Part shown: positions 1 through 64,000 of the stretch, one piece after another
Position numbering within the stretch: the stretch's first letter is position 1
Layout: every line of letters begins with the position of its first letter
From: Deltaproteobacteria bacterium GWC2_42_11
GTDB lineage: Bacteria; Desulfobacterota; GWC2-55-46; UBA9637; GWC2-42-11
Direction: 5' to 3'
Length of the DNA stretch: 64,000 bases
NCBI GenBank assembly: GCA_001797495.1
Contig: MGPS01000070.1
Location: 15,879-79,878 of the forward strand
Notes under the pieces: generated by a model
What the model was told of the DNA's origin: nothing
Databases searched by the model: none
What the model saw: the letters and a program-made list of their open reading frames with translations, nothing else
Program-made: the position numbers and the translations under genes

Positions 1-273
1 GGATATCTACTGGCAGGTTTTGGAACGAGGATGAGTTTTCATGTTTATGCGAGTTCAATTTTAGAGGCTATTAACATCACAGATATTATAGCATCACTAT
101 TGAAGAGTTTGTTTTTTGGTCTTATAATAGGCGCTGTGTGCTGCTATCATGGATTAAAGGTCGGGAGGAGCATAACAGAGATCCCGCAGGAAACAACAAA
201 GGCTGTAATAACAAGCCTTTTTCTTATCTTTGTGGTTGATGGAATGGTAACGATGATATTCTTTTTTATATAG
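1..273 (+). CDS. mlaE: MlaE-like ABC transporter permease, C-terminal fragment (gene starts upstream of the window)
   Basis: The ORF tail ...SLFFGLIIGAVCCYHGLKV...VVDGMVTMIFF matches the conserved C-terminus of MlaE/YrbE permeases. It lies directly upstream of an ABC ATPase and an MCE protein. Confidence 0.55.
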   Translation, partial: GYLLAGFGTRMSFHVYASSILEAINITDIIASLLKSLFFGLIIGAVCCYHGLKVGRSITEIPQETTKAVITSLFLIFVVDGMVTMIFFFI

Positions 274-280
274 GCTTATA

Positions 281-982
281 ATGTCTGCCCTCATAGAGAT
301 AAAAGACCTTACTTATATAAATGAAAACGGGGATTGCATTTTTAGCGACGTGGATGCAGCATTTTCTTCAGGGGAAAAGGCTGCCATAATAGGGGGAGGG
401 GGCAGCGGCAAGACAACACTTTTAAAACTTGTCATAGGCCTTTTGAAACCAACAGATGGCAGCATATATCTTTTTGGAGAGGATATATCTAAAATCAGCC
501 GTTCCAGACTGTACAGTATCAGGAGCCGACTTGGTTTTGTATTTGAAAATGCAATGCTTATAAGTAACTTAAAGGTGGTGGAGAATATAACACTGCCTCT
601 TTATTACCATACTGAGTATCTTGAGGATGAGATATTTAAAAGGGCTTTAACACTGTTAGATATAGTTGGTTATGAAGGTGATGTCTGGTCTTTGCCAGGT
701 CATCTTCCTGCACAGACAAAAAAGGCAGTTGCACTAGCAAGGGCAATGGCGATTGAACCTGATATTATGATATATGATAAGATCTTCGAAGAGTTTGACG
801 ATGCTCAAAGACAGGGAATGATAAATTTGATAGATAAATTTCATGCAGCAAAAAAGGAAAGGCTCTCTGTCATTACATTTGACAGAATTGATGAGATGAC
901 AGATATTCCATGCAGCAGGGTTTTAAAAATAGAAAACAAAAGGCTTGTCCCTGCAGATTTTAAGCAGGGATTGGTGGAGTGA
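281..982 (+). CDS. MlaF-like ABC transporter ATP-binding protein with an intact Walker A but degenerate Q-loop, signature, Walker B and H-loop
   Basis: Walker A is GGGGSGKTT. The LSGGQ signature is replaced by LPGHLPAQTKK, Walker B reads IMIYDK (the catalytic Glu is Lys), and there is no H-loop His. Position between the permease and the MCE protein supports the call. Confidence 0.65.
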   Translation: MSALIEIKDLTYINENGDCIFSDVDAAFSSGEKAAIIGGGGSGKTTLLKLVIGLLKPTDGSIYLFGEDISKISRSRLYSIRSRLGFVFENAMLISNLKVVENITLPLYYHTEYLEDEIFKRALTLLDIVGYEGDVWSLPGHLPAQTKKAVALARAMAIEPDIMIYDKIFEEFDDAQRQGMINLIDKFHAAKKERLSVITFDRIDEMTDIPCSRVLKIENKRLVPADFKQGLVE

Positions 983-2133
983 TGGCAAATATAGAGGAAA
1001 AAGACCCGAGGTTTAAATATCTTGAACAAAAGGTTGGGTTTTTCATAGTCCTTGTTATTGTCGGACTTCTGGCAGTCGTATTTTTTATTGGGAAGGAAAG
1101 GGAACTTTTTGCAGTAAGATACAGCATATATTTTATTGCACCCAGCGGAACAGGTTTTACAGAAGGCATGCCTGTAAAACTTTCAGGGTTCAAGATAGGC
1201 AAGGTAAAATCACTTGCATTGGATGAAAATGCAAGGGTAAAGATTATCCTTGATATAAATAAGAAATATGAAACATGGATAAGAAAAGGTTCTGTTGCGA
1301 GGCTTGTGAAAGAAGGTGTAATTGGTGAAGCAGTGGTAGAGATTACCGTTGGTCCTCCTTCAGGTGCGATCCTTGCGGGTGCTGATGAAATTCCATTTGA
1401 AAAAGTAGCAGGGTTTGAGGAACTCGCAAAAGAGGTTAAACCCCTTGTCAGGGATGTGAAGGAGATAATTGAATATATCAATGACCCTGACGGAAATGTA
1501 AAAAGGACGCTTTCAAATATTGAGGAGATATCATTTGGACTAATTGGAACGAGGGACAGGATTGACAGCCTCCTTAATGATGTAAAAGACCTTGTGAAAG
1601 ACATAAGCCGTGCAGCAGATAAGGCTGTTGCGCTTGAGGATAGGGCTATCCCGCTTCTGGAAGGGGCAGGGAAGGCTGTAAAGAATATTGAGATGGCAAC
1701 AGAAAAGATTGAGCCGATAGTTGATAGGGCAAAAAATATTGCAACTGATATTGAAAATGTAACAGGGAAACTGCAGGACAGACTGGAGAAGATTGACAGC
1801 ATACTGACAGATGTCAAGGATGCCTCTGTAAAATTGCCTGAGGTGATGGGAAAGGCGGACAAGGTTCTGGAAAATGTCAAAGAGGCTGCAGAAGGGCTGC
1901 CTGATGTCCTGGAAAAGACAAAAGAGGTAATGAATGATGTTAAAAAGGCAACAGGTATTATTGCAGAAGAAGGTCCTAGGATAAGGGAGATGTTAAATGC
2001 CACAGATAATATGCTTCAGGATACACGGGAGATTGTAAAAGGTGTAAAAGAAAGTTGGCCCGTAAACAGATTAATCCCTGAAAAAGAGGATATAAAACTA
2101 GTTCCTCTGGAAGGACTTGAAAGAGGGTATTGA
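979..2133 (+). CDS. mlaD: MlaD-like MCE-domain substrate-binding protein with a long C-terminal coiled-coil extension
   Basis: An N-terminal TM segment is followed by an MCE domain (PVKLSGFKIGKVKSL..., ARLVKEGVIGEAVVEI). The start overlaps the ATPase stop (ATGA). Confidence 0.65.
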   Translation: MMANIEEKDPRFKYLEQKVGFFIVLVIVGLLAVVFFIGKERELFAVRYSIYFIAPSGTGFTEGMPVKLSGFKIGKVKSLALDENARVKIILDINKKYETWIRKGSVARLVKEGVIGEAVVEITVGPPSGAILAGADEIPFEKVAGFEELAKEVKPLVRDVKEIIEYINDPDGNVKRTLSNIEEISFGLIGTRDRIDSLLNDVKDLVKDISRAADKAVALEDRAIPLLEGAGKAVKNIEMATEKIEPIVDRAKNIATDIENVTGKLQDRLEKIDSILTDVKDASVKLPEVMGKADKVLENVKEAAEGLPDVLEKTKEVMNDVKKATGIIAEEGPRIREMLNATDNMLQDTREIVKGVKESWPVNRLIPEKEDIKLVPLEGLERGY

Positions 2134-3134
2134 TGAACAATGTTAAATGTTCAGTGTTGAGTGTTCAATGGCTGTGGGTCAAAGGTTTTTTGCCTTTGCT
2201 TTTACTCATAACTCTAAACTCATCACTCATCACTATTCTGGCTGGCTGTGCCTCAAAACAGGTTGATAAGATACCCGCAGTAAAACAGAAAGCAGTTGAT
2301 TTGAATTATGCAGGTGTTAAGTACAGTGATAATTATAATAAGGCACTGAAAAATTTTGAAAGGGCACTTATTATAAATAAAAAGATAGACAATAGAACTG
2401 GGATAGTTGTAAATGAACTTAATATTGCCAGAACATACATTGCAGAGGGCAGGTATGAGACTGCATTCCCATTTATAAAAGAGGCTGTGGATATGGCAGA
2501 ATCAGAAAGTGATGTTTTACTTTTGAGTGAAGCATATGCTACTATTTCTAATTATTATTACCTTAACGGTGATTATAATAAATCACTCAGTTATATTGAA
2601 AAGGGGATTGATATAGATAAACATCATGGCTTATCATCTGTTGGCGGCAAACTGAATCTGAAGGCACTTGTATATAAAGCGACAGGTGAAGCGGATAAAT
2701 CAATGGAGGTAATAAACGAGGCGTTAAAGCAGAATGAGTCAGGCAATAACAGAAGAGGTGTTGCTGACACATACAGGGTGTCAGGGAGTGTGATGTTGTC
2801 AGGAAAGAAGTATGATGATGCTGTGCTGAATTTTGAGAAAGCACTGGCAATAGATAAGGAACTGGCAAGAGGCAGGGCAATAGCACTGGATTTGACAGGA
2901 CTGGCCAATGTATATGTTGGCAAGGGTGAATACAGGAAGGCTATTGATTATCTGAAGAAGGCATATGATGTAAATGCTGCAAACAGTTATAAGGAGAATG
3001 CACTGGCTGATATTGACAGGATTATAGAAACAGCAACATTACTCGGAGATACCAATATTGTCAGGATATTTTCAGAAGAAAGGGAGAGGTTTGTTTCTGA
3101 CAGCAATTTATCTGTTGGCAGAGGTTTAAAGTGA
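2130..3134 (+). CDS. TPR-repeat lipoprotein
   Basis: A signal peptide is followed by the lipobox LAGC. Repeated TPR-like motifs follow (AxxYxxxGxYxKA...). Confidence 0.55.
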   Translation: MMNNVKCSVLSVQWLWVKGFLPLLLLITLNSSLITILAGCASKQVDKIPAVKQKAVDLNYAGVKYSDNYNKALKNFERALIINKKIDNRTGIVVNELNIARTYIAEGRYETAFPFIKEAVDMAESESDVLLLSEAYATISNYYYLNGDYNKSLSYIEKGIDIDKHHGLSSVGGKLNLKALVYKATGEADKSMEVINEALKQNESGNNRRGVADTYRVSGSVMLSGKKYDDAVLNFEKALAIDKELARGRAIALDLTGLANVYVGKGEYRKAIDYLKKAYDVNAANSYKENALADIDRIIETATLLGDTNIVRIFSEERERFVSDSNLSVGRGLK

Positions 3135-3209
3135 AGGTAAGTCTTCTCAGGTCAAACTGCCGGCTAATGTCATAGAGGACATACCTGAAACAGGTATAGA
3201 CTTTAATAC

Positions 3210-3368
3210 ATGCTTACCGATGAGTTCGAAAGGGAACTGATAATAAAGGCACTAGAGAAGGCAAGGGGTGTAAAAAACAAGGCTGCACAGTTATTGGGTA
3301 TAAACAGGACGACCCTGATAGAAAAGATGAAAAAAAGGGGATGCTTGCATAGCATAAAACCCATCTGA
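3210..3368 (+). CDS. Small stand-alone Fis-family HTH protein (52 aa)
   Basis: The ORF is below the track size cutoff. The sequence MLTDEFERELIIKALEKARGVKNKAAQLLGINRTTLIEKMKKRG is a textbook Fis/NtrC C-terminal HTH_8 motif. A stop lies 2 codons upstream, so the frame cannot extend. Confidence 0.35.
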   Translation: MLTDEFERELIIKALEKARGVKNKAAQLLGINRTTLIEKMKKRGCLHSIKPI

Positions 3369-3535
3369 AAACAATCCTTAAGTTTCAGAAAACATTCAGA
3401 TTTATGTTATAAATCAACAAGTTATAAAATTGTTCGCGCTGATTTAAAAAATATCTTGTATTTTCAAAATAATTTTGATTATTATATACTGTATACAATA
3501 AGTTTTGCCGGAATTTGGCTTAAAATAAATGGAAG

Positions 3536-3733
3536 GTGGTGATGGTAGTGGCAATAAAGATTACTCAAGACTGTGTAGCATGCGGCGTTTGTCTGCCTGA
3601 ATGTCCTGTAAATGCCATAACTGAAGGGGAGATATATGTTATAGACCCTTCGGTGTGTGTGGAATGCAAGGGCTATTATGATTCACCCAAGTGCGCTGAA
3701 GTCTGTCCTGTTGATTGCTGTGTACCAGCATAA
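3536..3733 (+). CDS. 2x[4Fe-4S] ferredoxin
   Basis: Two CxxCxxCxxxCP motifs are present (CVACGVCLPECP; CVECKGY...CAEVCP). A GGTGGTG RBS precedes the start. Confidence 0.8.
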   Translation: MVMVVAIKITQDCVACGVCLPECPVNAITEGEIYVIDPSVCVECKGYYDSPKCAEVCPVDCCVPA

Positions 3734-3760
3734 GACCGTTATACGTGAACGTTATGCGTT

Positions 3761-3812
3761 AGATGCCTGTCCCACCGAAACATCACGCACACGTATCACG
3801 GCATTCAAGGAG
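3761..3812 (+). promoter_or_regulatory. Conserved ~50-nt leader motif, copy 1 (upstream of hdrB-like)
   Basis: agatgcctgtcccaccgaaacatcacgcacacgtatcacggcattcaaggag. It is nearly identical to 8035-8087 and ends in the RBS. Confidence 0.5.
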
Positions 3813-3822
3813 TATTTTTACA

Positions 3823-4776
3823 ATGAAAGATTTTGCAATATTCTGGGGCTGTACAATTCAATCCCGTTTCCCATTTCTTGAAAAATCAACAAGGATGGTT
3901 TTGGATGGGTTTAACCTGCCATACAGGGATGTTGACGGTTTCACATGTTGTCCTGAGAAATCACTTGTTAATAACATTGACCGCGGCTTATGGGTTTTAA
4001 CTGCTGCAAGGAATATTGCACTCCTTGATAAAGCAGGGCTTGACCTTGTAAGTCCATGTACAGGATGTGTATCAAATCTTGCAACCGTTAACTCCGAACT
4101 CCATTTAAGTTATAAAGAAAAGGAGAAGGTAAACTCTGTACTGCATGAGGTCGGGCTTGAATTTAAAGGAAAGAATAAACTCAGTCACCTTGTCCCGTTC
4201 TTCCATGACGAGGTCGGCATCCATGCTGTAAAGAATAAGGTTGTAAAGCCTTTCAACGGGATGAGGATAGCAATACATTATGGCTGTCACATGATAAGGC
4301 CGAGCCATACACTGAAGAATGATGACCCGCTTGAACCTAAGAAGTTTGATAACCTTATAAAGGCACTCGGTGCTGAGAGCGTGCAGCATATGACAAAACT
4401 TATGTGCTGCGGACAGGGGCTTGACAGGGTTGACCAGCATGAAAATTCGCTCCATTTTGCAAGAATTAAACTTAAAGAATTGAAGGCACTGGGAATTGAT
4501 GCAATGACACTGTGCTGTCCGTCATGCTATCTGCAGTTTGACAATAACCAATTCCTCATGGAAAAGGAAGGTGAGAAGTTAGGCATACCGATACTTTATT
4601 TTACAGAACTCCTCGGACTTGCAATGGGTTATAAACAAGAAGACCTTGGTCTTGAGTCTCACAGGATTGATGTTACACCATTTCTTGAAAAATGGAACAG
4701 GTTAAACGGAGAGTTGTCCCATGTCAGCGACTTAAACAGAGAACTGGAGGAAGGTTTTGGAATCGCTCAACCTTAA
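3823..4776 (+). CDS. Heterodisulfide reductase subunit B-like protein (two CCG domains)
   Basis: Cys-rich CCG signatures are FTCCPEK...CTGC and LMCCGQG...LCCPSCY. The start is taken at MKDFAIFWGC behind a GGAG RBS; the track ORF extends further 5' through a repeated leader motif. Confidence 0.7.
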   Translation: MKDFAIFWGCTIQSRFPFLEKSTRMVLDGFNLPYRDVDGFTCCPEKSLVNNIDRGLWVLTAARNIALLDKAGLDLVSPCTGCVSNLATVNSELHLSYKEKEKVNSVLHEVGLEFKGKNKLSHLVPFFHDEVGIHAVKNKVVKPFNGMRIAIHYGCHMIRPSHTLKNDDPLEPKKFDNLIKALGAESVQHMTKLMCCGQGLDRVDQHENSLHFARIKLKELKALGIDAMTLCCPSCYLQFDNNQFLMEKEGEKLGIPILYFTELLGLAMGYKQEDLGLESHRIDVTPFLEKWNRLNGELSHVSDLNRELEEGFGIAQP

Positions 4777-5215
4777 ATTATTAGAGATATGCTTAAAGTG
4801 CGGCGCATGTTACCATATATGCCCATCCTGTCTTAATATGGAAGGATATGACCCAAGACTCGTTATAAAGGATATACTCGCAGGGCAGTATGAAAAATGG
4901 CTTAAGTCTAAGTCAATCTGGCAGTGTCTTGAGTGCCATCACTGCCTTGAGATATGTTTCCAGCACTACGGCTTTGAAAATGCAATGACTGCGATGAGGA
5001 CACTTGCAGCAAAAAAAGGCACAACACCTCCACAGGTGAAGAAGGGCTGGGATATATTTATGAAGACAGGAAAACTAGGCGAACCAACGGCATCTGCAAG
5101 AAAGAAATTGAATCTGCCTGAGGCTGCAAAGAGCGGGGCAGAAGATTTTAAGAAGATAGTGAAGATTTATCAGGAGAGAAAAGAGACTAAAGAAAGACTG
5201 AAGACCAAAGACTGA
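4757..5215 (+). CDS. Heterodisulfide reductase subunit C-like protein (2x[4Fe-4S])
   Basis: Motifs CLKCGACYHICP and CLECHHCLEICF are present. The gene overlaps the hdrB-like stop. Confidence 0.65.
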   Translation: MESLNLKLLEICLKCGACYHICPSCLNMEGYDPRLVIKDILAGQYEKWLKSKSIWQCLECHHCLEICFQHYGFENAMTAMRTLAAKKGTTPPQVKKGWDIFMKTGKLGEPTASARKKLNLPEAAKSGAEDFKKIVKIYQERKETKERLKTKD

Positions 5216-5300
5216 AGACTTTAAATGCAGACTTTAGACCATAGACTTTAAAGCAGACCATAGACTAAAGGCTAAAAACCCTCTAGTCTATAGTCTTTGG
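5187..5300. repeat. TAGACT palindromic repeat element (family R3), copy A
   Basis: agactgaagac...agaccatagactaaaggctaaaaaccctctagtctatagtctttgg. It supplies the last codons and stop of the hdrC-like gene and ends at the RBS of the next gene. Confidence 0.65.
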
Positions 5301-5316
5301 GTGAGCGGAGGCTATT

Positions 5317-6402
5317 GTGAGTCATAACTTTCAAAAAGACATTTCAGGCTGCGGTCTGATTGGTATTATAAATAAAGACCGTACGAGGATAAGCGGGAGT
5401 TTCGTAACTAAATCACTCTGCCTTATGAGGGACAGGGGGAATGGACTTGGCGCTGGTTATGCAGCATACGGCGTGTATCCCAAATATAAAGACCTGTATG
5501 CATTCCATATAATGTATGACGAACCGTCTGCGCAGAGGGATACAGAAGAATATTTAAAGAAAAATTATTATATAGAGAAAAAGGAACCGATGCCGACAGC
5601 GCCTGTGGAGGGTATTAAAATCCACCCCATCCTGTACAGGTATTTTGTAAAGCCTCTGTCAGAAAAGGCTGAAAGGGAATCTGCTGAACTGGAGGACGAC
5701 GACTTCGTTGTAAAGACTGTCATGAAAATAAACTCCGAGATAGATGGCGCATATGTGTTTTCCAGCGGCAAGGATATGGCAGTGTTCAAGGGTGTTGGTA
5801 TGCCAGGTGAGATTGCAAGGTTTTTCAGGATTGACGAATATGAAGGTTATATATGGACAGGACATACGAGGTTTCCGACAAATACTCCCGGCTGGTGGGG
5901 CGGGGCGCACCCGTTTACACTCCTTGACTGGTCGATTGTCCATAACGGGGAGATTTCTTCATACGGTATAAACAAGAGATACCTCGAGATGTATGGTTAT
6001 AAACTCACACTCCTGACAGATACAGAGGTTGTTGCGTATCTTTTTGACCTGCTTGTCAGAAGGCATGGTCTGGATGTGCTAACTGCATGCACAGCACTTG
6101 CAGCACCCTTCTGGAAAAATGTTGATACCATGCATGATGAAGAAAAAGAAGCGATGACCGCTTTAAGGGTGATATACGGGAGTGCATTGCTGAACGGTCC
6201 TTTCTCAATACTCTTCGGGCATAAGAATGGTCTTGTCGGTTTTAATGACAGGATTAAACTGAGGCCCCTTGTCGCTGCGACAAAAGGGAAAACCGTCTAT
6301 ATGGCTAGCGAGGAATCTGCCATAAGGGAGATATGTCCTAGCCCTGAAAAGATATGGTCGCCTAGGGCAGGCGAGCCTGTGATTGTTGAGTTGGAGAGTT
6401 AA
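5317..6402 (+). CDS. Class II glutamine amidotransferase domain protein (archaeal-type glutamate synthase large-subunit domain 1)
   Basis: The GCGLIGI Ntn-hydrolase nucleophile region and a GATase-2 fold pattern are present. A GTG start follows a GGAGG RBS. Confidence 0.7.
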   Translation: MSHNFQKDISGCGLIGIINKDRTRISGSFVTKSLCLMRDRGNGLGAGYAAYGVYPKYKDLYAFHIMYDEPSAQRDTEEYLKKNYYIEKKEPMPTAPVEGIKIHPILYRYFVKPLSEKAERESAELEDDDFVVKTVMKINSEIDGAYVFSSGKDMAVFKGVGMPGEIARFFRIDEYEGYIWTGHTRFPTNTPGWWGGAHPFTLLDWSIVHNGEISSYGINKRYLEMYGYKLTLLTDTEVVAYLFDLLVRRHGLDVLTACTALAAPFWKNVDTMHDEEKEAMTALRVIYGSALLNGPFSILFGHKNGLVGFNDRIKLRPLVAATKGKTVYMASEESAIREICPSPEKIWSPRAGEPVIVELES

Positions 6403-6478
6403 TGAGTTTAGGAGTTAGAGAGTAAAAACTCCTTAACCCCAGAACTCCTCAACTCCTTAACTAATTTTGGAGGTTTAA

Positions 6479-7990
6479 ATGTTTAGAAGTTTAGTGCTGC
6501 CAGAATTTCTGGCAAAGATAGACCAGGTAAAATGCATCAGGTGTAAAAGATGCATACAAAACTGTGGCTGGAGTGTGTATTCATGGAGCGGCGACAAAGT
6601 ACTGATAGATACATTCAAGTGTGTAAAGTGCCTCAGGTGTTACCACTACTGCCCCGAAGAGGCTATCGCCATACTCGATAACCCTGTCAGGTACAGGAAT
6701 AATGCAAACTGGGGCTTTTACAATATAAGGAATATTAAAAAGCAGGCAGAGACAGGTGGGATACCTCTTACAGGCATGGGAAGCGACATGCCGTATCCTG
6801 TCCTTTTTGACAGCCTTCTTATAGATGCTTGTCAGGTTACAAATCCATCCATTGACCCTTTGCGAGAGCCAATGGAACTTCGGACATACCTCGGCAAAAA
6901 ACCTGCAAAACTTGAGTTTGAAAAGGGCAAAGATGGAAAACAAAAACTCAAGACAAAGATGCCGCCCCAGATTAAACTCGAGATGCCATTTATATTTGCG
7001 CCGATGTCATACGGCTCAATAAGCCTTAATGCGCAGAAGACCCTTGCGATCGCTGCAAAGGAACTTGGGATTGTAATGAATACAGGCGAAGGCGGCTTGC
7101 ACGAGGATATATACCCATATCGGGATAATATAATAGTCCAGGTCGCATCAGGCAGGTTTGGTGTAAATCCTGACTACCTTAATGCAGGTGTCGGAGTGGA
7201 AATAAAGATAGGTCAGGGTGCAAAGCCTGGTATAGGCGGACATCTGCCAGGTGAGAAGATACCCCTTGATGTTGCAAAGACGAGGATGATACCTATTGGC
7301 ACAGATGCACTTTCTCCTGCACCGCAGCACGATATATATTCCATAGAGGATTTGAGGCAGTTGATATTTGCGATAAAAGAGGCAACCGATTATGCAAAGC
7401 CAGTCTCAGTAAAGATTGCTGCTGTCCATAATGTCGCTGCTATCGCATCAGGCATTGTCAGGGCAGGCGCAGATATTGTGTATATAGACGGGTTCAGAGG
7501 CGGGACAGGCGCTGCACCTTCAATAATAAGAGACCACCTCGGTATCCCGATAGAACATGCAATTGCAGCAGTAGATGACAGGTTAAGGCAGGAAGGGATA
7601 AGGAATGAGGCATCAATTATAGCAGCAGGTGGGATAAGGAGCAGTGCAGACGCCGCCAAGGTAATAGCACTTGGTGCAGATGCTGTTGCACTCGGAACCT
7701 CAGCACTTATAACAATGGGGTGTACAGTCTGCGGTAAGTGTTATACAGGTAACTGCAGTTGGGGTATAACAACGCAGAAACCTGAACTCACTGTAAGACT
7801 TGACCCAGAGGTTTATTCGGAGAGGCTTATAAATATGATACACGCATGGAGCCACGAGTTGAAGGAGATACTGGGCGCACTGGGTATAAATGCTGTTGAG
7901 AGCCTGAGGGGGAGCAGGGAGAGGCTCCGCGGTGTCGGACTAGATGCGCAGACACTTGACATATTAGGTATTAAACCGGCAGGGAGATAA
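6479..7990 (+). CDS. Glutamate synthase FMN-binding domain protein (GltB domain 2) with an N-terminal 4Fe-4S ferredoxin domain
   Basis: N-terminal motifs CIRCKRCIQNC and CVKCLRCYHYCP are followed by the conserved FAPMSYGSIS...GEGG...KIGQGAKPG...GGTGAAP FMN/GOGAT central-domain motifs. Confidence 0.8.
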   Translation: MFRSLVLPEFLAKIDQVKCIRCKRCIQNCGWSVYSWSGDKVLIDTFKCVKCLRCYHYCPEEAIAILDNPVRYRNNANWGFYNIRNIKKQAETGGIPLTGMGSDMPYPVLFDSLLIDACQVTNPSIDPLREPMELRTYLGKKPAKLEFEKGKDGKQKLKTKMPPQIKLEMPFIFAPMSYGSISLNAQKTLAIAAKELGIVMNTGEGGLHEDIYPYRDNIIVQVASGRFGVNPDYLNAGVGVEIKIGQGAKPGIGGHLPGEKIPLDVAKTRMIPIGTDALSPAPQHDIYSIEDLRQLIFAIKEATDYAKPVSVKIAAVHNVAAIASGIVRAGADIVYIDGFRGGTGAAPSIIRDHLGIPIEHAIAAVDDRLRQEGIRNEASIIAAGGIRSSADAAKVIALGADAVALGTSALITMGCTVCGKCYTGNCSWGITTQKPELTVRLDPEVYSERLINMIHAWSHELKEILGALGINAVESLRGSRERLRGVGLDAQTLDILGIKPAGR

Positions 7991-8034
7991 AAAGAACCGT
8001 AGTGGCGCAGGCTTCCAGCCTGTGATGACAGGCA

Positions 8035-8087
8035 AGATGCCTGTCCCACCGAAGCATCAACGCACACGCATCACGGTTTTTAAGGAG
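8035..8087 (+). promoter_or_regulatory. Conserved ~50-nt leader motif, copy 2 (upstream of GOGAT domain-3 gene)
   Basis: agatgcctgtcccaccgaagcatcaacgcacacgcatcacggtttttaaggag. Confidence 0.5.
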
Positions 8088-8091
8088 AAAC

Positions 8092-8829
8092 ATGCTTACA
8101 ATAGACGCAAAAGGGGTTTACTACAGGGAATTAAATCAGAAGGTGCGGGAGGTTGTTTCCAAAGGCGAGAAGGAGATACTCCTCAAAAATGTCAACGGGC
8201 AGTATTATATCGGAGACGGCCTGCAGGGCGATGTAAAAATCACTATTGAGGGTGTGCCGGGCAATGACCTTGCCGCATTTATGGACGGCCCTACAATTAT
8301 TATAAAGGCCAATGCACAGGATAATATCGGCAATACAATGAACAGCGGTAAGGTTGTTGTGCACGGTAATGCAGGGGATGTGCTTGGTTATGGCATGCGC
8401 GGCGGCAAACTGCATATAAGGGGTGATGTTGGTTACAGGGTGGGGATACATATGAAGGGATATAAGAAGCAGATACCTGTAATTATTGCCGGGGGGAAAG
8501 CAGGGGACTTTTTTGGGGAATACATGGCAGGCGGTGTGCTTATACTGCTGAATCTGGATAACCGTGATGACAGGCATATAACAGGCGACTATCTTGGGAC
8601 AGGTATGCACGGTGGGACGATATTTATAAGGGGTAATGTTGATAAAGGACTATGCGGTGCAGAGGTCAGCATACATGAGCCAATAAAGGATGATATTGCT
8701 GTCCTTAAAGGGTATCTTGCAGAATACTGTGCGGATTTCAATTTAAATCTTTCTGATGTAATGAGCGGCTGTTTTAAGAAGATTATACCGACATCGCTTC
8801 GGCCTTATGGTAATTTATACGCATATTGA
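8092..8829 (+). CDS. Glutamate synthase domain 3 protein (GXGXG repeats)
   Basis: Repeated G-x-G-x-G beta-helix motifs are present (VHGNAGDVLGYGMRGGKLHIRGDVGYRVG). Confidence 0.7.
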   Translation: MLTIDAKGVYYRELNQKVREVVSKGEKEILLKNVNGQYYIGDGLQGDVKITIEGVPGNDLAAFMDGPTIIIKANAQDNIGNTMNSGKVVVHGNAGDVLGYGMRGGKLHIRGDVGYRVGIHMKGYKKQIPVIIAGGKAGDFFGEYMAGGVLILLNLDNRDDRHITGDYLGTGMHGGTIFIRGNVDKGLCGAEVSIHEPIKDDIAVLKGYLAEYCADFNLNLSDVMSGCFKKIIPTSLRPYGNLYAY

Positions 8830-8854
8830 CTTTTTTTTGCCAAAGGTTTATTAT
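8826..8854 (+). promoter_or_regulatory. Candidate sigma70-type promoter for zapB-like/zapA/ssrS
   Basis: TTGACT, a 17-nt spacer, then TATTAT. The -35 box overlaps the stop codon of the upstream gene. Confidence 0.35.
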
Positions 8855-8905
8855 TAAGCAGTATAAAGACATTTATTGCGGTTGTATTAATGGAGAAAAT
8901 GGCAA

Positions 8906-9136
8906 ATGGGATTGGACAGGCTAGATGCCCTTGAGCAGAAGGTAGGCAGCCTTATTAAAATGTATGAGGTGTTGGGAGAGGAGAACAGGAAACTTGCTGA
9001 TGAACTGGAATTCAAAGAAGAGGAGTTAAAGAAGGTTAGAGAGAGGCTGAACAGGATAGAGAGCGAAAAAGGGTTAATTAAGGAGAAGGTAGAAGGCATA
9101 CTGGGGAAAATAGATGGTTTGATGCAGAATGCATGA
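8906..9136 (+). CDS. Small coiled-coil protein, ZapB-like cell division factor
   Basis: A 76-aa all-heptad coiled coil (LEQKVGSLIKMYEVLGEENRKL...) lies immediately upstream of zapA. Confidence 0.45.
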   Translation: MGLDRLDALEQKVGSLIKMYEVLGEENRKLADELEFKEEELKKVRERLNRIESEKGLIKEKVEGILGKIDGLMQNA

Positions 9137-9154
9137 TATAAAAAGAGGTATGAA

Positions 9155-9433
9155 TTGAGCAGCCCTGTTGAAGTCAAAATTTTAGAGCATAAACTAATAG
9201 TCAGGAATGAAGAAGGTGAAGAATATACTAAAAATATAGCGGACTATGTAAACGGTAAGGTACACGAAATAAAAGGGAATGCAAAGGCTGCATCCAAACT
9301 TGATATTGCACTGCTCACAGCGATGAATATAGCGGATGATTACATGAAGGCGAAGAACAGGCTTGTAATGATCGAATCGAGGACAGGAAGACTTATTGAA
9401 CTGTTAGATAAAAAGATTTTCATGGAGGACTGA
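9155..9433 (+). CDS. zapA: Cell division protein ZapA
   Basis: The sequence VEVKILEHKLIVRNEEGEEY...LDIALLTAMNIADDY has the ZapA pattern. The gene lies in the conserved zapA-ssrS-ygfA synteny. Confidence 0.7.
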   Translation: MSSPVEVKILEHKLIVRNEEGEEYTKNIADYVNGKVHEIKGNAKAASKLDIALLTAMNIADDYMKAKNRLVMIESRTGRLIELLDKKIFMED

Positions 9434-9435
9434 AC

Positions 9436-9616
9436 TTTCCCCTGCTATGTTCGTGATTAGCAGAATATTCAGAACCAACACCATCAAATAGGGAGCCTTC
9501 CCTGACTGACAGCCGACAATCCTGCTGGACGGGAAGTCGAAAGCAGTTAATTAAGGCACCCACCTATTTTATAGGTTCGAATAGACTGCTGACACGGCAT
9601 TACAGCGGGGGAGATA
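9436..9616 (+). ncRNA. ssrS: 6S RNA (ssrS)
   Basis: It lies between zapA and 5-formyl-THF cyclo-ligase, as in many bacteria. The 5' end UUUCCCCUGCUAUGUUCGUG pairs with the 3' end CACGGCAUUACAGCGGGGGAGA to form a closing stem. An internal ACCUAUUUUAUAGGUUCGAAUAGACUGCUGAC region resembles the E. coli 6S central-bubble flank. Length is ~180 nt. Confidence 0.75.
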
Positions 9617-9656
9617 AAATTTTAAATAGGAATAGAGAGGTAAGAAAGGCAGAGTA

Positions 9657-9684
9657 CCCATCTGAAAACGATGGGTTGGGCTTT
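9657..9684 (+). terminator. Stem-loop downstream of 6S RNA
   Basis: cccatc-tgaaaac-gatggg hairpin followed by ttgggcttt; the U-run is weak. Confidence 0.3.
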
Positions 9685-9977
9685 AAAGAAGGTTAAAAGG
9701 GTTAGATACAAAAAAAAGGATATGTTTACTGGCAGTTTAAAGTTCATAAAGTTACAAGTTATAAAGTAAATGGCAATTCAAATGAAAAACATAGTGATAT
9801 TAAAGTTAATTAAAGTTCATAAAGTTGAAGGTCATAGAGTTAAAGAACATTTTAGGAACTCTATAAACTTTATGAGCTTTATAAACTTTATAACTTTATA
9901 ACTTTAAACCGATACATCTGTATATCCTTTGCTATAATCCCTTCTTTAAACCTTATCATTAGCCTTTCCTAAAAATT

Positions 9978-10583
9978 GTGGACACTGCTGCAAATGATAA
10001 GAGTGCCTTGCGAAATGTCATCCTTCTAAAGCGTATAAAAATGTCTTTTGAAGATGTGTTCAGGATAAGCAGCATAATTCAGAAAAGATTTTTGCGATTA
10101 AACTCATACAAGACTTTTAAAAAACTGGCGCTTTATGCAAGTTTTAAAAATGAGGTGCTTACAGATAGTATAATGAACCATGCGATTGCTAATGGTAAGA
10201 ATGTGTATTTCCCAAAGGTTGTCAATGAATATAAAGGGCATAGAGGACTCAAGTTTGTAGAAGTTAAGGGAAAGAATGATTTTGAGCCGGGCTCATACGA
10301 TATCCATGAACCAGTTGGTAAATGCGATATGCCAGATATCAAAAAATTTGATACTGTTGTTGTGCCGGGCATAGCATTTGATATTTCTGGCAGCAGGCTG
10401 GGTTATGGCAAGGGCTATTATGATAAGGTTCTGTTTGGTCTAAAGGGATATGCAATACTAATCGGTCTTGCATTTGATTTTCAGGTTGTAAAAACACTAT
10501 CTACTGAAAGTCACGATGTTAGTATGGATATGATAATAACAGAAAGACGGATAATCAGAACAGGTAATAATTTTAGGTTATAA
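9978..10583 (+). CDS. ygfA: 5-formyltetrahydrofolate cyclo-ligase
   Basis: The GYGKGYYDK motif is present, with the ...VVVPGIAFD pattern. Position after ssrS matches E. coli synteny. The true start may be the internal Met (MSFEDVF). Confidence 0.75.
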   Translation: MDTAANDKSALRNVILLKRIKMSFEDVFRISSIIQKRFLRLNSYKTFKKLALYASFKNEVLTDSIMNHAIANGKNVYFPKVVNEYKGHRGLKFVEVKGKNDFEPGSYDIHEPVGKCDMPDIKKFDTVVVPGIAFDISGSRLGYGKGYYDKVLFGLKGYAILIGLAFDFQVVKTLSTESHDVSMDMIITERRIIRTGNNFRL

Positions 10584-10615
10584 AAAAAATCCGAATCAGA
10601 AAGGAGTGATATAAG

Positions 10616-12175
10616 ATGGAAATAATGAATGTAATATTGATATCTGTTTTAGTCTTGGCTGTTGGTATTTTAATAGGTTATATCATCCGCAGATTATTTG
10701 TAGAGGCAGGTCTGGAGAATGCAAAAAAACTTGCGCAGTCCATTATTGAAGAGGCAAATAAAGATGCGGAAAATATAAAAAAGGAGGCAAACCTTCAGGC
10801 AAAGGATAGACTCTATCAGGGTAAGATAGAACTGGATAAGGAGATAAAGGAGAGAAGGCATGAACTCCAGAATCTGGAAAAAAGGCTCTCCAGCAAAGAG
10901 GAAAACCTTGACAGGAAAATAGAACTCTTTGATAAAAAGGAGGCGGAACTTCTTAAGAGGGAGAAAGATATAGTCAATCGCGATAAGATTGTTCAGGAAA
11001 AAGAAAGGCAATACACAGAACTTTTGAACGAGCAAAAGGTTAAACTTGAAAGGGTATCAGGGATGTCATCAGAGGAGGCTAAGAGGGTTCTCATAGAATC
11101 TATGGAGGATGAAGCAAAACATGATGCTGCAAAACTTATAAAAGCTATTACTGAAGAGGCAATAGAGAATGCCAATAAAAAGGCGCAAGAAATAATGGCT
11201 ACGGCCATACAGAGATATGCTGGTGAATATGTTGCAGAAAGGACTACATCTGTTGTTAATCTTCCAAATGATGAGATGAAAGGCAGAATCATCGGAAGAG
11301 AGGGCAGGAATATAAGGGCAATAGAGGCTGCAACAGGGATTGATATAATAATAGACGATACGCCTGAGGCTGTTATACTTTCAGGGCACAACCCTGTAAG
11401 GAGAGAGATTGCAAAGATTACAATAGAACGGCTTATAGCAGATGGCAGGATACACCCTGCAAGGGTAGAAGAGGTTGTTGAGAAGGTTGAACAGGAGATT
11501 GAACAAACAATGAAAGAGGCAGGTGAGCGGGCTGTTTTTGACACAGGAATGCACGGAATACATCCTGATATTGTAAAACTTATTGGCAGATTAAAGTTTA
11601 GGACAAGTTATGCCCAGAATGTATATGTCCATTCAATGGAGGTTGCATTTATTTGCGGCATAATGGCTGCAGAGCTTGGACTTTCTACAAAACAGGCAAG
11701 AAGGGCAGGACTCCTGCACGACATCGGTAAGGCAGTTGACCATGAGGTTGAAGGCCCGCATGCAGCCATTGGCGGTGATCTAGCAAGGAAATATGGCGAA
11801 TCGCCAAAGATTGTGTCAGCAATTACAGAGCATCACGATGATCATCCTGCTTCAATAATGGGCATACTTGTTCAGGCAGCAGATGCACTTTCTGCTGCAA
11901 GACCAGGTGCAAGAAAAGAGATGATGGAGACATATGTAAAAAGGCTTGAAGACCTTGAAAAAATAGCAACATCATTTTCTGGTGTTGAAAAATCATATGC
12001 AATTCAGGCAGGCAGAGAAATCAGGGTTATTGTAAGCAATCAAACAATCTCTGATGAGGGCGCTGTTGTATTATCAAAGGATATTGCAAGGAAGATAGAA
12101 AAGGAACTCTCGTACCCTGGTCAGATAAAGGTTACTGTTATAAGGGAAGCAAGGGCAGTTGATTATGCCAGATAA
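10616..12175 (+). CDS. rny: Ribonuclease Y
   Basis: An N-terminal TM segment and coiled coil are followed by a KH domain (GREGRNIRAIEAATGIDIIID) and an HD domain (HSMEVA...LLHDIGKA). Confidence 0.9.
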   Translation: MEIMNVILISVLVLAVGILIGYIIRRLFVEAGLENAKKLAQSIIEEANKDAENIKKEANLQAKDRLYQGKIELDKEIKERRHELQNLEKRLSSKEENLDRKIELFDKKEAELLKREKDIVNRDKIVQEKERQYTELLNEQKVKLERVSGMSSEEAKRVLIESMEDEAKHDAAKLIKAITEEAIENANKKAQEIMATAIQRYAGEYVAERTTSVVNLPNDEMKGRIIGREGRNIRAIEAATGIDIIIDDTPEAVILSGHNPVRREIAKITIERLIADGRIHPARVEEVVEKVEQEIEQTMKEAGERAVFDTGMHGIHPDIVKLIGRLKFRTSYAQNVYVHSMEVAFICGIMAAELGLSTKQARRAGLLHDIGKAVDHEVEGPHAAIGGDLARKYGESPKIVSAITEHHDDHPASIMGILVQAADALSAARPGARKEMMETYVKRLEDLEKIATSFSGVEKSYAIQAGREIRVIVSNQTISDEGAVVLSKDIARKIEKELSYPGQIKVTVIREARAVDYAR

Positions 12176-12959
12176 TACTGTCAACTGCCTCTTTATCGGC
12201 GATATTATAGGCAGACCCGGCAGGATTGCCGTGAGAGATTATCTGCCTACCCTGACTGCCAGATATTCTACTGATATTGTGCTTGCAAACGGTGAGAATG
12301 CAGCAGGGGGGTTTGGTATTACACCTCAGATCGCAGAAGAACTTCTCAATTCAGGTATAGATGTTATAACATCAGGCAACCATATTTGGGACAAGAAGGA
12401 GATTATTGATTATATAAAGGACAGGAAGTGGCTTATGAGACCTGCAAATTATCCTCCCAATGTCCCTGGTTCTGGCTCAACTATATTCAAAACAAAAAGA
12501 GGTTATAATATTGGAGTTGTTAATCTTTGCGGCAGGGTTTTTATGGATGCCCTTGACTGTCCTTTCAGGGTTGGAAAGGAAATAGTTGAATCAATGAGAG
12601 AAAAAACAAATATAATTATTGTTGATATGCATGCAGAGACCACATCAGAAAAGGCTGCGATTGCATTTTATCTGGATAGTATGGTAAGTGCAGTTATTGG
12701 GACGCATACCCATGTTCAGACAGCAGATGAAAGGATACTCCCAAACGGCACTGCATTTATAACAGATGCCGGCATGACAGGTTCTGTAAATTCTGTAATA
12801 GGCATACAAAAGGATATTATAATCCAGCGGTTTTTAACCCAGATGCCGAAAAAATTTGAGGTTGAAACAAAGGATATTGAACTTCAGGGTGTTGTGATTT
12901 CAATAAATGTTGAAACAGGTCTTGCAAATAGCATCGAAAGGATTAAAATAAAAGTCTGA
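12159..12959 (+). CDS. ymdB: YmdB-family metallophosphoesterase (2',3'-cyclic-nucleotide phosphodiesterase)
   Basis: The sequence FIGDIIGRPGR...GENAAGGFGIT...GNHIWDKKE shows the TIGR00282 pattern. The gene overlaps the rny stop, the usual rny-ymdB pairing. Confidence 0.85.
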   Translation: MIMPDNTVNCLFIGDIIGRPGRIAVRDYLPTLTARYSTDIVLANGENAAGGFGITPQIAEELLNSGIDVITSGNHIWDKKEIIDYIKDRKWLMRPANYPPNVPGSGSTIFKTKRGYNIGVVNLCGRVFMDALDCPFRVGKEIVESMREKTNIIIVDMHAETTSEKAAIAFYLDSMVSAVIGTHTHVQTADERILPNGTAFITDAGMTGSVNSVIGIQKDIIIQRFLTQMPKKFEVETKDIELQGVVISINVETGLANSIERIKIKV

Positions 12960-12965
12960 ACCTAT

Positions 12966-14174
12966 ATGGATAATACCGCTCTCATCAAACAGTTGTCTAT
13001 TATAAAGAGGGGCGCTGTTGAGATTATCCTTGAAGACGAGTTTATAAAAAAACTTGAGAAATCTCTCAGGACAGGCAAGCCTTTAAGGATAAAGGCAGGT
13101 TTCGACCCTACTGCCCCTGACCTGCATCTGGGGCATACCGTCCTTTTACACAAACTTAGGCAGTTTCAGGAAATCGGACACGAAGTGTTTTTTCTTATAG
13201 GTGATTTTACCGGTATGATAGGAGACCCGACAGGCAAATCAGAGACAAGAAAACCGCTTACAAAAGACGAAGTCTTGAAGAATGCTGAAACCTACAGGTC
13301 ACAGGTCTTTAAAATACTTGATGAGAAAAGGACAAAGATTGTTTTTAACAGCGAATGGATGAACAAGGTAAATGCCTCTGACCTTATATCGCTTGCAGCA
13401 AAGCACACAGTTGCCAGAATGCTTGAGAGGGATGATTTTCATAAGAGATATTCCTCACACCGTCCTATTGCCATACATGAATTTTTATATCCTATCATAC
13501 AAGGCTATGATTCAGTTGTATTGAACGCAGATGTAGAAATAGGCGGAACAGATCAGAAGTTTAATCTCCTTATAGGGAGGGAACTGCAGAGAGAATTTGG
13601 TCAGGAGCCGCAGATCGTTATAACAATGCCGCTTCTTGAGGGGCTTGACGGTGTACAGAAGATGAGTAAGTCCCTTGGAAATTACATAGGTATTACCGAT
13701 AGTCCGAAGGATATGTTAGGTAAGGTAATGTCTATATCTGATGAACTTATGATAAAATATTACGAACTCTTAAGTGATGTTACAGATGACAGATTCGAGG
13801 CTGTAAAGAAAGGCAATGTTCATCCTAAGACTGCAAAAGAGGAACTGGCAGAGGAGATTGTAAAAAGGTATCACGGCAGTGATGCTGCTAAAAAGGCAAG
13901 GGAGGAATTTAATGCAGTATTCAGAGACAAATGCCTGCCTGATGATATAGAAGGGATAATCTTAAAAAAGGATGGTAATTTTATCTGGCTTGCAAAGGCA
14001 GTGGTAATGGCAGGTCTTGCAGGTTCTACATCTGAGGCAAAGAGGCTCATTGAACAGGGCGGTGTGACAATTGATGGTGAGAAGATTACGGACAGCAGAA
14101 AGGAAATACCCACAGGCAAAAACTATCTGTTTAAGGTTGGTAAAAAGGGATTTAAAAGGATATATTTTTCTTGA
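12966..14174 (+). CDS. tyrS: Tyrosine--tRNA ligase with a C-terminal S4 domain
   Basis: HLGH (HIGH) and KMSKS motifs are present, with the GFDPTA...LHLGH pattern. Confidence 0.9.
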
Positions 14175-14372
14175 TAGTTTTTCTGGTGCGATTTTATATA
14201 GAGCGTCATAAATAATTACGCATCATAATCAATAAAACACAAGTATTTAATGCGTTTTATTTAAGCCATCAAATAGGTGATGGAGTTCACCTTTAACCGC
14301 TTTAATGGCTGATGACTCCTACAAATTATTGGGAACAGATTTAAAATCTGTCCCCAAAAGGAGGAGGCTGAC

Positions 14373-15533
14373 ATGAAGGCGGATTTTATTCCATTAGTTG
14401 TAGGTTTATTAGTCTTTATCTCAAGTCTGATTTCTTTAAGGGTTGGATTATCCGTAGCAATAATAGAGATACTCCTTGGAGCCATTGCAGGGAATCTGGG
14501 ACTTAAGACAGAGGATTGGATGATATATCTGGCAGGTTTTGGCGGGATTATTTTAACATTTCTGGCAGGAACTGAAATTGATACCCGGCTGATGAAGGAG
14601 AAATTCAAGGAAAGTTTTTTTATTGGTATATTTTCTTTTTTGGTTCCATTTATTGGGGTTTTTCTTTATACCTATCATATTGCAGATTGGTCACTATCCG
14701 CATCACTAATTGCAGGAACCGCATTGTCCACTACATCCCTTGCCGTGGTTTATTCAATTCTTGTGGAAACAGGTTTAACAAAGACGGAGATTGGTAAATT
14801 GATAATGGCATCTACATTTGTAACAGATATGGGGGTTGCGTTTGCAATGAGTATATTATTCATTAAACCTACTCTATATACCTTTGCCTTTATATCGATT
14901 TCTATTATTGTAATAATCTTTGCAATTAAATTTTCTCATTATATCTTTGACAATCCTGAACTAAAGAACAAGGTAGTTGAGCCAGAAATAAAATATATAT
15001 TCCTCCTCATCCTTATTTTTATATACTTTGCAAACATGGGAGATGGGCATGCGGTTCTGCCTGCATTTGTATTAGGACTTTTTATGTCAAGACATTTTAC
15101 CGAGACATCTGAGACAAAGGTAGTTCGGAATAGGCTCCGAACAGTTGCCTATGCAGTAATTACCCCAATATTTTTTGTTGTTGGCGGAATGAAGATTTCT
15201 TTGCCGCTTATTTTATCCGCATTTGGGCTCTTTGTTATCCTTTTTCTCCTCAAGATAGCGGCCAAGTTTATCGGTGTTTATTTTCTTGCAAAAAGATATA
15301 TCCCAGGTGGAAGTATGTACACCACACTTTTGATGAGTACAGGACTTACCTTTGGAACAATAGCGAGTGTATTTGGTTTAAATGCAGGTTTTATAAATCA
15401 GGTGCAGTACTCTGTTCTTGTTGGAGTAGTTGTGGCAAGCGCAGTAATCCCAACATTCATAGCCCAAAAGTGGTTTATGCCTGTTCACTCAGAGGATATA
15501 GTTGATATAAACGGCGATGACATAGATAGATAA
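14373..15533 (+). CDS. Cation:proton antiporter (CPA family Na+/H+ exchanger)
   Basis: Polytopic membrane protein with a Na_H_Exchanger-like helix pattern. Confidence 0.7.
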   Translation: MKADFIPLVVGLLVFISSLISLRVGLSVAIIEILLGAIAGNLGLKTEDWMIYLAGFGGIILTFLAGTEIDTRLMKEKFKESFFIGIFSFLVPFIGVFLYTYHIADWSLSASLIAGTALSTTSLAVVYSILVETGLTKTEIGKLIMASTFVTDMGVAFAMSILFIKPTLYTFAFISISIIVIIFAIKFSHYIFDNPELKNKVVEPEIKYIFLLILIFIYFANMGDGHAVLPAFVLGLFMSRHFTETSETKVVRNRLRTVAYAVITPIFFVVGGMKISLPLILSAFGLFVILFLLKIAAKFIGVYFLAKRYIPGGSMYTTLLMSTGLTFGTIASVFGLNAGFINQVQYSVLVGVVVASAVIPTFIAQKWFMPVHSEDIVDINGDDIDR

Positions 15534-15542
15534 CGGTGTAGA

Positions 15543-16742
15543 ATGTTTCAGCCTTTGAACAGTAAAACAGAACATAAGAAAATCTTTGGGTTCCAGAAAA
15601 ATGTTTTTGTTGCCGGTCTTGTAAGTCTTTTCATGGATATATCCTCTGAAATGATATATCCCCTTGTCCCGCTTTTTCTTGCAACTGTCCTTGGAACAAC
15701 TAAAACCACAATAGGTCTTATAGAAGGCATAGCAGAATCTACAGCCAGCATCTTAAAGGTCTTTTCAGGCTATCTTTCTGATGTGCTTGGCAGACGAAAA
15801 CTTCTGATGGCTATAGGCTATGGTGTATCTGTTTTAAGCAGGCCTGTAACGGCATTATCAACAACATGGTTCCATGTGCTTTTTGCAAGGTTTGTAGACA
15901 GGTTCGGCAAAGGCATAAGGACAGCGCCAAGGGATGCAATAATAGCAGATTCTGCAGATGGAAATAATCTCGGTAGGGCATTTGGTTTTCACAGGACAAT
16001 GGATACAATCGGCGCTGTTATAGGACCTGCCATTGCTTTTTTTATACTCCTGCTATTTGCAAATAATTTTAGACTTGTCTTCTGGCTTTCTCTGATACCG
16101 GGCATTATAGCGGTAATTTTAATAGTATTCTTTATCACTGAAAAGAGAAAAACAAGAGATGAACTTGCAAAATTGCCGAAGATTACATTCAAAGACTTTA
16201 ATGGAGACTTCAGGCACTATATAGTCGTGATTGCACTCTTTTCCATTGGCAATACAAGTGATGCATTCTTGATACTTCGGGCAGAAAATCTGGGGGTGAG
16301 TAAGGAATATATCCCGATAATCTATCTCATGTTCAATCTTGTATATTCTGTTTCATCAATGCCTTTAGGGATACTTGCGGATAAGATAGGCATGAGAAAG
16401 ATGATTATACTTGGGTTTATTTTTTACGCACTTATTTATTTTGGTTTTGGTATTGCAGACTCTTCATTCTATGTCCTACCGCTCTTCTGTCTTTACGGCA
16501 TATTCAAAGGCATGAGCGAAGGCACACAACGTGCCTATCTTGCAACCCTCGCACCACCTGAAAGGAAGGCAACTGCATTCGGAGTCTATCATACGGTTGT
16601 TGGAATCTCACTTTTGCCAGCAAGCATAATCGGCGGCATTTTGTGGGATAAAATCGGTGCAGAGGCAACATTCTTTTACGGGGCAGTTACAGGCTTTATT
16701 TCAGCAGTACTTTTCATTCTTCTGGTAAGGAACAGCAGGTAA
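15543..16742 (+). CDS. MFS transporter
   Basis: Twelve predicted TM segments. MFS loop motifs GRRKLL and DRFGKG are present. Confidence 0.7.
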   Translation: MFQPLNSKTEHKKIFGFQKNVFVAGLVSLFMDISSEMIYPLVPLFLATVLGTTKTTIGLIEGIAESTASILKVFSGYLSDVLGRRKLLMAIGYGVSVLSRPVTALSTTWFHVLFARFVDRFGKGIRTAPRDAIIADSADGNNLGRAFGFHRTMDTIGAVIGPAIAFFILLLFANNFRLVFWLSLIPGIIAVILIVFFITEKRKTRDELAKLPKITFKDFNGDFRHYIVVIALFSIGNTSDAFLILRAENLGVSKEYIPIIYLMFNLVYSVSSMPLGILADKIGMRKMIILGFIFYALIYFGFGIADSSFYVLPLFCLYGIFKGMSEGTQRAYLATLAPPERKATAFGVYHTVVGISLLPASIIGGILWDKIGAEATFFYGAVTGFISAVLFILLVRNSR

Positions 16743-16745
16743 TTG

Positions 16746-17633
16746 TTAAAGCGGGAGGTCTCTCTTCAGCGCGACCCTTGAACTCATCTCTATCAACGTG
16801 CCCCTTACATCGCCGAAGAATATCAAATCCTTTACAATGCCGCCCATTGGTATCATTTCCTTTGTGAAAAACGCCTCAATCTTGCCTGTCTGCGAACCGA
16901 ATAATTCCTTGTCTATTATAATATCTGCAAGATAGTCAACATCATCAGGGTCGCTGTGTATCCTTTTATTTTTTTCCTCTGCTTTGGCAATCCTTACATA
17001 CATTGTCTTTATACCTTTTTTGGGAAATGTAGGTATATGGTATTCTCTGCCTTCCTCAATTTGTCCGTATGTGCCAAAGCGGAAGTTGTAAAATGCGGCA
17101 AGCGGGTCGTCATATATGGTGTCAGGCGGTATTTCCTCTTCCCTATCCTCCTCCTGCTTATCCCCTGTCCACCTCTTCCATTTCATAAGCCCCTTCTTAT
17201 AGTCTAGATTGGTAACAGTGCGTTTTGTCTTTGTGCCTATTGTAATGGTTTTATCAAAGACACTTGTAATAAACCTCCTGCCGTCAGGGGTTTCATTCAT
17301 ATGGGTTATATATGTGTCTTTGCGGTATCTTGTTACCCAGCCTATAACGCCAAGTGTCTCTGCTTCCAATACAGCGGTATAGCCGCCATTTTCGTTCTTT
17401 TTCAGGCTCATCCTGCCTATTGCAGCCTTTTCAAAGAGCCAAAAGCCTATGTTGTATATGAGTTTCTCACCCTCGAATGCCTCACCTATGCTTTCTGCAT
17501 AGTTTGAATATATTAGCGGGGCAGTCCTGTTTCTGCCATATACTGCCGGAATGGAGTTAAACAATGGTATTCCTCTGCAGGAAGCAATGGCAAAAAATAC
17601 TGACAGGTTTTTTAAGAAAGTGCGTCTATTCAT
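16746..17633 (-). CDS. Secreted hypothetical protein (Tat-like signal; DUF3108-like)
   Basis: MNRRTFLKNL twin-arginine-like leader. No catalytic motif recognised. Confidence 0.35.
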   Translation of the reverse strand: MNRRTFLKNLSVFFAIASCRGIPLFNSIPAVYGRNRTAPLIYSNYAESIGEAFEGEKLIYNIGFWLFEKAAIGRMSLKKNENGGYTAVLEAETLGVIGWVTRYRKDTYITHMNETPDGRRFITSVFDKTITIGTKTKRTVTNLDYKKGLMKWKRWTGDKQEEDREEEIPPDTIYDDPLAAFYNFRFGTYGQIEEGREYHIPTFPKKGIKTMYVRIAKAEEKNKRIHSDPDDVDYLADIIIDKELFGSQTGKIEAFFTKEMIPMGGIVKDLIFFGDVRGTLIEMSSRVALKRDLPL

Positions 17634-18526
17634 TGGTCAGTAACCAGTGATGAGGCAGGTACAACATCTATACCTTCACCTTTTATTATCGGTGACATCT
17701 CTTTTATTGCGGCGAATGTTGCAGGGTGCGGATGCCCTATTGCTATTGCCGAATTATTCTTCTTCGCCTTTTTTATCAAATCGTTTATCTGTCTCTTTAT
17801 ATATGAAACATCCTGCTCGTTATCAAGGAATACCTGCCTCTCTGCCATGTTCAATCCTATCTCCTTTGCTATTCTCTTTACAGCAGAATTCGGTGTTGTC
17901 TTGCTGTCAAGGAAAAAAAGACCTCTTTCCTTTACTGCACTCAACACCACCCTCATGTGTTTTACATCCTCTGTTAATTTTGATCCCATGTGATTGTTTA
18001 CGCCTTTTATATGCGGGACTGCATCAATATCCCTCAAGACCTGCTCACGTATTTCAGCCTCTGACATGGTTGTTAAAATAGAACCCCTGCCAGGGCTGTG
18101 GTTCTTCATATCTTTTGGTTCCATTGGTATATGCAGGAGGATTTCCATATTTGCCTTGTTAGCCTCTTCTGCCACGTCCTTTGAATGGGGTAAGAACGGG
18201 ATGACTGCTATTGTTATCGGCATGTCAATGTCCATTAGTTCCCTGAGGTGCTTTATGTCCTGACCCATGTCATCAATAACTATTGCTATCCTTGGTTTTG
18301 TCTTTTCTACAATCTCTGGCAGAGGTTCAACTCCAGCAGGTTTTTCTTCTGGTTTTGCAAAGGGAGGTGCTGTTGAAGGTATTGTTTCTTTTTTTATGGG
18401 CTCAACACTTCTTTTTTCACCATAATATTTAAAAAAGATTATAACTATTGCAATGCCAATAACAATTCCAAAAGTAAGGGCATTTGACCTTTTCAAATGC
18501 CCTTTATTTTTTTTATTATTACCCAT
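17630..18526 (-). CDS. Divergent polysaccharide deacetylase (YibQ/COG2861 family)
   Basis: An N-terminal TM segment is followed by the PRIAIVIDDMG...PITIAVIP...HIPMEP pattern of the YibQ family. Position next to ctpA/envC is conserved. Confidence 0.65.
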   Translation of the reverse strand: MGNNKKNKGHLKRSNALTFGIVIGIAIVIIFFKYYGEKRSVEPIKKETIPSTAPPFAKPEEKPAGVEPLPEIVEKTKPRIAIVIDDMGQDIKHLRELMDIDMPITIAVIPFLPHSKDVAEEANKANMEILLHIPMEPKDMKNHSPGRGSILTTMSEAEIREQVLRDIDAVPHIKGVNNHMGSKLTEDVKHMRVVLSAVKERGLFFLDSKTTPNSAVKRIAKEIGLNMAERQVFLDNEQDVSYIKRQINDLIKKAKKNNSAIAIGHPHPATFAAIKEMSPIIKGEGIDVVPASSLVTDQ

Positions 18527-18547
18527 TTTAAGGATTTTCCAAAATTG

Positions 18548-18715
18548 CGGTGTGCCTAATGCACAAGATGTTCACACCCAAAAATGCCCAGATGCAAGGC
18601 GGAGCAAGGCTTCAAGCGAGGCATACTTTCATAGTATGTTGAGCGAAGAAGCCGCAGCGACAACACACGGGGCACCCATTGCGGAGCAATGGGTCGGGGT
18701 ATTTTTGGGCGTGAA
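18548..18715 (-). repeat. Dispersed ~170-nt intergenic repeat (family R2), reverse orientation
   Basis: The reverse complement aligns with 38976-39140 over the core GTTGTCGCTGCGGCTTCTKCGCTCAACATACT...AAGTATGCC...TTGCTCCGCCTTGCA. Confidence 0.7.
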
Positions 18716-20068
18716 CTACGATGCCTTTTTCATAATGTCTTTAAAAATATACCAACTCTTGAGATACTCTACAGCCCTTTTTAACTGTATATCTTCTGCA
18801 TCACCCTTTTCCTTTTCGGTTTTCTCCTCAACTTTTATCTTTTTATCCTTTTCAGGTGCGGCGCCTTCTGCCTCAAGATGTCTTTCAAGGTCTTTTTCCC
18901 TCAAAATGCCTCTTGCACCGCCGTCTTTCGGGTCCTCAACCACTATATCAGGTTCAATGCCCTTTGCCTGGATAGATCTGCCTGATGGTGTATAATATTT
19001 TGAAGTTGTAAGCCTTAAGGCAGAACCGTCGCTCAGCGGGATTATAGTCTGCACAGAACCTTTGCCGAATGTCTGCACTCCGAGGACTACAGCCCTCTTG
19101 TGGTCCTGCAAAGCGCCTGCAACAATCTCAGAGGCGCTTGCGCTCCCGCTGTTCACAATAACTATTATCGGATAGTCAGGCTGTGTCCCTTCTGCCTTTG
19201 CCTCAAATTTCATATCCTGTCCTGCAATTCTCCCCTTTGTATAAACTACCATGCCAGATTTGAGGAATTTGTCAGATACCTCAACTGCTTGTGTAAGGAG
19301 TCCGCCTGGATTGTTCCTTAAGTCAAGTATAAGCCCTTTGAAATTCTCATTTCTTGAACCGAGTTTGTTAAAGGCGTCTTCGAGGTCGCTGCCGGTCCTT
19401 TCCTGGAATTGTGTAATCCTTATATAGCCAATACCGTCTTCAAGCGGTTTAAATTTGACGCTCTTTACCTCTATTACATCTCTTATTATTTCAAACGGCT
19501 TCGGTTCCTTGAAACCTTCCCGCATAATATATATTGTAACCTTTGTACCTTTCGGTCCCCTCATCAGTTTTACTGCGTTTGTCAGGCTCATGTCCTTTGT
19601 ATGCGTATCATTAATTTTGACTATCCTGTCACCTGCCTTTAAACCTGCCCTGAATGCAGGTGTATCCTCAATTGGGGATATAACAGTCAAGATATTGTCC
19701 TTTACACCTATCTCTATCCCTATGCCGCCGAAACTCCCTTTTGTCTCGACCTGCATCTCCTTGTAGTCTTCAGGCGGCATAAATGACGAGTGCGGGTCAA
19801 GGCTCTGGAGCATCCCTTTTATTGCACCGTATATAAGTGTTTTTGGGTTAACCTCTTCTGTATAATTTTCCTGCACAGTTGCAAGTGCATCCGTGAAAAT
19901 CCTTATATTCTCATATGCCTTTACAGGGACTGCGGATACCTTGTAACTTATACCTCCGGTAAATATTATAACTGCCGCAGCAACAGCAGTTAATAGTAGT
20001 ATCTTCTGCCCGAAAATCCCTTTTACAATTCTCATGTCTTTACATTCCTCCTTAATTTTTATGTGCAA
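18716..20068 (-). CDS. ctpA: Carboxyl-terminal processing protease (S41 family, PDZ domain)
   Basis: A PDZ domain and an S41 core are present (GGLLTQAVEV, TSGSASASEIVAGALQD). Confidence 0.85.
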   Translation of the reverse strand: MHIKIKEECKDMRIVKGIFGQKILLLTAVAAAVIIFTGGISYKVSAVPVKAYENIRIFTDALATVQENYTEEVNPKTLIYGAIKGMLQSLDPHSSFMPPEDYKEMQVETKGSFGGIGIEIGVKDNILTVISPIEDTPAFRAGLKAGDRIVKINDTHTKDMSLTNAVKLMRGPKGTKVTIYIMREGFKEPKPFEIIRDVIEVKSVKFKPLEDGIGYIRITQFQERTGSDLEDAFNKLGSRNENFKGLILDLRNNPGGLLTQAVEVSDKFLKSGMVVYTKGRIAGQDMKFEAKAEGTQPDYPIIVIVNSGSASASEIVAGALQDHKRAVVLGVQTFGKGSVQTIIPLSDGSALRLTTSKYYTPSGRSIQAKGIEPDIVVEDPKDGGARGILREKDLERHLEAEGAAPEKDKKIKVEEKTEKEKGDAEDIQLKRAVEYLKSWYIFKDIMKKAS

Positions 20069-21287
20069 GCCATATCATGGGGTCCTTCGGCACCCCTTTA
20101 TACCTCACCTCAAAATATAGTCGTGGACCTTCCAAAGAGCCCGAATCACCTACCTCTGCTATGACGTCCCCGTTTTCTACTATATCGTCCAGTTCCTTTA
20201 ATACCTTTGAAAGATGGGCATACAGTGTATAAAAGCCGTCCCCGTGGTCAAGTATTATAATCCTTCCATAACCCTTCAGCCAGCCTGAATATATTACCTT
20301 ACCCCTGTAAACTGATTTTACATCAGTTCCAATAGATGCCTCAATAGATATGCCGTTATTGAAGGTTGTCGTATGGAATTTCGGGTGCTCGACCTTACCA
20401 TATAATAAAACGATTTTACCTTTCACAGGTATCATGAGTCTGCCCTTCATTGCACCGAACCCTGTTGACGGGAAAGGGGTTAAATCCCTTACCGCATAAT
20501 CTTTGTCTTTTGCTGTTTCCTTTTCACTTTCCTGTTTTTTCTTTAATTCGTCTATAAATGTCTGGAGTTCTTTTGATGTCTTTTCAAGTTCTTTTATTGC
20601 TGAAAAATGTAAGTCCTTTTCCTTCCTGATGGTATTCAGGAGTGCAACCCTTTTCCCCTTTTCTTGAGCGATATCCCTCTTCTTTGCTTCTACACTGCTT
20701 TTTATAGACAGCATATCAGTTCGCATATCTTCGAGTTTCCTTTTTTCACCCTCAAGGACATCCTTGTTTTCATTATACTCCTCAAGGAGCCTGACATCGG
20801 AGTCTATAACCAGATTAATATACTTATACCTTTTTGAGAGGTCGTTGAAAGAGTTGGAAGAAAACAGGATTCTTAAATTACCGCCGCCCCTCATCTTATA
20901 CATTGATACAACCCTTTTCCTGAGTAAGTGTAATATACGCCCCCTCTCCCTTAAGAGTTCAATTATCCGTCTGTCTGTAATATCTATCCTCGTTTTAAGC
21001 CTTTTGAGGCTGCTTTCTATCTTTGCGAGTTCGTCCTCTTTCTTTGCCAGTTCCCTTTCAAGTTCATCCAGCGAGGTTAAAACAGAGGTCTCTTTTCTGC
21101 CTATTATGTCAAGTTCCTGTTTTTTTGTCTGTATCTCCTTTTCTACTGTCTCCAGTTTTTTCTCTTTTTTAATAATCTCCTGCTTGGTTTTCTGACCCCC
21201 CTTTGCATATACATAGAGAGGTGTCAGCAGAAGACAGAGGGTTATGATTACTTGATATTTAAAGACTTTCTTTAAACCGTCCTGCAA
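20052..21287 (-). CDS. envC: Murein hydrolase activator EnvC-like protein (coiled coil + M23 peptidase domain)
   Basis: A long coiled-coil N-terminal region is followed by a C-terminal LytM/M23 domain (GISIEA...GKVIYSGWLKGYGRIIILDHG). Position after ftsEX supports the call. Confidence 0.75.
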   Translation of the reverse strand: MQDGLKKVFKYQVIITLCLLLTPLYVYAKGGQKTKQEIIKKEKKLETVEKEIQTKKQELDIIGRKETSVLTSLDELERELAKKEDELAKIESSLKRLKTRIDITDRRIIELLRERGRILHLLRKRVVSMYKMRGGGNLRILFSSNSFNDLSKRYKYINLVIDSDVRLLEEYNENKDVLEGEKRKLEDMRTDMLSIKSSVEAKKRDIAQEKGKRVALLNTIRKEKDLHFSAIKELEKTSKELQTFIDELKKKQESEKETAKDKDYAVRDLTPFPSTGFGAMKGRLMIPVKGKIVLLYGKVEHPKFHTTTFNNGISIEASIGTDVKSVYRGKVIYSGWLKGYGRIIILDHGDGFYTLYAHLSKVLKELDDIVENGDVIAEVGDSGSLEGPRLYFEVRYKGVPKDPMIWLAHKN

Positions 21288-21292
21288 TTTGT

Positions 21293-22198
21293 CTAACCCT
21301 GCTTTAAAAACCTTGTTAGGGAGATAAAACTCCCGAAAACACCCATAGCAGTACCAATGCCCAATAATATTATCATAAAATCCGTTACTGGAAAAGGTAT
21401 ATTTATAAGACTGCTGAAAGACGCAGGGATGTTCTTAAGCAGCATGTATCTTACTGCATTGAACATAATAAAGGCGAGTATTGCGCCTGCCAATCCTTCA
21501 AACAGCCCCTCTATAAAAAAGGGTGTTTTTATGAAAGATTCTGTTGCACCTACAAGCCTCATGATATCTATCTCCTCCTTCCTTGCATATACAGTAAGCC
21601 TGATAGTATTGGAGATTATAAAGATCGTTGATATAAGTAGGAATACACCTATAATCAGTCCGGCAGCCTTAAAAAAACTTAAAAATGCAGTGAACCTGTC
21701 CACCCATTCCTGTCCATAGTGGATGTCGTCTATCCCCTCCAGCACTTTTAGTTTTGCAACGATTGTCCTTACGCCGTCAGAATTTCTGAAAGGTTTCTTA
21801 AGCCCTATCTCAAATGAGGATGGGAGAGGGTTTGCGCCGAGTTCATCCAGTATCCCCTTTTGCCCCTTGAGTTCGTTTTTGAAAACCTGAATTGCCATTT
21901 CCTTTGAGACATAATTTATACTGTCAACCTCTGTAAAGCTTCTTATCTTCTCTTTCATCGGGGAAGTGCTGTCTGACCTGATATCTTCTTTCAGGTATAC
22001 GATTACCTGAACATCTGCGCCAAATGTGTCAAGCATGTCCTCCATATTGATAAAGAATACAGCGAATGATGTCAGGATGGTCAGGGCAAGGGATATTGTA
22101 AATATTGCGACCATGTTTGTGAAGAGGTTGCCCTTTATGTTATGAGATGCCTCTTTTACAAAGAACAGGATTCGTCTTATGAGGAGGGATATTGTCAT
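21293..22198 (-). CDS. ftsX: Cell division permease-like protein FtsX
   Basis: Four-TM FtsX topology with a large periplasmic loop. Overlaps the ftsE stop. Confidence 0.8.
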   Translation of the reverse strand: MTISLLIRRILFFVKEASHNIKGNLFTNMVAIFTISLALTILTSFAVFFINMEDMLDTFGADVQVIVYLKEDIRSDSTSPMKEKIRSFTEVDSINYVSKEMAIQVFKNELKGQKGILDELGANPLPSSFEIGLKKPFRNSDGVRTIVAKLKVLEGIDDIHYGQEWVDRFTAFLSFFKAAGLIIGVFLLISTIFIISNTIRLTVYARKEEIDIMRLVGATESFIKTPFFIEGLFEGLAGAILAFIMFNAVRYMLLKNIPASFSSLINIPFPVTDFMIILLGIGTAMGVFGSFISLTRFLKQG

Positions 22199-22857
22199 TC
22201 TTTTTCCTGTATTACCTTTCCGCCTTCAAGCGTTATTGTCCTTTTATTTAACTTCTTAATAAGGCTGCTGTCATGCGTTGCTATTACAACGGTCGTCCCT
22301 TTTGCATTTATGTCCAGAAATAATTCCATAATACTGTTCGTGAGTGCAGGGTCAAGATTCCCTGTTGGTTCGTCTGCAAGTAGTATGGTCGGTTCTTTTA
22401 CAAGCGCCCTTGCGATTGATGCCCTTTGCTGTTCTCCTCCTGATATAGAGAGGGGTTTATAATTTGCACGGTGCTGTAGCCCGAGGTACGAGAGCACATA
22501 CGAAACCTTTTTCTTTATTTCTCTTGGGCGATGTCCGATAATATCAAGGGGCAATGCCACATTTTTATATACTGTCTTATTGCTGAGCAGTTTAAAATCC
22601 TGGAATATAAAACCGATCTTCCTCCGGAGTTCTGCTATCTCCCTTGTGCCGAACCTTGAAGTATTTTTGCCATCTATTATTATCTGGCCGCCTGTTGGTT
22701 TCTCTGAACAGAAAATGAGTTTAAGGAGGGTTGTCTTGCCTGCACCGCTCGGACCTGTCAGGAATACAAACTCACCTTTTTCCACAACAAACGATATATC
22801 AGTCAGTGCAGGACTGCTGCCATTATAGTTCTTATATACATGGTATAACTGAATCAT
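22195..22857 (-). CDS. ftsE: Cell division ATP-binding protein FtsE
   Basis: Walker A (GPSGAGKTT), signature (LSGGEQQR), Walker B (ILLADEPTGNLD) and H-loop are all intact. Confidence 0.9.
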   Translation of the reverse strand: MIQLYHVYKNYNGSSPALTDISFVVEKGEFVFLTGPSGAGKTTLLKLIFCSEKPTGGQIIIDGKNTSRFGTREIAELRRKIGFIFQDFKLLSNKTVYKNVALPLDIIGHRPREIKKKVSYVLSYLGLQHRANYKPLSISGGEQQRASIARALVKEPTILLADEPTGNLDPALTNSIMELFLDINAKGTTVVIATHDSSLIKKLNKRTITLEGGKVIQEKE

Positions 22858-22861
22858 ATAG

Positions 22862-22996
22862 TTATAAATAATTCCTAAATCCTAATATCTAATTTCTAAT
22901 AAAATATCCAATGACTAAATTTCCAATGCCTTTATCTTTGACATTTGACATTTTATTAGGAATTAGGATTTAGAAATTAGACATTTTATTAGAGGC
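22862..22996. repeat. Large imperfect palindrome between nadE and ftsE
   Basis: ctaaatcctaat pairs with attaggatttag, and tctaatttctaataaaat pairs with attttattagaaattag. The arms flank a ~45-nt centre. Confidence 0.5.
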
Positions 22997-22997
22997 A

Positions 22998-24785
22998 TTA
23001 ATAACTTCTATACCTGTTTGTTATCGGCATCCTCCTGTCTTTGCCCAGTGCACGCGGTGTTATTTTTATTCCGGGAGGCGATTGTCTCCGTTTGTATTCA
23101 GAGGCATCAACCATCCTTATAACCTTTTTCACAATACCTTTATTAAAACCCATTGCCGCTATATCTTCAAATGATTTATCTTCTTCCACATAAGTCCTTA
23201 ATATGGAGTCAAGGATTTCGTATGGCGGCAGTGTATCCTGGTCAGTCTGGTTCGGGCGGAGTTCTGCAGTAGGTGCCTTTCTTAAAACCCTTTCAGGGAT
23301 TAACACATTAATTTTGAGTTTTGACCCCTGCTTGAAACCTGCAAGGGCAAGGTTTTGAGTTTTGAGTTTATTTCTGTATTCAGCAAGTTTATAAACAAGT
23401 GTCTTGGGCACATCCTTTATGACAGCAAAGCCGCCTGCCATATCGCCGTAGAGTGTGGCATAACCTACACTCATCTCGCTCTTATTGCCTGTTGTAAGCA
23501 CAAGCCATCCAAATTTGTTAGAAAGAGCCATCAGGATATTCCCTCTTATTCTTGCCTGTATATTTTCTTCTGTGACATCAGGTTTAATTTTTTTAAATGT
23601 TTTGGAGAGCGTGGTTAGATATTTTTCAAATGTTTCCTGAATGGGGATGGTAAGGAACTCAATCTCCATATTCTTTGCAAGGTTTTCTGCGTCCTCTGAA
23701 CTTGCCCCTGACGAGTACATGGAAGGCATAAATACACCTGTAACATTACTCTTACCGAGCGCATCAACTGCTATTGCAGCGACAAGGGATGAATCTATGC
23801 CGCCGCTTAAACCAACAACAGTATGACTAAAACCATTTTTCCTGACATAGTCCTTAGTGCCCAGGGTAAGTGCCTTATATACCTCTTCAATCTGTTCAGG
23901 TGGATTTATAGGTACTTGAGCCAGCCTTTTTAATTTTTTTCTCTTTCCTGGTTTTGTGTGGAGGACTATCTCTTTCACCTTTTTTATTTCTACTTCAAGG
24001 ACAATCTTTTCCTTTCGTTTCCTCGGGTCGTGCAAACTGGCATTGAATATCCCTTCAACATCCAGTTCAGCGGTTATGAAGTCTTCCTCAAATGCCTTAC
24101 CCCTTGCAATGATATTACCTTTTTCATCCGCTATCATTCCCTGTCCATCAAATACGAGTTCGTCCTGCCCACCCACCATATTATTATAGACAACTATCAC
24201 ACCGTTGTCAGCAGCCCTGGCAGCAATCATCTCCTCCCGGAACCGTGCCTTACCCATATGATACGGAGAGGCGTTTATATTTACAATAACCTCTGCCCCT
24301 GCAAGAGATTGAACCCTTGCAGGTCCTTCAGGGTGCCAGATGTCTTCACATATACCTATCCCTATTGTGATACCATTGAGGACAATGTTCAGTGGTGTCT
24401 TGCCTGCATGGAAGTACCTCTCCTCATCAAATACACCGTAATTAGGGAGAAACATCTTGTGATATACCCCTGCTATCTCACCGTTGTGTATAACAGCAGC
24501 AGCATTGTAGATATCTCCCATACTGTCAACAAAACCTACAATTGCGGTGATACCCTTTGTTTTTCGTGCTATTTTCTTTATAAATGTTATGTTTCCTTTT
24601 ACAAACTGCGGCTTTAAGAGGAGGTCTTCAGGTGGATAGCCAGTGATGGCAAGTTCAGGGAATACAATAAGGTCTATGTCAAGCCCGATTGCCCTGTCAA
24701 GAAATCCTGATATCTTCTCTGCATTACCCCTTAGGTCGCCAACAGTAGGGTTTATCTGTGCCATTGCAATGCGGAGTGCACCCAT
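22998..24785 (-). CDS. nadE: Glutamine-dependent NAD+ synthetase (CN-hydrolase + NAD synthase domains)
   Basis: An N-terminal nitrilase-like domain and a C-terminal SGGIDSS P-loop are present. Start is taken at MGALRIAMAQ; the track ORF begins 16 codons earlier. Confidence 0.85.
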   Translation of the reverse strand: MGALRIAMAQINPTVGDLRGNAEKISGFLDRAIGLDIDLIVFPELAITGYPPEDLLLKPQFVKGNITFIKKIARKTKGITAIVGFVDSMGDIYNAAAVIHNGEIAGVYHKMFLPNYGVFDEERYFHAGKTPLNIVLNGITIGIGICEDIWHPEGPARVQSLAGAEVIVNINASPYHMGKARFREEMIAARAADNGVIVVYNNMVGGQDELVFDGQGMIADEKGNIIARGKAFEEDFITAELDVEGIFNASLHDPRKRKEKIVLEVEIKKVKEIVLHTKPGKRKKLKRLAQVPINPPEQIEEVYKALTLGTKDYVRKNGFSHTVVGLSGGIDSSLVAAIAVDALGKSNVTGVFMPSMYSSGASSEDAENLAKNMEIEFLTIPIQETFEKYLTTLSKTFKKIKPDVTEENIQARIRGNILMALSNKFGWLVLTTGNKSEMSVGYATLYGDMAGGFAVIKDVPKTLVYKLAEYRNKLKTQNLALAGFKQGSKLKINVLIPERVLRKAPTAELRPNQTDQDTLPPYEILDSILRTYVEEDKSFEDIAAMGFNKGIVKKVIRMVDASEYKRRQSPPGIKITPRALGKDRRMPITNRYRSY

Positions 24786-24834
24786 GTTTTTTAGCCTATC
24801 AAAAGGTATCAGGATTGTAAATATTAAAAACAAT

Positions 24835-25018
24835 CCGTAAAATAGCGATTAAAAACCTCGCTATTTTACAAACCTGCGATTTGCCTGCCATACTTCGTTA
24901 TCGGACAATTTTTACTCCTCACCGTATCGGTGAACATACGGCTCGTCGTAAAAATTGTCCGCTGCCTCGTCTGGCAGGCAACTTGCAAGTTTCCCCAAAA
25001 ATCAAAGTCTATTTTTGG
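24835..25018. repeat. 184-nt structured dispersed element (family R1), copy 1
   Basis: More than 90% identical to 53828-54011. It contains several perfect hairpins (aaaatagcga/tcgctatttt; ggacaatttttac/gtaaaaattgtcc; gcctgcca/tggcaggc; cccaaaaat/atttttggg). Confidence 0.75.
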
Positions 25019-25142
25019 GCAATGGATAATGGTCTACGCTTGCAATAAATTTATCCTGTAATAAATCCTGTAATAAATTTATCCTTGACAACTTGAGTAG
25101 AATTGTATTATGAATTAACACACAATTTAATATAGATATATG

Positions 25143-25259
25143 CTTATTCAGAGTGGTGGAGGGACTGGCCCTGTGAAACCACAGCAACCGGCCTGTTGCA
25201 AACGGGCGGCAGGTGCTAACTCCAGCAAGGTTTGTGATTAAAAAGCCTTGAAAGATAAG
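25143..25259 (+). promoter_or_regulatory. SAM-I (S-box) riboswitch
   Basis: P1 pairs CUUAUUCAGAG with CUUGAAAGAUAAG. Conserved cores GGUGGAGGGACUGGCCC, GUGAAACC, CAGCAACC and GGUGCUAACUCCAGCA are present. Confidence 0.85.
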
Positions 25260-25274
25260 ATTAGGTAATAAAAG

Positions 25275-25307
25275 CCTCTTCTTGATTTCAAGAAGGGGTT
25301 TTTTTTT
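25275..25307 (+). terminator. Riboswitch expression-platform terminator
   Basis: gcctcttcttga-tttc-aagaagggg hairpin followed by a T9 run. Confidence 0.7.
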
Positions 25308-25341
25308 GCAAATCATCAAAAGAAACAATAAGGAGCAGGAT

Positions 25342-26595
25342 ATGAGTTATGTAAAAGGGCTTAAATGCAGGGAATGCGGGAAGGAGTATCCGAAAGAACC
25401 CTTGCATGTATGCGAGTACTGCTTTGGTCCCCTTGAGGTTAATTATGATTATGAGAAGATCAAAAGGGCAGTAAGCAGGGATATAATATCAAAACGACAG
25501 CCGAATATGTGGAGGTACAGAGAACTCCTGCCGATAGACGGTGAGCCGGCAGTAGGTTTTGATGTAGGTTATACCCCTCTGATAAGGGCAAAAAACCTTG
25601 CGAAGGCTCTCGGTGTAAAGGAGTTATATCTGAAAAACGATGCGGTAAATTATCCGACATTATCCTTTAAAGACAGGGTTGTTGCTGTAGCAATATCAAA
25701 GGCATTGGAATTCGATTTTAAGGTTGTTGCATGTGCGTCTACAGGTAACCTTGCAAATTCTGTTGCTGCAAATGCTGCTGCCTGCGGTATGGAAAGTTAT
25801 GTGTTCATCCCTTATGACCTTGAGCAGACAAAGATTTTAGGCACGCTTGTTTACGGCACAAACCTTGTTGCAATAAAGGGTAACTATGACGAAGTAAACA
25901 GGCTGTGCAGCGAGATAGCAGGCAAGTACGGCTGGGCATTCGTAAATATAAATATAAGACCTTATTATGCAGAGGGTTCAAAGGCATTCGGCTATGAGAT
26001 TGCAGAGCAGATGGGCTGGAAACTCCCAAAGCATATTGTTGTGCCAATGGCTGGAGGTTCCCTTATCACAAAGATATGGAAGGCATTCAAGGAATTCCAC
26101 AAACTTGGACTTATTGATAATCTTGGTACAAAGGTCTATGGTGCACAGGCAACAGGGTGTGCCCCGATTACCACAGCAGTGAAGGAAGGTGCAGAACTTA
26201 TAAAGCCTGTAAAACCGAATACAATTGCAAAATCCCTTGCCATAGGAAATCCGGCAGACGGCTTTTATGCTGCAAGGGTGATGAGGGAGAGCGGCGGTTG
26301 GGGAGAGGATGTGTCAGATGAGGAAATTATTGAGTCAATCAGACTTCTTGCTGAGACAGAAGGTATCTTTACTGAGACAGCAGGCGGCGTAACACTTGGG
26401 GTTACTAGAAAACTCATTGAGCAGGGAAGGATACCAAGGGATGAATCAATAGTTGTATCAATTACAGGCAACGGACTCAAGACACAGGAGGCACTTGCAG
26501 GACGGCTAACTGTTTCTATGACAATTGATGCAAAACTTTCTGATTTTGATGAACTACTGAAAAAGCAGAATAAGGTTTATGATGCGAAAGACTAA
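25342..26595 (+). CDS. Threonine synthase family PLP enzyme with N-terminal Zn ribbon; candidate O-phosphohomoserine-dependent homocysteine synthase (MetM-like)
   Basis: SFKDR PLP-lysine motif and the ThrC fold pattern are present. Start is at MSYVKGLKCRECG behind an AAGGAG RBS. The gene sits directly behind the SAM riboswitch and upstream of sulfur-carrier genes. Confidence 0.6.
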   Translation: MSYVKGLKCRECGKEYPKEPLHVCEYCFGPLEVNYDYEKIKRAVSRDIISKRQPNMWRYRELLPIDGEPAVGFDVGYTPLIRAKNLAKALGVKELYLKNDAVNYPTLSFKDRVVAVAISKALEFDFKVVACASTGNLANSVAANAAACGMESYVFIPYDLEQTKILGTLVYGTNLVAIKGNYDEVNRLCSEIAGKYGWAFVNINIRPYYAEGSKAFGYEIAEQMGWKLPKHIVVPMAGGSLITKIWKAFKEFHKLGLIDNLGTKVYGAQATGCAPITTAVKEGAELIKPVKPNTIAKSLAIGNPADGFYAARVMRESGGWGEDVSDEEIIESIRLLAETEGIFTETAGGVTLGVTRKLIEQGRIPRDESIVVSITGNGLKTQEALAGRLTVSMTIDAKLSDFDELLKKQNKVYDAKD

Positions 26596-26677
26596 CCAAT
26601 TTTGCAGGCACGGTTTCAACCGTGCTTTATTTGCACGAATAAATTCGTGCCTACATTTTTGAGGAAGGAGATAAAAT

Positions 26678-27637
26678 ATGAGCATAACAGACCATTTTAT
26701 AGAAGACAAGGTAACCCGAATTCCTGTCAAGAAAGAAGGACAGGATGTTAAGGTAGATTTTAATGAACTCAAATCCGGCGGTTTTATCAAGCAGAGGCAG
26801 AAGGATTTATTTACAGTAAGGCTCCGCTGCCCCGGAGGAAGGCTTACCACAAAGAAACTGATAGAACTTGCAAGGATTGCTGATAAATACAGCAAAAAGG
26901 GTGTTGTGCATTTGAGTTTCAGGCAGTCCCTTGAGATTCTGTATGTTGACTACAGAGACTTTGACGCATTGGTTGCTGACCTGAGAAATGTTGGGCATAA
27001 GGTTGCATCATGCGGCCCAAGGGTCAGGGTTCCGATTGCGTGCGGCGGCTGTGAATACAATCCGAATGGTCTTACGGATACACAAAAGATGGCTGAGATG
27101 GTTGATGAAAAATTCTTCGGTACATCAACCTATCATAAGTTTAAAATGTCGTTTTCAGGATGCCCTATTGACTGTGCCAGGACAAGGGAGGCTGATTTGG
27201 GGTTTCAGGGTGTTGTTGAGCCGGCATGGGATGAGGATACATGCACAGGATGCACAATATGTTCAAGGGCTTGCAAAGAAGGTGCGATTGTTTCACATCC
27301 TGAAACAGGCAAGCCCATATACGACCCTGCAAAGTGCATATACTGCGGAGACTGCATAAGGGCATGTCCTACAGAATCATGGAAGGCAGAAAGATACGGG
27401 CATTTTGTAAGGGTCGGTGGTAAGCACGGCAGACACCCGCGGGAGGCAAATGATGCTGCGGTATTTATCCCTGATGAAAAAGTTTCAAATGTAATAGAAA
27501 AGACGCTTGAGTGGTATAAGATAAACGGCAAAAAGGGAGAGAGGATAGGAACAACCATTGACAGAATAGGATTAAAAAGTTATATAGAGTTTATGAAAAA
27601 TACATTCAGTGATGCAACAATAATTACCGGAGTATAA
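26678..27637 (+). CDS. Small sulfite/nitrite reductase-like hemoprotein with a C-terminal 2x[4Fe-4S] ferredoxin domain
   Basis: Siroheme-[4Fe-4S] Cys motifs (CGGC...SGCPIDCA) are followed by CTGCTICSRAC and CIYCGDCIRACP. Confidence 0.6.
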   Translation: MSITDHFIEDKVTRIPVKKEGQDVKVDFNELKSGGFIKQRQKDLFTVRLRCPGGRLTTKKLIELARIADKYSKKGVVHLSFRQSLEILYVDYRDFDALVADLRNVGHKVASCGPRVRVPIACGGCEYNPNGLTDTQKMAEMVDEKFFGTSTYHKFKMSFSGCPIDCARTREADLGFQGVVEPAWDEDTCTGCTICSRACKEGAIVSHPETGKPIYDPAKCIYCGDCIRACPTESWKAERYGHFVRVGGKHGRHPREANDAAVFIPDEKVSNVIEKTLEWYKINGKKGERIGTTIDRIGLKSYIEFMKNTFSDATIITGV

Positions 27638-27638
27638 A

Positions 27639-27872
27639 ATGGATATAAAGATTGACAAATCCCTTGATTTAAGAAATGTCTTATGCCCAATAAATTTTGT
27701 TAAAACAAAACTTGCATTGGAAACAATGGAAAAGGGTCAGGTGCTTGAGGTTATTATAGATGACGGCGAACCTATTCAGAATGTCCCGAAAAGCGTTAAG
27801 GAAGAGGGGCATAAGATTGTTGAGGTAAAAAAGGAAGACAATCATTTTAGATTGAAGATAGAAAGAAGATAA
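27639..27872 (+). CDS. TusA-like sulfurtransferase
   Basis: LDLRNVLCPINFVKTKLAL matches the TusA/SirA LDxxGLxCPxP motif, with the second Pro replaced by Asn. Confidence 0.6.
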   Translation: MDIKIDKSLDLRNVLCPINFVKTKLALETMEKGQVLEVIIDDGEPIQNVPKSVKEEGHKIVEVKKEDNHFRLKIERR

Positions 27873-27880
27873 AAAACAGA

Positions 27881-27967
27881 TTAAAGACTGAAGACCCGAG
27901 ACTTCAGACACAAGACTCAAGACCACAGATTTAAGACTCAAAACTTTAGTCTATAGTCTTAAGTCTG
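27881..27967. repeat. TAGACT palindromic repeat element (family R3), copy B
   Basis: agactgaagac...aaactttagtctatagtcttaagtctg. Shares agtctatagtct and agac(t/c)-type units with 5187-5300 and 40112-40187. Confidence 0.6.
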
Positions 27968-27986
27968 CATTTAAACGGAGGTTAAG

Positions 27987-28268
27987 ATGGCAATAAAGGT
28001 AAGGATTCCAACACCACTCAGAAAACTTACAAATGGTAAGGATGAGGTAATAGGGGAAGGTAAGAATGTAAAGGAACTTATAAATAACATTGAGACACAG
28101 TATCCGGGATTAAAGGAAAGGATATGCGAGGAGGATGGGAAAATAAGGCGGTTTGTGAATATCTATGTAAATGACGAGGATATAAGATTTAAAAACAGCA
28201 TAGATACAGAACTGAAAGATAGTGATGAGGTTTCAATTATACCGGCAATAGCAGGGGGTAAGTTTTGA
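27987..28268 (+). CDS. MoaD/ThiS-family sulfur carrier protein (CysO/MetO-like)
   Basis: A 93-aa beta-grasp protein ending in the diglycine AIAGGKF is adjacent to E1-like and JAMM genes. Confidence 0.6.
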   Translation: MAIKVRIPTPLRKLTNGKDEVIGEGKNVKELINNIETQYPGLKERICEEDGKIRRFVNIYVNDEDIRFKNSIDTELKDSDEVSIIPAIAGGKF

Positions 28269-28501
28269 AGAAGAGGTTTTACCTTACATACCCAAAGGAA
28301 CTGATAAAAGAGCCGCTGATATATCAGGTAGGTAAACTCTACAATGTTATAACAAATATAAGGCAGGCAACTGTTTCAGATAATATTGGTCTTGTTGCCA
28401 TTGAACTTGACGGAGAGTCTGGAGATATAGAGAAGGCGCTAAACTATTTTGCTGAAAAGGGTGTTAAGGTAGAGCCTATTGAACTGGATGTGGTAGAGTA
28501 G
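28265..28501 (+). CDS. NIL-domain protein
   Basis: The pattern LIYQVGKLYNVITNIRQATV...GLVAIELDG...ALNYFAEKGVKVE resembles the MetN C-terminal NIL domain. Confidence 0.45.
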   Translation: MKKRFYLTYPKELIKEPLIYQVGKLYNVITNIRQATVSDNIGLVAIELDGESGDIEKALNYFAEKGVKVEPIELDVVE

Positions 28502-28623
28502 GTTGAAACAGTTTAGACCGTTCAAACCGTTTAAGTAATTATTATCAGGGTAAATTCGGGATAAGAGTTTGCCCTTTTTGTTTAAGAAGATTCTTTACCA
28601 TTCTTGTAAGGAAAGGTTATAAT

Positions 28624-29562
28624 ATGAGCATACAGCAAAAAATAATCTGGGGTTGCAAAAATCCGAAGGCTTCTGTTCTTGAACTTGTTGGGAATACGCC
28701 TCTTGTCAGGATTAACAGGATTACAGAGGGTTTGAGCAAGGGTGTTCAGGTCTATGCAAAACTTGAATCATATAACCCCGGCGGCTCTGTAAAGGACAGG
28801 GCAGCATTTGGTATGATAAAGGATGCAGAAGATGCAGGCAGACTCACAAAAGATAAGATTATACTTGATTCAACATCAGGGAATACAGGTATTGCTTATG
28901 CATGGATTGGCACTGTTAAGGGTTATTATGTTGAACTTGTTGTGCCTAAAAATGTGAGTGAAGAAAGGAAAAAGATTTTAAAGGCATTTGGTGCAAAGAC
29001 AATCTTTTCAAACCCGATGGAAGGCTCTGACGGTGCCATAAGGCTTGCATGGAAACTTTATGTTGAAAACCCGGATAAATACTGCAAACTAGACCAGTAC
29101 AATAATCCATCCAATCCTCAGGCACACTATGAGACAACAGGTCCTGAGATTATAGAGCAGACAGACGGCAGGGTTACGCACTTTGTTGCAGGGATAGGCA
29201 CAGGCGGAACAATAATGGGTACAGGCAGAAGGCTAAAGGAATTTAACCGTGCAATACAGGTAATAGCAGTTGAACCTGCAACAGCGCTTCATGGTCTTGA
29301 AGGTTTGAAACATATGCCGTCATCAATTGTTCCAGGCATATACCATGAGGGAGAACTTGACAGAAAAATATCAGCGCCAACAGAAGAATCCTATGGAATG
29401 GCAAAGAGACTGGCAAGGGAGGAAGGGCTTTTTGTGGGGCAGTCATCAGGCGCTGCGATGTGGGGGGCGCTTCAGGTTGCAAGGGAACTTGAGGAAGGCG
29501 TGGTTGTTGTTATATTTCCTGATGGGGGGGACAGGTATTTGTCCACAGCATTGTGGGACTAA
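28624..29562 (+). CDS. cysM: Cysteine synthase (CysM/CysK family, PLP-dependent)
   Basis: SVKDRAA lysine motif, TSGNTGIA and GIGTGGT loops are present. Confidence 0.8.
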   Translation: MSIQQKIIWGCKNPKASVLELVGNTPLVRINRITEGLSKGVQVYAKLESYNPGGSVKDRAAFGMIKDAEDAGRLTKDKIILDSTSGNTGIAYAWIGTVKGYYVELVVPKNVSEERKKILKAFGAKTIFSNPMEGSDGAIRLAWKLYVENPDKYCKLDQYNNPSNPQAHYETTGPEIIEQTDGRVTHFVAGIGTGGTIMGTGRRLKEFNRAIQVIAVEPATALHGLEGLKHMPSSIVPGIYHEGELDRKISAPTEESYGMAKRLAREEGLFVGQSSGAAMWGALQVARELEEGVVVVIFPDGGDRYLSTALWD

Positions 29563-29587
29563 GACAACATTCTGCGAATGTTGAATT

Positions 29588-29687
29588 GTAAATTGAAGAT
29601 TGGAAGTTGGAAATTTTAAAATGGAATAAAAAGACAATTTGCAATTTAAATTTTACAATTTTCATTTTACAATTAGAGCGAAGCGAC
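29588..29687 (+). repeat. 105-bp duplicated leader element, copy 1 (upstream of mec)
   Basis: Near-identical to 30083-30197. It contains tandem gaagattg/gaaaattg octamers, then ttgcaatttaaattttacaattttcattttacaattagagcgaagcgac ending at the start codon. Confidence 0.7.
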
Positions 29688-29688
29688 C

Positions 29689-30099
29689 ATGCTTTATCTA
29701 TCTAAAGACATATATAACGAGATTATCAGCCATGCTGAGAAATCATACCCTTATGAAGGATGCGGTGTTCTTGTAGGCAGGGATAAGAGGGTTGTGAAGA
29801 TTTGTCCTGTTGAGAACATAAACAAAGACAGGGCAAATGACAGGTATGAGATAGACCCAAAGGATTTGCTCAGGGTTGAGAAAGGGGTGTCCGAAAAAGG
29901 GCTGAATGTCCTTGGGTTTTTTCATTCACATCCTGACCATCCTGATATGCCGTCTGAGTTTGACAGACAAAGGGCATGGCAATTTTATTCGTATATGATT
30001 GTATCTGTGCATAATGGAAAATCTGTTTCAGTAAAATCATGGACATTTGAAGATGAAAATGAACCATTCAGAGAGGAGGAGGTAAAGATTGAAGATTGA
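29689..30099 (+). CDS. mec: JAMM/MPN+ metalloprotease (Mec-like sulfur-carrier peptidase)
   Basis: EGCG...HSHPDHPDMPSEFD JAMM motif. Confidence 0.8.
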   Translation: MLYLSKDIYNEIISHAEKSYPYEGCGVLVGRDKRVVKICPVENINKDRANDRYEIDPKDLLRVEKGVSEKGLNVLGFFHSHPDHPDMPSEFDRQRAWQFYSYMIVSVHNGKSVSVKSWTFEDENEPFREEEVKIED

Positions 30100-30197
30100 A
30101 AATTGAAAATTGGAAATTGGAAATTTTAAAATGGAATAAAAAGACAATTTGCAATTTAAATTTTGCAATTTTCATTTTACAATTAGAGCGAAGCGAC
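30083..30197 (+). repeat. 105-bp duplicated leader element, copy 2 (upstream of E1-like gene)
   Basis: See copy 1. The 5' part overlaps the last codons of mec. Confidence 0.7.
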
Positions 30198-31019
30198 ATG
30201 AATTTCACAGAAGAGCAAATAGAGAGATATTCAAGGCATATAATCCTGCCTGAGGTCGGCGGCAAAGGACAGGCAAAGTTATTAACTGCAAAGGTCTTTG
30301 TGCTTGGTGCAGGCGGGCTTGGATCACCTGCACTTTATTACCTTGCTGCAGCAGGTGTAGGCACAATCGGCATAGCAGATGCTGATTGTGTTGATTTATC
30401 TAACCTTCAGAGGCAGATAATCCATTCTACATCAAAAATAGGGCTGCCCAAAGTGGAGTCAGCAAAAAGGACTATTGAAGACTTAAACCCTGATGTAAAG
30501 GTTATTGCATACAACGAAAGGCTCAATATTGGCAACATAACACAGATAATAAGGGATTATGATGTAATTCTTGACGGCAGTGATAATTTCCCAACAAGAT
30601 TTCTGATGAACGATGCCTGCTTTTTTGAAAAAAAGACACTTGTTTCAGGGAGCATGTTCAGGTTTGATGGTCAGGTTACAATATTCCAGCCGCATGAGGG
30701 TAAGCCGTGCTACAGGTGTCTTTACCCTGAGCCCCCGCCAAAAGGGCTTGTACCCAGTTGTCAGGAAGCAGGCGTGCTCGGTGCACTGGCAGGCGTGATA
30801 GGTGTTATACAGGCAGTTGAGGCGATAAAACAGGTTTTAAAGATAGGCGATGAACTTGCAGGATACTTACTTATATTTGATGCACTTGCAATGACATTCA
30901 GAAAGGTTAAGGTCAGGAGAGACCCGCAGTGCAGCCTTTGCGGTGATAATCCGACAATAAAGGAACTGATTATGTATGAAGAGACGTGTGAGATAAGGGA
31001 AAAGAGGTGTGAAAAATAG
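30198..31019 (+). CDS. moeB: ThiF/MoeB-family E1-like sulfur-carrier adenylyltransferase
   Basis: GAGGLGS nucleotide-binding loop and CxxC...CxxC Zn motif are present. Start is taken at MNFTEEQIERYSRH; the track ORF starts inside the upstream repeat. Confidence 0.8.
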   Translation: MNFTEEQIERYSRHIILPEVGGKGQAKLLTAKVFVLGAGGLGSPALYYLAAAGVGTIGIADADCVDLSNLQRQIIHSTSKIGLPKVESAKRTIEDLNPDVKVIAYNERLNIGNITQIIRDYDVILDGSDNFPTRFLMNDACFFEKKTLVSGSMFRFDGQVTIFQPHEGKPCYRCLYPEPPPKGLVPSCQEAGVLGALAGVIGVIQAVEAIKQVLKIGDELAGYLLIFDALAMTFRKVKVRRDPQCSLCGDNPTIKELIMYEETCEIREKRCEK

Positions 31020-31048
31020 ATGGAAATCACGCATTATGGTATTTCTAT

Positions 31049-32263
31049 ATGAATAAGTATAAAACACTGCATAATCCTGCGTACCTCAAGATAGACCTTA
31101 TGCTTAACGGCATAAAGGCTGATAACGAGACTATCCAAAGACTCGGTTTAGACTTAAGATACGGTTATACAGGTGTTACAGGGGGACTGGATATTTTACT
31201 GCCTCATAATACATGGGTTAATGCATCGTTCCTTGAAGAGTTTGCAAAGTCCTCTAAATATGAACTTGTCTTAAGGGATAAAAAGACATTTATAAAGGCA
31301 GGAGATGAATCTGTTAAGGTTGATATTATGCCAAAGCCTGAGTTTTATAAACTGAGCACAGCAACAGGCATCCCTCTTTCAAAGATAGGGGCAATGCACG
31401 GCGGTTATGTGGCAATAACACCTGATACAAGGTGCGAGTTCTTTAACATGAATATAGAATGCAGATACTGTGCCGGGAATTTTAATTCCGGAGGCAGCGG
31501 CAGGGTCTATACAGTTGAAGAGGTTCTTGAGACTGTTGATGCTGCAAATAAGGAAGGCAAGGCAGAAATTGTTTATCTCTCAATCGGTTTTTCAGAGACA
31601 CCTGACGGAGGCATAGAATTTTTAAAACCTTATATAAAGGCGATAAAAAAGCACTTCAACACACTTGTTGCTGTAGAGGCGCTTCCGCCAAAGGAAAACC
31701 ATTTTATAGATGAGACTTATGCAGTAGGCGCTGATTCTGTTCTCTACAACATGGAGATATTTGATGAAAGGCTGTTTAAAGAGATATGTCCAGGAAGGGA
31801 TAGACTTATCGGAAGGGAAAGATACATAGATGCGCTTAAATATGCTGCGAAGGTATTTCCTAACGGCACAGTTGCAACACACCTGATTGTAGGACTTGAA
31901 CCCGCAGAGTCAACAATAAAAGGGATTGACTTCTTTACAGGTATAAGGGTTGTGCCTATACTTCCTATATACAGACCATCTGTCGGGGCTAATCTCCTCA
32001 ATTATAAAGTGCCTTCGCTGGATGATGTGCTGCCTGTTTACAGAGACCTGTATCATGCTGTAAAGAAGAATAAAATAAATATAAATTGGGTTAGGGATAT
32101 AAGTGTAATAACAACCCCTATTGAGGCAAGGTTTTTTGCAAAGACAAAGTTTAATAAGACTCTGATGGAAAGATTTTACAAAACAAAGTTAGGCGTTAAG
32201 ACTGCGTGGGGACTTTCAACATTACGGAGGAAACTGCGGGTTAGAGAAGGCGGGGAAGGATAA
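31049..32263 (+). CDS. Conserved hypothetical protein with a CX8CX2C motif (possible non-canonical radical-SAM/TIM-barrel enzyme)
   Basis: The Cys triad TRCEFFNMNIECRYCAG is followed by glycine-rich SGGSGR. No confident family assignment from sequence alone. Confidence 0.3.
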   Translation: MNKYKTLHNPAYLKIDLMLNGIKADNETIQRLGLDLRYGYTGVTGGLDILLPHNTWVNASFLEEFAKSSKYELVLRDKKTFIKAGDESVKVDIMPKPEFYKLSTATGIPLSKIGAMHGGYVAITPDTRCEFFNMNIECRYCAGNFNSGGSGRVYTVEEVLETVDAANKEGKAEIVYLSIGFSETPDGGIEFLKPYIKAIKKHFNTLVAVEALPPKENHFIDETYAVGADSVLYNMEIFDERLFKEICPGRDRLIGRERYIDALKYAAKVFPNGTVATHLIVGLEPAESTIKGIDFFTGIRVVPILPIYRPSVGANLLNYKVPSLDDVLPVYRDLYHAVKKNKININWVRDISVITTPIEARFFAKTKFNKTLMERFYKTKLGVKTAWGLSTLRRKLRVREGGEG

Positions 32264-32265
32264 TA

Positions 32266-33693
32266 ATGAATGTAGTTATAGACAAAAGACCTATATGGGT
32301 TATACTTTTATCAAGGTCTTTAAGACCTTTGTTTTTTGTAGTTGTTGCCATTATTTTCTGGTATCTTGTAAGTATTCCCACACCGGACGGGCTTGGTTTA
32401 GAGGGACAGAGGACTATAGCGCTTTTTGTTGTGTGCCTTATACTGTGGGTTTCAGGGGTTCTGCCCCTTGCTATAACAAGTCTTCTTGCGATTGTAATGG
32501 TGCCGCTTTTAGGGGTGCTGGATAAAAAGGCAGCATATGCACTTTTTGGGAATGAGGCTGTATTTTTTATACTTGGTGCGTTTATACTTTCAGGCGCTGT
32601 AATGCATTCAGGGCTTGCAGGCAGGACAGCAGTAGTAATAATGAGCAGATTCGGAGAGACGCCAAAGAGACTCATTGCATCCATCTTTTTCCTTGCTGCA
32701 GTTCTCTCGTTTTTTATGTCAGAGCATGCTGTTGCTGCCATGTTCTTCCCGATTGTGCTTGAGATAGCAAAGGGTCTGAATCTAAAGCCAGGAAAATCAG
32801 TTTATGCAAAATCACTCTTTCTTGCACTTGCGTGGGGCTGCATAATTGGCGGTGTTGCAACATTTTTAGGAGGGGCAAGGGTCCCGCTTGCAGTAGGTAT
32901 GCTTAAGGAGGCAACAGGTATAAATATAGGTTTTTTTGAATATACGGCTGCAGCATTTCCAACGGTCTTAATAATGCTGCTTATAGGTTATTTTATGCTT
33001 ACAAAATTTTTACCTTCAGATGTTGAGGACATACATAAGATAAAGGCAGTCTTTGAAAGGAAGATAAAAGAACTTGGGAAGATAGGTTATGCTGAATATG
33101 CAGTAGGCGTCTTAATGGCAGTAACCATATTTTTATGGCTGTTTCTGGGCAGGACAATTGGCATTGCAAATATTGCGATTGCCTCTGTAGTTGTTTTATT
33201 TGTGTTTAAACTTGTAAGATGGAAAGATATTGAAGAGTATGTGAACTGGGGGATAATACTTATGTATGGAGGCGCTATAACACTTGGCGCAGCAATGGAA
33301 AAATCAGGTGCAGCAGCATGGATAGCAAATACAGTTATAAGCGAATGGGCAAGGAGCCCTTTGATAATTATAGCGATACTTTCTTTGCTGACGATACTAC
33401 TGACAGAAGGGATGAGCAATGCCGCTGTTATTGCAATACTTCTGCCTGTGGGGATTGGCATAGCAGGAAAATTTAATCTTGACCCCAGGATTATTACTTA
33501 CACTATTGCAATTCCGGCAGGGCTTGCGTTCTGCTTCCCGATGTCAACACCTGCGAATGCAATAGCAGTATCATCAGGGTATGTAACAGCAAGAGATATG
33601 GCAAAGGCAGGGGTTTTAATGATGATATCAGCATGGGTGCTGTTTAATATAACTGTATTTATTTACTGGCCGCTTATAGGGATAAAAATATGA
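32266..33693 (+). CDS. Anion permease (SLC13/DASS - ArsB/NhaD superfamily), putative sulfate transporter
   Basis: About 12-14 TM segments in an internally repeated architecture. Sits within the sulfur assimilation context. Confidence 0.55.
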   Translation: MNVVIDKRPIWVILLSRSLRPLFFVVVAIIFWYLVSIPTPDGLGLEGQRTIALFVVCLILWVSGVLPLAITSLLAIVMVPLLGVLDKKAAYALFGNEAVFFILGAFILSGAVMHSGLAGRTAVVIMSRFGETPKRLIASIFFLAAVLSFFMSEHAVAAMFFPIVLEIAKGLNLKPGKSVYAKSLFLALAWGCIIGGVATFLGGARVPLAVGMLKEATGINIGFFEYTAAAFPTVLIMLLIGYFMLTKFLPSDVEDIHKIKAVFERKIKELGKIGYAEYAVGVLMAVTIFLWLFLGRTIGIANIAIASVVVLFVFKLVRWKDIEEYVNWGIILMYGGAITLGAAMEKSGAAAWIANTVISEWARSPLIIIAILSLLTILLTEGMSNAAVIAILLPVGIGIAGKFNLDPRIITYTIAIPAGLAFCFPMSTPANAIAVSSGYVTARDMAKAGVLMMISAWVLFNITVFIYWPLIGIKI

Positions 33694-34154
33694 GTTGCGT
33701 ACTTCTAATACTATCAACATCAAGGACATCGCAGAATGCCATTGAATATGCTGTTGACCTTGCAAAAAAGGGAAAGGCTAAACTCGTTGTCCTCTATATA
33801 ATAGAGACTGAACTTACAAATGAGGTCTTTGATAAATTTACAGACATAGGTTTCATTGGCGATAAGCCGTCAACTCAACTGACTGAAGCAATCATGAAGG
33901 AATACCGGCAGCGCGGTTATGAGGAGATGGGTAAGGTTCAAATCAGGGCAATGGAAGAGAATGTTGATTTTGATGCTGTTACGACACAGGGTGATTTTGT
34001 TGAAAAGGCCATTGAAGTGATTGATAGGTACAAGGTTACAACAGCAGTAGCAATAAAAAGGAAGAGGTCTGCATTTTTAAAATATTTTTCAAAATCAGTA
34101 GTTGATGAACTTGTTGAAAAGGCGCCGTGCAAGGTAGAGGTATTTGAAGAGTAA
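33690..34154 (+). CDS. Universal stress protein (UspA family)
   Basis: About 150 aa with the Usp alpha/beta pattern (KLVVLYII...VVDELVEKAPCKVEV). Confidence 0.6.
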   Translation: MSCVLLILSTSRTSQNAIEYAVDLAKKGKAKLVVLYIIETELTNEVFDKFTDIGFIGDKPSTQLTEAIMKEYRQRGYEEMGKVQIRAMEENVDFDAVTTQGDFVEKAIEVIDRYKVTTAVAIKRKRSAFLKYFSKSVVDELVEKAPCKVEVFEE

Positions 34155-34168
34155 AAAAAGGAGATGAT

Positions 34169-34780
34169 ATGATTCAGCAGAAGGCTACAAACATTAAATG
34201 GCATCATGGGAAGATTACAAGAGACGACAGAGTGAAACTTATGAAGCAGAAGGGTGTGACTATATGGCTTACAGGTCTTTCTGGTTCAGGGAAATCAACG
34301 ATTGCTGTTGAACTTGAGCATGCGCTTCTTGAAAACAGACATCAGGCATATATATTAGACGGTGATAATATTAGATATGGTTTGAATAAAAATCTTGGCT
34401 TCTCACCAGAGGACAGGTCTGAAAATATTCGTAGAATTGGCGAGGTTGCAAAACTGTTTACCGATGCAAATATTATAACAATTACAGCATTCATATCACC
34501 ATACAGTGCTGACAGGGACAATGCCAGAAAATTTCAAAAAGAAGGTGAGTTTGTGGAGGTCTATGTGAAATGCCCACTTAAGGTATGCGAGGAGAGGGAT
34601 ACAAAGGGATTATATAAAAAGGCAAGGGCAGGTGAGGTGAAAGAATTTACCGGCATATCAGCGCCATATGAAGAACCCTTAAATTCGGAGATAACCATTG
34701 ATACATCAAAACTTTCTGTTGAGGAGTCAACGAGGGTTATTTTGAATTATCTGGAGAAGAAGGGGTATATAAAATTTTAA
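34169..34780 (+). CDS. cysC: Adenylyl-sulfate kinase
   Basis: P-loop GLSGSGKST, APS-binding FISPY and DGDNIR motifs are present. Confidence 0.9.
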   Translation: MIQQKATNIKWHHGKITRDDRVKLMKQKGVTIWLTGLSGSGKSTIAVELEHALLENRHQAYILDGDNIRYGLNKNLGFSPEDRSENIRRIGEVAKLFTDANIITITAFISPYSADRDNARKFQKEGEFVEVYVKCPLKVCEERDTKGLYKKARAGEVKEFTGISAPYEEPLNSEITIDTSKLSVEESTRVILNYLEKKGYIKF

Positions 34781-34813
34781 TTATAAAGACTGTTTTTTTA
34801 AGCGGGGGGAGTT

Positions 34814-35905
34814 ATGGTCAAGAAGGATATTAATAAAGAATTAGAAAGACTTAAGGCGGAAAAGAATGAACTGGAGAGGATAAATAAGGAGATTGACGGC
34901 AGGGTGCTTGAGCTGTACATGCTTTATAATGTCAGCAAGATACTTAATCTGAGCCTGAACATTGAAGAGATTTTCAACGGCATAATAAATATTATCGGGA
35001 AAACCATTCATATTGACGAGTTCTGTATCATGCTGCTTGATGAAGCCACTCAGAAACTTGTGGTAAGGGCATGGTATCCCAACAGCGGTACACTACCTGA
35101 TATGTCTTTTGATATAGGTGAGGGCATTTCTGGCACTGTGGCAAAAACAGGTAATGCAATGCTGATTCAGGATACAAGAAAAGAGCCGAATTTTATGTTT
35201 TATAAAGGGGTTAAGATGGACATAGGTGCCTTCATGTCCATTCCACTGACAGGTAAGAAAGGGGATGTACTCGGCGTGTTTAACATTCATAAGAAAGAGC
35301 CTTTTTCTTTTACAGAGAACGACAGGAAGTTTTTCCAAGAGGTGGCAAATCAGATAGCGATAGCAGTAGAAAATGCAATAATATACGACAGGGCCCGGGA
35401 GGCTTCAATGCATGACGAACTTACAGGTCTTTATAACAGAAGATATTTTTTTGAGTATATTGAAAAAGAACTGGCAAGGGCGAACAGGTATAAAAAGAGT
35501 TTTTCAATTTTAATGATAGATATAGACAGTTTTAAGAATTTTAATGATAAAAATGGTCACCTCAAGGGTGATAAGGTCTTAAAAGAGACTGCAAAACTGT
35601 TTGTAAGTAACTTAAGGGCTTCTGATGTGGTTGTGCGGTTCGGTGGAGAGGAGTTTATATGCCTTATCCCTGAGACACCCAAAGAGATAGCGGTAACTAC
35701 TGCTGAAAAACTCAGGAGGGCGGTAGAAGAAAACATATATAAAGGCGGTGAGAACCAGCCCGGCGGGAAGGTAACAATTACAATAGGCGTTGCAACATGG
35801 CCTGACGATGCACAGTCTGCAATTGAACTGATTGACTATGCTGATAAGGCTATGTATCTGGGTAAGTGCAAAGGGAAGAATATTGTTTTCCCGCTGGTCA
35901 AATAA
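34814..35905 (+). CDS. GAF-domain diguanylate cyclase (GGDEF)
   Basis: A coiled-coil and GAF N-terminal half precede a C-terminal GGDEF domain with an intact RFGGEEF active site. Confidence 0.8.
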   Translation: MVKKDINKELERLKAEKNELERINKEIDGRVLELYMLYNVSKILNLSLNIEEIFNGIINIIGKTIHIDEFCIMLLDEATQKLVVRAWYPNSGTLPDMSFDIGEGISGTVAKTGNAMLIQDTRKEPNFMFYKGVKMDIGAFMSIPLTGKKGDVLGVFNIHKKEPFSFTENDRKFFQEVANQIAIAVENAIIYDRAREASMHDELTGLYNRRYFFEYIEKELARANRYKKSFSILMIDIDSFKNFNDKNGHLKGDKVLKETAKLFVSNLRASDVVVRFGGEEFICLIPETPKEIAVTTAEKLRRAVEENIYKGGENQPGGKVTITIGVATWPDDAQSAIELIDYADKAMYLGKCKGKNIVFPLVK

Positions 35906-35923
35906 TTCAAGAGGGCTGCAAAT

Positions 35924-36640
35924 ATGAGGATTGAAGACCTTACAGAAGAGACGTTAAAACAACTGAATGCAATGCCTGCAGATGAACTCATCAGATGGGC
36001 ATTTGATAATTTTGGTGAAAGGGCTGCAATAGGCACTAGTTTTCAATTGACAGGCACAGTAATTATTGATATTGCCAACAGGCATTTAAAAAAAATCAGG
36101 GTGTTTACTATAGATACCCTGCGGCTGCACCCAGAGACATATGAGGCACTCAATAATACTGAAGAAAGATATGGGTTGGCAGTGGAGAGGTTTTACCCTG
36201 ATGAAGATACATTAAAAAATATGCTGGAAAGGTTTGGAGAATACCTCTTTTTCATGGACAAGGCTAAACAGGAATACTGCTGTTTTGTACGAAAGGTTGA
36301 GCCGAACAGGCGCGCACTTAAAACACTTGATGTCTGGATAACAGGTTTGAGGAGAGACCAGTCGGATTACAGGAAAGATGTGCCAAAGGCATCTGTAATT
36401 GAAGAGGACAGCAGGAAGATATTAAAGATATCTCCGCTTGCTGACTGGGATATGGATAAGATATGGCACTATATAAAAGAGAACAATGTGCCATACAATA
36501 AACTCTTTGATATGGACTATGACAGCATCGGCTGCATAATATGCTCAACACCCCTTGTTGAAGGCGAGCCGCCCCGCTCAGGCAGGTGGAGGTGGTTTCA
36601 TAAAGAGGATGATAAGAAGGAGTGCGGGATACATAAATAG
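35924..36640 (+). CDS. cysH: Phosphoadenosine phosphosulfate / adenylylsulfate reductase (thioredoxin-dependent)
   Basis: PAPS_reduct fold with a C-terminal ECGIH catalytic Cys motif. Confidence 0.8.
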   Translation: MRIEDLTEETLKQLNAMPADELIRWAFDNFGERAAIGTSFQLTGTVIIDIANRHLKKIRVFTIDTLRLHPETYEALNNTEERYGLAVERFYPDEDTLKNMLERFGEYLFFMDKAKQEYCCFVRKVEPNRRALKTLDVWITGLRRDQSDYRKDVPKASVIEEDSRKILKISPLADWDMDKIWHYIKENNVPYNKLFDMDYDSIGCIICSTPLVEGEPPRSGRWRWFHKEDDKKECGIHK

Positions 36641-36775
36641 TTCACGCTGAAGAATGTCCATCTGCGGCGTTGTTGCTGCAGCTTCTGCGCTCAACATACT
36701 ACAAAGTATGCCTCGCTTGAAGCCTTGCTCCGCCTTGCATCTGTGCCATTCTTGAGCATGAACTTGTTGTGAAGT
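36638..36775 (+). repeat. Dispersed intergenic repeat family R2, shorter copy
   Basis: agttcacgctga...ctgcggcgttgttgctgcagcttctgcgctcaacatactacaaagtatgcctcgcttgaagccttgctccgccttgca. It begins at the cysH stop codon. Confidence 0.65.
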
Positions 36776-36805
36776 ATTTTCATTTTAGAAAAGGAGGCAT
36801 AAATA

Positions 36806-37963
36806 ATGCCAGGTTTGATTGAGCCGCATGGCGGTAAACTTGTAAACATGATACTGGAGGGAAAGGAGAGAGAAGATGCTCTAGAGAGGTCAAAGAAACT
36901 TAAGAAGGTGATTTTGAATGACAGGGAAGTTTCTGATATTGAGATGATTGCAATCGGTGCTTTCAGTCCTTTGGACGGCTTTATGAAAAGGGATGACTAC
37001 CACAGTGTTATGGACAATATGAAACTATCAAATGGTCTTCCGTGGACAATACCTATTACCCTGTCAGTTACAAATGATGAGGCAGCGGATCTGAAGGAAG
37101 GGGAAGATGTAAGCCTTGTCAATAAAGATGGGGAGATACTTGCTGTTATGCAGATTGAAGAAAAGCACAACCACGATAAGGAAAAGGAGTCGCTGCAGGT
37201 TTATGGGACAGGGGATATGGCACATCCCGGTGTTGCAAAGGTTTTTGAGATGAGAGATGTCCTGCTTGGAGGCAGGGTATCAGTTGTGCACAGGATAAAA
37301 CAGGAAAAATTTAATCAATACAGGCTTGACCCAGAAGAAACAAGGACGTTATTCAAGGAGAAGGGATGGAAAAGGGTTGTAGGTTTCCAGACAAGAAATC
37401 CTATACACAGGGCACATGAATATATCCAGAAATGTGCGATGGAGGTTGTTGACGGACTGATGATACACCCGATTGTAGGTGAGACAAAGGGTGATGATAT
37501 ATCTGCAGATGTAAGGATGAAATGCTACGAGGTTCTCCTTGAAAACTATTATCCGAAAGACAGGGTTATGCTTGTTGTTAATCCTGCAGCGATGAGGTAT
37601 GCAGGCCCAAAAGAGGCAATATTCCATGCCCTTATAAGGAAGAACTACGGTTGTACCCATTTTATTGTGGGGAGAGACCATGCAGGGGTTGGCAACTACT
37701 ACGGTTCCTTCGATGCCCATTATATATTTGATGAGTTTGACCCGCAGGAGATAGGCATAACACCGATGTTCTTTGACCATACATTCTACTGCAAAAGATG
37801 TGAAAGTATGACGTCGTACAAGACATGCCCGCATGACTCCAGTTGTCATATTACGCTTTCCGGGACAAAGGTTAGGGAGATGCTGAAGGCAGGAGTCATC
37901 CCGCCTGCTGAGTTTTCAAGACATGAGGTTGCAAAGATTTTAATAGATGCGATGAAGCAGTAG
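36806..37963 (+). CDS. sat: Sulfate adenylyltransferase (ATP sulfurylase)
   Basis: QTRNPIHRAHE and GRDHAG motifs are present. Confidence 0.9.
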   Translation: MPGLIEPHGGKLVNMILEGKEREDALERSKKLKKVILNDREVSDIEMIAIGAFSPLDGFMKRDDYHSVMDNMKLSNGLPWTIPITLSVTNDEAADLKEGEDVSLVNKDGEILAVMQIEEKHNHDKEKESLQVYGTGDMAHPGVAKVFEMRDVLLGGRVSVVHRIKQEKFNQYRLDPEETRTLFKEKGWKRVVGFQTRNPIHRAHEYIQKCAMEVVDGLMIHPIVGETKGDDISADVRMKCYEVLLENYYPKDRVMLVVNPAAMRYAGPKEAIFHALIRKNYGCTHFIVGRDHAGVGNYYGSFDAHYIFDEFDPQEIGITPMFFDHTFYCKRCESMTSYKTCPHDSSCHITLSGTKVREMLKAGVIPPAEFSRHEVAKILIDAMKQ

Positions 37964-38000
37964 GCAGAACGCGGGAAACGCGGGAAAGGTTACGGACATT

Positions 38001-38975
38001 ATGTCAAAAGGACCTATTTCAAAATTTATTGAGACGCATTATCTGCACTTTAATGCTGCTGTGCTTGTGGATGCTGCGAAGGCATACGAGTCGCATATAA
38101 ACGAACGCGGAAAGATGATGATAACCCTTGCAGGGGCAATGAGCACTGCGGAACTCGGGAAATCTCTATCTGAGATGATACGAAAGGACAAGGTTCATAT
38201 TATTACATGCACAGGTGCTAATATTGAGGAGGATGTCTTCAATCTTGTGGCACATAATTACTATAAGAGGGTTCCGCATTACCGCGAGTTAAGTCCTGAT
38301 GATGAGTGGAATCTTATGCAGGATGGTTTCAACCGTGTAACTGATACCTGTATTCCTGAAGATGAGGCAATCAGGAGGATAGAGCGCCATATATTTGACC
38401 TGTGGAAGGACGCTGACAGAAGCGGCAAAAGATATCTGCCCCATGAATATTTTTATCAGTTGTTGAAAAGCGGGGTATTAAAACAATATTATCAGATTGA
38501 CCCAAAAGACTCATGGCTTCTTACTGCATGTGAAAAGAACCTTCCTGTTATTGTGCCGGGCTGGGAAGATTCAACACTCGGAAATATCTTTGCCTCATAT
38601 TGTGTAACAGGCGAGTTAAAAGCGGTTACTGTAAAATCAGGGATAGAATACATGGTATCTCTTGCTGACTGGTACATGGAAAATTCAAAGGGGAAGGGAA
38701 TCGGCTTTTTCCAGATAGGAGGAGGTATTGCAGGTGATTTTCCAATATGTGTTGTGCCCATGCTTAGGCAGGATCTGAAAAAGGCTGATACACCTTTCTG
38801 GAGTTACTTCTGCCAGATTTCTGATTCCACAACAAGTTACGGCTCATATTCCGGCGCAGCGCCAAATGAAAAGATAACATGGGGTAAGTTGAGTAAAAAT
38901 ACACCAAGATTCATCATTGAATCAGATGCGAGTATAGTTGCACCGCTTGTGTTTGCATGGGTGCTGGGATGGTAA
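38001..38975 (+). CDS. Deoxyhypusine synthase-like protein (homospermidine synthase-like)
   Basis: Deoxyhypusine synthase family pattern (GAMSTAELG...ITCTGANIEED...GGGIAGDF). Confidence 0.65.
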   Translation: MSKGPISKFIETHYLHFNAAVLVDAAKAYESHINERGKMMITLAGAMSTAELGKSLSEMIRKDKVHIITCTGANIEEDVFNLVAHNYYKRVPHYRELSPDDEWNLMQDGFNRVTDTCIPEDEAIRRIERHIFDLWKDADRSGKRYLPHEYFYQLLKSGVLKQYYQIDPKDSWLLTACEKNLPVIVPGWEDSTLGNIFASYCVTGELKAVTVKSGIEYMVSLADWYMENSKGKGIGFFQIGGGIAGDFPICVVPMLRQDLKKADTPFWSYFCQISDSTTSYGSYSGAAPNEKITWGKLSKNTPRFIIESDASIVAPLVFAWVLGW

Positions 38976-39140
38976 AATAGTTAACGTTGAAAATACCCCG
39001 GCCCATTGCTTTGCAATGGGTGCCCCGTGCGTTGTCGCTGCGGCTTCTGCGCTCAACATACTGCAAAAGTATGCCCCCCGACAGTTTCAATCGGGGGTTT
39101 GCTCCGCCTTGCAGATGGGCAATTTTTGAGCGTCAACTAC
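38976..39140 (+). repeat. Dispersed intergenic repeat family R2, full-length copy
   Basis: aatagttaacgttgaaaatacccc...cccattgctttgcaatgggtgccccgtgcgttgtcgctgcggcttctgcgctcaacatactgcaaaagtatgcc...ttgctccgccttgcagatgggcaatttttgagcgtcaac. Confidence 0.7.
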
Positions 39141-39174
39141 CAATAAAATGTATTGTTAAGAGGTAGAGTATATA

Positions 39175-40131
39175 ATGTCTTCTTATCCTTTAAGTGTAAT
39201 GCACAACTTCGGCGGTCTGGATGAGAAGGCATCCTCATTCAAAAAGGCAAAGTTTGTTGTCCTGCCTGTTCCGTATGATATGACAGCATCTTATCAGAGC
39301 GGGACAAGAAAAGGTCCGTATGCAATCATTGATGCGTCAACCCATATGGAATTATATAATGAGGAACTGGACATAGAGGCATATAAGGTCGGGATACACA
39401 CAATGCCTTATCTGGAGCCAACCTCAAAAGGTCCTAAGGAGATGGTGGATATTGTTTATGAGGCATCCAGCTATATAGTGAACTTAGATAAAATTCCGGT
39501 TATGCTCGGCGGTGAGCACAGTATAACCCTGGGGCTTGTCAGAGCGCTTAAAAAAAAATATCCGAATATGTCTGTTCTTCAACTGGATGCACATGCAGAC
39601 ATGAGGGATAAATATCAGGAAAGCCCGTATAACCATGCGTGTATTGCAAGGAGAATATCAGAGATGTGTCCGATTGTTCAGGTTGGCATAAGGAGTTTAA
39701 GTGTTGAAGAGGCAGAGTTCTTAAAAAAGGGGTTGGAACACAGAACACAGAAGTCAGAAAAAACGCATCACGCATCACACATCACGCATCACAGTATCCA
39801 TACCTATTTTGCAAAGGATATTATAAGAGGCATCCCTGTAGAGGATATATGCAGTAATCTGACGAATGAAGTTTTTATTACCATTGACCTTGATGTGTTT
39901 GACCCTTCAATTATGCCTGCAACAGGAACCCCTGAACCAGGAGGGTTGATGTGGTATGAAGTGACGGGATTATTGAGGAACATTGCTGCTAAAAAAGAGA
40001 TAATCGGTTTTGATGTGGTTGAGTTGTGCCCGCTGGCAGGTAATTTATCTCCGGATTTCCTTGCTGCAAAACTTGTTTATAAGATGATGGGATATATAGT
40101 AAAAGACAAAAAAGCAGACTATAGACTTTAA
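39175..40131 (+). CDS. speB: Agmatinase / arginase-family ureohydrolase
   Basis: Arginase-fold Mn-ligand motifs are present (GGEHSIT, DAHADM, DLDVFDPS). It carries a His-rich insertion encoded by a nucleotide repeat. Confidence 0.8.
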   Translation: MSSYPLSVMHNFGGLDEKASSFKKAKFVVLPVPYDMTASYQSGTRKGPYAIIDASTHMELYNEELDIEAYKVGIHTMPYLEPTSKGPKEMVDIVYEASSYIVNLDKIPVMLGGEHSITLGLVRALKKKYPNMSVLQLDAHADMRDKYQESPYNHACIARRISEMCPIVQVGIRSLSVEEAEFLKKGLEHRTQKSEKTHHASHITHHSIHTYFAKDIIRGIPVEDICSNLTNEVFITIDLDVFDPSIMPATGTPEPGGLMWYEVTGLLRNIAAKKEIIGFDVVELCPLAGNLSPDFLAAKLVYKMMGYIVKDKKADYRL

Positions 40132-40187
40132 AGTAGACCATAGACTAAAGACTAAAAAGTCTAAAGTCTATAGTCTAAAGTCTAAAC
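40112..40187. repeat. TAGACT palindromic repeat element (family R3), copy C
   Basis: gcagactatagactttaaagtagaccatagactaaagactaaaaagtctaaagtctatagtctaaagtctaaac. It supplies the last codons and stop of speB. Confidence 0.65.
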
Positions 40188-40206
40188 AAGAAGGAGGACT
40201 TGAAAA

Positions 40207-40755
40207 GTGAGCATGGTGCCAAGAAGGGTATTCTTTACAAAGGGTGTAGGGACGCATAAGGAAGAACTCCATTCCTTTGAACTCGCGCTCAGGGATGCAG
40301 GCATAGAAAAACTCAATATCGTAACAGTCTCCAGCATATTCCCGCCGGGCTGTAAGGTTATTTCAAGAACTCAAGGATTAAAGATGCTTTCCCCCGGTCA
40401 GGTAACATTCTGCGTGATGAGCAGGTGCTGCAGTAACGAGCCCAGGAGGCTCATGGCAGCATCCGTAGGGTGTGCAATACCAATGGATAAAAAGGTATAT
40501 GGATACTTAAGCGAGCACCATGCCTTTGGCCAGACTGATAAGTTTGCAGGCGACTATGCAGAAGACCTTGCTGCAGCAATGCTTGCCTCCACACTGGGTA
40601 TAGAACTTGATGAGAACCTTGGGTGGGACGAGAAGAAAGAGATTTACAGGATAAGCGACAAGATAGTAAGAACAACAAACATCACGCAGTCGGCAATAGT
40701 AAAGGGTGACGGCAGGTATACAACCGTGATTGCTGCTGCTGTACTTATTCTTTAA
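40207..40755 (+). CDS. pdaD: Pyruvoyl-dependent arginine decarboxylase
   Basis: About 180 aa. The N-terminal pattern FFTKGVG...[27 protein letters not shown] matches the archaeal-type PdaD family. Confidence 0.65.
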
Positions 40756-41681
40756 TGGCAGATTTTTTCGACCTGGCGATAGCATGGGAATGGGAGTATG
40801 ACAGGGATTTCGTATGCAGTATTGACAGGGAGTGTCAGAAAAACATGCTAAGCAGTTATCTTATTTATCCGGCAAATCTTAATGAAACGCTTAATCTGCA
40901 GGCAGAAGGTAAGATTGCATTCAGGATGCTTTTTGACCGTGCATCAGACACAAACCCCAAGTTCCATGATATTATACATTTTGCAAAGAGATTCCCTTTC
41001 AAGATGGTAAATGAGGTATCTCTTTTACCAAGGGCAGTTGACAAGGCAACCATGCACCTTGAGTTTATTTCAAACGGTATCAATGTCCCTTACACGATAA
41101 TACTTTCGCCGTGGCAGAAGAATCAAGAGATTTATACCATGATGAAACTTTCTGACTTTAAAAAACTTGGTATGCCGTTTATAATAAAACCTGCACACGG
41201 CGGCGGCGGCGTTGGTGTGGTTATCGATGCAAGGACAATACAGGAGGTAGTAAAGGCAAGGATGGAAATTGCACATGATAAATATCTGCTGCAGGAGAAG
41301 ATAGTACCTGTATTTCTTGGCAAAGATTTGAGCCGCAAGGCATGGTTCAGGGTATTTTATGTATGCGGTGAGATAATCCCATGCTGGTGGAATAATGAAA
41401 CCTTCATTTACAACATGATAACATCTGATGAGGTAAAAAAGTATGATTTTTCAGAACTGCATGATATAACTAAAAAGATTGCAGATATATGCGGCCTTGA
41501 TTTTTTCTCTACAGAGATAGTAAAGGTGAAAGATGGCAGATTTATTGTTGTAGATTATGTAAATGATATGTGCGATATGAGAAGGAAATCCAGATACCCC
41601 GATGGTGTGCCTGATGAGGTAGTGGGAAAAGTTATTAAAAGACTTGTCAGATATGTGAAGGAAAATGCCAAGAAGGATTAG
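40755..41681 (+). CDS. ATP-grasp domain protein of unknown specificity
   Basis: The central IIKPAHGGGGVGV and downstream acidic residues are typical of ATP-grasp ligases. The start overlaps the pdaD stop (TAATG). Confidence 0.5.
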   Translation: MADFFDLAIAWEWEYDRDFVCSIDRECQKNMLSSYLIYPANLNETLNLQAEGKIAFRMLFDRASDTNPKFHDIIHFAKRFPFKMVNEVSLLPRAVDKATMHLEFISNGINVPYTIILSPWQKNQEIYTMMKLSDFKKLGMPFIIKPAHGGGGVGVVIDARTIQEVVKARMEIAHDKYLLQEKIVPVFLGKDLSRKAWFRVFYVCGEIIPCWWNNETFIYNMITSDEVKKYDFSELHDITKKIADICGLDFFSTEIVKVKDGRFIVVDYVNDMCDMRRKSRYPDGVPDEVVGKVIKRLVRYVKENAKKD

Positions 41682-41698
41682 ACATTTAGTAAATTAGC

Positions 41699-42721
41699 AT
41701 GAATGTTGCCATAACATACAACATAAAAAAGAAAGAGACTTTAACAGAGAATCTCCCCCCTGATTTTTATGCTGAATGGGATGATGATGAGACAATAGAC
41801 GCAATAAGGGATGCTGTCTCAAAAAGGCATGAGGTGGTTTTAATAGAGGCAGATAAAGAGGGGTATCAGAAACTTGTAAAAGAAAAACCTGATATGGTTT
41901 TTAATATTGCAGAGGGCATTAACGGCAGAAACAGGGAATCCCATATCCCTGCCATGCTGGAGATGCTCGGGATACCATATACAGGTTCAGGTCCTCTGAC
42001 ACTTGGCATCTGCCTTGATAAGGCAAGGGCAAAAGAGATACTCTCTTATTACAATATTCCAACTGCCAGATTTTTTGTATCACACTCAGCGCTCAGCGCT
42101 CAACACTCGGCGCTCTCCTTCCCCCTCATTGTCAAACCCCTTTATGAGGGTTCAAGTAAGGGCATAAGGAATGACTCTATAGTCTATAATATTGACGACC
42201 TCAATAAAAAGACTGAATGGGTCATTAACGAATACAGGCAGCCTGCCCTTGTCGAGGAATTCCTTGATGGGAGGGAGTTTACAGTCGCCGTGATGGGCAA
42301 TGGTGATGAAGTAAATTGCCTTCCTATTGTTGAAATAAATTATTCAACACTCCCTGAAGGGGTAAACCCGATTTATTCCTATGAAGCAAAGTGGCTATGG
42401 GATACACCTGATAACCCGCTGGAGATATTCACCTGTCCGGCACAGATAGAAGCCGAATTAACCCAGAGGATAGAAGAGATATGCAAAAGGGCGTTTCAGG
42501 TTCTGGACATCAAAGACTGGTGCAGGATAGATATAAGACTGGATGGTAAAGGTACTCCGCACATCCTGGAACTTAATCCGCTGCCGGGGATACTGCCTGA
42601 CCCTAAAAGTAATTCATGTTTTCCAAAGGCAGCAAGGGCTGCTGGCATGGATTACAATAGACTTATAAATACAGTACTTGATATTGCGTGTAAGAGATAT
42701 GGTATTTATGGCAACCGCTGA
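41699..42721 (+). CDS. D-alanine--D-alanine ligase family ATP-grasp protein, paralog 1
   Basis: Ddl-family motifs (GIPYTGSGPLTLGICLDK, LIVKPLYEGSSKGI, the ELNPLPG region) are present. The family tolerates an in-frame SALSAQHSALS repeat insertion. Confidence 0.65.
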   Translation: MNVAITYNIKKKETLTENLPPDFYAEWDDDETIDAIRDAVSKRHEVVLIEADKEGYQKLVKEKPDMVFNIAEGINGRNRESHIPAMLEMLGIPYTGSGPLTLGICLDKARAKEILSYYNIPTARFFVSHSALSAQHSALSFPLIVKPLYEGSSKGIRNDSIVYNIDDLNKKTEWVINEYRQPALVEEFLDGREFTVAVMGNGDEVNCLPIVEINYSTLPEGVNPIYSYEAKWLWDTPDNPLEIFTCPAQIEAELTQRIEEICKRAFQVLDIKDWCRIDIRLDGKGTPHILELNPLPGILPDPKSNSCFPKAARAAGMDYNRLINTVLDIACKRYGIYGNR

Positions 42722-43733
42722 AAAAATTACCATAACATACAATGACGATTTAGATATTGGAAGAAGGGATATTGATTGCTCAATTTCCTGCGAGGGGGTT
42801 ATTGATACAGCGATGTCCGTAAAAAAGGCGATAGAAGGGGGTGGTATAACTTTGGTACTTGTTCCATTGGAAGATAACCCTTATGCATTTATAGATACGC
42901 TCCGCCGAAGTGCACCCGATATAATCTTTAACCTGTGTGAAGGGGCATTAGGTTTGAGTTCAATGGAGATGAATGTGGCTTCTTTCTATGAACTGTTTGG
43001 CTTCAGATATACAGGTTCAGGACCTTTGACATTAGGTTTGTGCCTTAATAAGGGACTTGCCAAAAACATATTGTGTGCAAACAGCGTCCCGACGCCTGCA
43101 TATACTGTTGTTAAAGGCACAGGTTTACTTGCAGATATCGGCATAAATTTTCCGCTTATTGTAAAGCCTCTGCAGGAAGATGCAGGTATAGGCGTGGACA
43201 GCAGTGCGGTTGTGCACGATACCGAATCACTTAAAAAGAGGGTCCAATATATATTAGATGTTTGCAAACAGCCTGCACTGGTTGAGGAGTATATTAACGG
43301 GAGGGAATTCAATGTATCGGTCATGGGCAATGGAGATGATTTAAGGGTATTGCCTGTTTCGGAGATAGATTTTTCAGGACTGCCTGAAGACATGCCTCGT
43401 CTGGTTGGCTATGAGGCAAAATGGGTTGCCGCAAGCATATCTTATAAGAATACAGTACCTGTATGCCCTGCAAAGGTATCAGAAGATTTAAAAGAAAGGC
43501 TGTCGTCTATAGCAGTAAAGGCTTACAGGTTGATGGGCTGCCGTGATTATGCCAGGGTTGATATAAGGATGGGAAAGGATAATGTGCCAAAGGTGCTTGA
43601 GGTTAACCCCAACCCTGACATATCGCCTGATGCAGGTATTGCAAGAAGCGCTTTTGCAGCGGGAATGACCTACAGCACACTCATACATGAGATAATAAAA
43701 TGTGCCATGAGCAGATACGGCTGTAATGAGTGA
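42708..43733 (+). CDS. D-alanine--D-alanine ligase family ATP-grasp protein, paralog 2
   Basis: Same motif set as paralog 1 (GFRYTGSGPLTLGLCLNK, LIVKPLQEDAGIGV, EVNPNPD). Overlaps paralog 1 by 14 nt. Confidence 0.65.
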   Translation: MATAEKITITYNDDLDIGRRDIDCSISCEGVIDTAMSVKKAIEGGGITLVLVPLEDNPYAFIDTLRRSAPDIIFNLCEGALGLSSMEMNVASFYELFGFRYTGSGPLTLGLCLNKGLAKNILCANSVPTPAYTVVKGTGLLADIGINFPLIVKPLQEDAGIGVDSSAVVHDTESLKKRVQYILDVCKQPALVEEYINGREFNVSVMGNGDDLRVLPVSEIDFSGLPEDMPRLVGYEAKWVAASISYKNTVPVCPAKVSEDLKERLSSIAVKAYRLMGCRDYARVDIRMGKDNVPKVLEVNPNPDISPDAGIARSAFAAGMTYSTLIHEIIKCAMSRYGCNE

Positions 43734-43754
43734 CAGGAACAATACTGAACGGAT

Positions 43755-44231
43755 ATGGAGATACGAAAGGTTTCATCAGATGACAGGGATACAATAATCT
43801 CGATAATTAACAGAAATGTCAACTTTACAGCAGAAGAAAAAGATTGTGCTGCTGAACTTCTGGATATTTATCTCGGAAATCCATGTCAGAATGACTATGA
43901 CTTCTTCTGTGCAGTAAATGAAGGTAATAAGGTTATTGGATACATCTGCTACGGCAGAGTCCCTTTAACAGAATCCACCTATGACCTCTACTGGATAGTT
44001 GTTGACCCTCTGTTCCATAGCATGGGGATTGGCAAAATGCTTGTCAATTATCTTGAAAGTATGTTAATAAATATCAGGGCAAGAATGCTTCTGGCAGAGA
44101 CATCATCAAGGTCAGATTATTACAAAACCAGGGTTTTCTATGAACAGAATAGTTTTACAGAGGCAGCAAGGATAAAGGATTTTTACAGGGCAGGCGACGA
44201 TAAAATAATATATAAAAAGACTTTTGTTTGA
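43755..44231 (+). CDS. GNAT-family N-acetyltransferase
   Basis: Acetyl-CoA binding pattern (HSMGIGKMLVNYLE). Confidence 0.6.
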   Translation: MEIRKVSSDDRDTIISIINRNVNFTAEEKDCAAELLDIYLGNPCQNDYDFFCAVNEGNKVIGYICYGRVPLTESTYDLYWIVVDPLFHSMGIGKMLVNYLESMLINIRARMLLAETSSRSDYYKTRVFYEQNSFTEAARIKDFYRAGDDKIIYKKTFV

Positions 44232-44283
44232 TAAATAATAGAGAGAGGTATTAGTAAATACGGTTTTTTTTAAAGGAGGAGTT

Positions 44284-44904
44284 GTGTTGGAAACAGAAAC
44301 AATAAAAAAGATATATGCGGGCTATTCAAATGCATATGATGCAATCTTTAAAAGGTTCTTTTTCCCGAGAATAAAACATGCCATTGCAACTATGGATATA
44401 AGACATGGCGACAAGGTTCTGGATGTCGGCGTTGGTACAGGTCTTTCCCTCCCTCTGTTCCCCAGATACTGTGATGTTACCGGAATAGATATATCTTCCG
44501 CTATGTTAAAAAAAGCAAAGGAAAAGACAAACAAACTGAATTTGAACCACATTGAACTCATGGAAATGGACGCTATGAACCTGGAATTTCCTGATAACAG
44601 TTTCGACAAGGTCTTTATATCCCATGTTGTAAGCGTCGTACCTGACCCTTATAAAACAATGTCAGAGGTAAAGAGGGTATGCAAGAGAAATGGGAAAATC
44701 GTTGTAGTCAATCATTTCAGGAGTCCTAACAAAATGGTTGGGAGTGTTGTAAGGATGCTGAACCCTATAACGAAAAAGATAGGCTGGAGGACAGACCTGT
44801 CTTTAGACGAGTTTATAAAAAAAGCAAACTTATGTGTAGAAAAGAAATATAAATTGAAGAAGATAGACCTCTGGTATGTTATATTCGCCGTGAATGAAAA
44901 ATAA
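44284..44904 (+). CDS. Class I SAM-dependent methyltransferase
   Basis: Motif I VLDVGVGTG is followed by an acidic residue and post-I and II motifs. Confidence 0.7.
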   Translation: MLETETIKKIYAGYSNAYDAIFKRFFFPRIKHAIATMDIRHGDKVLDVGVGTGLSLPLFPRYCDVTGIDISSAMLKKAKEKTNKLNLNHIELMEMDAMNLEFPDNSFDKVFISHVVSVVPDPYKTMSEVKRVCKRNGKIVVVNHFRSPNKMVGSVVRMLNPITKKIGWRTDLSLDEFIKKANLCVEKKYKLKKIDLWYVIFAVNEK

Positions 44905-45421
44905 GCCAATCCCTGACAAGCCGTATATATGTCCTGATGCGGACATAACCATCCTTCCCATGTCCCGCAATGATATTGATGAAATTCTAGAAATAGAAAA
45001 TGTGTCTTTCCCTGGACCGTGGTCAATGTCCATTTTTGAAAAAGAACTCAAAAACCCCTTTTCTTTTCCGTTTGTGGCACGATTTGATAAGACTGAAACC
45101 AAGACCATTGCCGGATATATAATAGTCTGGCTTGTCGCAGAAGAGGCGCATATATTAAACCTTGCTGTCCATCCTGATTTCAGGAGAAAGGGGATAGCCC
45201 GATTACTGCTGGAATTCATGCTGGACTTTCTTGCCGGAAGGTCTGCAAGGGTTGTGTATCTGGAGGTGAGGAGGTCAAATATTTCAGCACAAAGACTTTA
45301 CATGGGTTTTGGTTTCAGCGAGATAGGAGTCAGGAAGGAATATTATTCTGACAATAAGGAAGATGCTATAGTTATGGGGCTTGAGATGGCTTGCAAAAGC
45401 AGGGCAGCAAAGGTCGTATGA
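44894..45421 (+). CDS. RimI-like GNAT acetyltransferase
   Basis: RimI-like pattern (IENVSFPGPWS...ILNLAVHPDFRRKGIARLLL). Confidence 0.6.
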   Translation: MKNKPIPDKPYICPDADITILPMSRNDIDEILEIENVSFPGPWSMSIFEKELKNPFSFPFVARFDKTETKTIAGYIIVWLVAEEAHILNLAVHPDFRRKGIARLLLEFMLDFLAGRSARVVYLEVRRSNISAQRLYMGFGFSEIGVRKEYYSDNKEDAIVMGLEMACKSRAAKVV

Positions 45422-46302
45422 TATCAGAGGTTCTTTATAATAAAAATGTATTACCGTCTTATTACAAACTGGGGCTTGCTGTTGGGAGAGAATTTGACGG
45501 TGCTGTGCCGGGACAGTTTGTTATGCTGAGGATAAGCGGACAATTAGACCCGTTTTTGCGCAGACCTTTTGGAATATACAAAAGGTGGGATCAAAAGATA
45601 GGATCACCCCGTTTAGATGGGTCAAAGGCGGGTGCCCTCTGGGCGCGGTCAAGCAGCAAAGGGCAAAAGATAGAGATACTTTATAAGGTAGTAGGGAAAG
45701 GCACAGGGATTATGTCAGGACTAAAAATAGGTGATAGGGTTGATATTCTTGGACCCTTTGGTAATACATTCCCTTCAGCAGAGAGAAATAAAAACATTAT
45801 TATGGTAGCAGGCGGTATAGGTATTGTGCCGTTTTACCTCCTTGCCAAAGGGTGCAAGAAAACATGGGTTGGGTTGAAACTTCTGTTTGGCGGAAAAAGC
45901 AAGGAAGACCTCCCTGGTCTGGATGATTTTAAAAAACTTAAGATTGATGTGTCTGTTTCCACAGATGATGGCAGCGTGGGAGAGAAGGGCATGGTAACAA
46001 AACTTCTCTTGAAGGAGTTATTAGGAAGGGATTTAAGTTCAGCAGTTGTATATGCATGCGGCACAAAACCAATGCTCAAGACAGTTGCAGATATAGCAGA
46101 TAGAAACAACATTCCGTGTTATGTTTCCCTTGATAATGTAATGGCTTGCGGTATAGGTGCATGTCTTGGGTGTGCTGTAAAAGTAACGGGGTCAAAGGTT
46201 CAAGGAGTCAAGGGGTATAGAAACAACTCACAACTCTACAAGATGGTTTGCAAGGACGGGCCTATATTTGATGCAAGGGATATAGATTGGGAAGCGATAT
46301 GA
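45418..46302 (+). CDS. pyrK: Dihydroorotate dehydrogenase electron-transfer subunit
   Basis: FAD/NAD-binding fold with C-terminal [2Fe-2S] cysteines (CGIGACLGC). Start is at MISEVL. It contains a ~25-aa low-complexity insertion. Confidence 0.75.
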   Translation: MISEVLYNKNVLPSYYKLGLAVGREFDGAVPGQFVMLRISGQLDPFLRRPFGIYKRWDQKIGSPRLDGSKAGALWARSSSKGQKIEILYKVVGKGTGIMSGLKIGDRVDILGPFGNTFPSAERNKNIIMVAGGIGIVPFYLLAKGCKKTWVGLKLLFGGKSKEDLPGLDDFKKLKIDVSVSTDDGSVGEKGMVTKLLLKELLGRDLSSAVVYACGTKPMLKTVADIADRNNIPCYVSLDNVMACGIGACLGCAVKVTGSKVQGVKGYRNNSQLYKMVCKDGPIFDARDIDWEAI

Positions 46303-47231
46303 AAAAGGGCAAAGGGCAAGAGATAAATTTATCTGTAACCATCGCAGGGATAGAACTTAAAAATCCTGTGATGACAGCATCAGGCACATTCGGGTACGGT
46401 GAGGAATTCAGCCCCTTTGTTGACTTTAATAAACTTGGCGCTGTTGTTGTGAAAGGGCTATCCCTTAAACCAAGGCAGGGCAACCCATCTCCAAGGATTG
46501 TTGAGACACCGGCAGGTATGCTTAATGCCATAGGGCTTCAGAATGTTGGTGTTGAAGTATTTATAAAAGAGAAACTTCCGTTTTTAAGAAAATATAATGT
46601 GCCTGTGATTGCAAATATCTTTGGCGAGAATGTCAGAGAATATGCAGAGGTGGCAAAAAGGCTTGATGAAACAGATGGCATTGCAGGTCTTGAAATAAAC
46701 ATATCCTGTCCAAATGTAAAAAAGGGCGGCATTGTATTCGGCATAAATCCGAAAGAATCTGCAAAGGTAATAAGGGCTGTAAAGAAGGCAACTCGGTTTC
46801 CTGTTGTTACCAAACTCTCCCCGAATGTTACGGATATAAAAGTCATGGCAAAGGCTGCGGAGGATGCAGGAAGCGATGCTATATCCCTTATCAATACTAT
46901 CACAGGCATGGCAATTGATGTTGAAACAAGGAAACCTAAACTGGCAAATATTACAGGCGGGCTGTCAGGTCCGGCAATAAGACCAATTGCTGTGAGGATG
47001 GTTTGGGAGGCTGCAAAGGTTGTTAAAATTCCGATTATCGGCATAGGCGGCATAATGACAGCCAGTGACGCCCTTGAGTTTATAATAGCAGGTGCAGCAG
47101 CAGTTCAGATAGGCACAGCAAACTTTGTTGAGCCTGATGCAGCGATAAAGATACTTGAAGGGATTAAGGACTACTGCATGAGGCATGGGGTTAAAAGATT
47201 GAAGGGACTGATAAGGAGTTTAGGTAGTTGA
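46299..47231 (+). CDS. pyrD: Dihydroorotate dehydrogenase catalytic subunit (class 1B)
   Basis: NPVMTASGTFGYG, LEINISCPN and IGIGGI motifs are present. Confidence 0.85.
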   Translation: MKKGKGQEINLSVTIAGIELKNPVMTASGTFGYGEEFSPFVDFNKLGAVVVKGLSLKPRQGNPSPRIVETPAGMLNAIGLQNVGVEVFIKEKLPFLRKYNVPVIANIFGENVREYAEVAKRLDETDGIAGLEINISCPNVKKGGIVFGINPKESAKVIRAVKKATRFPVVTKLSPNVTDIKVMAKAAEDAGSDAISLINTITGMAIDVETRKPKLANITGGLSGPAIRPIAVRMVWEAAKVVKIPIIGIGGIMTASDALEFIIAGAAAVQIGTANFVEPDAAIKILEGIKDYCMRHGVKRLKGLIRSLGS

Positions 47232-47345
47232 CGCTGACATGCGGCTTTTTCGCTCAACATTTCCATTGCAAAAGAAGCCCGAAGGGTTTGGATGTTAATC
47301 TTTTGCACCATGTTAGCCGCCGTTGCAGGCATCCATTAAAATAGA
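47229..47345 (+). repeat. Degenerate copy of repeat family R2
   Basis: agttgacgctgacatgcggctttttcgctcaacat... aligns with the R2 5' half. It begins at the pyrD stop codon. Confidence 0.45.
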
Positions 47346-47361
47346 ACCGTTCTATTTTTCT
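47337..47361 (+). terminator. Rho-independent terminator after pyrD
   Basis: aaaatagaa-ccg-ttctatttt hairpin followed by ttctc. Confidence 0.5.
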
Positions 47362-47429
47362 CAATCCCATTTCCCCTTTTTCTTTTTGCGAAATATTGAA
47401 ACAATGTCAAGAAAAATTTTATTATCCGC

Positions 47430-47996
47430 TCAATTCAACTCGTCATCTTTCCAGTACTTGGTTCCTTTAACCGTAGCCTGAAGCGCCAGCCCGCTTTTCG
47501 TTAACTGATAAATGGTTATGCCATCTATCAAGGCTTCGCCTCCCACGGCTGCGCCTTTGTCGCCGGCCTTAGCCGCTGCATCGGCATGCCCCCCGAATTC
47601 CCAACCGCTGTTGATGAACTTTGTCAGGGTTGTCCGGTCATGGAAAATAAATACAGCGCGAAAATCTTTAACGCCAAGCCCTAACCCGATACCGACCTCT
47701 CCCATTTTCATGAAAACAGGCCTGCCGGTTTTGTTGTCGTTAACAACCCCATAGCCGCCGCCGAAGCTGGCGAAAATTATATTGATGTTGACGTTGCTGA
47801 AAACTGCATAACCCGGCGCCGCTGCAATCTCGGCTCTTGCCTGAGGGTGAACTTTATAAAGCTCCGACAGGACTTCGTTTCTCATGGAGAGAATAGACTG
47901 ACGTTTGTCTTGAGTGGTTTTACCGCCGGTTGTGGCACAACCACTCAAAATGAAGATCATTACCATGCCGCACAATACAATTTTCACTTGTTCCAT
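47430..47996 (-). CDS. Lipoprotein with SYLF/Ysc84-like (DUF500) domain
   Basis: Lipobox LSGC is followed by the GGGYGVV...GIGLGLGVKD pattern. Confidence 0.45.
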   Translation of the reverse strand: MEQVKIVLCGMVMIFILSGCATTGGKTTQDKRQSILSMRNEVLSELYKVHPQARAEIAAAPGYAVFSNVNINIIFASFGGGYGVVNDNKTGRPVFMKMGEVGIGLGLGVKDFRAVFIFHDRTTLTKFINSGWEFGGHADAAAKAGDKGAAVGGEALIDGITIYQLTKSGLALQATVKGTKYWKDDELN

Positions 47997-48119
47997 AATA
48001 TCTCCAGACCATTTGATTATACTCTTTCACCTTATATCAGACGTCATACTAAAATACAACAACGAATTGCCTTGTCACCGAACAATTAAAAGTGCACTAG
48101 TTTAACGATCAAAAGTGCA

Positions 48120-48332
48120 CTATAGTGTCTTCTCGGTTTTTCTATCAACCAACAAATCAGGGAGTTGAGGTCTGGCATGTGCCTGCACAAAGTCTGTGGT
48201 TATCCTTAATTCTCTGGAGAGTATAATCTTCTTAAAATACTTAGACACAATAAAACCTATGGAGAGGGTAAGGACAACGATAAAGAAAAAACTGAGGATA
48301 GAAAACTTATATAGGGGATTGGTTCTTAACAT
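48120..48332 (-). CDS. Small membrane-anchored hypothetical protein
   Basis: One predicted TM helix. No homology recognised. Confidence 0.2.
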   Translation of the reverse strand: MLRTNPLYKFSILSFFFIVVLTLSIGFIVSKYFKKIILSRELRITTDFVQAHARPQLPDLLVDRKTEKTL

Positions 48333-48340
48333 TTAAGATA

Positions 48341-49714
48341 TTACCCTGCCCCGCTTATATCCATTTTGTGAAGGAGCAAACTAGGTGCGCCGATATTCCC
48401 GAAGAATCTTATATCGTTTCCAGTTTTGATTATCCTTGAGAACAGGTCAAGCAGGTTTCCTGCAATTGCCATGCCCCTTACAGGACAGGAGACCGTGCCG
48501 TTTTCTATATAAAATCCTGCTGCACCAATGGAAAAATCCCCTGATATTGTATTTACCGTATGAACACCAAGAAGTCCTGTAATAAAAACCCCTTTATTCG
48601 CCTCTTTCATAAGGCTATCCAGTTCAGTATCCCCGTTTTTTATATACATATTTGATATACTTATGCCAGGGACAGACTTGAAACCTGACCTTGAACTGTT
48701 TCCTGTAGATTCTACACCCTCCCTTTTTGCCCAGTATGTGTCATAGAGATAATTTTCAAGAACGCCGTTTGTTATAAGAGAGGTCTTTTGTTTTGGTATG
48801 CCCTCGCTGTCAAAAAGGGATGAACTCCAGCCTCTATGCATAATGCCGTTATCTAAAATTGTTATGCAGTCTGAAAATATCTTTTTACCTTTTTTATCCT
48901 TCAGCATGGATTTCCCCTTATGGATGTTATCTGCAAGGAAAGATGGTGCAATGACCTCAAGGAATTCTACTGCTACAGAGTTTTCAAGCACAACAGGGCA
49001 TTTAATGCTTTTTATCTCCCTTGCACCGAGCATAGAGACCGCCCTTTTTGCAGCGCCGATTCCAATCTTTTGTGCATCAATGTCATTTACAAAATGGGAA
49101 AAGTCCATTTCCCAGCCCATCTGGGAATCATTATTCTCTTCTGCTACTGCCATGATACTGCCTGATGCAAATGTCTTGTTATCTGTCAGGTTTATGCCTT
49201 TTGAATTTAGTATTGAAGATGAATAAGTTGTTTCGCTGTAAACAGCATTTCTAACCTGTCTGACCCTTTTGTCAAATGACCTTGCAGCATCTTCAAGCAG
49301 GAGAGACTTTTCTATCTTTTTTGCCTCCGGTGTGTCTTTGATTGTTTTGTCAAAAAGTCCGAGTTCTTTGGATTTTATATCTTCTGCTAAAGGGAAGGAA
49401 TAAAACTCATCTGCTGTAACAGCACTTCCTGCTGATAAGGCATTATCTATCATATTGGAAAGCGCATTATCTGATAGGTCAGAAGAGAATGAAAATCCGA
49501 GTCTTTTGTCTTTCAACACCCTGACACCAATGCCCTTGCTGCAGGAGACCTTCATGGATTCAACAGTTCCATCCTTTGCCTCTATGCTTATACCGTCCTG
49601 AGATGAATAGAATATCTCCCATTCATCTATCTCCTGTTTGCGTTTAAGCATCCTGACAAGATTTTCTAATACCCCTGATTTCTCATTTCTCATTTCTGCT
49701 CCCTGTTTTTTCAT
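48341..49714 (-). CDS. pmbA: TldD/PmbA-family metalloprotease
   Basis: PmbA_TldD pattern throughout (GIGVRVL...GRSSIG-like C-terminus). Confidence 0.75.
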   Translation of the reverse strand: MKKQGAEMRNEKSGVLENLVRMLKRKQEIDEWEIFYSSQDGISIEAKDGTVESMKVSCSKGIGVRVLKDKRLGFSFSSDLSDNALSNMIDNALSAGSAVTADEFYSFPLAEDIKSKELGLFDKTIKDTPEAKKIEKSLLLEDAARSFDKRVRQVRNAVYSETTYSSSILNSKGINLTDNKTFASGSIMAVAEENNDSQMGWEMDFSHFVNDIDAQKIGIGAAKRAVSMLGAREIKSIKCPVVLENSVAVEFLEVIAPSFLADNIHKGKSMLKDKKGKKIFSDCITILDNGIMHRGWSSSLFDSEGIPKQKTSLITNGVLENYLYDTYWAKREGVESTGNSSRSGFKSVPGISISNMYIKNGDTELDSLMKEANKGVFITGLLGVHTVNTISGDFSIGAAGFYIENGTVSCPVRGMAIAGNLLDLFSRIIKTGNDIRFFGNIGAPSLLLHKMDISGAG

Positions 49715-50160
49715 AGTTCAATCATTACCGCAGTCTCATCGCAATTCGGGAATTTAAAGCACTTTATACATTCTCCCCATATCTTATGCGGTAGTGTCAT
49801 CTTGTCAATGGATATAAATCCGAGTTTTTCAAAGAATACAGGTTTATATGTAAGTGCGAACACCCTTTTAATACCGAGTGCCTTTGCTTCATCAAGACAC
49901 GCGTTTACAAGGACACTGCCTATGCCTTTCCCTGATGACCCTTCTTTAACTGTAAGCGACCTTATCTCTGCCATGTCCTCCCAGATAATGTGTAAAGCAC
50001 ATGAACCGATGATAGCACTATCTTCCTCATATACATAAAAATCCCGCAGGTTGTCATACATATCTGTCAGGGGTCTATGCAGCATCTCGCCCTTGTTTGC
50101 AAAGGCCTCTATAAGTTTATATATCTCTTTTATGTCGCTTATGTTTGCCCTGCGTATCAT
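49711..50160 (-). CDS. GNAT-family N-acetyltransferase
   Basis: RSLTVKEGSSGKGIGSVLV acetyl-CoA motif. Confidence 0.6.
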   Translation of the reverse strand: MIRRANISDIKEIYKLIEAFANKGEMLHRPLTDMYDNLRDFYVYEEDSAIIGSCALHIIWEDMAEIRSLTVKEGSSGKGIGSVLVNACLDEAKALGIKRVFALTYKPVFFEKLGFISIDKMTLPHKIWGECIKCFKFPNCDETAVMIEL

Positions 50161-51464
50161 CAGTTCAGTACCTCTATTATTAGTGGTTTTGTTTCAACTT
50201 TATCCTTGCAAAACGAGAATGCATTTTCAAGCATTTTTATTGTTGGGTCCCTTTTTGAAATATTGTTGAAATAAATAACAGCCAATTCTTCATTTATTCT
50301 GACCTGGTCACCAACTTTTTTGTTCAGTATTATACCTGCTGCATGGTCAATTCTGTCATCTACCTTTATCCTCCCTGCACCGAGATGCATTGCAGCAATG
50401 CCAACCCGCTCTGCATCTATTCCTGATATGAAACCTTCTCCTCTGGCAGCAAAGGTCTCAGAATATCTTGCCGAACTAAAAAGGGACGGGTTATCAATTA
50501 CATCTGTAATCCCACCCTGACCTGCAACCATTTCTTTAAACTTCTTAAGACCGCTTCTGCTTTTGATTGCCTTCCTGATTTTCTGTCGTCCCAGAGCCAT
50601 GGAATCAGCCTTCCCTGCCAATAAAAGCATCCATGCACTTGTTTCAACGGTCAATTCTGCAACATCAGCGGGTCCTTTACCGTTCAGTACATCAATTGCT
50701 TCTATTACTTCAAGGCTGTTGCCGACTGCCATACCCAGCGGCTGGTTCATATCAGTCAATACAGCAATGACCTTTTTTCCCATCCCTTTGCCTATCTCTA
50801 TCATGGTCTTTGCAAGTTTCCTTGCATCATCCTGATTTTTCATAAATGCACCACTCCCGACCTTTATGTCAAGCACAAGGGCATCAATCCCTTCTGCAAG
50901 TTTCTTGCTCATTATGCTGCTTGTAATAAAGGGTATGCTTTCAACTGTCGCAGTTATATCCCTGATGGCGTATAATCTCCTGTCAGCAGGTGCAATCTCG
51001 CCTGTCTGTCCTATTATTGAGATACCTGTCTTTTCTACCTGTCTTGTAAATTCTTCAAGGGTGAGGTCTGTTCTGAATCCGGGTATGGATTCAAGTTTAT
51101 CAATCGTCCCGCCAGTGTGTCCAAGCCCCCTCCCTGCAATCATGGGTATATAAACGCCGCATGATGCAGCAAGCGGTGCAGCAGCCAATGTAATCTTGTC
51201 GCCTACTCCGCCTGTGGAATGTTTATCTATTTTCTTGTCTTTGATGGAATTAAGGTCAAGCACCCTGCCAGAATACAGCATCTCTCTGGTCAGTGCAGCA
51301 GTCTCTTCTTCTGTCATCCCTTGGAAATATACTGCCATGAGGAGGCTTGATATCTGGCAGTCAGGAATGCTGCCGGAGGTTACACCTTTAATAAAGAACG
51401 ATATCTCTTCACCGCTGAGTTCCACGCCGTCCCTTTTTTTCTTTATAATATCATAAACTCTCAC
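50160..51464 (-). CDS. pdp: Pyrimidine-nucleoside (thymidine) phosphorylase
   Basis: The N-terminal MRVYDIIKKKRDG...MTEEETAALT and KHSTGGVGDK phosphate-binding motifs are present. Confidence 0.85.
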   Translation of the reverse strand: MRVYDIIKKKRDGVELSGEEISFFIKGVTSGSIPDCQISSLLMAVYFQGMTEEETAALTREMLYSGRVLDLNSIKDKKIDKHSTGGVGDKITLAAAPLAASCGVYIPMIAGRGLGHTGGTIDKLESIPGFRTDLTLEEFTRQVEKTGISIIGQTGEIAPADRRLYAIRDITATVESIPFITSSIMSKKLAEGIDALVLDIKVGSGAFMKNQDDARKLAKTMIEIGKGMGKKVIAVLTDMNQPLGMAVGNSLEVIEAIDVLNGKGPADVAELTVETSAWMLLLAGKADSMALGRQKIRKAIKSRSGLKKFKEMVAGQGGITDVIDNPSLFSSARYSETFAARGEGFISGIDAERVGIAAMHLGAGRIKVDDRIDHAAGIILNKKVGDQVRINEELAVIYFNNISKRDPTIKMLENAFSFCKDKVETKPLIIEVLN

Positions 51465-51466
51465 CG

Positions 51467-51859
51467 TTACTTTCTGCCCTCGAGTATCCTTTCGGTTTGT
51501 TCTATTATTTCTGTTGCAGTTGCCCTGTCTTTTAAAATGATATTTTCTTGGGCATCCACGCTTATCTTTGTTGTTTTTGTCGTAATCCGTTCAAGGTCTA
51601 TATAAATTTTTAAATTTGGTGTTTTTGCTATAATCTTGATTCCATTTTCTATGTCTTTTTTCCCAACCTCTACAACCCCCATATTTTTTAAGGTGGTGTA
51701 TGTTGCAGCCTCTACATGGCTAAACGGATAACTCGTAGTTTTGTATGCAATATTTGTTACTGTATACACAATTGCACCGCTTGCGCCTGCTATTACAATG
51801 GCTGCACAGCCCGAGGAGGTAAATAAGATCAATACCAAATTAAGTGCTGTTTTCTTCAT
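51467..51859 (-). CDS. Hypothetical lipoprotein
   Basis: A signal peptide carries the lipobox SSGC. Confidence 0.35.
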   Translation of the reverse strand: MKKTALNLVLILFTSSGCAAIVIAGASGAIVYTVTNIAYKTTSYPFSHVEAATYTTLKNMGVVEVGKKDIENGIKIIAKTPNLKIYIDLERITTKTTKISVDAQENIILKDRATATEIIEQTERILEGRK

Positions 51860-52012
51860 TTTTTGTTCCTTTTAATATATTTTTGACCAGTATTCTGGAT
51901 TTCCTGCGGTTGTATGCAGTTTTTGTTCTATGTATGGCAGATGGTTTGGGCACAGGTTTTCTTACCTTTTCTAAAATATCTCTTGTTTTAATGAACATCT
52001 TCTTATTCTTTT

Positions 52013-53188
52013 TCACAGGAGTTGTTTTAAAAAACTTTCGCCGTTCTGCATCTCTTGAAGCCCGAATACATTTGCAATGGTCTGCCCTACATCCGCAAAT
52101 GTTTCCCTTGTCCCCATGTCTATCCCTCCCTTTAATCCTTTACCGTAAACCAGAAGCGGGACATACTCCCTTGAATGGTCGGTTGAGGGTGTTGTTGGGT
52201 CGCAGCCGTGGTCTGCTGTAATTATAAGCATATCGCTGTCTTTAAACAATGCCGTTATACCGGGTAATCTTGCATCAAATTCCATCAGCGATTTTGCATA
52301 ACCCTCTGCATCGTTCCTGTGCCCGTAAAGCATATCAAAATCAACAAGGTTTGTGAATAATAGTCCCCTGTCTGTATGTTTAATCGCATCGATGGTTTTA
52401 TCAATGCCGTCCATATTGTCCCTTATGTGGATTTCTCCTGTGAGTCCTCTATGTCCATATATATCGCCAATTTTACCGATACCGATAACAGGCAATCCAA
52501 TTGCTTTGAGTTTGTCAAGGACTGTCTCGCCTGTTGGGGCGATTGAAAAATCCTTTCTCTGTGCAGTCCTTTTGAAAGAGCCGGCACTGCCTTCAAATGG
52601 TCTTGCTATCACCCTGCAGACGCCGTAATCATCGAGTATCCTGCGGGTTATTTTGCAGACCTCGTAAAGTCTTTCACCCGGTATTACAGCCTCATGTGCG
52701 GCAATCTGGAATACGCTATCTGCAGATGTATAAACAATTAGTTTTTTAGTTTTAATATGTTCTTCACCAAACTTTTGGATGATTTCTGTCCCTGATGCAG
52801 CAATGTTGCCGATGTAGTCCATCCCTGTTTCTGTCTTAAACCTTTTCATTATCTCTTCAGAAAAACCATGCGGGTATGTAGGGAATGGCTTATCAAGGAT
52901 GATACCTGCAATCTCCCAATGACCTGTTGCAGTATCCTTGCCTTTTGATGCCGCCATCATCCTGCCGTAGGATGCGAGAGGGGATGATGTTCTCTTTAAC
53001 CCTTCAACACCCTTTATATTCCCTATGCCGAGCGACTCAAGATTTGGGATGCTGAACCACCTAATGGTCTTTACTATGTTACCCAGGGTATTGCTGCCTT
53101 TATCACCGTAATATTCAGCATCAGGGAGTTCCCCGATACCAAGACTGTCAAGCACAATGATGATTATCCTGTTCAGGTTATTATACAT
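52013..53188 (-). CDS. deoB: Phosphopentomutase
   Basis: IIVLDSLGIGELPDA, GNHE-like metal ligands and the DHGCDP motif are present. Start is taken at MYNNLNR. Confidence 0.85.
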   Translation of the reverse strand: MYNNLNRIIIIVLDSLGIGELPDAEYYGDKGSNTLGNIVKTIRWFSIPNLESLGIGNIKGVEGLKRTSSPLASYGRMMAASKGKDTATGHWEIAGIILDKPFPTYPHGFSEEIMKRFKTETGMDYIGNIAASGTEIIQKFGEEHIKTKKLIVYTSADSVFQIAAHEAVIPGERLYEVCKITRRILDDYGVCRVIARPFEGSAGSFKRTAQRKDFSIAPTGETVLDKLKAIGLPVIGIGKIGDIYGHRGLTGEIHIRDNMDGIDKTIDAIKHTDRGLLFTNLVDFDMLYGHRNDAEGYAKSLMEFDARLPGITALFKDSDMLIITADHGCDPTTPSTDHSREYVPLLVYGKGLKGGIDMGTRETFADVGQTIANVFGLQEMQNGESFLKQLL

Positions 53189-53292
53189 GTAAGACCTTTG
53201 TCTTAATGTTCTGGAGGGTATATCCAATATATACTGCAACAATAAAAAGAAAGGAAAGGCAGGCAATGTATTCCTGCCTTTATATAGCAGGG

Positions 53293-53622
53293 TTATAGAA
53301 CCTTGTCTATCAAAGCCTTTATCTGTGTTTTAGGCACAGCACCCACTACCTGGTCAACGACCTGTCCGTTTTTGAAGAGTATGAGTGTCGGAATGCCCCT
53401 GACGCCGTATTTGCCCGGTGTTGCAGGGTTTTCATCAACATTCATTTTTGTTATCTTAACCTTCCCTGCATAGGCATCAGCCATCTCCTCTACAACCGGG
53501 GCTATTGCCCTGCACGGTGCGCACCATGTTGCCCAGAAATCAACAAGTGCAGGTATGGGGGACTTTAGTACCTCTGTATCAAAATTACTGTCGGTAACAT
53601 GAATAACATTTTCTGACATCAT
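53293..53622 (-). CDS. trxA: Thioredoxin
   Basis: WCAPCR active site (WATWCAPCRAIAP) in a 109-aa protein. Confidence 0.9.
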   Translation of the reverse strand: MMSENVIHVTDSNFDTEVLKSPIPALVDFWATWCAPCRAIAPVVEEMADAYAGKVKITKMNVDENPATPGKYGVRGIPTLILFKNGQVVDQVVGAVPKTQIKALIDKVL

Positions 53623-53697
53623 TTTCTCCTTTCGAAAGTGTTTTGTTTAAATTTATGGTTTAAGTGGTTGTTTATCAATAATTATTGTTGTATTAAC

Positions 53698-53774
53698 TGG
53701 GGTGAGCGAGGGGATTTGAACCCCCAGCCCTCGGAGCCACAGTCCGATGCTCTAACCATTGAGCTACGCCCACC
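53698..53774 (-). tRNA. tRNA-His (GUG) with encoded G-1 and CCA
   Basis: The reverse complement folds as a cloverleaf: acceptor GGUGGGCG..CGCUCACC, anticodon loop CUGUGGC, T-arm GGGGGUUCAAAUCCCC, 3' CCA. Confidence 0.9.
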
Positions 53775-53827
53775 GTTTTTTAATTTATTATCATAGTGTG
53801 CATTATACTGTCAACATTTTAAAGTCC

Positions 53828-54011
53828 CCGTAAAATAGCGATTAAAAACCTCGCTATTTTACAAACCTGCGATTTGGCTGCCATACTTCGTTATCGGCCA
53901 ATTTTTGTTCCTCACCGTATCGGTGAACATACGGCTCGTCTCAAAGATTGTCCGCTGCCTCGTCTGGCAGCCAACTTGCAGGTTTCCCCAAAAATCAATG
54001 TCTATTTTTGG
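53828..54011. repeat. 184-nt structured dispersed element (family R1), copy 2
   Basis: See copy 1 at 24835-25018. Confidence 0.75.
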
Positions 54012-54077
54012 GAGTTCGGTAAACAATTTAAGAAATTTCATTGACTGCCGATTTAAAAGGTGTAAGAATATATATGT

Positions 54078-54461
54078 ATGAAATATACAGAAATATTGAA
54101 AGGGAGAAAAGGGTTTATTAAATTTAAGACCCTTTTTACGCTTTTGGTTCTTGCGCTCCTTGTTTATGCAGGGATAGAGGTTATCCCATTGTATATAGGT
54201 AATTATATGCTTGAGCAGGAGGTCAGTTCGGCTGCAGAGATGGCAATGCATAAATCCGATGCAGATATAAATAAAAGGCTTGTTGAGAGGGCAAATTCAT
54301 GGGGCATTACCCTGAAAGAAGGCGACATTAAGATTGAGAGGGGAGAGTATGATGTAAGCATTTATACTGCATATGATATAGAGGTGAATTTTCTGGGGCA
54401 GTACAAAAAGAAGTTTGCATTTGATATAGATGTCGTTAAACCGATACAAAAGGTGGAATAA
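54078..54461 (+). CDS. Hypothetical membrane-anchored protein (DUF4845-like)
   Basis: An N-terminal TM helix precedes a ~100-aa soluble domain. Confidence 0.35.
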   Translation: MKYTEILKGRKGFIKFKTLFTLLVLALLVYAGIEVIPLYIGNYMLEQEVSSAAEMAMHKSDADINKRLVERANSWGITLKEGDIKIERGEYDVSIYTAYDIEVNFLGQYKKKFAFDIDVVKPIQKVE

Positions 54462-54515
54462 GTCTGATTTTGATGTCGTACCATCTATAGGGCAGGAAAG
54501 GAATAAGGTGCCGCC

Positions 54516-54968
54516 ATGAGAAAAATAACATTAGCACTAAATTTGCTGCTTATACTTTTTATATGCCCTGTCTATGCAGAGGATTCATATACTATTATAT
54601 TAAACCATGATTACCCTGTAATGGTGCGCGGGGAGTATGAATACTATCCCACGATAGAACAGGCGTATGCTGTAAGTTCACATGTCCTGATGACAATGGA
54701 CTGGAGTTACGGTCACTTTCCTGATGATGGAAAAATAATTGATAGCGACAATGCAATATGGTTTTATATGGTTAATGTCCGTCAAGGGATAAAGGTATTT
54801 TTGGTTGGAAAGGCAGTAACTGTTAATAATAACCTGCCTGCGTGGGCTGTAGAATATCTTCCGTCTGTAGAGGCGGAACTGGAAAGAGACGGCGGTGTGG
54901 AAAAGGTGATAAGGAAGTTTGAGAAGTCATCTGATAAGCATAAGGCAGGGTATCAAGTGGAGATGTAG
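54516..54968 (+). CDS. Secreted hypothetical protein
   Basis: Signal peptide (LLLILFICPVYA). Confidence 0.35.
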   Translation: MRKITLALNLLLILFICPVYAEDSYTIILNHDYPVMVRGEYEYYPTIEQAYAVSSHVLMTMDWSYGHFPDDGKIIDSDNAIWFYMVNVRQGIKVFLVGKAVTVNNNLPAWAVEYLPSVEAELERDGGVEKVIRKFEKSSDKHKAGYQVEM

Positions 54969-55054
54969 CAGCAACATCATATTGCAAAATTTATATTGAC
55001 TAAGGATTTTAAAAGGTGTAATTAAGGTATAAAGGTTTTTTTAAAAACCCTTTT

Positions 55055-55168
55055 AATTTAACCCGGCGAGGTTAAGAAAGGGAGATATGATACCATCAAT
55101 AAACAAAAAAAGAATATGTACTTTACGATATACCTCCTTGTCCGAATGGGCGCGGAGGTATTTTTTTG
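55055..55168 (+). promoter_or_regulatory. PyrR-dependent transcription attenuator in the pyr leader
   Basis: AACCCGGCGAGGTT matches the PyrR binding-loop consensus ARUCCNGNGAGGYU. It is followed by the terminator hairpin acctccttgtccgaatgggcgcggaggt and a T7 run. Confidence 0.6.
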
Positions 55169-55210
55169 TCTGCTTTCAGCCTGACTGCAATGATTACATA
55201 GGAGGTTTAA

Positions 55211-55753
<543 letters not shown>

Positions 55754-55865
55754 AACATTCATGAGCCTTTGGCTTGCAAAAGATGATGAAAATCTGTAGT
55801 CGCACCCTTTATGGGTGCGTTTGCGCAGGCATAAAGCCTGCGGCTACCATTATTAGGATTTTCAG

Positions 55866-56789
55866 ATGAAACTCAATAGAAAGGACATACTCAGCATAGA
55901 AGATTTAACAAAGGAAGAGATAGAACTCGTCCTGAAGACTGCCGAATCATTTAAAGAGGTGTCTGAAAGGGATATCAAGAAGGTCCCTACGTTGCGCGGC
56001 AAAACTATTATTAACCTATTTTACGAGCCATCCACAAGGACAAGGACATCTTTTGAGATTGCTGCCAAGAGAATGAGTGCGGATGCTATAAATATATCTG
56101 CTTCATCCAGCAGTGTTGTGAAGGGCGAGACATTGAAAGATACTGCAAAAAACCTTGAGGCAATGAATCCTGACTGCATTGTCCTGAGGCATTCCTTCAG
56201 CGGCGCGCCACATATTCTGGCAGGTCTGGTAAAGTGTTCTGTTATAAATGCAGGGGATGGGTGCCATGAGCATCCAAGTCAGGCGCTGCTTGATATGCTG
56301 ACGGTTAAGGAAAAACTCGGAAGGATAGAAGGATTAAAGATTGCAATAATAGGCGACATCCTGCACTCAAGGGTTGCAAGAAGCAATATCTACGGCTTTA
56401 CAAAACTCGGTGCAGAGGTAAGGGCTGCCGGGCTTCCGACAATGATGCCGTGCAGGATTGAGCAGATGGGCTGCAGGGTATTTTACAATATGGAAGATGC
56501 TATTAAAGATTCAGATGTAATAATGATGTTAAGAATACAACTGGAGAGGCAGAATGCCGCACTATTTCCCACAGTCAGGGAATACTCAAAACTCTTTGGT
56601 CTGGATTCAAAAAAACTTGAGATGGCAAAGAAGGATGTAATTATCCTTCATCCAGGACCAATAAACAGGGGTGTTGAAATTTCATCGGATGTTGCAGATG
56701 GAAGGTCATCACTTATACTTGATCAGGTTACAAACGGTGTGGCTGTGAGGATGGCTTTGTTTTATCTCCTGCTTGGGAGGGAGTTATGA
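55866..56789 (+). CDS. pyrB: Aspartate carbamoyltransferase catalytic subunit
   Basis: STRTR carbamoyl-phosphate motif and HPxQ are present. Confidence 0.9.
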
Positions 56790-58072
56790 GTAAACTTCTA
56801 ATAAAAGGCGGGCATGTTGTTGACCCTGCAAATGGGATTGACGGGATATTTGATGTTTATTGTGTTGACGGCAAAATCGTTGAAATCACGCATCACGCAT
56901 CCCGCATCACGCACAACGATTGCACTGTCATAGATGCAACGGGTCTTCATGTTTTCCCGGGTTTTATTGACATGCACACGCATTTAAGAGAGCCGGGCTA
57001 TGAATATAAAGAGGACATAAGAACAGGCACAATGGCAGCAGCAGCAGGAGGTTTTACATCTGTTGCATGTATGGCAAATACTGACCCTGTTAATGACAAT
57101 TCATCTGTTACAAGATATATCCTGAAAAAGGCACAGGAAGAGGGTATTGTAAATGTCTTTCCTGTTGGTGCAGTAAGTAAAGGTTTAAAAGGTGAGATAC
57201 TTGCAGAGATTAGCGATTTGAAAGATGCGGGATGTGTTGCGATTTCAGATGACGGCAAGCCTGTTTCTGACAGCAGGTTGATGAGGCTGGCACTGGAATA
57301 TTCAAAACCTTTTAATCTGCCTGTTATATCCCACTGCGAGGATTTAACCCTTGCAGGGGATGGTGTTATGAACGAAGGTTTTATTTCTACAAAACTGGGT
57401 TTAAAGGGCATCCCGAATGCAGCAGAGGATATTATGGTTGCAAGGGATATTGCCCTTGCAGAACTTACACACGGGAAACTGCACATTGCCCATGTATCTG
57501 CATCTGGGAGTGTTGAACTTATAAGAAATGCCAAGTCAAGAGGTGTAAATGTTACAGCAGAGGTTACGCCGCACCACTTTACACTAACAGATGAATGTGT
57601 AACCGGCTACAACACCAATGCAAAGATGAACCCTCCGCTTCGCAGTATTAGTGATATAGAGGCATTGAAACAGGGGCTTAAACACGGAACAATAGATGTC
57701 ATTGCAACAGACCATGCACCACAGAATGCTGATGAAAAGGATGTGGAATTTGATAAGGCAGCAAACGGTGTTGTTGGACTTGAGACTGCATTCTCACTTT
57801 CTTTAAAACTCGTTTCAGACGGGCTTATTTCATTATCTGTCCTGATTGAAAAAATCTCTCTAAACCCTTCAAGGATTTTAGGGCTTGATAAAAAAGGCTC
57901 TCTAAAAGTCGGCAATGATGCTGATATAACGATTGTGGATTTAAATAAGGAATGGTTTGTTGATGTAAATAAATTAAAATCAAAGAGCAAAAATACTCCG
58001 TTTGAAAACTGGAAGATGAAAGGTAAAGTTGTGAAGACAATAGTTGGAGGGAAGGTGGTGTATGAGGGATAG
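56786..58072 (+). CDS. pyrC: Dihydroorotase (multifunctional-complex type)
   Basis: [10 protein letters not shown] metal-binding motif. It contains an in-frame CATCACGCATCACGCATC repeat coding [10 protein letters not shown]. Confidence 0.85.
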
Positions 58073-59240
58073 GAATAAGGCAGTCCTTGCACTTGCAGAC
58101 GGCACTGTATTTGAAGGTTATTCATTCGGCGCTGAAGGTGAGTCAATAGGTGAGGTAGTTTTCAATACCTCAATGACAGGGTATCAGGAAATTTTAACTG
58201 ACCCGTCTTATAAAGGACAGATTGTTACAATGACCTATACCCAGATTGGAAATTACGGGATAAATAGTGAGGATATTGAATCAGCAAGACCATGGATTGA
58301 AGGATTTATTGTAAAGGAATTTTGCCAATATCCAAGCAACTGGCGTTCAAAAGAGACTCTGGATAGTTATCTAAAAAGGCACAATATTGTTGGGATACAC
58401 GGAATAGATACAAGGGCTTTGACAAAGCATTTAAGGGATAATGGCGCTATGAATGGGGTTATATCAACTGTTGATTTGGACCCAGAAAGACTTGTTAAAA
58501 AGGCAAAGGGATTTCCATCCATGGCAGGGCTTGACCTTGCAAAAGAGGTAACATGCAAAGAGCCATATAAATTGAAGCAGGGTTTGTGGAATATAGAAAG
58601 AGGTTACTCATCACTCAGCACTCATCACTCGCCACTCTATAAGGTGGTTGCATATGACTTTGGCATAAAATACAACATCCTCCGAAACCTTGTTAATGTC
58701 GGGTGTGATGTTACAGTTGTGCCTGCATGGACATCTGCTGATGATGTTTTGAAGATGAACCCGGACGGCGTATTCCTTTCAAATGGCCCCGGCGACCCTG
58801 ATGCAGTTAAATACGCAATTGAGAATGTGAGAAAACTCATTGGCAAAAAACCAATATTTGGAATCTGTCTCGGACATCAGATACTTGGGCTTGCTCTTGG
58901 CGGAAAGACATATAAACTAAAATTCGGTCATCGCGGGGGCAATCAGCCTGTTATGGATTTAACAACAAGAAAGGTTGAGATTACATCCCAGAATCACGGC
59001 TTTGCAGTTGATGTTAATTCTTTAAAAGGCATTGCTGAACTTACACATATAAACCTAAATGACAAAACAGTTGAAGGGCTTGCACACAAAAAACTACCGC
59101 TATTTTCTGTCCAGTATCATCCAGAGGCATCGCCAGGTCCGCATGATGCAAGTTATCTTTTCAAAAGGTTTGTGGATTTGATGGAGGGTAAATGGTCATT
59201 GAATTTAAGCCTTTCAATGCAGGCTTTGAAGAATGCTTAA
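58062..59240 (+). CDS. carA: Carbamoyl-phosphate synthase small subunit
   Basis: Class I GATase triad region (GICLGHQ). It contains an in-frame CTCATCACTCAGCACTCATCAC repeat. Confidence 0.85.
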
Positions 59241-59845
59241 AAGAGTTTAAAGACTATTTTATAAATGAGACATTTGCCGAAGAGATAAAACTTGCAAAAG
59301 AAGAATTTACAAATTCTGGCATAGATTTAAATGAGGGTGAGAATTATGAGGAAAGGCTTAGTATATTTTTTGACTGGTATCTGTTTGACAGACCATTGTC
59401 AGATACAAATCTAACCCCTGTCAGATATTTTGTTGAAACCCTTTCAAACAAAGGAGATATATACGATGGATTTTCAAAAACCATACAAAGCATATTTGTT
59501 ATAAAGCGGAGGGGTATTGGATATGTAAAGGTAAAGGATATGTTTACAAGAAAAAAATATATAGTGAATGGCGATAATCTTATAGGTTTTGAAAAGAGGG
59601 ATATAATGGAGGCAAGGCTTATCCCGTTTGAGAGGTCTTACAGATTTTCAGAGACATTCTGTTTTTATCCTGATGATATAAAGACTATGCTGAAAAAAGA
59701 GATAAAAGAGGCAAAAAAACAGGAAGAGGCAGACTTTTATCCTGTTTTATTAAAGTTTAGAAGATTAAAAACCATGTCAGAGAGATTTACAAGGATGGAT
59801 ATAAAAAAGGTTTATACCTTAATGGAGGAAGGATTGCTTGCCTAA
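59192..59845 (+). CDS. Hypothetical protein encoded between carA and carB
   Basis: A 217-aa ORF with no recognisable domain. It overlaps the carA 3' end by ~49 nt and its stop overlaps the carB start. Confidence 0.35.
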
Positions 59846-62800
59846 ACGAACTGACATAAAAAAAATACTCATCATCGGCGCGGGACCTATTGTCATAGGC
59901 CAGGCATGCGAGTTTGACTATTCAGGCACGCAGGCGTGCAAGGCTCTAAAAGAAGAGGGTTATAAGGTCATCCTCATCAACTCAAACCCTGCGACCATTA
60001 TGACTGACCCGGAGATTGCTGACAGGACATATATTGAGCCGATTACGCCTGAAATAGTTGAAAAAATCATTGAGAAGGAAAGACCTGATGCAATCCTTCC
60101 GACTATGGGCGGACAGACCGCGCTCAATACAGCGGTGGCTCTGGCGGAATCCGGCGTTTTGGAAAAATATCATGTTGAGCTCATCGGCGCTAAACTCCAT
60201 GCAATAAAAAAGGCAGAAGACAGGGAACTCTTTAAAGAGGCAATGGAAAGGATTGGTCTTGAGGTGCCAAGAAGCGGTTATGCAAAGACCCTGACAGATG
60301 CAATGAGTATAATGGAGACCATGGATTATCCTGCAATCATAAGGCCATCTTTTACACTCGGCGGCACAGGCGGCGGTATCGCATATAACAGCGAGGAATT
60401 TAAGGACATGGTTCAGTATGGACTGGATGCAAGCCCGTATAGCGAAATCCTCATTGAAGAATCTGTAATAGGCTGGAAGGAATATGAACTGGAGGTTATG
60501 AGGGATGGTAAGGACAATGTTGTTATTATCTGTTCAATAGAGAATTTTGACCCTATGGGAGTCCATACAGGGGATTCCATAACTGTTGCGCCTGCCCAGA
60601 CATTAACAGATAAGGAATATCAGATAATGAGGGATGCGGCACTCAAGATTATAAGGGAAATCGGTGTTGATACAGGAGGCTCAAACATCCAATTTTCTGT
60701 TAATCCTCAAAATGGGAAGATGCATGTGATTGAGATGAACCCCAGGGTTTCCCGCTCATCTGCACTTGCAAGCAAGGCAACCGGTTTTCCTATTGCAAAG
60801 ATTGCCGCAAAACTTGCGGTAGGATATACGCTTGATGAGATTCCCAATGACATAACAAAAAAGACACCTGCCTCATTTGAGCCGACAATTGACTATGTGG
60901 TCACAAAGGTTCCGAGGTTTACATTTGAAAAATTTCCTGAGGCGGATGCTATACTCACAACACAGATGAAGTCTGTGGGAGAGGTAATGGCAATAGGAAG
61001 GACATTTAAAGAGTCTTTACAGAAGGCACTCAGGTCGCTTGAGATAGGGAGTTATGGGTTTGAAGAAAGGGTTCAAGGGGTCGGGGGTTCAAGGGTTAAG
61101 GAAGAGATTACTGAAAAACTCAGGACACCTAATTGGGAGAGGCTTTGGTATATTGCAGATGCCTTCAGAGCAGGCATGACTGTTGATGAGATATTTGATT
61201 TATCAAAGGTTGACAGGTGGTTTCTGAATAATATAAGGGAGATTGTGGAGTTTGAGAGTGAGTTAGAGAGTTTAGGAGTAAAAGAAAAGACAGTTAAGGA
61301 GTCAACTCCTCAACTCCTCAACTCATTACGGCAGGCAAAAGAACTTGGATTTTCTGACAAACGGATAGCACAGTTATCAGGTAAAACCGAAGCAGAAATA
61401 AGAGAGGCGAGAAAACAGGCAGGGGTTGAGCCTGTATATAAGACAGTTGATACATGCGGCGCAGAGTTTGAGGCATATACACCGTATCTGTATTCTGCAT
61501 ATGAAAAACCATTTTATAGCATAGAGCATGGAGCAGAGAGCAAAGAGCAAAAGAAATATCCCTATGCCCTATGCCCTATGCCCTATGCGCTTACTGTTGC
61601 TTGTGAATCCAACCCCACCACCCGCAAAAAAGTCATAATCCTCGGCAGTGGTCCCAATAGAATCGGTCAGGGCATTGAGTTTGATTACTGCTGTGTCCAT
61701 GCAGCATTTGCATTAAAGGAAGATGGCATCGAGACCATAATGGTAAACTGCAATCCTGAGACAGTATCAACTGATTATGACACTTCTGACAGGCTCTATT
61801 TCGAACCCCTCACATTTGAAGATGTTATGAACATAATTGAAAAGGAGAAACCTTTTGGCGTTATTGTCCAGTTCGGCGGGCAGACGCCTTTAAAACTTGC
61901 AGTGTCTCTGGAAAAGGCTGGAGTAAAAATCCTCGGCACATCGCCTGATTCCATTGATATCGCAGAAGACAGGGAAAGGTTTGACAAACTCCTCACAAAA
62001 CTAAATCTAAAAAGACCTGAAAGCGGCATTGCCCGTTCAATTGATGAGGCAATAAAGGTTGCAAATAAAATTGGGTATCCTGTTATGGTAAGACCTTCCT
62101 ATGTACTCGGCGGAAGGGCGATGGAGATAGTCTATACAGAGGAGAGTTTAAAGGACTACATGAAAAGGGCTGTTGAGGCATCCCCTGAACACCCTGTCCT
62201 GATTGATAAATTTTTAAACAATGCAACAGAGGTGGATGTTGACTGCGTTTCTGATGGTAAGGATATTGTTATTGGTGGTATTATGGAGCATATTGAAGAG
62301 GCAGGCATACATTCAGGTGATTCGGCATGCTCAATACCGCCGTATTCTCTTGATTTAAATATCATTGATGAGATAAGAAGGCAGACAATTTTGCTTGCAA
62401 AAGAATTAAATGTAATAGGACTAATGAATGTCCAGTTTGCAGTGAAAAAAAATCCCCCCATCCCCCCCTTTGAAAAAGGGGAGATTGAGGGGGGATTAAA
62501 CAAGGGGCAAGGGTCAGAAATATATGTTCTTGAGGTTAACCCAAGGGCATCAAGGACTGTTCCATTTGTAAGCAAGGCAATAGGAAAACCCCTTGCAAAG
62601 ATTGCTGCAAAGGTTATGGCAGGTAAGACCCTTAAGGAATTAGATTTCACAAAAGAGATTGTGCCAGGGCATATTTCTGTAAAGGAATCTGTCTTTCCAT
62701 TTATAAAATTTCCGGGTGTTGATACGATCCTTGGTCCTGAGATGAAGTCAACAGGAGAGGTAATGGGCATAGATAAAGATTTCGGCAGGGCATTTGCAAA

Positions 62801-63266
62801 GGCACAGATTGCAGCAGGGACAAAACTGCCACCCCCACCTTTATCCTCCCCCTTAAAGGGGGAGGGGAGGGGAGGGGGCAAGGTTTTTATAAGCGTAAAA
62901 GATGAGGATAAACAAGAGGCCATATCAGCGGCAAAACGGCTGAGGGAGATGGGCTTTGAGATAGTTGCTACAAGCGGTACAGGAAAATATTTAAAAGATA
63001 ATGGGGTTGATACAGAGTTTGTATATAAGGTTGGAGAGGGAAGGCCGCATATAGTGGATAAGATAAAAAGCGGCGATATTGCTATGGTTATAAATACTTC
63101 ATTTGGTGCAAAGGCAGTTAAGGATTCCTTTTCAATAAGAAGGTCAGCGCTTGTCTATGGTGTGCCTTATTTTACAACGATTTCAGGCGCAAAGGCAGCA
63201 AGCCTTGGTATAGAGGCACTCATAAAAGAGGGCATGGGAGTAAAGCCGCTGCAGGAATACAATTAA
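59838..63266 (+). CDS. carB: Carbamoyl-phosphate synthase large subunit (with several short in-frame insertions)
   Basis: Two ATP-grasp halves and an MGS-like domain are present. It is collinear with E. coli CarB except for insertions at 61559-61586, 62446-62515 and 62844-62865. Confidence 0.9.
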
Positions 63267-63390
63267 GTTCGTAAAGTTAATAATGTTAAAAGTTATTAAA
63301 ACTTTCTGCGGGAGCAGGTTTGTAACCTGCTCCTCTATGGGTTCAGGTTGCAAACCTGAACCCGCATTAGAACCTGAACCCGCATTAGGT

Positions 63391-63425
63391 CAAGGGTCAT
63401 GAGAGAACTTGCCCCTTGTTTTTGG
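63391..63425 (+). terminator. Rho-independent terminator after carB, preceded by two perfect stem-loops
   Basis: caaggg...cccttg stem followed by ttttt. The upstream hairpins are ggagcaggtttgtaacctgctcc and gggttcaggttgcaaacctgaaccc. Confidence 0.45.
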
Positions 63426-63452
63426 CATAGAGTTTGCTACTAAATTAAAAGC

Positions 63453-64000
63453 ATGAGGCACAAGATTTTCAAAGTTTCTCTATTTTTCATCTTTTCCCTA
63501 ATCCCTATTACCTATCACCTATCGCCCGCCTTTTCCCAAGACCGTCTTACCCTCGGCATTGTCCCGTTCCAGAGCCCCTCTAAGACAGCAGAGATGTTTA
63601 TACCTCTTGTGAATTATCTCACTGAAAAAACAGGTATAAAGATTGATTTTGCAGTTGCCAGAGACTTTAAGATATATCAGGAGAGAATGGAAAGGGGAGA
63701 ATATGACATAACATTTTCAAACCCATTTCAGTATATTGCTGCAAACAGCAGGGCAGGGTATAAGGCATTTGCAAAGGTGGCGGGAGAACCTTTTACAGGT
63801 ATAATCCTTGTCAGAAATGATTCAGGTATAAAAAGGATTGAGGACTTAAAAGGCAAGACAATTGCATTTGCATACCCAACTGCATGGGCTGCTGCTGTTC
63901 AGACAAGGAAATGGCTGGAGGATAAATACAGCATTGATTATTACAGGGATATGAAACCGCTGTTTGTTACCTCTCATGATTCTGCAATTCTGTCTGTATA
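63453..64000 (+). CDS. PhnD/SsuA-like ABC transporter substrate-binding protein, N-terminal part (runs off the window)
   Basis: A signal peptide is followed by LTLGIVPFQSP...DITFSNPFQY, as in phosphonate-binding proteins. Confidence 0.55.
   Translation, partial: MRHKIFKVSLFFIFSLIPITYHLSPAFSQDRLTLGIVPFQSPSKTAEMFIPLVNYLTEKTGIKIDFAVARDFKIYQERMERGEYDITFSNPFQYIAANSRAGYKAFAKVAGEPFTGIILVRNDSGIKRIEDLKGKTIAFAYPTAWAAAVQTRKWLEDKYSIDYYRDMKPLFVTSHDSAILSV

Follow-up and report, generated by a model that had tools for sequence, protein, structure and literature searches.

A six-gene set of Deltaproteobacteria bacterium GWC2_42_11 encodes, in a single direction, a ferredoxin, an HdrB-like protein, an HdrC-like protein and domains 1, 2 and 3 of glutamate synthase (GOGAT; D1, D2 and D3) as separate genes. 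Judged from the sequence, these genes probably form one operon for a three-subunit GOGAT without GltD, in which HdrBC would act as the electron-input module. The window analyzed here is the whole stretch of 64,000 nucleotides in which the set lies. All six open reading frames of the original prediction were found on the + strand, and the gene identities that it proposed were borne out by profile searches (Table 1). Its observation is therefore confirmed; its interpretation is supported only in part, and the conserved leader motif that it described was not upheld.

Table 1. Features of the hdrBC-GOGAT operon and its spacers (positions in the window)
Feature	Position	Strand	Remarks
Six-gene set	3536-8829	+	all six open reading frames confirmed
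Upstream region	3369..3535	+	AT-rich; weak sigma-70-like matches at 3444-3490
Ferredoxin, short 2x[4Fe-4S], Alvin/YfhL-like	3536..3733	+	Fer4/Fer4_7 profile matches
Repeat copy A	3761..3812	+	runs into hdrB Shine-Dalgarno sequence
HdrB-like subunit, 317 aa	3823..4776	+	two CCG domains, PF02754, 80 bits
HdrC-like subunit, 152 aa	4757..5215	+	Fer4_8/9/10; two CxxCxxCxxxC motifs
hdrC-D1 intergenic hairpin/repeat	5236..5296	+	without U-tract; not a terminator call
GOGAT domain 1, predicted glutamine amidotransferase of class II (Ntn)	5317..6402	+	GATase_2
D1-D2 intergenic hairpin	6404..6447	+	-20.7 kcal/mol, z = -2.4
GOGAT domain 2	6479..7990	+	N-terminal Fer4 dicluster and FMN/Glu_synthase barrel, 452 bits
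Repeat copy B	7992..8091	+	long hairpin, -39.3 kcal/mol, z = -4.6; runs into D3 Shine-Dalgarno sequence
GOGAT domain 3, GXGXG beta-helix	8092..8829	+	GXGXG, 113 bits

Conservation and layout of the operon

A GOGAT gene lies beside hdrBC in 63 of the 64 related loci with enough sequence, a figure that expresses the share of hdrBC-type loci with GOGAT and not the share of split GOGATs with HdrBC. All three GOGAT genes are present at 49 of 52 loci. The pairing recurs in Nitrospirota, Bacillota, Schekmanbacteria, Methanoperedens, Argoarchaeum and Methanosarcinales, and glnA adjoins the cluster in Bacillota, Schekmanbacteria and Argoarchaeum. Because related loci keep GOGAT beside hdrBC across phyla and domains, the linkage is not due to chance. 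A fortuitous adjacency of two unrelated modules, for which nothing speaks beyond the 101-nt spacer at 5216-5316, is refuted by this synteny and has a negligible probability. The original prediction had allowed that the gene order might be absent from relatives; it is kept in essentially every related genome. The linkage of a split GOGAT to Hdr-like modules had also been called undescribed, and a full-text literature search found no paper describing such an HdrBC-linked arrangement. Two loci at which hdrBC is paired with D2 only (L072 and L080) count against the reading of HdrBC as an electron input.

The genes behave as one unit: the last 20 nt of hdrB are also the first of hdrC, hdrC is followed by D1 without a terminator, and the hdrC-D1 gap in relatives goes down to 3 nt (median 69.5 nt). 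More specifically, no terminator-like or promoter-like site was found at 5216-5316 on the + strand, the interval in which the original prediction had considered that HdrBC might be split off. In Methanoperedens and Schekmanbacteria, hdrBC and D1 overlap. The region upstream of the ferredoxin gene is the probable operon promoter; its sigma-70-like matches (9 of 12) are not above shuffle expectation. The ferredoxin and HdrBC might nevertheless be co-transcribed as an independent ferredoxin:disulfide reductase (e.g. in redox homeostasis) outside the GOGAT electron path, a role with which the separate 76-101 nt spacers with hairpins between the window's genes and the closeness of HdrB to true heterodisulfide reductases would agree. 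Such independence appears improbable, since the pairing is kept over two domains and several phyla, hdrBC stays within the GOGAT set even where the gene order is shuffled, some lineages have overlapping stop and start codons, and GOGAT would be left with no encoded reductase partner.

The motif GATGCCTGTCCCACCGAARCATC(A)ACGCACACGYATCACGG, which had been taken for a conserved leader shared by hdrB and D3, is indeed present; its copies at 3762-3801 and 8036-8076 are the only two in the window (core within repeat copy B, 8035-8087), where shuffles give an expectation of 0 matches. Two near-identical copies placed directly before two ribosome-binding sites would suit a cis-regulatory leader of some 50 nt, either a riboswitch or a protein-binding site, that puts hdrB and D3 under common control. 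This is very improbable given that the motif is missing from 80 of 80 orthologous loci, where the spacers contain hairpins or MITE-like elements unrelated to it, and that copies A and B fold differently. In another metagenome contig (L086), an unrelated gene has a 97-nt copy of the repeat, 94% identical, upstream of it, and Rfam 15 covariance models gave nothing relevant over 3360-8900 at E <= 10. Dispersed repeat families also account for further spacers of the operon, and the hdrC-D1 hairpin/repeat has a second copy at 40116-40176 (89%). The shared motif is a dispersed intergenic repeat, not a conserved regulator.

Properties of the encoded proteins

The ferredoxin carries the motifs CxxCxxCxxxCP and CxxCx8CxxxCP, and its best family match, the YfhL-type dicluster model (NF033683), scores 73 bits, which is below the cutoff of 86. 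It is shorter than YfhL and differs from it in an extra conserved C-terminal Cys; this ninth Cys stands three residues from the C-terminus (…CPVDCCVPA), and the C-terminal Cys60 is conserved in 68 of 68 orthologues, with Cys59 variable (A/C/S). The true start of the gene may be ATG 3539 or GTG 3545. A ferredoxin gene is found upstream of hdrB in 63 of the 73 loci with room for it, including every member of the window's clade.

Both CCG motifs of HdrB (CX31-39CCX35-36CXXC) are complete (C10, C42/43, C79, C82; C155, C195/196, C232, C235), and none of the ten CCG cysteines varies across genomes at HdrB identities down to 62%, an argument for a catalytic site that has been kept. Among solved structures, methanogen HdrB comes closest (8rvu_b, E 4e-69; 5odc_B, E 5e-59). 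HdrB scores 270.7 bits against TIGR03288, below the equivalog cutoff of 345, and is filed as an HdrB-family protein and not as a CoM-S-S-CoB reductase. HdrC, in which both cubane motifs are present, scores 65.9 bits against TIGR03290 (cutoff 160), and these sub-cutoff NCBIfam equivalog scores count against HdrBC as an electron input. Neither HdrA (HdrABC) nor a membrane HdrE partner (HdrDE) was found in the operon, in its flanks at 1-15.5 kb or in the related loci inspected. The start of hdrB is corrected to ATG 3823, with AAGGAG at 3807-3812, and the homologues, which all start MK(E/D)FA.FWGC, fit this position. A start at 3763 was rejected; its 20 extra residues are translated intergenic repeat.

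With its amidotransferase, FMN and GXGXG domains on separate polypeptides, the GOGAT is of the split (archaeal) type, and domain profiles confirmed the three-gene division and the N-terminal ferredoxin domain of D2 that had been predicted. D1 has the sequence SGC-GLIG, with Cys at residue 12 after a predicted 11-aa propeptide, and an HNGEI motif; removal of the propeptide is therefore assumed for the predicted catalytic Cys, which lies outside the alignment of D1 to the PDB (residues 144-342 only). The N-terminal 2x[4Fe-4S] domain of D2 matches Fer4_10/Fer4_7 at residues 13-63. The Fe-S ligand motif of D2 is C-x2-C-x2-C-x4-C, GQGAKPG.GG is conserved, and three Cys align to the Synechocystis C-x5-C-x4-C motif (1llw residues ~1137-1148). 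No GltD (Fer4_20 plus Pyr_redox_2) was found in the operon or flanks, and tblastn of the window with a Pyr_redox_2 protein gave no match; an FrhB-like fourth subunit is likewise absent from the operon and the part of its flanks that was profiled. From gene context, with glnA adjacent in relatives, the predicted role is glutamine- and 2-oxoglutarate-dependent glutamate formation.

Proposed electron input to glutamate synthase

Reductant would enter at HdrB, where two non-cubane [4Fe-4S] sites would oxidise a dithiol, and/or at HdrC, where two cubane clusters would accept electrons from the operon's own ferredoxin. From there, electrons would reach the N-terminal 2x[4Fe-4S] domain of D2, then its Fe-S cluster and FMN, and would in the end reduce 2-iminoglutarate, the product of 2-oxoglutarate and the ammonia that D1 sets free. 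The carrier would be lineage-specific and encoded directly upstream of hdrB. In Bacillota it may be the free lipoyl domain, which dihydrolipoyl dehydrogenase would recharge (NAD(P)H -> Lpd -> lipoyl -> HdrBC -> GOGAT), in Methanosarcinales and Methanoperedens the donor is presumably the pair CoM-SH and CoB-SH, which thiol:fumarate reductase also uses, and in the window's clade it would be the dedicated 9-Cys ferredoxin. A ferredoxin could in principle reduce the ferredoxin domain of D2 directly, leaving HdrB without an obvious job, and this is counted against the proposal.

The ferredoxin- or thiol-coupled input suggested by the original prediction draws strong comparative support, at the level of gene context, from Bacillota. 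There, immediately upstream of hdrBC, the cluster carries genes for dihydrolipoyl dehydrogenase, LipB and LipA and for a free lipoyl domain of 76 aa. The order is D3-lpd-LCP-hdrBC-D1-D2, so that D3 and D1 flank hdrBC, lpd and a Biotin_lipoyl protein. At locus L075, lpd scores 548.9 against TIGR01350 (cutoff 408.8), LipB and LipA also pass their cutoffs, and the matches of the 76-aa protein are to E2 lipoyl domains. The 9-Cys ferredoxin of the window's clade fills the slot held by this lipoyl domain.

Alternatively, the enzyme could be a plain ferredoxin-dependent GOGAT in which HdrBC is an iron-sulfur wire or docking adaptor from ferredoxin to D2, with no thiol/disulfide chemistry in this clade. 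Every clade member has the ferredoxin gene in first place, archaeal-type D2 already has a ferredoxin-like entry domain, and the window, its operon included, contains no lpd or lipoyl-carrier gene, an absence also counted against HdrBC as the electron input. We nonetheless regard this as unlikely because the CCG cysteines are invariant, the orthologous Bacillota module is wired to a lipoyl relay, and two non-cubane clusters would be superfluous for a mere wire. The midpoint potential of the thiol/disulfide couple lies close to that of 2-oxoglutarate/glutamate, which would also permit a reverse or regulatory role, with glutamate oxidation reducing a disulfide or HdrBC gating GOGAT as a thiol-redox sensor. 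Little credence is given to either, as the glutaminase domain with its predicted Ntn Cys and the neighbouring glnA point to assimilation by GS-GOGAT, a route rendered irreversible by glutamine hydrolysis, and Lpd and the lipoate-synthesis genes fit a reductant supply line.

Relation to known systems

HdrBC-type iron-sulfur proteins are normally known from methane microbes. In the thiol:fumarate reductase TfrAB of Methanothermobacter, CoM-SH and CoB-SH are oxidised by an HdrC/HdrB-like Fe-S/CCG module, and a flavoenzyme uses the electrons it receives from there for a biosynthetic reduction. Both hdrB and hdrC are matched by NF004898, the NCBIfam model for 'fumarate reductase (CoM/CoB) subunit TfrB'. 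In the present system the acceptor would be GOGAT and not fumarate reductase, and TfrB has its CCG and Fer4 parts fused to an FrdB-like subunit; to our knowledge, the bacteria carrying these loci are without CoM and CoB. The TfrB precedent, in which HdrBC-like domains pass thiol electrons to a reductase, is counted in favour of HdrBC as the input module.

HdrB has its closest solved relative in methanogen HdrABC-MvhAGD (5odc, 8rvu, 7bkb; E 4e-69 to 5e-57), and the CCG and HdrC cubane motifs are intact. HdrA is absent here and there is thus no bifurcating flavin; the proposed flow is from thiol to enzyme, in contrast to that from enzyme to heterodisulfide. The 'succinate operon' of Pseudoclostridium thermosuccinogenes, an Flx-Hdr-linked fumarate reductase for which thiols were proposed as the electron link (PMC7282089), likewise encodes a bacterial reductase with Hdr subunits, but it includes FlxABCD and HdrA, proposed to bifurcate, whereas only HdrBC is found here. 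In sHdr-LbpA sulfur oxidation (bioRxiv 10.1101/2023.12.18.572138), an Hdr-like complex is likewise genetically tied to a lipoate-binding protein. This dissimilatory system comprises HdrA, duplicated HdrBC, the sulfur transferases DsrE and TusA and a GcvH-like LbpA. In the present loci, GOGAT is accompanied, in Bacillota only, by a lipoyl domain of E2 type, by Lpd and by the classical LipB/LipA. The window's operon has none of the markers HdrA, duplicated HdrBC, GcvH-like LbpA or DsrE/TusA.

Archaeal-type split GOGAT has in common with the present enzyme the separate GATase_2, Fer4+Glu_synthase and GXGXG genes and the lack of GltD, and its reductant is likewise unproven. An F420-dependent GOGAT 'remains to be proven by purification' (PMC3087415), and FrhB10 adjoins glutamate synthase subunits (PMC9012536); the partner here is HdrB and HdrC, plus a ferredoxin or lipoyl relay, and not an FrhB-like fourth subunit. 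Cyanobacterial and plant ferredoxin-GOGAT (1llw) and NADPH-GOGAT GltBD (1ea0, 2vdc) share a homologous FMN domain (E 9e-61) and conserved Fe-S ligand positions, but they are single alpha chains of ~1500 aa, whereas here there are three genes and no GltD, an extra N-terminal dicluster domain and a fourth Cys in the cluster motif. The pairing of HdrBC with split GOGAT points to an undescribed electron feed into nitrogen assimilation, in bacteria and archaea.

Conservation and gene content of the hdrBC-GOGAT operon

The pairing of hdrB and hdrC homologues with a split glutamate synthase (GOGAT) is retained in relatives of the window. Eighty loci from species-representative genomes were retrieved by a profile of HdrB-like homologues and scored by tblastn with the window proteins (the handles L001-L090 denote compared loci, both orthologous loci and metagenome contigs). 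A same-strand GOGAT gene was present in 63 of the 64 loci having at least 1.5 kb beyond hdrC, so the chance adjacency against which the original prediction had to be weighed is not what the relatives display. The sole exception, L073, is truncated on its upstream side by a contig end. The separately encoded amidotransferase (D1), FMN/Glu_synthase (D2) and GXGXG (D3) domains were all found in 49 of the 52 loci that extend far enough. About 68 loci are groundwater or sediment MAGs labelled Deltaproteobacteria or Thermodesulfobacteriota (HdrB identity 62-88%); all of them have the order fdx-hdrB-hdrC-D1-D2-D3, usually followed, as in the window, by zapB-zapA-MTHFS-rny.

Beyond the window's clade the hdrBC-GOGAT pairing is kept without the ferredoxin, namely in Nitrospirota (L069, L070, L074, L076), a Methanosarcinales MAG (L079, with a fused hdrBC followed by D1-D2-D3), Methanoperedens (L081), Argoarchaeum (L089, with glnA downstream), Schekmanbacteria (L088, with glnA upstream) and several Bacillota. 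Across these groups HdrB and D2 rank in parallel by identity, as co-inheritance would predict. Two loci, L072 and L080, carry only hdrB-hdrC-D2, D1 and D3 not being found nearby, and may encode an ammonia-dependent enzyme or an enzyme of other function.

Profile searches bore out the six co-directional genes and every domain originally assigned to them: a dicluster ferredoxin of 65 aa that most resembles the YfhL/Alvin type, an HdrB-like protein carrying two CCG domains, an HdrC-like dicluster protein, a class-II glutamine amidotransferase (D1, with SGC12GLIG and HNGEI), a 503-aa D2 combining an N-terminal Fer4 dicluster with a full Glu_synthase FMN domain (452 bits), and a GXGXG protein (D3). 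The hdrB start lies at a downstream ATG (see table) and not at 3763; the homologues all open with MK(E/D)FA.FWGC, and the 20 additional codons of the longer frame are translated repeat. In HdrB both CX31-39CCX35-36CXXC motifs are complete and invariant across 15 diverse homologues, and HdrC has two CxxCxxCxxxC motifs. Among solved structures, those nearest to this HdrB are true HdrB subunits of methanogens (E 4e-69 to 4e-57), yet the score of the window protein is under the NCBIfam HdrB equivalog cutoff (270.7 versus 345). The FMN domain of Synechocystis Fd-GOGAT can be aligned with D2 (E 9e-61), and the three cluster cysteines are kept; a fourth cysteine sits among these conserved ones (C-x2-C-x2-C-x4-C). 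Neither a split GOGAT nor an HdrBC-GOGAT complex was among the structure matches for HdrB, D1, D2 and D3. Besides its eight cluster cysteines, the ferredoxin has a ninth, three residues from the C-terminus, which is kept in 68 of 68 orthologues while the adjoining residue varies.

Separate transcription of hdrBC and GOGAT would have called for a terminator and promoter in the hdrC-D1 spacer, but a consensus scan of its plus strand revealed no terminator-like or promoter-like site. The hairpin in this spacer lacks a U-tract, and its fold is no more stable than that of shuffled sequence (z = -1.1). The hdrB and hdrC genes overlap by 20 nt, the hdrC-D1 gap among relatives has a minimum of 3 nt and a median of 69.5 nt, and D1 overlaps hdrBC in Methanoperedens and Schekmanbacteria.

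Coordinates of features in the window and in compared loci
Feature	Sequence	Position	Strand	Remarks
fdx-hdrB-hdrC-D1-D2-D3 operon	window	3536-8829	+	
hdrB start codon (ATG)	window	3823	+	Shine-Dalgarno 3807-3812
Shared motif, two copies	window	3761-3812; 8035-8087		upstream of hdrB; upstream of D3
hdrC-D1 spacer	window	5216-5316		hairpin; second copy of hairpin at 40116-40176
Operon spacer	window	6403-6478		hairpin
MITE-like element	window	18570-18705; 36639-36765; 38990-39138		terminal inverted repeats
Direct-repeat pair	window	24816-25019; 53809-54012		204 nt, 91%; adjoin SAM riboswitch and tRNA-His, respectively
Direct-repeat pair	window	29585-29687; 30095-30197		103 nt, 96%
Fis-family HTH_8 gene	window	3210-3368	+	52 aa
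6S RNA (RF00013)	window	9436-9615	+	84 bits
Fluoride riboswitch (RF01734)	window	14267-14328	+	62 bits; directly precedes the next feature, not crcB
Na_H_Exchanger-family gene	window	14373-15533		
Putative sulfur-assimilation gene cluster	window	25141-37963	+	headed by SAM riboswitch (RF00162)
Second, separate hdrC-hdrB pair	L079	7221-8635		after D3; HdrB identity 35%
149-aa ORF	L089 (Candidatus Argoarchaeum)	2972-3421		between D1 and D2; zero Pfam hits
hdrB-hdrC-D2	L072	10001-12856		
hdrB-hdrC-D2	L080	9980-12888		

Intergenic repeats and genomic surroundings

The sequence shared upstream of hdrB and D3, originally described as a conserved leader motif, is real as a repeat (a 40-50 nt match in two copies versus 0 expected), but it is not a conserved leader, an exact search with its core giving 0 matches in the 80 orthologous loci. 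What occupies the orthologous spacers instead is unrelated low-complexity hairpins or a MITE-like element, the two copies have unlike folds, and no Rfam family matched the motif at gathering or at E <= 10. Among three hits in a metagenome scan, L085 and L087 share only a 23-mer within unrelated sequence; L086 carries a true 97-nt copy (94% identity, Shine-Dalgarno included) ahead of an unrelated gene. The motif and the hdrC-D1 spacer hairpin belong to the dispersed intergenic repeats that typify this genome.

Other repeats were observed in the same material. The MITE-like element, with terminal inverted repeats (…ACGCTGAAAAATGCCCATCT…GCATCTGG.CATTTTTGAGCGT…), occurs three times in the window, in GOGAT-operon spacers of relatives (L003 D2-D3, L005 D1-D2) and in metagenome contig L086. 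Nearly each operon spacer of the window and of L002-L006 has a different long hairpin built of short periodic units, e.g. GGTTAGAGGTTGGAGG…CCTCAAACCTCAATCC; the sequences are hypervariable, yet a hairpin is always there.

The operon is located in a housekeeping region and not in an island, preceded by genes for an ABC ATPase, MlaD, a TPR lipoprotein and a stand-alone Fis-type HTH, and followed by zapB, zapA, 6S RNA, MTHFS, RNase Y, YmdB and TyrS. The HTH gene is shared with L003 (76% identity) and not with other relatives, and inspection by eye of 3369-3535, downstream of it, revealed no sigma-54 promoter. The 6S RNA has zapA on one side and the 5-formyltetrahydrofolate cyclo-ligase gene on the other, the classical zapA-ssrS-ygfA arrangement. 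In 34 of 40 relatives (L001, L002, L004, L006-L009 and 27 others) a co-directional aldehyde-dehydrogenase-family gene stands about 224 nt upstream of fdx. It was rejected as a component of the model since it is absent from the window (and from L003) and falls under every NCBIfam cutoff, the best model being methanogen-type lactaldehyde dehydrogenase (517 bits versus 650). Farther downstream, a cluster encodes a PALP enzyme, a small NIR_SIR sulfite reductase with a Fer4 insert, a ThiS-like sulfur carrier, a second PALP enzyme, a JAB peptidase, a ThiF E1-like enzyme, a radical SAM protein and, farther along, APS kinase, PAPS reductase and ATP sulfurylase; it resembles a protein-thiocarboxylate-dependent pathway to Cys/homocysteine that is coupled with assimilatory sulfate reduction.

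The Bacillota variant and the proposed electron input

The Bacillota variant is the most informative of the hdrBC-GOGAT clusters. Its arrangement is glnA-glnA-D1-D2-D3-lpd-hdrBC in the cultured Desulfotomaculum copahuensis (L071), glnA-D1-D2-D3-lpd-lipB-lipA-(76/77-aa ORF)-hdrBC in L075 and L077, and ANTAR regulator-glnA-D3-lpd-(Biotin_lipoyl protein)-hdrBC-D1-D2 in L082-84 and L090, where the GOGAT gene set encloses the thiol genes and hdrBC. In L075, Lpd scores above the dihydrolipoyl dehydrogenase equivalog cutoff (548.9 versus 408.8) and contains GGTCLHWGC and HAHPTLSE, LipB and LipA are each above their own cutoffs, and the small ORF matches E2 lipoyl domains with the ..TSKA.. lysine present. 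As annotated, these genes form an entire supply route for a dithiol bound to protein, immediately ahead of the CCG protein.

The non-cubane clusters of HdrB interconvert disulfide and dithiols, HdrC is an electron relay, and in TfrB of thiol:fumarate reductase the same modules power a biosynthetic reduction with CoM-SH and CoB-SH. Either lipoamide (about -0.29 V) or CoM-S-S-CoB (about -0.14 V) suffices as donor for glutamine-driven 2-oxoglutarate reduction. Because of this chemistry and these potentials, and from sequence and gene context, we propose that HdrBC is the electron-input module of this GOGAT subclass in place of GltD or FrhB, and that it would deliver electrons to the N-terminal dicluster domain of D2. 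The slot of the Bacillota lipoyl carrier is taken by the ferredoxin in the window's clade, where two routes may be envisaged: the ferredoxin could reduce HdrC, or HdrB could react with the C-terminal cysteine of the ferredoxin or with a thiol encoded elsewhere, for instance a lipoyl protein. An E2 is encoded nearby in one clade member, L033; considered as a free lipoyl carrier it was rejected, being an ordinary 407-aa E2 on the opposite strand. That every CCG cysteine is invariant is an argument for retention of the HdrB chemistry in the window's clade.

It is a real possibility, though somewhat short of an even one, that the HdrBC-linked enzymes are dithiol-driven and form a fifth donor class, with lipoyl in Bacillota, CoM-SH plus CoB-SH in archaea and the 9-Cys ferredoxin in the window's clade. 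The Bacillota enzyme would then be driven by its own lipoyl carrier, with dihydrolipoyl dehydrogenase recharging it; in Methanoperedens, Argoarchaeum and Methanosarcinales, CoM-SH and CoB-SH would be oxidised by HdrBC-GOGAT, which would couple nitrogen assimilation with the heterodisulfide pool; and the 9-Cys ferredoxin would be the carrier in the window's clade, possibly offering its C-terminal cysteine to HdrB as DsrC does to DsrK.

Relation to known glutamate synthases

Glutamate synthases are classed by reductant as NADPH, NADH, ferredoxin or F420 dependent, the last being still unproven, and to our knowledge the physiological donor of the GltD-less archaeal-type GOGAT common in anaerobes has never been established. 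The GOGAT part described here belongs to this known split, archaeal-type enzyme, and the Hdr part is an HdrB/HdrC-family pair below the equivalog cutoffs and without an HdrA or HdrE partner. FrhB-like F420 subunits are the partners so far known or proposed for split GOGAT (PMC3087415, PMC9012536). In the full-text literature searched, which covers a minority of subscription papers, neither HdrBC nor a lipoyl carrier nor Lpd was found described as a GOGAT partner. What appears new is a widely conserved, putative electron-input module on a known enzyme, of which an earlier description may exist.

The conserved HdrBC partner is a concrete, testable candidate donor route for the GltD-less GOGAT, to which some lineages add a complete lipoyl relay. 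It predicts a route from NAD(P)H through lipoyl and Fe-S clusters into GOGAT in Bacillota, and for archaea that oxidise methane or ethane it predicts that nitrogen assimilation is linked with the pool of CoM/CoB thiols. If this is true, the CoB-CoM heterodisulfide reductase label routinely given to these genes would need correcting, lipoate would gain a role beyond 2-oxoacid/glycine cleavage and sHdr, and HdrB-type non-cubane cluster chemistry would reach biosynthesis in ordinary bacteria.

Follow-up and report, generated by a model that had tools for sequence, protein, structure and literature searches.

R2, a mosaic palindromic repeat family at the stop codons of upstream genes in uncultivated groundwater bacteria

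The R2 family consists of mosaic palindromic repeats of 124-175 nt that lie at the 3' ends of genes, almost always follow the direction of the upstream gene and touch or adjoin its stop codon. R2 does not represent a novel type of system; it is a new variant among intergenic repeats of the familiar REP/ERIC/MITE type. It was first described in a 64-kb stretch of the genome of Deltaproteobacteria bacterium GWC2_42_11, referred to here as the window, and its carriers are uncultivated groundwater bacteria, represented by metagenome-assembled genomes (MAGs) labelled Deltaproteobacteria. From the sequences, we infer that the element is transcribed, that it functions at the RNA level and how its copies may have spread. 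The reading preferred here, held with about as much belief as doubt, is that R2 is a non-autonomous REP/BIME/ERIC-like mosaic palindrome, co-transcribed with the upstream gene and acting as an mRNA hairpin between cistrons or at the 3' end.

The window contains three intact copies, one decayed copy and, from a related subfamily, a remnant of 32 nt, and the four copies located in a preliminary description are all found in the sequence. Copy 1 (18570-18718, minus strand) joins a type A outer stem to an optional CCCATTGC..GCAATGGG hairpin module; its TAG (18716-18718, minus), within TAGTTCACG, is the stop codon of a ctpA-like S41 peptidase gene (Peptidase_S41/PDZ), and a Polysacc_deac_2 gene follows in the same direction. 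Copy 2 (36638-36764, plus) represents the basic 124-nt form, with a 5' arm at ~36639-36662, a core at ~36663-36740 and a 3' arm at ~36741-36764; its TAG (36638-36640) is the cysH (PAPS_reduct) stop codon, and the sat start codon lies 3' of it at 36806, preceded by the native RBS AAAAGGAGG. Copy 3 (38978-39138, plus) belongs to type A and carries two of the optional hairpin modules, GCCCATTGC..GCAATGGG at 39001-39020 and CCCCCGA..TCGGGGG at 39075-39097, and begins with TAGTTAACG, 2 nt downstream of the TAA stop (38973-38975) of a deoxyhypusine-synthase-family (DS) gene; an arginase-family gene starts downstream at 39175. Copy 4 (about 47225-47335, plus, with an approximate 3' limit) is decayed, as had been stated, retaining only its first 13 nt, TAGTTGACGCTGA, and the core piece TGCGGCTTTTTCGCTCAACAT, while the remainder has been rearranged, with loss of the 3' arm. 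The stop codons described as touched by the element are found in place for ctpA, cysH and the DHS-like gene; pyrD (DHO_dh) reads AGT TGA and ends on a TGA inside the element (47229-47231, within the GTTGAC of copy 4), not on TAG. The length of ~170 nt given previously needs correction, the stem-to-stem lengths being 147, 124 and 158 nt for copies 1, 2 and 3.

The modules shared among the copies exceed chance expectation, which confirms R2 as a real repeat family. The motif GCGGCTTCTKCGCTCAACATACT has three matches in the window against 0.00 expected (100 shuffles), and TTGCTCCGCCTTGCA is exact in the same three copies; the cccattgc..gcaatggg hairpin, formerly counted among the common modules, is optional and occurs in copies 1 and 3 only. 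In the window, R2 is matched by nhmmer with E-values of 1e-36 to 1e-48 and by covariance model with scores of 148, 98 and 33 bits, the latter model giving no detection of copy 4. A fifth related fragment, overlooked earlier, is a type C 5'-arm remnant of 32 nt (8858-8889, minus; TAATACAAACGCAATAAATGYCTTTATACTGC) with 30/32 identity to a full type C copy in locus L242 (within 11951-12085), and it contains the TAA stop of an ORF at 8887-9177 (minus). Many further intergenic hairpins of the window also begin at stop codons.

A census with nhmmer, drawing on groundwater MAGs and metagenomes with loci picked via the element, gave 169 matches in 135 sequences; both ends are defined in 134 copies, which reduce to 75 independent sites. 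The bias towards gene 3' ends seen in the first copies is upheld at this scale: the upstream gene lies on the strand of the element at 49 sites and on the opposite strand at 6 (binomial p = 1.8e-9, 75 sites), and orientation assigned by purine skew (53 versus 8) agrees with the gene-strand count. The upstream stop codon starts between -12 and +8 nt from element base 1 at all 48 placeable sites. Copies in reverse orientation stand 11-32 nt from the neighbouring stop and do not abut it. Within the window, orientation tracks gene direction across opposite strands, as a comparison of copy 1 with copies 2-4 demonstrates. Copies occupy the short gap between a stop codon and the RBS of the next gene or, where the gene is the terminal one, flank it on the 3' side, and the upstream genes are unrelated housekeeping genes with no common functional theme.

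Stop codons are also built into the 5' end of the element, in two frames for each of two subfamilies: type A carries TAG at -2 and TGA at +8, and type B carries TRA at -3 and TAA at +8. Since these triplets are kept whether or not they serve as a real stop (T at -3 in 18/19 type B copies; T at -2 in 33/55 and A at -1 in 39/55 type A copies), they belong to the element. At the 48 unambiguous sites, upstream stops use all three frames of the element.

That a folded structure is present, as had been supposed, is borne out by structure prediction, in which each copy appears as a long irregular hairpin with a covarying closing stem. The ends of the element are inverted repeats, a feature missed earlier, and pair as a closing stem of 22-25 bp whose sequence is interchangeable, with types A, B and C recurrent and D and E known from single examples. 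One nearly invariant core of ~80 nt, which is asymmetric and folds into another two helices capped by an apical loop rich in A, is joined to at least five unrelated self-complementary outer stems, and small independent hairpin modules may be nested at fixed points. Covariation in the outer stem is pronounced: the fourth base of GTTNAC and its partner occur as CG in 31, GC in 11 and TA in 9 copies with 4 mismatches (chi-square p = 5e-17), double changes are found at 11/17 pairs, and about 90% (90.2%) of cells are paired versus 37-45% in slid controls, a value reached by 0/500 shuffles. Compensatory changes likewise preserve the helix in the B-variant arm CACAGCA/TGCTGTG and those in the core-2 variants GGATTTGCA/TGCAAACC and GGGCTTAAA/TTTAATCCC. 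Overall, unpaired core stretches are invariant, loops variable and stems covarying; conservation is lowest in the terminal arms of R2 and highest in its interior. The sense RNA is not singled out, over DNA or the other strand, as the selected form, because mismatches in the outer stem are balanced (18 G.U versus 22 A.C) and the antisense strand folds 6.3 kcal/mol better on average.

Comparison of orthologous sites demonstrates both presence and absence of the element. In three filled/empty comparisons, R2 stands directly 3' of the native stop codon, which is unchanged, and the RBS is intact. A related genome carrying R2 at other junctions has orthologous junctions without it, and in relatives the gap between stop codon and RBS is either empty or filled by unrelated hairpins, as in the cysH|sat gap. 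Together with the reverse copies that do not abut stops, the three comparisons make an insertion preference for stop codons plausible. Copies at shared sites are kept from neutral decay: elements are 92-100% identical, against 57-88% in adjacent coding DNA and 55-76% at third codon positions. For two orthologous pairs among the best conserved, the identity block extends into flanking genes, so some of the conservation may be only apparent, arising from recombination tracts or from chimeric assembly of metagenomes. Among paralogs, mean identity is 91% and none reaches 98%.

REP, BIME and REPIN sequences resemble R2 in being high-copy intergenic palindromes found mostly after co-directional or convergent genes, and BIMEs combine palindromes with other small motifs in a mosaic, as R2 does. 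R2 differs from REPs and REPINs in its single 22-25-bp closing stem, where a REP is a palindrome of 20-40 nt and a REPIN two such units in inverted arrangement, and in its orientation, which is locked to the upstream gene. REPs lie <20 bp from upstream ORF ends, and GTAG-type termini supply TAG stops to flanking ORFs (PMC3733652); since this has already been reported, the stop-codon overlap of R2, which is equally close to the upstream 3' end and can equally supply the stop, is not unprecedented. The GTAG/CGTC tag of REPs does not appear to be conserved in R2, whose consensus is T-A-G-T-T: position 0 is G in 50/55 type A copies, -3 varies among T (20), A (19) and G (14), and the type B tag reads TRA+CGGC. 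Conservation in REPINs lies with the flanking REPs and not with the spacer (bioRxiv 10.1101/2021.07.10.451892), whereas R2 conserves its ~80-nt interior between variable, non-palindromic arms. Long persistence in a lineage, which the same preprint describes for REPINs, would be a further point of resemblance to R2.

ERIC sequences (IRU, 127 bp) share with R2 the form of an imperfect palindrome of ~125 nt, placed at gene 3' ends and in intergenic regions that are transcribed, with size variants arising from internal insertions and deletions, but no sequence similarity. ERIC is described with flanking TA duplications, which R2 lacks, and is found in either orientation; R2 copies are about 88% sense and fused to stop codons, with stops in two frames. 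The Correia elements (NEMIS) of Neisseria are likewise non-autonomous, measure 100-155 bp and have terminal inverted repeats, and their termini contain stop codons. Their inverted repeats are the conserved part, with a TA duplication at the flanks, and they carry IHF sites and promoters; R2 has no TA duplication, IHF sites or promoters, a search for a promoter within R2 having found none. IS-derived MITEs in general, of which Chunjie is another example, share terminal inverted repeats with R2, whose arms pair over ~22-25 bp with 89% of outer-helix cells paired, and differ in their flanking target-site duplication. Integron attC sites, too, follow ORFs directly and point one way; they are imperfect inverted repeats that vary in length and whose arms are conserved in structure more than in sequence. 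In R2, however, the ends read GTTNAC...GTN'AAC, opposite in order to RYYYAAC...GTTRRRY and without RRR, the interior is highly conserved, and the neighbours form a syntenic sulfate-assimilation/polyamine operon instead of cassettes, with no integrase seen among flanking genes. At gene 3' ends, ERIC folds as RNA into a long hairpin and affects the decay of the mRNA in a manner that depends on its orientation, and Correia elements are co-transcribed with their neighbours and have a stem cut by RNase III (both PMC10969869).

In the preferred reading, the element would be transcribed together with the upstream gene, and the transcript would fold into a long irregular hairpin with the stop codon in its base. 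This hairpin could be a barrier to 3' exonucleases and/or a processing site for RNase III/E, and would set the relative stability of operon segments. Such a role as mRNA stabiliser or 3'-end structure is plausible in view of the stem covariation and of the unrelated hairpins found in relatives between the corresponding stop codon and RBS. Copies would have spread via duplication or insertion without target duplication, and the family would be old, lacking near-identical paralogs and protected from neutral decay.

A terminator role had been considered for R2, and a hairpin of high stability (-46 to -71 kcal/mol) straight after genes would fit an intrinsic (Rho-independent) terminator family. 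Judged from its sequence, R2 is very unlikely to be an intrinsic terminator: no U-tract follows the stem, no terminator-like match occurs on the sense strand, at least 30 of the 75 copies lie within operons, where a gene in the same direction and equipped with an RBS follows 14-59 nt downstream (the next start codon lies at a median of 30 nt), and a separate canonical hairpin with a T-run is found downstream of copy 4. It is unlikely, if still worth serious consideration, that R2 is a purely selfish MITE inserted by stop codons by a transposase encoded elsewhere, its orientation and position reflecting target choice and the purging of harmful insertions. Dispersal at unrelated genes, mosaic modules, truncated remnants, location of some copies at synteny breakpoints and the junctions lacking R2 in a genome that carries it elsewhere all fit this reading, as does a 5' end closing two frames, which would render sense insertions at ORF ends harmless. 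Yet no direct repeat was found at the flanks or in filled/empty pairs; type A flanks are TA-rich on the 5' side, while on the 3' side T at +1 occurs in 40/55 and A at +2 in just 9/55. The least conserved terminal repeats and most conserved interior are the inverse of a transposase-bound MITE, and compensatory stem changes, the lack of near-identical paralogs and the slow decay at shared sites also argue against it. No transposase was found between convergent copies, where ORFs are HdrB-like and CbiX-like, or near orphan ends; in the 1.7 Mb of loci every orphan arm has a partner at a distance of 106-141 nt, with no gene enclosed. Since these loci were chosen through the element, a parent IS could lie elsewhere. 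With neither transposase, target duplication nor a near-identical paralog pair, mobility is deduced only from dispersal and presence/absence.

A stabilising hairpin, as the preferred reading has it, would not have to touch a stop codon, nor would it require that 80 nt of core stay invariant and that unpaired stretches be conserved. R2 might instead be a dedicated cis-acting RNA motif, protein-binding or catalytic, in which the core is functional, the stem need only pair and folding is coupled to translation termination; it is rather unlikely that this holds, and no likelier that the core is a new functional RNA (protein-binding or self-processing) whose stop codon in the stem foot couples folding to termination, within a lineage-wide 'hairpin slot' rewritten between strains. 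One core with at least five unrelated closing stems, invariant unpaired core stretches beside variable loops, forward-strand wobble in helix Pa (33 G.U versus 8 A.C), strict orientation with the gene and conservation above that of flanking coding DNA point towards an RNA motif. Against it, Rfam 15 has no gathering-threshold match in the window and none even at E <= 10 for 36600-39200, some variants lack most of the supposedly essential core or have its apical half replaced, no functional theme unites the upstream genes, orthologous junctions function without R2 or with unrelated hairpins, and the main stem is without strand asymmetry. This balance of G.T and A.C mismatches between strands, with structure kept over arm sequence, would suit a folded single-stranded DNA element instead, the substrate of a Y1 (RAYT/IS200-IS605-like) transposase or a site-specific recombinase as for REP/REPIN and attC, which we regard as improbable. 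The absence of target duplication, the stop-codon habit common to REPs, a common TAG-containing 5' tag (GTAG in some copies) and conserved ends that run a few to ~20 nt past the stem, differing by subfamily, agree with it. However, orientation tracks the gene and not the replication strand (copy 1 versus copies 2-4 in the window), R2 is 3-5 times the length of a REP with arms that are not themselves palindromes, conservation is the inverse of that in REPINs, the core sites do not stand in attC order, the flanking genes are syntenic housekeeping genes, and no RAYT or integrase was seen among flanking genes or ORFs between convergent copies.

R2 breaks metagenome contigs, and it can mislead gene callers on C-termini. 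The contents of the stop-to-RBS gap, where these genomes generally carry a hairpin of some kind and hairpins are swapped between near-identical strains, may outrank R2 itself in interest. With 75 sites, R2 provides a quantifiable case of a repeat fixed to the stop codon and to gene orientation, and its conserved interior rather than conserved ends inverts the pattern of textbook MITEs and REPINs. The family thus bears on whether REP-like elements are selfish DNA or domesticated mRNA punctuation.

Four copies of R2, a dispersed hairpin repeat with a long closing stem and a core of about 80 nt, occur in the window at 18570-18718 (reverse strand) and, on the forward strand, at 36638-36764, 38978-39138, and approximately 47225-47335. 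The positions in the preliminary description are all correct, and the copies align over shared modules. A 23-nt core pattern occurs three times in the window against 0.00 expected, and the three good copies are recovered by a profile built from them (E = 1e-36 to 1e-48) and score 148, 98, and 33 bits with a covariance model. The copy at 47225-47335 is a member of the family as proposed, although it is a remnant without the 3' arm, and the cccattgc hairpin, listed earlier as a shared module, is present as an optional module rather than being common to all copies. The copies follow, respectively, a ctpA-like S41 peptidase gene, cysH (PAPS reductase, followed by sat, ATP sulfurylase), a deoxyhypusine-synthase-family gene (followed by an arginase-family gene), and pyrD (dihydroorotate dehydrogenase). 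The claim that the elements abut or include stop codons holds, with three upstream ORFs ending within the first bases of the element and one ending 2 nt before it, but pyrD does not stop at the TAG; the TGA inside GTTGAC is used.

The ends of R2 are inverted repeats of each other, and each copy is predicted to fold into a single long irregular hairpin (-46 to -71 kcal/mol). The outer helix was assessed in 49 copies of basic length, each from an independent site: both partners have changed in 11 of its 17 pairs, and 90.2% of cells overall are paired, against 37-45% with slid partners; none of 500 shuffles scored as high in pairing or covariation. At the fourth position of GTTNAC, the base pairs with its partner as C-G 31 times, G-C 11 times, and T-A 9 times, with only 4 mismatches (p = 5e-17). 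A G.G mismatch and a bulged A are also conserved. The core, which the stem encloses, is almost invariant and consists, in order, of CATCTGC, a small hairpin, GGCTTC...GAAGCC, CATAC-loop-GTATG, and TTGCTCCGCCTTGCATCTG, with most variation falling in the loops; a diverged core variant keeps the inner helices via compensatory changes. Signals on which strand folds are mixed. The outer stem shows no bias between G.U and A.C mismatches (18 versus 22), and the small inner hairpin favors the sense strand (33 versus 8). The antisense RNA is more stable by a mean of 6.3 kcal/mol, an advantage that derives from the invariant core and is effectively one observation.

One core is found with unrelated closing stems, namely type A (GTTCACGCTGAAAAATGCCC), type B (CGGCTTCGTAAAAAGTCC), type C (TACAAACGCAATAAATGCC), and types D and E with one example each. 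As several kinds of small hairpin are also nested at fixed points, R2 is a mosaic element, and the conservation of its interior instead of its termini is unusual. A two-hairpin module with GTAGT...ACTAC-like ends stands alone in an intergenic region of the window (about 55800-55850) and also forms the nested apical portion of some R2 copies (further loci are L242 15700-15770, L014, L074, and L105), which suggests independent movement of small hairpin modules. The hairpin GGGAACAGATTTAAAATCTGTCCCC, located at about 14333-14358 just past the fluoride riboswitch, recurs nested in R2 variants at loci L075, L131, and L186.

Pattern scans covered one genome per species together with JGI/ENA metagenomes and yielded lower bounds, so the census is a sample selected through the conserved core rather than a genome-wide count. 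Among the matches listed, true copies were found in at least seven aquifer MAGs labelled Deltaproteobacteria, one MAG labelled Nitrospirae, one contig binned as Nanoarchaeia, and many aquifer metagenome contigs, giving at least 75 independent sites after flank clustering. In this core-selected sample, the proposed bias towards gene 3' ends held, as did a bias in orientation: of these sites, 49 have the upstream 240 nt open only on the strand of the element, against 6 open only on the other strand and 14 open on both (p = 1.8e-9). Stops adjoin the element at all 48 placeable sites, starting between -12 and +8. Purine skew places element and gene in the same orientation in 53 cases versus 8 opposite. 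At 30 sites, a co-directional gene begins 14-59 nt past the element (median 30).

Stop positions peak at -2 (the TAG of the element), -3, -6, and +8, the last representing genes that run three codons into the element and end on its TGA or TAA. All three reading frames are used at the upstream stops, and the 5' triplets are kept even where they do not serve as the stop of the gene, indicating that they belong to the element. Selection in short spacers was considered as the sole cause of stop adjacency and rejected, since the same offsets occur in copies without a nearby downstream gene and since reverse-oriented copies do not abut stops, lying 11-32 nt from the neighboring one.

The cysH|sat copy is present in all contigs with identical CysH and, in a relative with 86% CysH identity, at the identical junction, where the contig stops within the repeat; in a syntenic contig of the related genome JACRNI01 (84% identity), this copy and the one at 38978-39138 are absent. 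R2 is found in JACRNI01 after a Usp-family gene, after a PvlArgDC-family gene, and about 150 nt past sat, where a type C copy lies directly 3' of the sat stop. The equivalent junctions in the window are 14 nt (Usp) and an overlapping TAATG (PvlArgDC). Filled and empty junctions were compared in three cases (cysH|sat, Usp|APS kinase, and PvlArgDC|next gene); in each, the native stop keeps its codon position and the RBS is unaltered. Across relatives, the cysH|sat gap holds four unrelated hairpins, namely R2, a ACAGGTATAGG palindrome, a (AAGGTTNA)n palindrome, and a (AATTACGA)n palindrome, the last of which additionally recodes the CysH C-terminus; in two strains with otherwise identical CysH, the difference is confined to this gap and the last few codons. 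Many further intergenic hairpins in the window start a few nt from a stop, and together with the varied occupants of one gap they indicate that the stop-to-RBS gap behaves as a slot always holding a hairpin. R2 is the dispersed, sequence-conserved occupant of this slot.

Several other repeats were observed in the window. Locus-specific palindromes of degenerate 7-8-nt tandem units, rich in TAA, TAG, and TGA, start at or a few nt from stops at 5216-5316, 6403-6478, about 9700-9900, 22858-22997, 29563-29688, and 40116-40190, and in other loci at L237 2218-2308, L240 1500-1615, and L242 10718-10793. A second composite hairpin repeat of 204 nt (24816-25019 and 53809-54012, 91% identical) follows genes on the minus strand and has an inner stem, ACGGCTCGTCGTAAAAATTGTCCG, similar to the R2 type B arm; the covariance model gives the repeat weak, generic scores only. 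Direct repeats of 103 nt (29585-29687 and 30095-30197, 96% identical, 510 nt apart) bracket an ORF at 29689-30099. Heptamer tandem repeats of the CATCACG and CTCATCA types lie within long ORFs such as the arginase-family gene (2202-2234, 39757-39793, 56882-56913, and 58600-58636) and, as three units span 21 nt, may encode short in-frame peptide repeats. Rfam matches in the window are ordinary and unrelated to R2, comprising a 6S RNA, a fluoride riboswitch, a SAM-I riboswitch, and one tRNA; in order of position they lie at 9436-9615, 14267-14328 (the fluoride riboswitch), 25141-25261, and 53701-53773.

With regard to mobility, no target duplication was found around R2, and a TA duplication of the Correia/ERIC kind was rejected on the flank composition of the copies. 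Between loci, similarity continues past the 5' end of the stem for a few nt and past the 3' end for up to 20 nt, with limits that depend on the subfamily. In the collected loci, the search for an autonomous parent revealed no orphan arms enclosing a gene and no transposase ORF between convergent copies. Among the collected loci, no exact empty site gave a clean insertion footprint, because the "empty" alleles carry other repeats. Loci L184 and L194 share a 100% identical upstream flank and yet differ over the whole gap, including the downstream RBS region and the start codon (ATG versus TTG), a pattern more suggestive of allelic replacement than of insertion.

Between sites, the mean identity of copies is 91% in type A and 94% in type B, and no pair reaches 98%, indicating the absence of a recent burst. 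At shared sites, identity between copies is 92-100%, above that of the flanking coding DNA (57-88%; third codon positions, 55-76%), and thus R2 is not decaying neutrally. Concerted evolution via gene conversion among paralogs is unlikely for the shallower pairs, where shared-site identity is 97-100% versus 91% between paralogs, although mosaic identity blocks weaken this case in two of them, and in the deepest shared-site pairs (~92%) the similarity does not exceed that of paralogs. For two pairs, the block of identity runs on into the flanking genes, forming near-100% blocks of 300-450 bp centred on the element within flanks 80-85% identical, and in two others, synteny between related contigs stops exactly at the R2 3' end (the four pairs being L119/L183, L143/L160, L131/L190, and L154/L168); either pattern points to recombination at the repeats or to chimeric assembly.

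R2 belongs with the REP/BIME, ERIC, and Correia-type repeats. REPs are reported to sit <20 bp from the ends of upstream ORFs and to provide TAG stops (PMC3733652). RNase III processes the hairpins of Correia elements, and RNase E those of ERIC (PMC10969869). In defining features R2 departs from each of the compared families: it is neither a short palindrome nor a REPIN, its conservation pattern being the reverse of theirs, and it carries neither the TA duplication of Correia and ERIC nor the core sites of integron attC. The proposed role as a terminator is not supported, as a scan of the element sense strands found no terminator and R2 lacks the U-tract of intrinsic terminators. A promoter scan of the sense strand found no sigma-70-like promoter within the elements, no Rfam match to R2 was obtained at the gathering threshold or E <= 10, BLAST against annotated plasmid and phage collections detected no similarity, and a literature search with R2 sequence strings returned chance matches only.

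The best-supported reading is that R2 acts in mRNA: it would be co-transcribed as an intercistronic or 3' hairpin, may modulate mRNA processing and stability, and would have spread by an insertion process landing directly after stop codons. Its strict orientation, together with unpaired core bases that do not vary and closing stems that can be exchanged, would also accommodate a dedicated RNA function.

Follow-up and report, generated by a model that had tools for sequence, protein, structure and literature searches.

The window, which denotes the whole 64-kb stretch of DNA that was analysed, holds two copies of a short repeat in intergenic DNA. Copy A lies between the start of nadE, which is read from the opposite strand, and the promoter and SAM riboswitch of a ThrC-like gene. 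Copy B lies between the promoter of a tRNA-His gene and the promoter of an ORF for a 127-aa hypothetical protein. An earlier note on this DNA had described these contexts correctly, and also the near identity of the two copies, both on the + strand, which it put at more than 90%: they agree at 175 of 185 positions (94.6%). The limits that it gave, 24835-25018 and 53828-54011, have the right starts, but the 3' end of each copy lies one base further, for a length of 185 rather than 184 nt (Table 1). A search with the family HMM revealed no third copy in the window. The ORFs across the two copies are spurious only, with lengths of at most 58 aa. The filled site of copy B is common to six assemblies of the window species. 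In assembly GCA_003532155.1, an NN gap lies inside copy B.

Table 1. Positions of the two repeat copies, their parts and neighbouring features in the window
Feature	Position	Strand	Remarks
Element, copy A	24835-25019	+	185 nt; full-length HMM match 1-185, E 2e-62; limits agree with 116 other insertions
Element, copy B	53828-54012	+	185 nt; full-length HMM match, E 2.4e-61
Left TIR, copy A	24835-24845	+	CCGTAAAATAG; first 11 nt in essentially every copy
Left TIR, copy B	53828-53838		
Right TIR, copy A	25009-25019	+	CTATTTTTGGG; last 11 nt in essentially every copy
Right TIR, copy B	54002-54012		
Direct repeat CAAT, left of copy A	24831-24834		read from sequence; right copy CAAT 25020-25023
Degenerate TSD AGTCC, left of copy B	53823-53827		right copy AGTTC 54013-54017; 4/5 positions match in register
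5' terminal hairpin	24837-24869	+	12-bp stem GTAAAATAGCGA/TCGCTATTTTAC, 9-nt loop; copy B 53830-53862
Central long imperfect palindrome	24870-24992	+	by folding; copy B 53863-53985
3' terminal hairpin	24994-25019	+	CCCAAAAAT, 8-nt loop, ATTTTTGGG; copy B 53987-54012
nadE start (ATG)	about 24786	-	beside copy A
SAM riboswitch	25141-25261		near copy A
tRNA-His	53698-53773	-	beside copy B

Folding of each copy gives a 5' hairpin, a nested hairpin of ~120 nt and a 3' hairpin. The minimum free energies of the two window copies are -76.8 and -78.2 kcal/mol for the + strand, and -90.6 and -80.8 kcal/mol for the - strand. The corresponding z scores, about -10 on either strand, range from -8.9 to -11.9, and none of 200 shuffles folded equally well, placing the fold far beyond chance. 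The 5' hairpin consists of the left end of the element and an internal inverted copy of that end, and is invariant in 25 aligned copies, while the 3' hairpin includes the right end. The central palindrome contains the GCCTGCCA/TGGCAGGC and GGACAATTTTTAC/GTAAAAATTGTCC pairs and an apical CCGTAT/ATACGG stem. The structure had previously been described as four perfect hairpins. All of the stems named in that description exist, the one of the 5' hairpin with 12 bp, but they form three domains, with the 13-bp and GCCTGCCA stems nested within one long hairpin, and the 13-bp stem is perfect in copy A only, as it has mismatches in copy B.

A copy census, suggested in the earlier note, yielded 117 distinct insertions from the window, 11 related MAG species and Rifle-type metagenomes. 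The pattern of the 5' hairpin occurs at more than 107 genome loci, at least 87 of which are in the 11 related 'Deltaproteobacteria/Thermodesulfobacteriota' MAG species (at least 26 in JACRML, 14 in MGQA and 13 in JACRNJ), and that of the 3' hairpin at more than 119 metagenome loci. HMM searches returned 100 and 115 matches, with 68 and 72 of full length, respectively. Full copies measure 168-424 nt, most often 183-185 nt, and the family overall spans 27-424 nt. The ends are constant and the interior is modular, varying by swapped GC-rich modules and by changes in length; truncated copies and solo hairpin units also occur. The hosts form a sulfate-reducer-like group of uncultivated groundwater bacteria, in which dozens of copies are scattered. 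Between species, copies share 96-98% identity, as compared with 74-77% for the NadE proteins. For 18 of 25 copies the nearest neighbour is in another species, and the copies do not cluster by genome, which points to a mobile DNA that would have been exchanged between co-resident populations.

Across the 117 insertions the family has sharp common ends, and the left one agrees with the reverse complement of the right one, CCCAAAAATAG, at 9 of 11 positions, thus forming an imperfect terminal inverted repeat (TIR). Exact direct repeats of 5-7 bp, here taken as target-site duplications (TSDs), flank 79 of these insertions (5 bp, n=49; 6 bp, n=28; 7 bp, n=2), against 1.07 expected from permuted flanks for repeats of at least 5 bp; none of 1000 permutations gave more than 5. 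No conserved motif was found 5' of the left end among the aligned copies. The window copies themselves are less typical, since the repeat of copy A has 4 bp against the family norm of 5-6 bp, and that of copy B is inexact. These degenerate duplications count against a mobile element, as does a family TIR that is short (about 11-16 bp) and imperfect. The earlier note saw neither TIR nor TSD at the two copies and on this premise preferred a structured ncRNA family to a MITE. An alignment of many copies overturns this premise, and because TIR and TSDs then emerge, we favour the MITE.

Filled and empty sites lead in the same direction. The element is present in two loci (L133:846-1029 and L176:1872-2055) and absent from a third (L225), whose flanks are 98.6% identical; TGATTT occurs once in the empty allele and twice in the filled one, and the insertion interrupts an otherwise intact ParE/RelE-like ORF of 83 aa. 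Between species, one site is filled in one locus (L074) and empty in another (L042), and in an orthologous neighbourhood independent insertions (L085 and L096) lie to either side of one small gene. The earlier note had itself named TSDs and presence/absence polymorphism as the DNA-level observations that would speak against an RNA family, and both are found here. The transposon system is active or recently active in this uncultivated Thermodesulfobacteriota lineage.

We conclude that the repeat family is very probably a non-autonomous DNA transposon (MITE), small and non-coding. Bacterial MITEs are defined by TIRs, flanking direct repeats, the lack of a transposase, a length of less than about 400 bp and very stable stem-loops (PMC3184786), and the present family agrees with the criteria of that source in its size, its lack of a transposase gene, its TIRs and TSDs, its dispersed copies, its mobility and its stable fold. 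Its members are not ncRNA genes that occupy conserved loci. In the earlier title, 'small RNA or MITE', the second half therefore stands, while the first gives way to the duplications at 79 of 117 insertions.

A transposase encoded elsewhere would recognise both ends, 5'-CCGTAAAATAG ... CTATTTTTGGG-3', cut the two target strands 5 or 6 nt apart and insert the element, and repair of this stagger would leave a direct repeat of 5-6 bp on either side. The enzyme is presumably of the DDE type. Mini-elements of 27, 29 and 84 nt bear TSDs (TAAGT, ACCCAC and TATTA, respectively), and because they contain little beyond both ends, the ends alone may suffice for movement. The hairpins would have originated from the pairing of each end with its own internal inverted copy, the interior being a long palindrome. 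Copies A and B are species-specific insertions into the promoter-containing intergenic DNA of housekeeping genes. The mobilising transposase itself was not found: no autonomous element that combines these ends with a transposase gene turned up in about 1.7 Mb of locus sequence, nor among the 30 ORFs of the window that measure 280 aa or more. Members of the IS1380 and IS1634 families generate duplications of 4-5 bp and 5-6 bp, respectively, and their ends begin with C or CC. The present element begins with CC at both ends, and an IS of either family may serve as a lead to the source of the transposase.

Hairpins at both ends, a long central palindrome, mostly intergenic locations, the lack of long perfect TIRs and the existence of solo hairpin units would also suit a REP/REPIN-like or IS200/IS605-derived palindromic element, moved as ssDNA by a HUH/Y1 RAYT-type tyrosine transposase. 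However, IS200/IS605 and RAYT Y1 transposases insert without target duplication, beside a fixed 4-5-nt sequence, whereas the present family duplicates 5-6 bp of variable sequence and its left end follows no conserved motif. Moreover, the two terminal hairpins are unlike in sequence, and no RAYT-like gene was seen adjoining the copies examined; we find such an origin scarcely credible. A cis-acting regulatory or terminator module belonging to nadE, the SAM-riboswitch gene and tRNA-His is, in our judgement, extremely improbable. Both window copies do lie within divergent promoter regions, and upstream of nadE a -35-like TTTACG, which copy A contributes with its left end, stands 16 nt from a TACAAT. 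However, four sister species lack the element at their nadE loci, although the genomes of two of them are rich in copies elsewhere. The neighbours differ at every copy, linkage to them is not conserved, and the orientation relative to the flanking genes is random (++ 14, -- 12, -+ 8, +- 5). The better promoter matches of tRNA-His and the 127-aa ORF are located outside the element. Neither copy contains an intrinsic terminator (a GC-rich stem and then a T-run), as no stem is followed by a T-run, and the 3' hairpin is followed by CAATGG in copy A and AGTTCG in copy B. The sole terminator-like site in the scanned copy regions, at 25184-25199, lies outside the element and is unrelated.

More can be said for genes of a structured small RNA of ~185 nt, kept for RNA function rather than for DNA movement. 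The fold is very stable, five stem pairs carry compensatory changes, the sequence is better conserved between species than host genes are, and both window copies contain an internal match, though a weak one, to a promoter (TTTACA-18-CATACT with TG). We nevertheless consider it very unlikely that the family is of this kind, given the TSDs, the filled and empty alleles with one insertion inside coding sequence, the dozens of randomly oriented copies that a genome holds at unrelated sites, and a variable interior between constant ends. The two strands fold almost equally well, and the mismatches carry no consistent strand signal, with 4 G.U against 18 A.C in one count and 267 G.T against 176 A.C in another. 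The element has neither a terminator nor an Rfam family: the comparison proposed in the earlier note gave no match at the gathering score in Rfam 15, and relaxing E to 10 produced three chance-level matches only, of 11-17 bits. The compensatory changes, for their part, may be explained by template switching, which can generate them in quasi-palindromes without selection. A secondary RNA role of the MITE is possible, since MITEs can be co-transcribed.

Two properties of the MITE exceed what end-driven transposition alone requires. One is the identity of the copies between species, and the other is the set of compensatory changes in the central hairpin, where pairing is kept at all five base pairs concerned (37 cells; 0 of 500 shuffles). 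Since these changes coincide with a between-species identity well above that of NadE, an extra constraint on the element, or horizontal spread, is possible. That the ~120-nt central hairpin is under selection, making the MITE more than a passive IS deletion derivative, seems unlikely. A selected hairpin might be a structured RNA serving the host or the element, such as a regulatory sRNA or an RNA cofactor of the transposase; another possibility would be a single-stranded DNA hairpin that is an obligatory transposition intermediate.

Recognition of the MITE prevents two clusters of intergenic hairpins from entering the annotation as ncRNA genes, and explains assembly breaks in these MAGs, where contigs end within the element. 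The family HMM and the end signature, CCGTAAAATAG...CTATTTTTGGG with a duplication of 5-6 bp, can serve for masking and strain tracking in Rifle-type groundwater metagenomes. Housekeeping genes have insertions in their promoter regions, and a ParE-like toxin gene is inactivated in at least one case. The family is undescribed, without a sequence match in Rfam, plasmids, phages or the literature, but it is of an ordinary, well-known type rather than a dedicated small-RNA gene, and the finding is unsurprising to specialists.

By general type, its relatives are the bacterial MITEs (Delihas 2011, PMC3184786), such as Correia/NEMIS, RUP, ERIC and Nezha. Like these, it is small and non-coding, has TIRs and TSDs, and occurs as many dispersed, mostly intergenic copies with filled and empty sites and extremely stable stem-loops. 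Unlike in the described MITEs, each end of the window element is itself a hairpin, composed of the end and its internal inverted copy; the TIR is short and imperfect, and no partner IS is known. The duplication of 5 or 6 bp also differs from the TA of Correia and RUP. As outlined in PMC3184786, Geobacter uraniireducens Rf4 harbours a MITE named Chunjie (Chen et al. 2008), which measures 178-235 bp, has TIRs of 21 bp and direct repeats of 9 bp, is A+T-rich with a very stable predicted fold, and overlaps genes with some of its copies. To the extent of that outline, the window element resembles Chunjie in its host from the former Deltaproteobacteria, its similar size, its A+T-richness, its stable fold and its occasional gene-overlapping copies, but differs in its TIR of about 11 bp (9/11) and its repeats of 5-6 bp. 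Because the TIR and repeat lengths differ, the two elements probably use different transposases. Finally, the constant end modules, the optional or interchangeable hairpin modules and the solo units recall BOX and the BIME/REP mosaics, but REP and BIME lack TSDs and are tied to RAYT tyrosine transposases, whereas the window family clearly duplicates its target.

The two copies in the window, A and B, are each 185 nt long and identical at 175 of 185 positions. The earlier note located both of them, although it set their 3' ends one base too short, and all the stems that it described are present, although the 13-bp stem is perfect in copy A only. Each copy folds into three domains, a 5' hairpin, a central nested hairpin and a 3' hairpin, with minimum free energies for the two copies of -76.8 and -78.2 kcal/mol on the plus strand and -90.6 and -80.8 kcal/mol on the minus strand. 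The z scores of these folds range from -8.9 to -11.9, no shuffled sequence folding equally well, and the similar folding of both strands is expected of palindromic DNA. The genomic settings were described correctly. Copy A lies between nadE (minus strand) and a SAM riboswitch, and copy B between tRNA-His and a 127-aa hypothetical ORF, for which no homologue was detectable outside the species. The nadE product, NAD+ synthase, is 100% identical to a 'Deltaproteobacteria bacterium GWC2_42_11' protein. Copy A lies upstream of nadE, at 49 nt from its ATG, and the left end of the element contributes a -35-like TTTACG at 16 nt from a TACAAT (24841-24814, minus strand; 9/12 match); a hybrid nadE promoter built from these two parts is possible but speculative. 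Copy B lies just outside good promoter matches of tRNA-His (TTGACA-16-GATAAT) and of the 127-aa ORF.

A census with the 5' hairpin as the pattern, TAAAATAGCGA N5-12 TCGCTATTTTA, in one genome per species returned more than 107 loci. Among the matches listed, 87 loci belong to 11 related MAG species, which are designated Deltaproteobacteria or Thermodesulfobacteriota and come mostly from groundwater, with a G+C content of 41-46% going by isolate names, and the other 20 are simple palindromes in unrelated taxa. The element is present at no fewer than 26 loci in the MAG JACRML, 14 in MGQA, 13 in JACRNJ and 10 in MGRL. Within these loci, an iterated nhmmer profile gave 100 non-overlapping matches, including 68 of full length; in the window it gave no copy beyond A and B. 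An independent scan of metagenome contigs with the 3' hairpin gave more than 119 loci, with 72 further full-length copies. Rfam contains no family matching the element, either at gathering score or at E up to 10; blastn found no similar DNA in plasmid and phage collections, a scan of viral contigs gave one match, in a 441-kb contig, and a literature search with the hairpin sequence returned no relevant paper.

Similarity among the aligned copies stops at identical bases everywhere, the element starting with CCGTAAAATAG and ending with CTATTTTTGGG. Read inward, the ends CCGTAAAATAG and CCCAAAAATAG match at 9 of 11 positions and so form an imperfect terminal inverted repeat (TIR). Across 117 distinct insertions, 49 have flanks whose longest exact repeat is 5 bp, 28 have one of 6 bp and 2 have one of 7 bp; sets with permuted right flanks held 1.07 repeats of at least 5 bp on average, and never more than 5 in 1000 permutations. 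The repeated sequence differs at each site, with a mild A/T bias only, and it is therefore a target-site duplication (TSD) rather than a motif. The window copies fit this pattern in a degenerate form. The statement of the earlier note that neither TIRs nor TSDs are evident, understandable from two copies, is wrong.

While the ends are constant, the interior is variable: full copies are between 168 and 424 nt long, most often 183-185 nt. In the longer forms, GC-rich palindromic modules are added or substituted, such as AACACACCCC...GGGGTGTGTT and CACAACCCACCCC...GGGGTGGGTTACG, and one such module, CATCTTCCACTTGCAATTGCTTC..., is placed after the 5' hairpin. Each terminal hairpin is composed of an end and an internal inverted copy of the same end. 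Truncated copies and solo hairpins also occur, as do mini-elements, which consist of barely more than the two ends and still have TSDs; it is therefore the ends that the mobilising enzyme requires. Of 68 copies, at least 54 are located outside ORFs of 120 aa or more, and orientation relative to the flanking genes is random (++ 14, -- 12, -+ 8, +- 5). Some longer variants have the GC-rich perfect palindromes AACACACCCCTAAATCCCCTCTCGAGAGGGGATTTAGGGGTGTGTT and CACAACCCACCCCTTTATCCCCTCCAAGGAGGGGAAGGGGTGGGTTACG in place of the apex of the central hairpin or in extension of it, and these may represent a second, very small hairpin module capable of independent movement or recombination. Two G.U pairs (columns 44/163 and 76/143 of a 25-copy alignment) are invariant on the plus strand.

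For each insertion, the predicted empty site, consisting of one flank, a single TSD copy and the other flank, was constructed and compared with all the fetched DNA, which yielded one real empty allele. Its flanks are 98.6% identical to those of two filled loci on metagenome contigs and align cleanly: the empty allele reads AAATTGC-TGATTT-TCCC, and the filled alleles read AAATTGC-TGATTT-[element]-TGATTT-TCCC. The site lies within an 83-aa ORF that is intact in the empty allele and split in both filled ones, and that follows a possible antitoxin ORF of 62 aa; the insertion thus disrupts a gene, whose product looks like a ParE/RelE toxin in its sequence pattern. In an orthologous neighbourhood of JACRML and MGRL (loci L085 and L096), the element occupies opposite sides of one small gene, and the two loci are collinear in alignment after its in-silico removal. 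In another comparison between species, locus L074 contains the element at a point that in L042 is a 20-bp intergenic spacer. In four sister species, nadE has no element beside it and its neighbours differ from those in the window, so that no orthologous empty site can be defined for copy A, although two of these genomes hold many copies elsewhere. Both window insertions are thus specific to the species, and neither is a conserved feature of nadE or tRNA-His. Within the species, the site of copy B is filled in all six assemblies, among which no strain-level polymorphism was found there. Several contigs of the same species end within copy B, several of the ENA contigs L111-L114 start inside the element, and in another assembly of this organism copy B is interrupted by an NN scaffolding gap. 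The repeat breaks short-read assemblies. The family is useful for annotation, assembly and strain tracking, but it is not surprising.

The earlier note preferred a structured ncRNA family. An RNA role would agree with the very stable fold and with five pairs of the central hairpin that change on both sides while pairing is kept (CG/UA, UA/GC, CG/GC, AU/CG and GC/AU in the 25-copy alignment). These compensatory changes comprise 37 cells, which none of 500 column shuffles reached, and pairing fell to 36-46% in controls with slid partners. Template-switch correction can also give compensatory change in quasi-palindromes without selection. Against a dedicated RNA gene, the terminal hairpins are invariant and so uninformative on structure, folding is equal on both strands, and the element has no terminator and only weak promoter-like matches. 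The strand signal from mismatch types is inconsistent: the variable cells of the alignment hold 18 A.C versus 4 G.U, whereas an alignment-free count over 68 copies shows the opposite bias, with 267 G.T versus 176 A.C. A strand-of-function test based on these mismatches was dropped because its two designs were contradictory, and the asymmetry may be noise. A further point in favour of an RNA role is that, between species, the element copies are more similar than host genes. Copies in JACQEJ, MGRL, JACRNI and MGQA share 96-98% identity with those of the window, mean identity is 91.5% within and 90.5% between MAGs, and 18 of 25 copies have their nearest neighbour in another species, while NadE protein identity across these species is only 74-80%. 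The simplest explanation of this similarity is that an active element has spread recently between co-resident populations. The TSDs, the filled and empty alleles, the constant ends around a variable interior and the random orientation all argue against an RNA gene as the primary nature of the sequence, and a secondary role of the central hairpin, as RNA or single-stranded DNA, is of low probability.

With its defined ends, duplications, copy number, polymorphism, gene disruption and lack of coding capacity, the element is best supported as a non-autonomous cut-and-paste (or copy-in) DNA transposon. A transposase would bind the CCGTAAAATAG-type ends and make staggered target cuts of 5 or 6 nt; we infer that it acts in trans, and the TSDs point to an enzyme of the DDE class. 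A tyrosine-transposase mechanism, as in REP/RAYT or IS200/IS605 elements, was suggested by the terminal hairpins, but is contradicted by the presence of duplications and the absence of a fixed target motif. No partner IS of the non-autonomous transposon was found in about 1.7 Mb of fetched DNA, nor were pairs of end motifs that had matching flanks and a spacing of 0.4-6 kb, and the only long repeat common to the loci was an RHS/YD-repeat gene, not an autonomous partner. In the window, Pfam searches of 30 ORFs gave non-transposase domain matches or no match. Two candidate partners were rejected. A degenerate and a full copy at locus L052 enclose only a 194-aa ORF and an 84-aa hydrophobic ORF, and a TSD-guided search from orphan ends led, at L020, to five ordinary-looking, non-overlapping ORFs of 102-305 aa with no obvious transposase, probably by chance. 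In the ISfinder family table, the IS1380 family has 4-5 bp duplications and CC ends, and the IS1634 family 5-6 bp duplications and C ends; these families may be leads as sources of the transposase.

Other repeats and RNAs were also observed. A 103-nt A+T-rich direct repeat directly precedes the start codons of two successive genes, the first a JAMM/Mov34-like ORF and the second ThiF, both of which come after a PALP (CysM-like) gene. A flank in a sister MAG (L065) matches both repeat copies at about 82%, and the repeat may be another dispersed family or a duplicated leader. A third window repeat is found upstream of the ATP-sulfurylase gene (36806) and of an arginase-family gene (39175) and, inverted, between polysaccharide deacetylase and S41 peptidase genes. 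In sister MAGs, MITE copies adjoin members of two or more additional families of dispersed repeats, about 70-190 nt long, and these genomes are rich in small repeats.

Coordinates of the element copies, their parts and neighbouring features (plain numbers, window positions; L-numbers, loci fetched from other assemblies or contigs)
Feature	Position	Strand	Length	Remarks
Copy A	24835-25019	+	185 nt	flanks ...AACAAT / CAATGG, 4-bp repeat
Copy B	53828-54012	+	185 nt	flanks ...AAAGTCC / AGTTCGG, 4/5 positions match
5' hairpin			12 bp	GTAAAATAGCGA / 9-nt loop / TCGCTATTTTAC
Central hairpin			~120 nt	long, nested; stems GCCTGCCA/TGGCAGGC, GGACAATTTTTAC/GTAAAAATTGTCC, apical CCGTAT/ATACGG
3' hairpin			9 bp	CCCAAAAAT/ATTTTTGGG
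Mini-element	L014		27 nt	TAAGT / CCGTAAAAAATCAAGTCTATTTTTGGG / TAAGT
Mini-element	L107		29 nt	TSD ACCCAC / ACCCAC
Mini-element	L073		84 nt	TSD TATTA / TATTA
Longer variants with AACACACCCCTAAATCCCCTCTCGAGAGGGGATTTAGGGGTGTGTT, CACAACCCACCCCTTTATCCCCTCCAAGGAGGGGAAGGGGTGGGTTACG	L021:866-1079, L081:3881-4096, L100:1-207, L033:7339-7572
Filled alleles	L133:846-1029, L176:1872-2055
ORF at empty allele	L225:12515-12766		83 aa
Copy B with NN gap	L108:2620-3025			GCA_003532155.1, DOFD01000075.1
tRNA-His	53698-53773	-
SAM riboswitch	25141-25261			Rfam; before 437-aa ORF
ORF	25282-26595		437 aa	putatively ThrC-like
6S RNA	9436-9615			Rfam
Fluoride riboswitch	14267-14328			Rfam; before Na+/H+-exchanger-family gene
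Na+/H+-exchanger-family gene	14373-15533
Direct repeat	29585-29687, 30095-30197		103 nt	96% identical
ThiF gene	30096-31019
Third repeat	18586-18705 (-), 36667-36764 (+), 38990-39138 (+)		~90-120 nt	91-98% identical
Repeat of AGACYATAGAC-like motifs	5236-5296, 40116-40176		61 nt	89% identical
CACGCAT heptamer, short runs	39757, 56882, 58600
Further repeat family 1	L014:6122-6259, L021:4829-4967, L068:533-672, L018:1-128
Further repeat family 2	L006:3464-3590, L056:1255-1445, L033:6229-6419

The defining features of bacterial MITEs have been summarised by Delihas 2011 (PMC3184786); all of them were tested, and all were found in the present element. It differs from Chunjie, a MITE of Geobacter with 21-bp TIRs and 9-bp repeats (PMC3184786). 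Its modular build, with a hairpin at each end, recalls the BOX and BIME mosaics, while, unlike REP elements, it makes target duplications. Judged by sequence comparison, it is a new MITE family, matching none of those described.

Follow-up and report, generated by a model that had tools for sequence, protein, structure and literature searches.

A protein-thiocarboxylate route to homocysteine, the MetM/MetO chemistry, has been reported for Streptomyces albulus (Hasebe 2024), and the accounts available from papers citing that work give the metM-metO layout as a riboswitch followed by a ThrC-like gene and a carrier gene. A cyanobacterial homologue from Microcystis is reported to share 51.6% identity with S. 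albulus MetM, in a comparison confined to proteins other than the one described here, and reportedly behaves as a threonine synthase/deaminase in vitro with no rise in methionine in vivo. A neighbourhood type combining a sulfur carrier, a JAB peptidase, a rhodanese-less E1, SirA, a sulfite reductase and sulfate genes was described in 2006, when SirA was proposed as a substitute for the rhodanese. MoeZ of the mycobacterial CysO-CysM-Mec system has a rhodanese domain.

The window analysed here is a stretch of 64,000 nucleotides from Deltaproteobacteria bacterium GWC2_42_11 (contig MGPS01000070.1) and contains a locus that, judged by its gene content, is a sulfur-relay neighbourhood of the Wolinella type. 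Nine co-directional genes follow a riboswitch, and further genes lie downstream:

25085-25111, + strand: promoter-like TTGACA-15 nt-TATTAT, with the aptamer starting some 30 nt downstream (weak; by eye)
25141-25261, + strand: SAM-I riboswitch aptamer (Rfam RF00162 at 81.5 bits, gathering threshold 44.4, E 1e-17)
about 25270-25308, + strand: intrinsic terminator, riboswitch expression platform (15-bp hairpin, -19.1 kcal/mol, then U9)
25342-26595, + strand: ThrC-like PLP enzyme with N-terminal four-cysteine zinc ribbon (PALP; TIGR00260, 296 bits)
26678-27637, + strand: small sulfite reductase (NIR_SIR_ferr, NIR_SIR and 2 x [4Fe-4S]; Pfam)
27639-27872, + strand: TusA/SirA sulfurtransferase with Cys-Pro motif (PF01206, 82.8 bits)
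27987-28268, + strand: ThiS/MoaD (CysO/MetO-type) sulfur carrier, ending AIAGG-KF (PF02597)
28265-28501, + strand: stand-alone NIL-domain protein, 78 aa, no cysteine (PF09383)
28547-28585, + strand: terminator-like hairpin (28547-28575) and T-run between NIL and CysM (scan, fold)
28594-28623, + strand: promoter-like site TTTACC-18-TATAAT ahead of cysM (scan, 10/12 matches)
28624-29562, + strand: CysM-type cysteine synthase, PLP (TIGR01138, 394.5 bits; cutoff 394.2)
29689-30099, + strand: JAMM/MPN+ metallopeptidase, Mec/HcyD-like (Prok-JAB; PF14464, 92.9 bits)
30198-31019, + strand: E1-like adenylyltransferase, ThiF/MoeB family (PF00899, 273.7 bits, sole domain)
31049-32263, + strand: variant radical SAM protein, CX8CX2C in place of CX3CX2C (NF045502 'variant rSAM', 201.6 bits)
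32266-33693, + strand: DASS-family anion symporter (Na_sulph_symp; PF00939, 194.5 bits; TIGR00785, 257 bits)
33690-34154, + strand: universal stress protein (PF00582)
34169-34780, + strand: APS kinase CysC (PF01583, 236 bits)
34814-35905, + strand: GAF-GGDEF diguanylate cyclase, amid sulfate-assimilation genes (Pfam)
35924-36640, + strand: (P)APS reductase CysH with CC...CxxC and ECGIH motifs (PF01507, 138 bits)
36806-37963, + strand: ATP sulfurylase Sat (PF01747, 331 bits, and PUA_2)

Every element listed in a first-pass annotation of this DNA was recovered in its place above curated thresholds (Pfam, NCBIfam, Rfam), the stand-alone NIL protein and the riboswitch among them. The block given there as eight genes is nine with the radical SAM gene included, and the sulfate genes said to follow as sat-cysH-cysC are all downstream but not contiguous, being interspersed with the DASS, universal stress protein and GAF-GGDEF genes. 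The last of these is missing from this position in the loci of other species. The order from the ThrC-like gene through sulfite reductase, TusA, ThiS, NIL, CysM, JAMM, E1 and radical SAM to DASS was found in at least seven fully covered loci of other species and in two more that run off a contig end, and is therefore not a chance arrangement.

The RF00162 match spans the full-length model and the minimum free energy (MFE) fold of the aptamer contains a four-way junction; MFE folding resolved no antiterminator pairing in the leader. The promoter-like site upstream of the aptamer was absent from the scan list since its spacer is shorter than the 16-18 nt window that was scanned. Among 84 related loci a SAM-I riboswitch precedes the ThrC-like gene or its operon in 45, homologous riboswitches lie at the same position as in the window in 39 of the 84, and all seven that were checked were confirmed with Rfam; about half of the 84 have no Rfam riboswitch of any sort. 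SAM riboswitches mark methionine/SAM genes. The cluster as a whole had been described as riboswitch-controlled, which probably holds for its first five genes (ThrC-like, sulfite reductase, TusA, carrier and NIL) but not from CysM onward, because a terminator-like hairpin and a promoter-like site part NIL from CysM. At this boundary the relatives have strong, unmistakable GC hairpin and T-run terminators and a conserved TTGACA...TATTAT promoter with a tandem ACTMAGGTATT motif.

The ThrC-like gene is annotated as "threonine synthase" everywhere. In a neighbour-joining tree and identity matrix, however, the window protein, those of 79 other species and that of Nonomuraea gerenzanensis form one monophyletic group with 50-84% identity inside it and 33-41% to verified ThrCs; four crystallised ThrCs group apart from it with five co-located paralogues, in a clade whose members share 57-87% identity. 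Its identity as a housekeeping threonine synthase was therefore rejected. The possibility that the protein is nonetheless a divergent, genuine or bifunctional threonine synthase/threonine deaminase, with the carrier system serving only cysteine synthesis by CysM, would fit its passing of the NCBI equivalog models TIGR00260 and PRK08197 (308.8 bits; cutoff 303), the retention throughout the clade of the PLP lysine and the S-T-G-N loop, which we take from T. thermophilus ThrC to be carboxylate-binding, and the formation and deamination of threonine reported for the Microcystis homologue. Against this, at least seven ThrC-invariant residues are replaced throughout the clade (T88L, S155N, N157R, R160Y, Q164S, N191L and W249G in T. 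thermophilus numbering), some of them presumably at phosphate-pocket positions, and the control seen in the 45 loci is by SAM riboswitches and not by threonine or a T-box. The carrier gene is adjacent in 67 of the 68 loci with enough downstream sequence, including Nitrospirota loci that have the ThrC-like gene and carrier with no CysM at all. Furthermore, in five loci a canonical ThrC is encoded two genes downstream, which would leave no need there for another threonine synthase. We regard this explanation as unlikely.

The Nitrospirota loci place the ThrC-like gene beside true thrC, homoserine kinase and aspartate kinase. In one from the Thermodesulfovibrionales (L070) the order is TusA, E1, JAMM, ThrC-like, carrier, NIL, true ThrC (TIGR00260, 330 bits), HomK (TIGR02535, 568 bits) and aspartate kinase; the ThrC-like enzyme thus coexists with a genuine ThrC and adjoins genes for O-phosphohomoserine supply. 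This context also bears on the suggestion that the enzyme takes another substrate or nucleophile, joining O-phosphoserine to sulfite to give cysteate, or to the carrier thiocarboxylate to give cysteine, and makes no homocysteine. Methanogens make cysteate with recruited ThrC homologues, the next gene downstream in the window handles sulfite and the phosphate-pocket residues are unlike those of ThrC. However, the protein scores only 65 bits with the cysteate synthase model (cutoff 325), these loci also encode a dedicated CysM or CysK, the Nitrospirota gene adjoins aspartate-pathway and not serine-pathway genes, and the SAM riboswitches again point to methionine; we consider such a substrate very unlikely.

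On the N. gerenzanensis chromosome a SAM-I riboswitch is followed by the ThrC-like gene (53.6% identity; range 52-54%) and by a gene for a 91-aa carrier ending AVAGG. This matches the published metM-metO layout within the same clade, and argues further against a threonine synthase. The separate clade, the Nonomuraea layout, the SAM-I riboswitches and carrier genes of the relatives and the Nitrospirota context together point to a locus of the MetM/MetO type, and the enzyme is most likely a MetM-type homocysteine synthase with O-phosphohomoserine and the carrier thiocarboxylate as predicted substrates, as the first-pass annotation had proposed from the riboswitch. Orthology to S. albulus MetM rests on the actinomycete proxy from Nonomuraea.

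The sulfite reductase finds its best solved relative in residues 325-613 of 7npa/7np8 (138 bits) and scores below the cutoffs of the AsrC and DsrAB models; by homology it is a stand-alone counterpart of the C-terminal half of Fsr. The TusA gene starts 1 nt past it, and single-ORF fusions of the two occur in about 14 related loci. The carrier is closest among solved proteins to two forms of CysO, from A. orientalis at 86 bits and from M. tuberculosis at 78 bits. It had been said to end in GG, as the Nonomuraea carrier does, but its actual end is GGKF, and it is predicted to need trimming of the KF before use. Residues past the GG are present in 67 of 72 complete carriers from related loci, and a JAMM gene accompanies 40 of those 67. 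In the window the JAMM motif is intact (HxH-x7-S-xx-D; HSHPDHPDMPSEFD, read from the sequence). No rhodanese domain was found by Pfam in the whole E1 protein (273 aa in the public gene call), for which reason TusA is the likely substitute; carrier-E1 fusions occur among related loci. The parallel drawn earlier with the mycobacterial CysO-CysM-Mec logic was inference only, given this E1 and a CysM nearer, among solved relatives, to that of E. coli/Salmonella (250 bits) than to that of M. tuberculosis (197 bits). Speculatively, CysM might use the carrier and the sulfite reductase might pass sulfur to TusA.

Sets of carrier, E1, JAMM and PLP enzyme could instead make a sulfur-containing secondary metabolite or cofactor, similar to thioquinolobactin or a thiosugar, and siderophore and thiosugar pathways are found among carrier, E1 and JAB neighbourhoods. 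The ThrC-like enzyme is 64-84% identical over more than 10 phyla, however, which indicates housekeeping-level constraint; sulfate-assimilation and aspartate-pathway genes surround it, its control is by a SAM riboswitch, and tailoring, NRPS and CoA-ligase genes are absent from the locus. A product outside amino-acid precursor supply is highly improbable.

The NIL start codon TTG overlaps the carrier stop codon (TTGA). Of 68 related loci, 62 encode a cysteine-free NIL protein, which in 11 species is fused behind the GG of the carrier; on this pattern NIL would be a third partner conserved alongside the enzyme and carrier. In alignment its conserved N-I-R motif falls on the NNNII segment of the MetN C2 domain, and its likeliest role is that of an adaptor or of a subunit binding a small molecule (Met/Hcy). 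The CX8CX2C protein, earlier left without a role, has the motif as described and is now recognised as a variant radical SAM protein. The motif is kept in 12 of 21 related ORFs examined, including all close delta relatives. The DASS gene lies 2 nt past it and the two are fused in eight loci of Zetaproteobacteria; the protein is coupled to the transporter and does not obviously have a place in the relay.

The steps of the pathway, which we infer from homology and gene context beyond the directly observed domains, riboswitch, clade separation, contexts and fusions, would be as follows. Sat, CysC and CysH would activate sulfate and reduce it to sulfite, which the small Fsr-C-like reductase would reduce further, and the reduced sulfur would reach the carrier, probably via the TusA cysteine. 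The carrier, made as GG-KF, would be trimmed by JAMM and adenylated by the E1 to give the thiocarboxylate. The ThrC-homologous enzyme would convert O-phosphohomoserine to a PLP-vinylglycine intermediate, as ThrC does, and thiocarboxylate sulfur would be added at its C-gamma to yield homocysteine. NIL would be the third partner. SAM bound at the 5' riboswitch would stop transcription of the first unit, while CysM, JAMM, E1, radical SAM, DASS and the sulfate genes would be transcribed as a second unit from a promoter of their own.

The NIL partner and its fusions, the sulfite reductase-TusA fusions and the radical SAM-DASS fusions were not found in the literature covered, which comprised work other than Hasebe 2024 itself; within that same coverage, the extra conserved partners go beyond the characterised MetM/MetO system as reported. 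It is likely that the locus encodes a protein-thiocarboxylate route by which sulfate sulfur would be built into homocysteine, and possibly into cysteine too.

Nine co-directional genes, separated by short gaps or overlapping at their ends, lie 3' of a riboswitch and its adjoining terminator in the window. Each could be assigned to a family by HMM searches.

Genes of the block (window coordinates, strand, assignment by HMM)
25342-26595, +, ThrC-like PLP enzyme with a 4-Cys N-terminal zinc ribbon
26678-27637, +, sulfite reductase, 319 aa, with a two-[4Fe-4S] insertion
27639-27872, +, TusA
27987-28268, +, ThiS/MoaD carrier, terminus ...AIAGGKF
28265-28501, +, NIL protein, 78 aa, its TTG start overlapping the carrier TGA
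28624-29562, +, CysM
29689-30099, +, JAMM peptidase, HxH-x7-S-xx-D motif intact
30198-31019, +, E1, 273 aa, ThiF domain only, no rhodanese domain
31049-32263, +, 'variant' radical SAM (rSAM) protein, CX8CX2C

These searches bore out every domain named in the first-pass annotation, while the GG previously given as the end of the carrier proved to be followed by two further residues. The four zinc-ribbon cysteines of the ThrC-like protein are invariant among its relatives. Beyond the rSAM gene, as far as 37963, are genes for a DASS anion symporter, a universal stress protein, APS kinase, a GAF-GGDEF protein, (P)APS reductase and ATP sulfurylase; the sat, cysH and cysC genes said to follow the block are therefore present, but interleaved with others. 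The GAF-GGDEF diguanylate cyclase gene (34814-35905) stands between cysC and cysH. No GGDEF homologue was detected at that position in the loci of other species, the sole matches there being downstream of NIL in one locus (L065), and the gene thus seems to be a lineage-specific insertion into the sulfate-assimilation block. Past 37963 the genes have polyamine and unrelated functions: directly 3' of sat (38001-40755) are deoxyhypusine synthase-like, arginase-family (agmatinase-like) and pyruvoyl-dependent arginine decarboxylase genes, then three ATP-grasp genes, one with a weak RimK-like match and two D-Ala-D-Ala-ligase-like. Upstream of the block is an NAD synthetase gene on the opposite strand. 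Elsewhere the window carries a 6S RNA gene (9436-9615, + strand, 84.1 bits), a fluoride riboswitch (14267-14328, 62.3 bits) just upstream of an ORF (14373-15533) assigned to the Na+/H+ exchanger family in public calls, and one tRNA gene (53701-53773, - strand).

The riboswitch is a full-length SAM-I element (RF00162) at 25141-25261 on the + strand (Rfam: 81.5 bits, gathering score 44.4, E 1e-17). A 15-bp hairpin of -19.1 kcal/mol followed by U9 at about 25270-25308 is its predicted transcription-terminating expression platform; the competing antiterminator was not resolved by MFE folding. By iterative nhmmer, 45 of 84 loci have a SAM-I riboswitch ahead of the ThrC-like gene or of the operon containing it, and Rfam confirmed this in all seven close relatives checked. 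In seven related loci negative by nhmmer Rfam detected no riboswitch of any class, and no second regulatory RNA was found in the loci of the close relatives. Short direct repeats (25044-25084) directly precede the -35-like TTGACA in the promoter of the riboswitch; in them CCTGTAATAAAT occurs twice in tandem and is flanked by two copies of AATAAATTTATCC.

The ThrC-like protein passes the curated threonine synthase models (TIGR00260, 295.6 bits, cutoff 167; PRK08197, 308.8 bits, cutoff 303), and cysteate synthase was ruled out by HMM score. The best 120 of at least 8000 scored homologues are 76-100% identical to it. A scan of one genome per species gave 80 loci with proteins 64-84% identical, and wherever any source names these proteins or the best 120 the name is 'threonine synthase'. 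The loci are found in Thermodesulfobacteriota, Zetaproteobacteria (including the cultured Mariprofundus micogutta), Nitrospirota, NC10, Margulisiibacteriota, Omnitrophota, Armatimonadota, Acidimicrobiia, Elusimicrobiota and others, more than ten phyla in all. A role of the locus in secondary metabolism is unlikely in view of this conservation across phyla and of its primary-metabolism context.

The locus proteins were aligned and placed in a tree with four crystallised ThrCs (Aquifex, Thermus, Bacillus subtilis and Mycobacterium tuberculosis). Two monophyletic groups resulted, the window family and the ThrCs, so that the separation from bona fide threonine synthases implied by the first-pass annotation was indeed seen. 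Identity is 50-84% inside the MetM-like group, 57-87% among the ThrCs and 33-41% between the two, the ThrC side also taking in co-located ThrC paralogues. Residues invariant in ThrC are swapped throughout the MetM-like clade (T88L, S155N, N157R, R160Y, Q164S, N191L and W249G, T. thermophilus numbering), and the PLP lysine and the S-T-G-N loop are retained. In T. thermophilus ThrC, T88, S155 and R160 are taken to be part of the phosphate site by which the addition of water is directed. If this is right, the pocket responsible for ThrC reaction specificity has been rebuilt in the MetM-like clade. No solved MetM structure was found in the PDB copy searched.

No second ThrC, and no paralogue of any locus protein, is present within the 64-kb window. 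Five Nitrospirota loci encode a further ThrC, of canonical type (TIGR00260, 330 bits), just 3' of the ThrC-like, carrier and NIL genes; next come HomK, a proposed homoserine kinase (TIGR02535, 568 bits), and aspartate kinase. The order in L070 (8431-15505) is TusA, E1, JAMM, MetM-like, carrier, NIL, canonical ThrC, HomK, aspartate kinase; the arrangement is likewise found in L048, L057, L072 and L077, with ThrC and HomK of L072 reading through as a single ORF. This shows that ThrC and its ThrC-like paralogue coexist, and places the ThrC-like gene beside genes for making O-phosphohomoserine. A further anchor comes from an actinomycete. A tblastn search of plasmid records returned a match on the Nonomuraea gerenzanensis chromosome (53.6% identity), where the ThrC-like gene lies behind a SAM-I riboswitch (68.7 bits) and is itself followed by the gene for a carrier of 91 aa with the terminus AVAGG. 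The Nonomuraea protein is a member of the window clade, at 52-54% identity to the window protein, and when it was used as the query the best 120 homologues were all 'threonine synthases' of Streptosporangiales.

Clade separation, a coexisting true ThrC, SAM-I regulation and the metM-metO-like actinomycete locus argue against a threonine synthase, and together suggest that the window enzyme is very probably a carrier-dependent homocysteine synthase. Much less probably, it is a divergent threonine synthase/deaminase, which is what a Microcystis homologue has been claimed to be; this would leave the riboswitch, the constant carrier and the adjacent true ThrC unexplained.

The first-pass annotation had placed the whole cluster under the SAM riboswitch. 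The riboswitch and its terminator stand, but between NIL and cysM a hairpin resembling a terminator, with its T-run (28547-28585), precedes a promoter-like site (28594-28623). In seven close relatives this gap contains textbook GC hairpin and T-run terminators, followed by a TTGACA...TATTAT promoter with a tandem ACTMAGGTATT motif, the copies about 28 nt apart. The motif has 12 exact occurrences in 85 loci, all within the cysM promoter of these relatives, and is probably the operator of some regulator; in the window it was not found above chance.

Tandem ACTMAGGTATT sites in related loci
L008, 5271-5309
L016, 13939-13977
L017, 13684-13728
L038, 13438-13476
L068, 13593-13631
L010, 4843
L014, 13506

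The terminator and promoter suggest that SAM riboswitch control is most likely limited to the ThrC-like, sulfite reductase, TusA, carrier and NIL genes, with cysM, JAMM, E1, rSAM, DASS and the sulfate genes most likely forming a second transcription unit. Such a division is in keeping with a carrier that serves homocysteine synthesis specifically, and weakens the idea of one riboswitch over a joint Cys/Met cluster. A single SAM riboswitch would then gate the sulfur-donor branch (enzyme, carrier and sulfite reductase), with the activating enzymes in a separate unit. Within the second unit a 103-nt direct repeat, 96% identical, fills the gaps upstream of the JAMM and E1 starts (29585-29687 and 30095-30197, the only two copies in the window). 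Each copy can form a long AT-rich imperfect hairpin and ends in ...TTTTACAATTAGAGCGAAGCGAC right before the ATG, without an obvious Shine-Dalgarno sequence. A conserved regulatory role for the repeat was rejected, as it is confined to the same-species loci L001-L003 and occurs in no other species.

The carrier gene adjoins, or is encoded with, the enzyme gene in 67 of 68 related loci. The best solved relatives of the window carrier are CysO of Amycolatopsis orientalis (86 bits) and of M. tuberculosis (78 bits). In an NC10 genome with three carriers, it is 58% identical to the one beside the ThrC-like gene and 40-46% to those beside CysM; by position and similarity it is assigned as a MetO-type carrier. 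Among 72 complete carriers in related loci only five end in GG, with one additional residue in 21, two in 18 and up to 11 in the others. A JAMM gene lies within 10 kb in 40 of the 67 loci whose carrier has residues after GG. The prevalence of such residues and the nearby JAMM genes match the maturation step that has been ascribed to Mec (GapMind 2026). The carrier is fused to E1, in the same way as it is to NIL in other loci, in L059, L064, L075 and perhaps L053 (three, perhaps four, species). The window E1 lacks a rhodanese domain while TusA is present in the locus, and we hypothesise that TusA may replace this domain, SirA having been proposed as a rhodanese substitute (Iyer, Burroughs and Aravind, 2006).

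Only 1 nt separates the window sulfite reductase gene from tusA. The two are apparently one polypeptide in about 14 other loci (Zetaproteobacteria, Omnitrophota, Elusimicrobiota and Saganbacteria), and in Zetaproteobacteria (Mariprofundus) a NirA-type sulfite reductase of about 785 aa carries a C-terminal TusA domain, an architecture confirmed for L062. These fusions argue for direct coupling. In the eight Zetaproteobacteria loci with a complete transporter gene, a single polypeptide (about 880 aa) likewise comprises the variant rSAM protein and the DASS transporter, and there the rSAM domains lack the CX8CX2C spacing of the delta relatives; from these fusions the rSAM-DASS pair is treated as a putative uptake-side module outside the carrier relay.

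Fusions in Zetaproteobacteria loci
L062, 4351-6708, sulfite reductase-TusA (same in L034, L044, L046, L050, L052, L058 and L073)
L062, 6729-9365, rSAM-DASS (same in the seven other loci)

In a same-species MAG (GCA_003532155.1; L002 5503-6267) the sulfite reductase is called as a 254-aa product without a Pfam hit and is only 83% identical to the window protein, against 98-100% for all neighbouring genes, which could reflect an assembly error or a disrupted allele. The assignment of CysM is barely over the equivalog cutoff (394.5 against 394.2 bits). The window protein scores 250 bits with enterobacterial CysM and 197 bits with the O-phosphoserine-specific CysM of M. tuberculosis. CysK (453 bits) takes the CysM position in Zetaproteobacteria, and Nitrospirota loci have none.

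NIL is the third near-constant component. Of 68 loci whose sequence extends 1.5 kb or more beyond the enzyme gene, 62 encode it, nearly always beside the carrier, and in 11 species the carrier, its GG, a linker and NIL form a single ORF.

Carrier-NIL fusion ORFs (locus, start)
L007, 11275
L011, 8167
L019, 2626
L023, 1840
L025, 3326
L026, 9418
L027, 1809
L028, 11286
L030, 11288
L031, 3622
L036, 4729

Their counterparts in the window are separate genes that share the four bases TTGA. A programmed frameshift joining them at an A-rich run after the stop was considered and rejected, since the stop codon TGA comes before the A-run and TTGA is no more than a normal stop/start overlap. A search for NIL homologues returned stand-alone 78-aa proteins only. 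Sixty-one of 71 aligned NIL sequences have no cysteine at all, and yet 'FeS-binding protein' is the annotation given to the window NIL and to several of its close homologues in this mostly cysteine-free family. The signature N-I-R/A/G/E/G is kept, its Asn aligning with the NNNII segment of the MetN C2 domain. This C2 domain is methionine-binding. We infer that NIL may serve the enzyme-carrier pair as a subunit that binds a ligand or acts as an adaptor. By analogy with MoaD-MoaE fusions, for which JAMM release is already known, JAMM would have to release the fused NIL from the carrier.

A joint reading of these data can be put forward as a speculation with rather low odds of holding. Outside actinomycetes enzyme, carrier and NIL might form a three-protein core in which the cysteine-free NIL serves as an adaptor or Met/Hcy-sensing cap. 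In some species NIL would be made as part of the carrier polypeptide, C-terminal to Gly-Gly, and JAMM would have to cut it off before the carrier is activated, with sulfur handed directly from sulfite reductase to TusA. If the NIL cap is cut by JAMM, post-translational feedback would be added to the riboswitch; if the hand-over occurs, sulfite would be converted to homocysteine via protein-bound sulfur, without free sulfide.

The closest known system is the MetM/MetO pathway of Streptomyces albulus (Hasebe et al., 2024, Appl Environ Microbiol 90:e01247-24), since taken into GapMind 2026 and reported by its discoverers to occur in other bacteria and archaea too. Papers citing this work describe a SAM riboswitch upstream, metO beside metM, and a MetM 'often misannotated' as threonine synthase. 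As far as these sources describe that system, the window shares with it a ThrC-homologous PLP enzyme behind a SAM riboswitch, an adjoining ThiS/MoaD-type carrier gene, and a JAMM (Mec) peptidase and an E1 that are predicted to mature and activate the carrier, and differs in an E1 without a rhodanese domain, that of Streptomyces being MoeZ. The likeness to MetM rests on the Nonomuraea proxy of the same layout (52-54% identical) rather than on S. albulus MetM itself. Further differences are the TusA and small sulfite reductase within the riboswitch-controlled unit, the two residues after the carrier GG, the clustering of CysM, JAMM, E1 and sulfate-assimilation genes, and NIL, for which no gene is present at the Nonomuraea locus.

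A thiocarboxylate methionine pathway comprising HcyS, HcyD, HcyF and MetY was reportedly described in Wolinella succinogenes (Krishnamoorthy and Begley, 2011). As in HcyS, from which they are removed by the JAMM protein, the window carrier has residues after GG. The corresponding neighbourhood, found in Wolinella and Geobacter, was defined as class 4e (carrier, JAB, rhodanese-less E1, SirA, sulfite reductase, sulfate genes and O-acetylhomoserine sulfhydrylase) by Iyer, Burroughs and Aravind (2006), and the window likewise combines a carrier and a JAB-type (JAMM) peptidase with a rhodanese-less E1, SirA/TusA, sulfite reductase, ATP sulfurylase, APS kinase and PAPS reductase. The terminal enzyme of Wolinella is the O-acetylhomoserine sulfhydrylase MetY, whereas here it is a ThrC homologue predicted to use O-phosphohomoserine; among the genes from 25282 to 37963 no Cys/Met-metabolism PLP (MetY-type) domain was found, the PLP enzymes being the ThrC-like protein and CysM. 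NIL, rSAM-DASS and CysM are additional in the window. With the CysO-CysM-Mec+ system of M. tuberculosis the locus shares a CysO-like carrier, a CysM-family PLP enzyme and a JAMM peptidase. However, the window CysM is closer to the enterobacterial than to the O-phosphoserine-specific enzyme, the E1 is ThiF only where that of M. tuberculosis is of MoeZ type with a C-terminal rhodanese domain, and the carrier gene is in the SAM-controlled unit with the ThrC-like gene rather than with cysM. A NIL domain protein is also tied to homocysteine formation in the DUF39 (MA1821) and NIL-ferredoxin (MA1822) pathway of methanogens and Desulfovibrio, and one homologue of the window NIL is named after this pathway in JGI annotation. 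The substrate there is aspartate semialdehyde and not O-phosphohomoserine, the 78-aa window NIL has neither an Fer4 domain nor any Cys, and none of the locus genes scanned against Pfam matched the DUF39 model.

The pathway (2024), the type of neighbourhood (2006, 2011) and the misannotation of MetM (GapMind 2026) are therefore already known. Several features were not found in the literature searched, which did not cover Hasebe et al.: the hybrid architecture of a MetM-type enzyme within a TusA, sulfite reductase and rhodanese-less E1 neighbourhood; the near-universal NIL partner and its fusions, no paper linking NIL to ThiS/MoaD carriers having been found; the sulfite reductase-TusA and rSAM-DASS fusions; the metM-like/thrC/homK/aspartate kinase arrangement; and the breadth of distribution. 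One published phylogeny took the ThrC-like lineage to be confined to cyanobacteria. The comparative data yield hypotheses absent from that literature, namely NIL as a fixed partner of the carrier, replacement of the rhodanese domain by TusA, JAMM-dependent release of carrier-NIL and carrier-E1 fusions, and sulfite reductase-TusA coupling. Homocysteine synthesis has been unexplained in several autotrophs (Price et al., 2018), and the 'threonine synthase' names affected here include those of cultured autotrophs such as Mariprofundus. If the homologues do make homocysteine, metabolic reconstructions of these groups are wrong in predicting gaps in methionine synthesis or a spare thrC.
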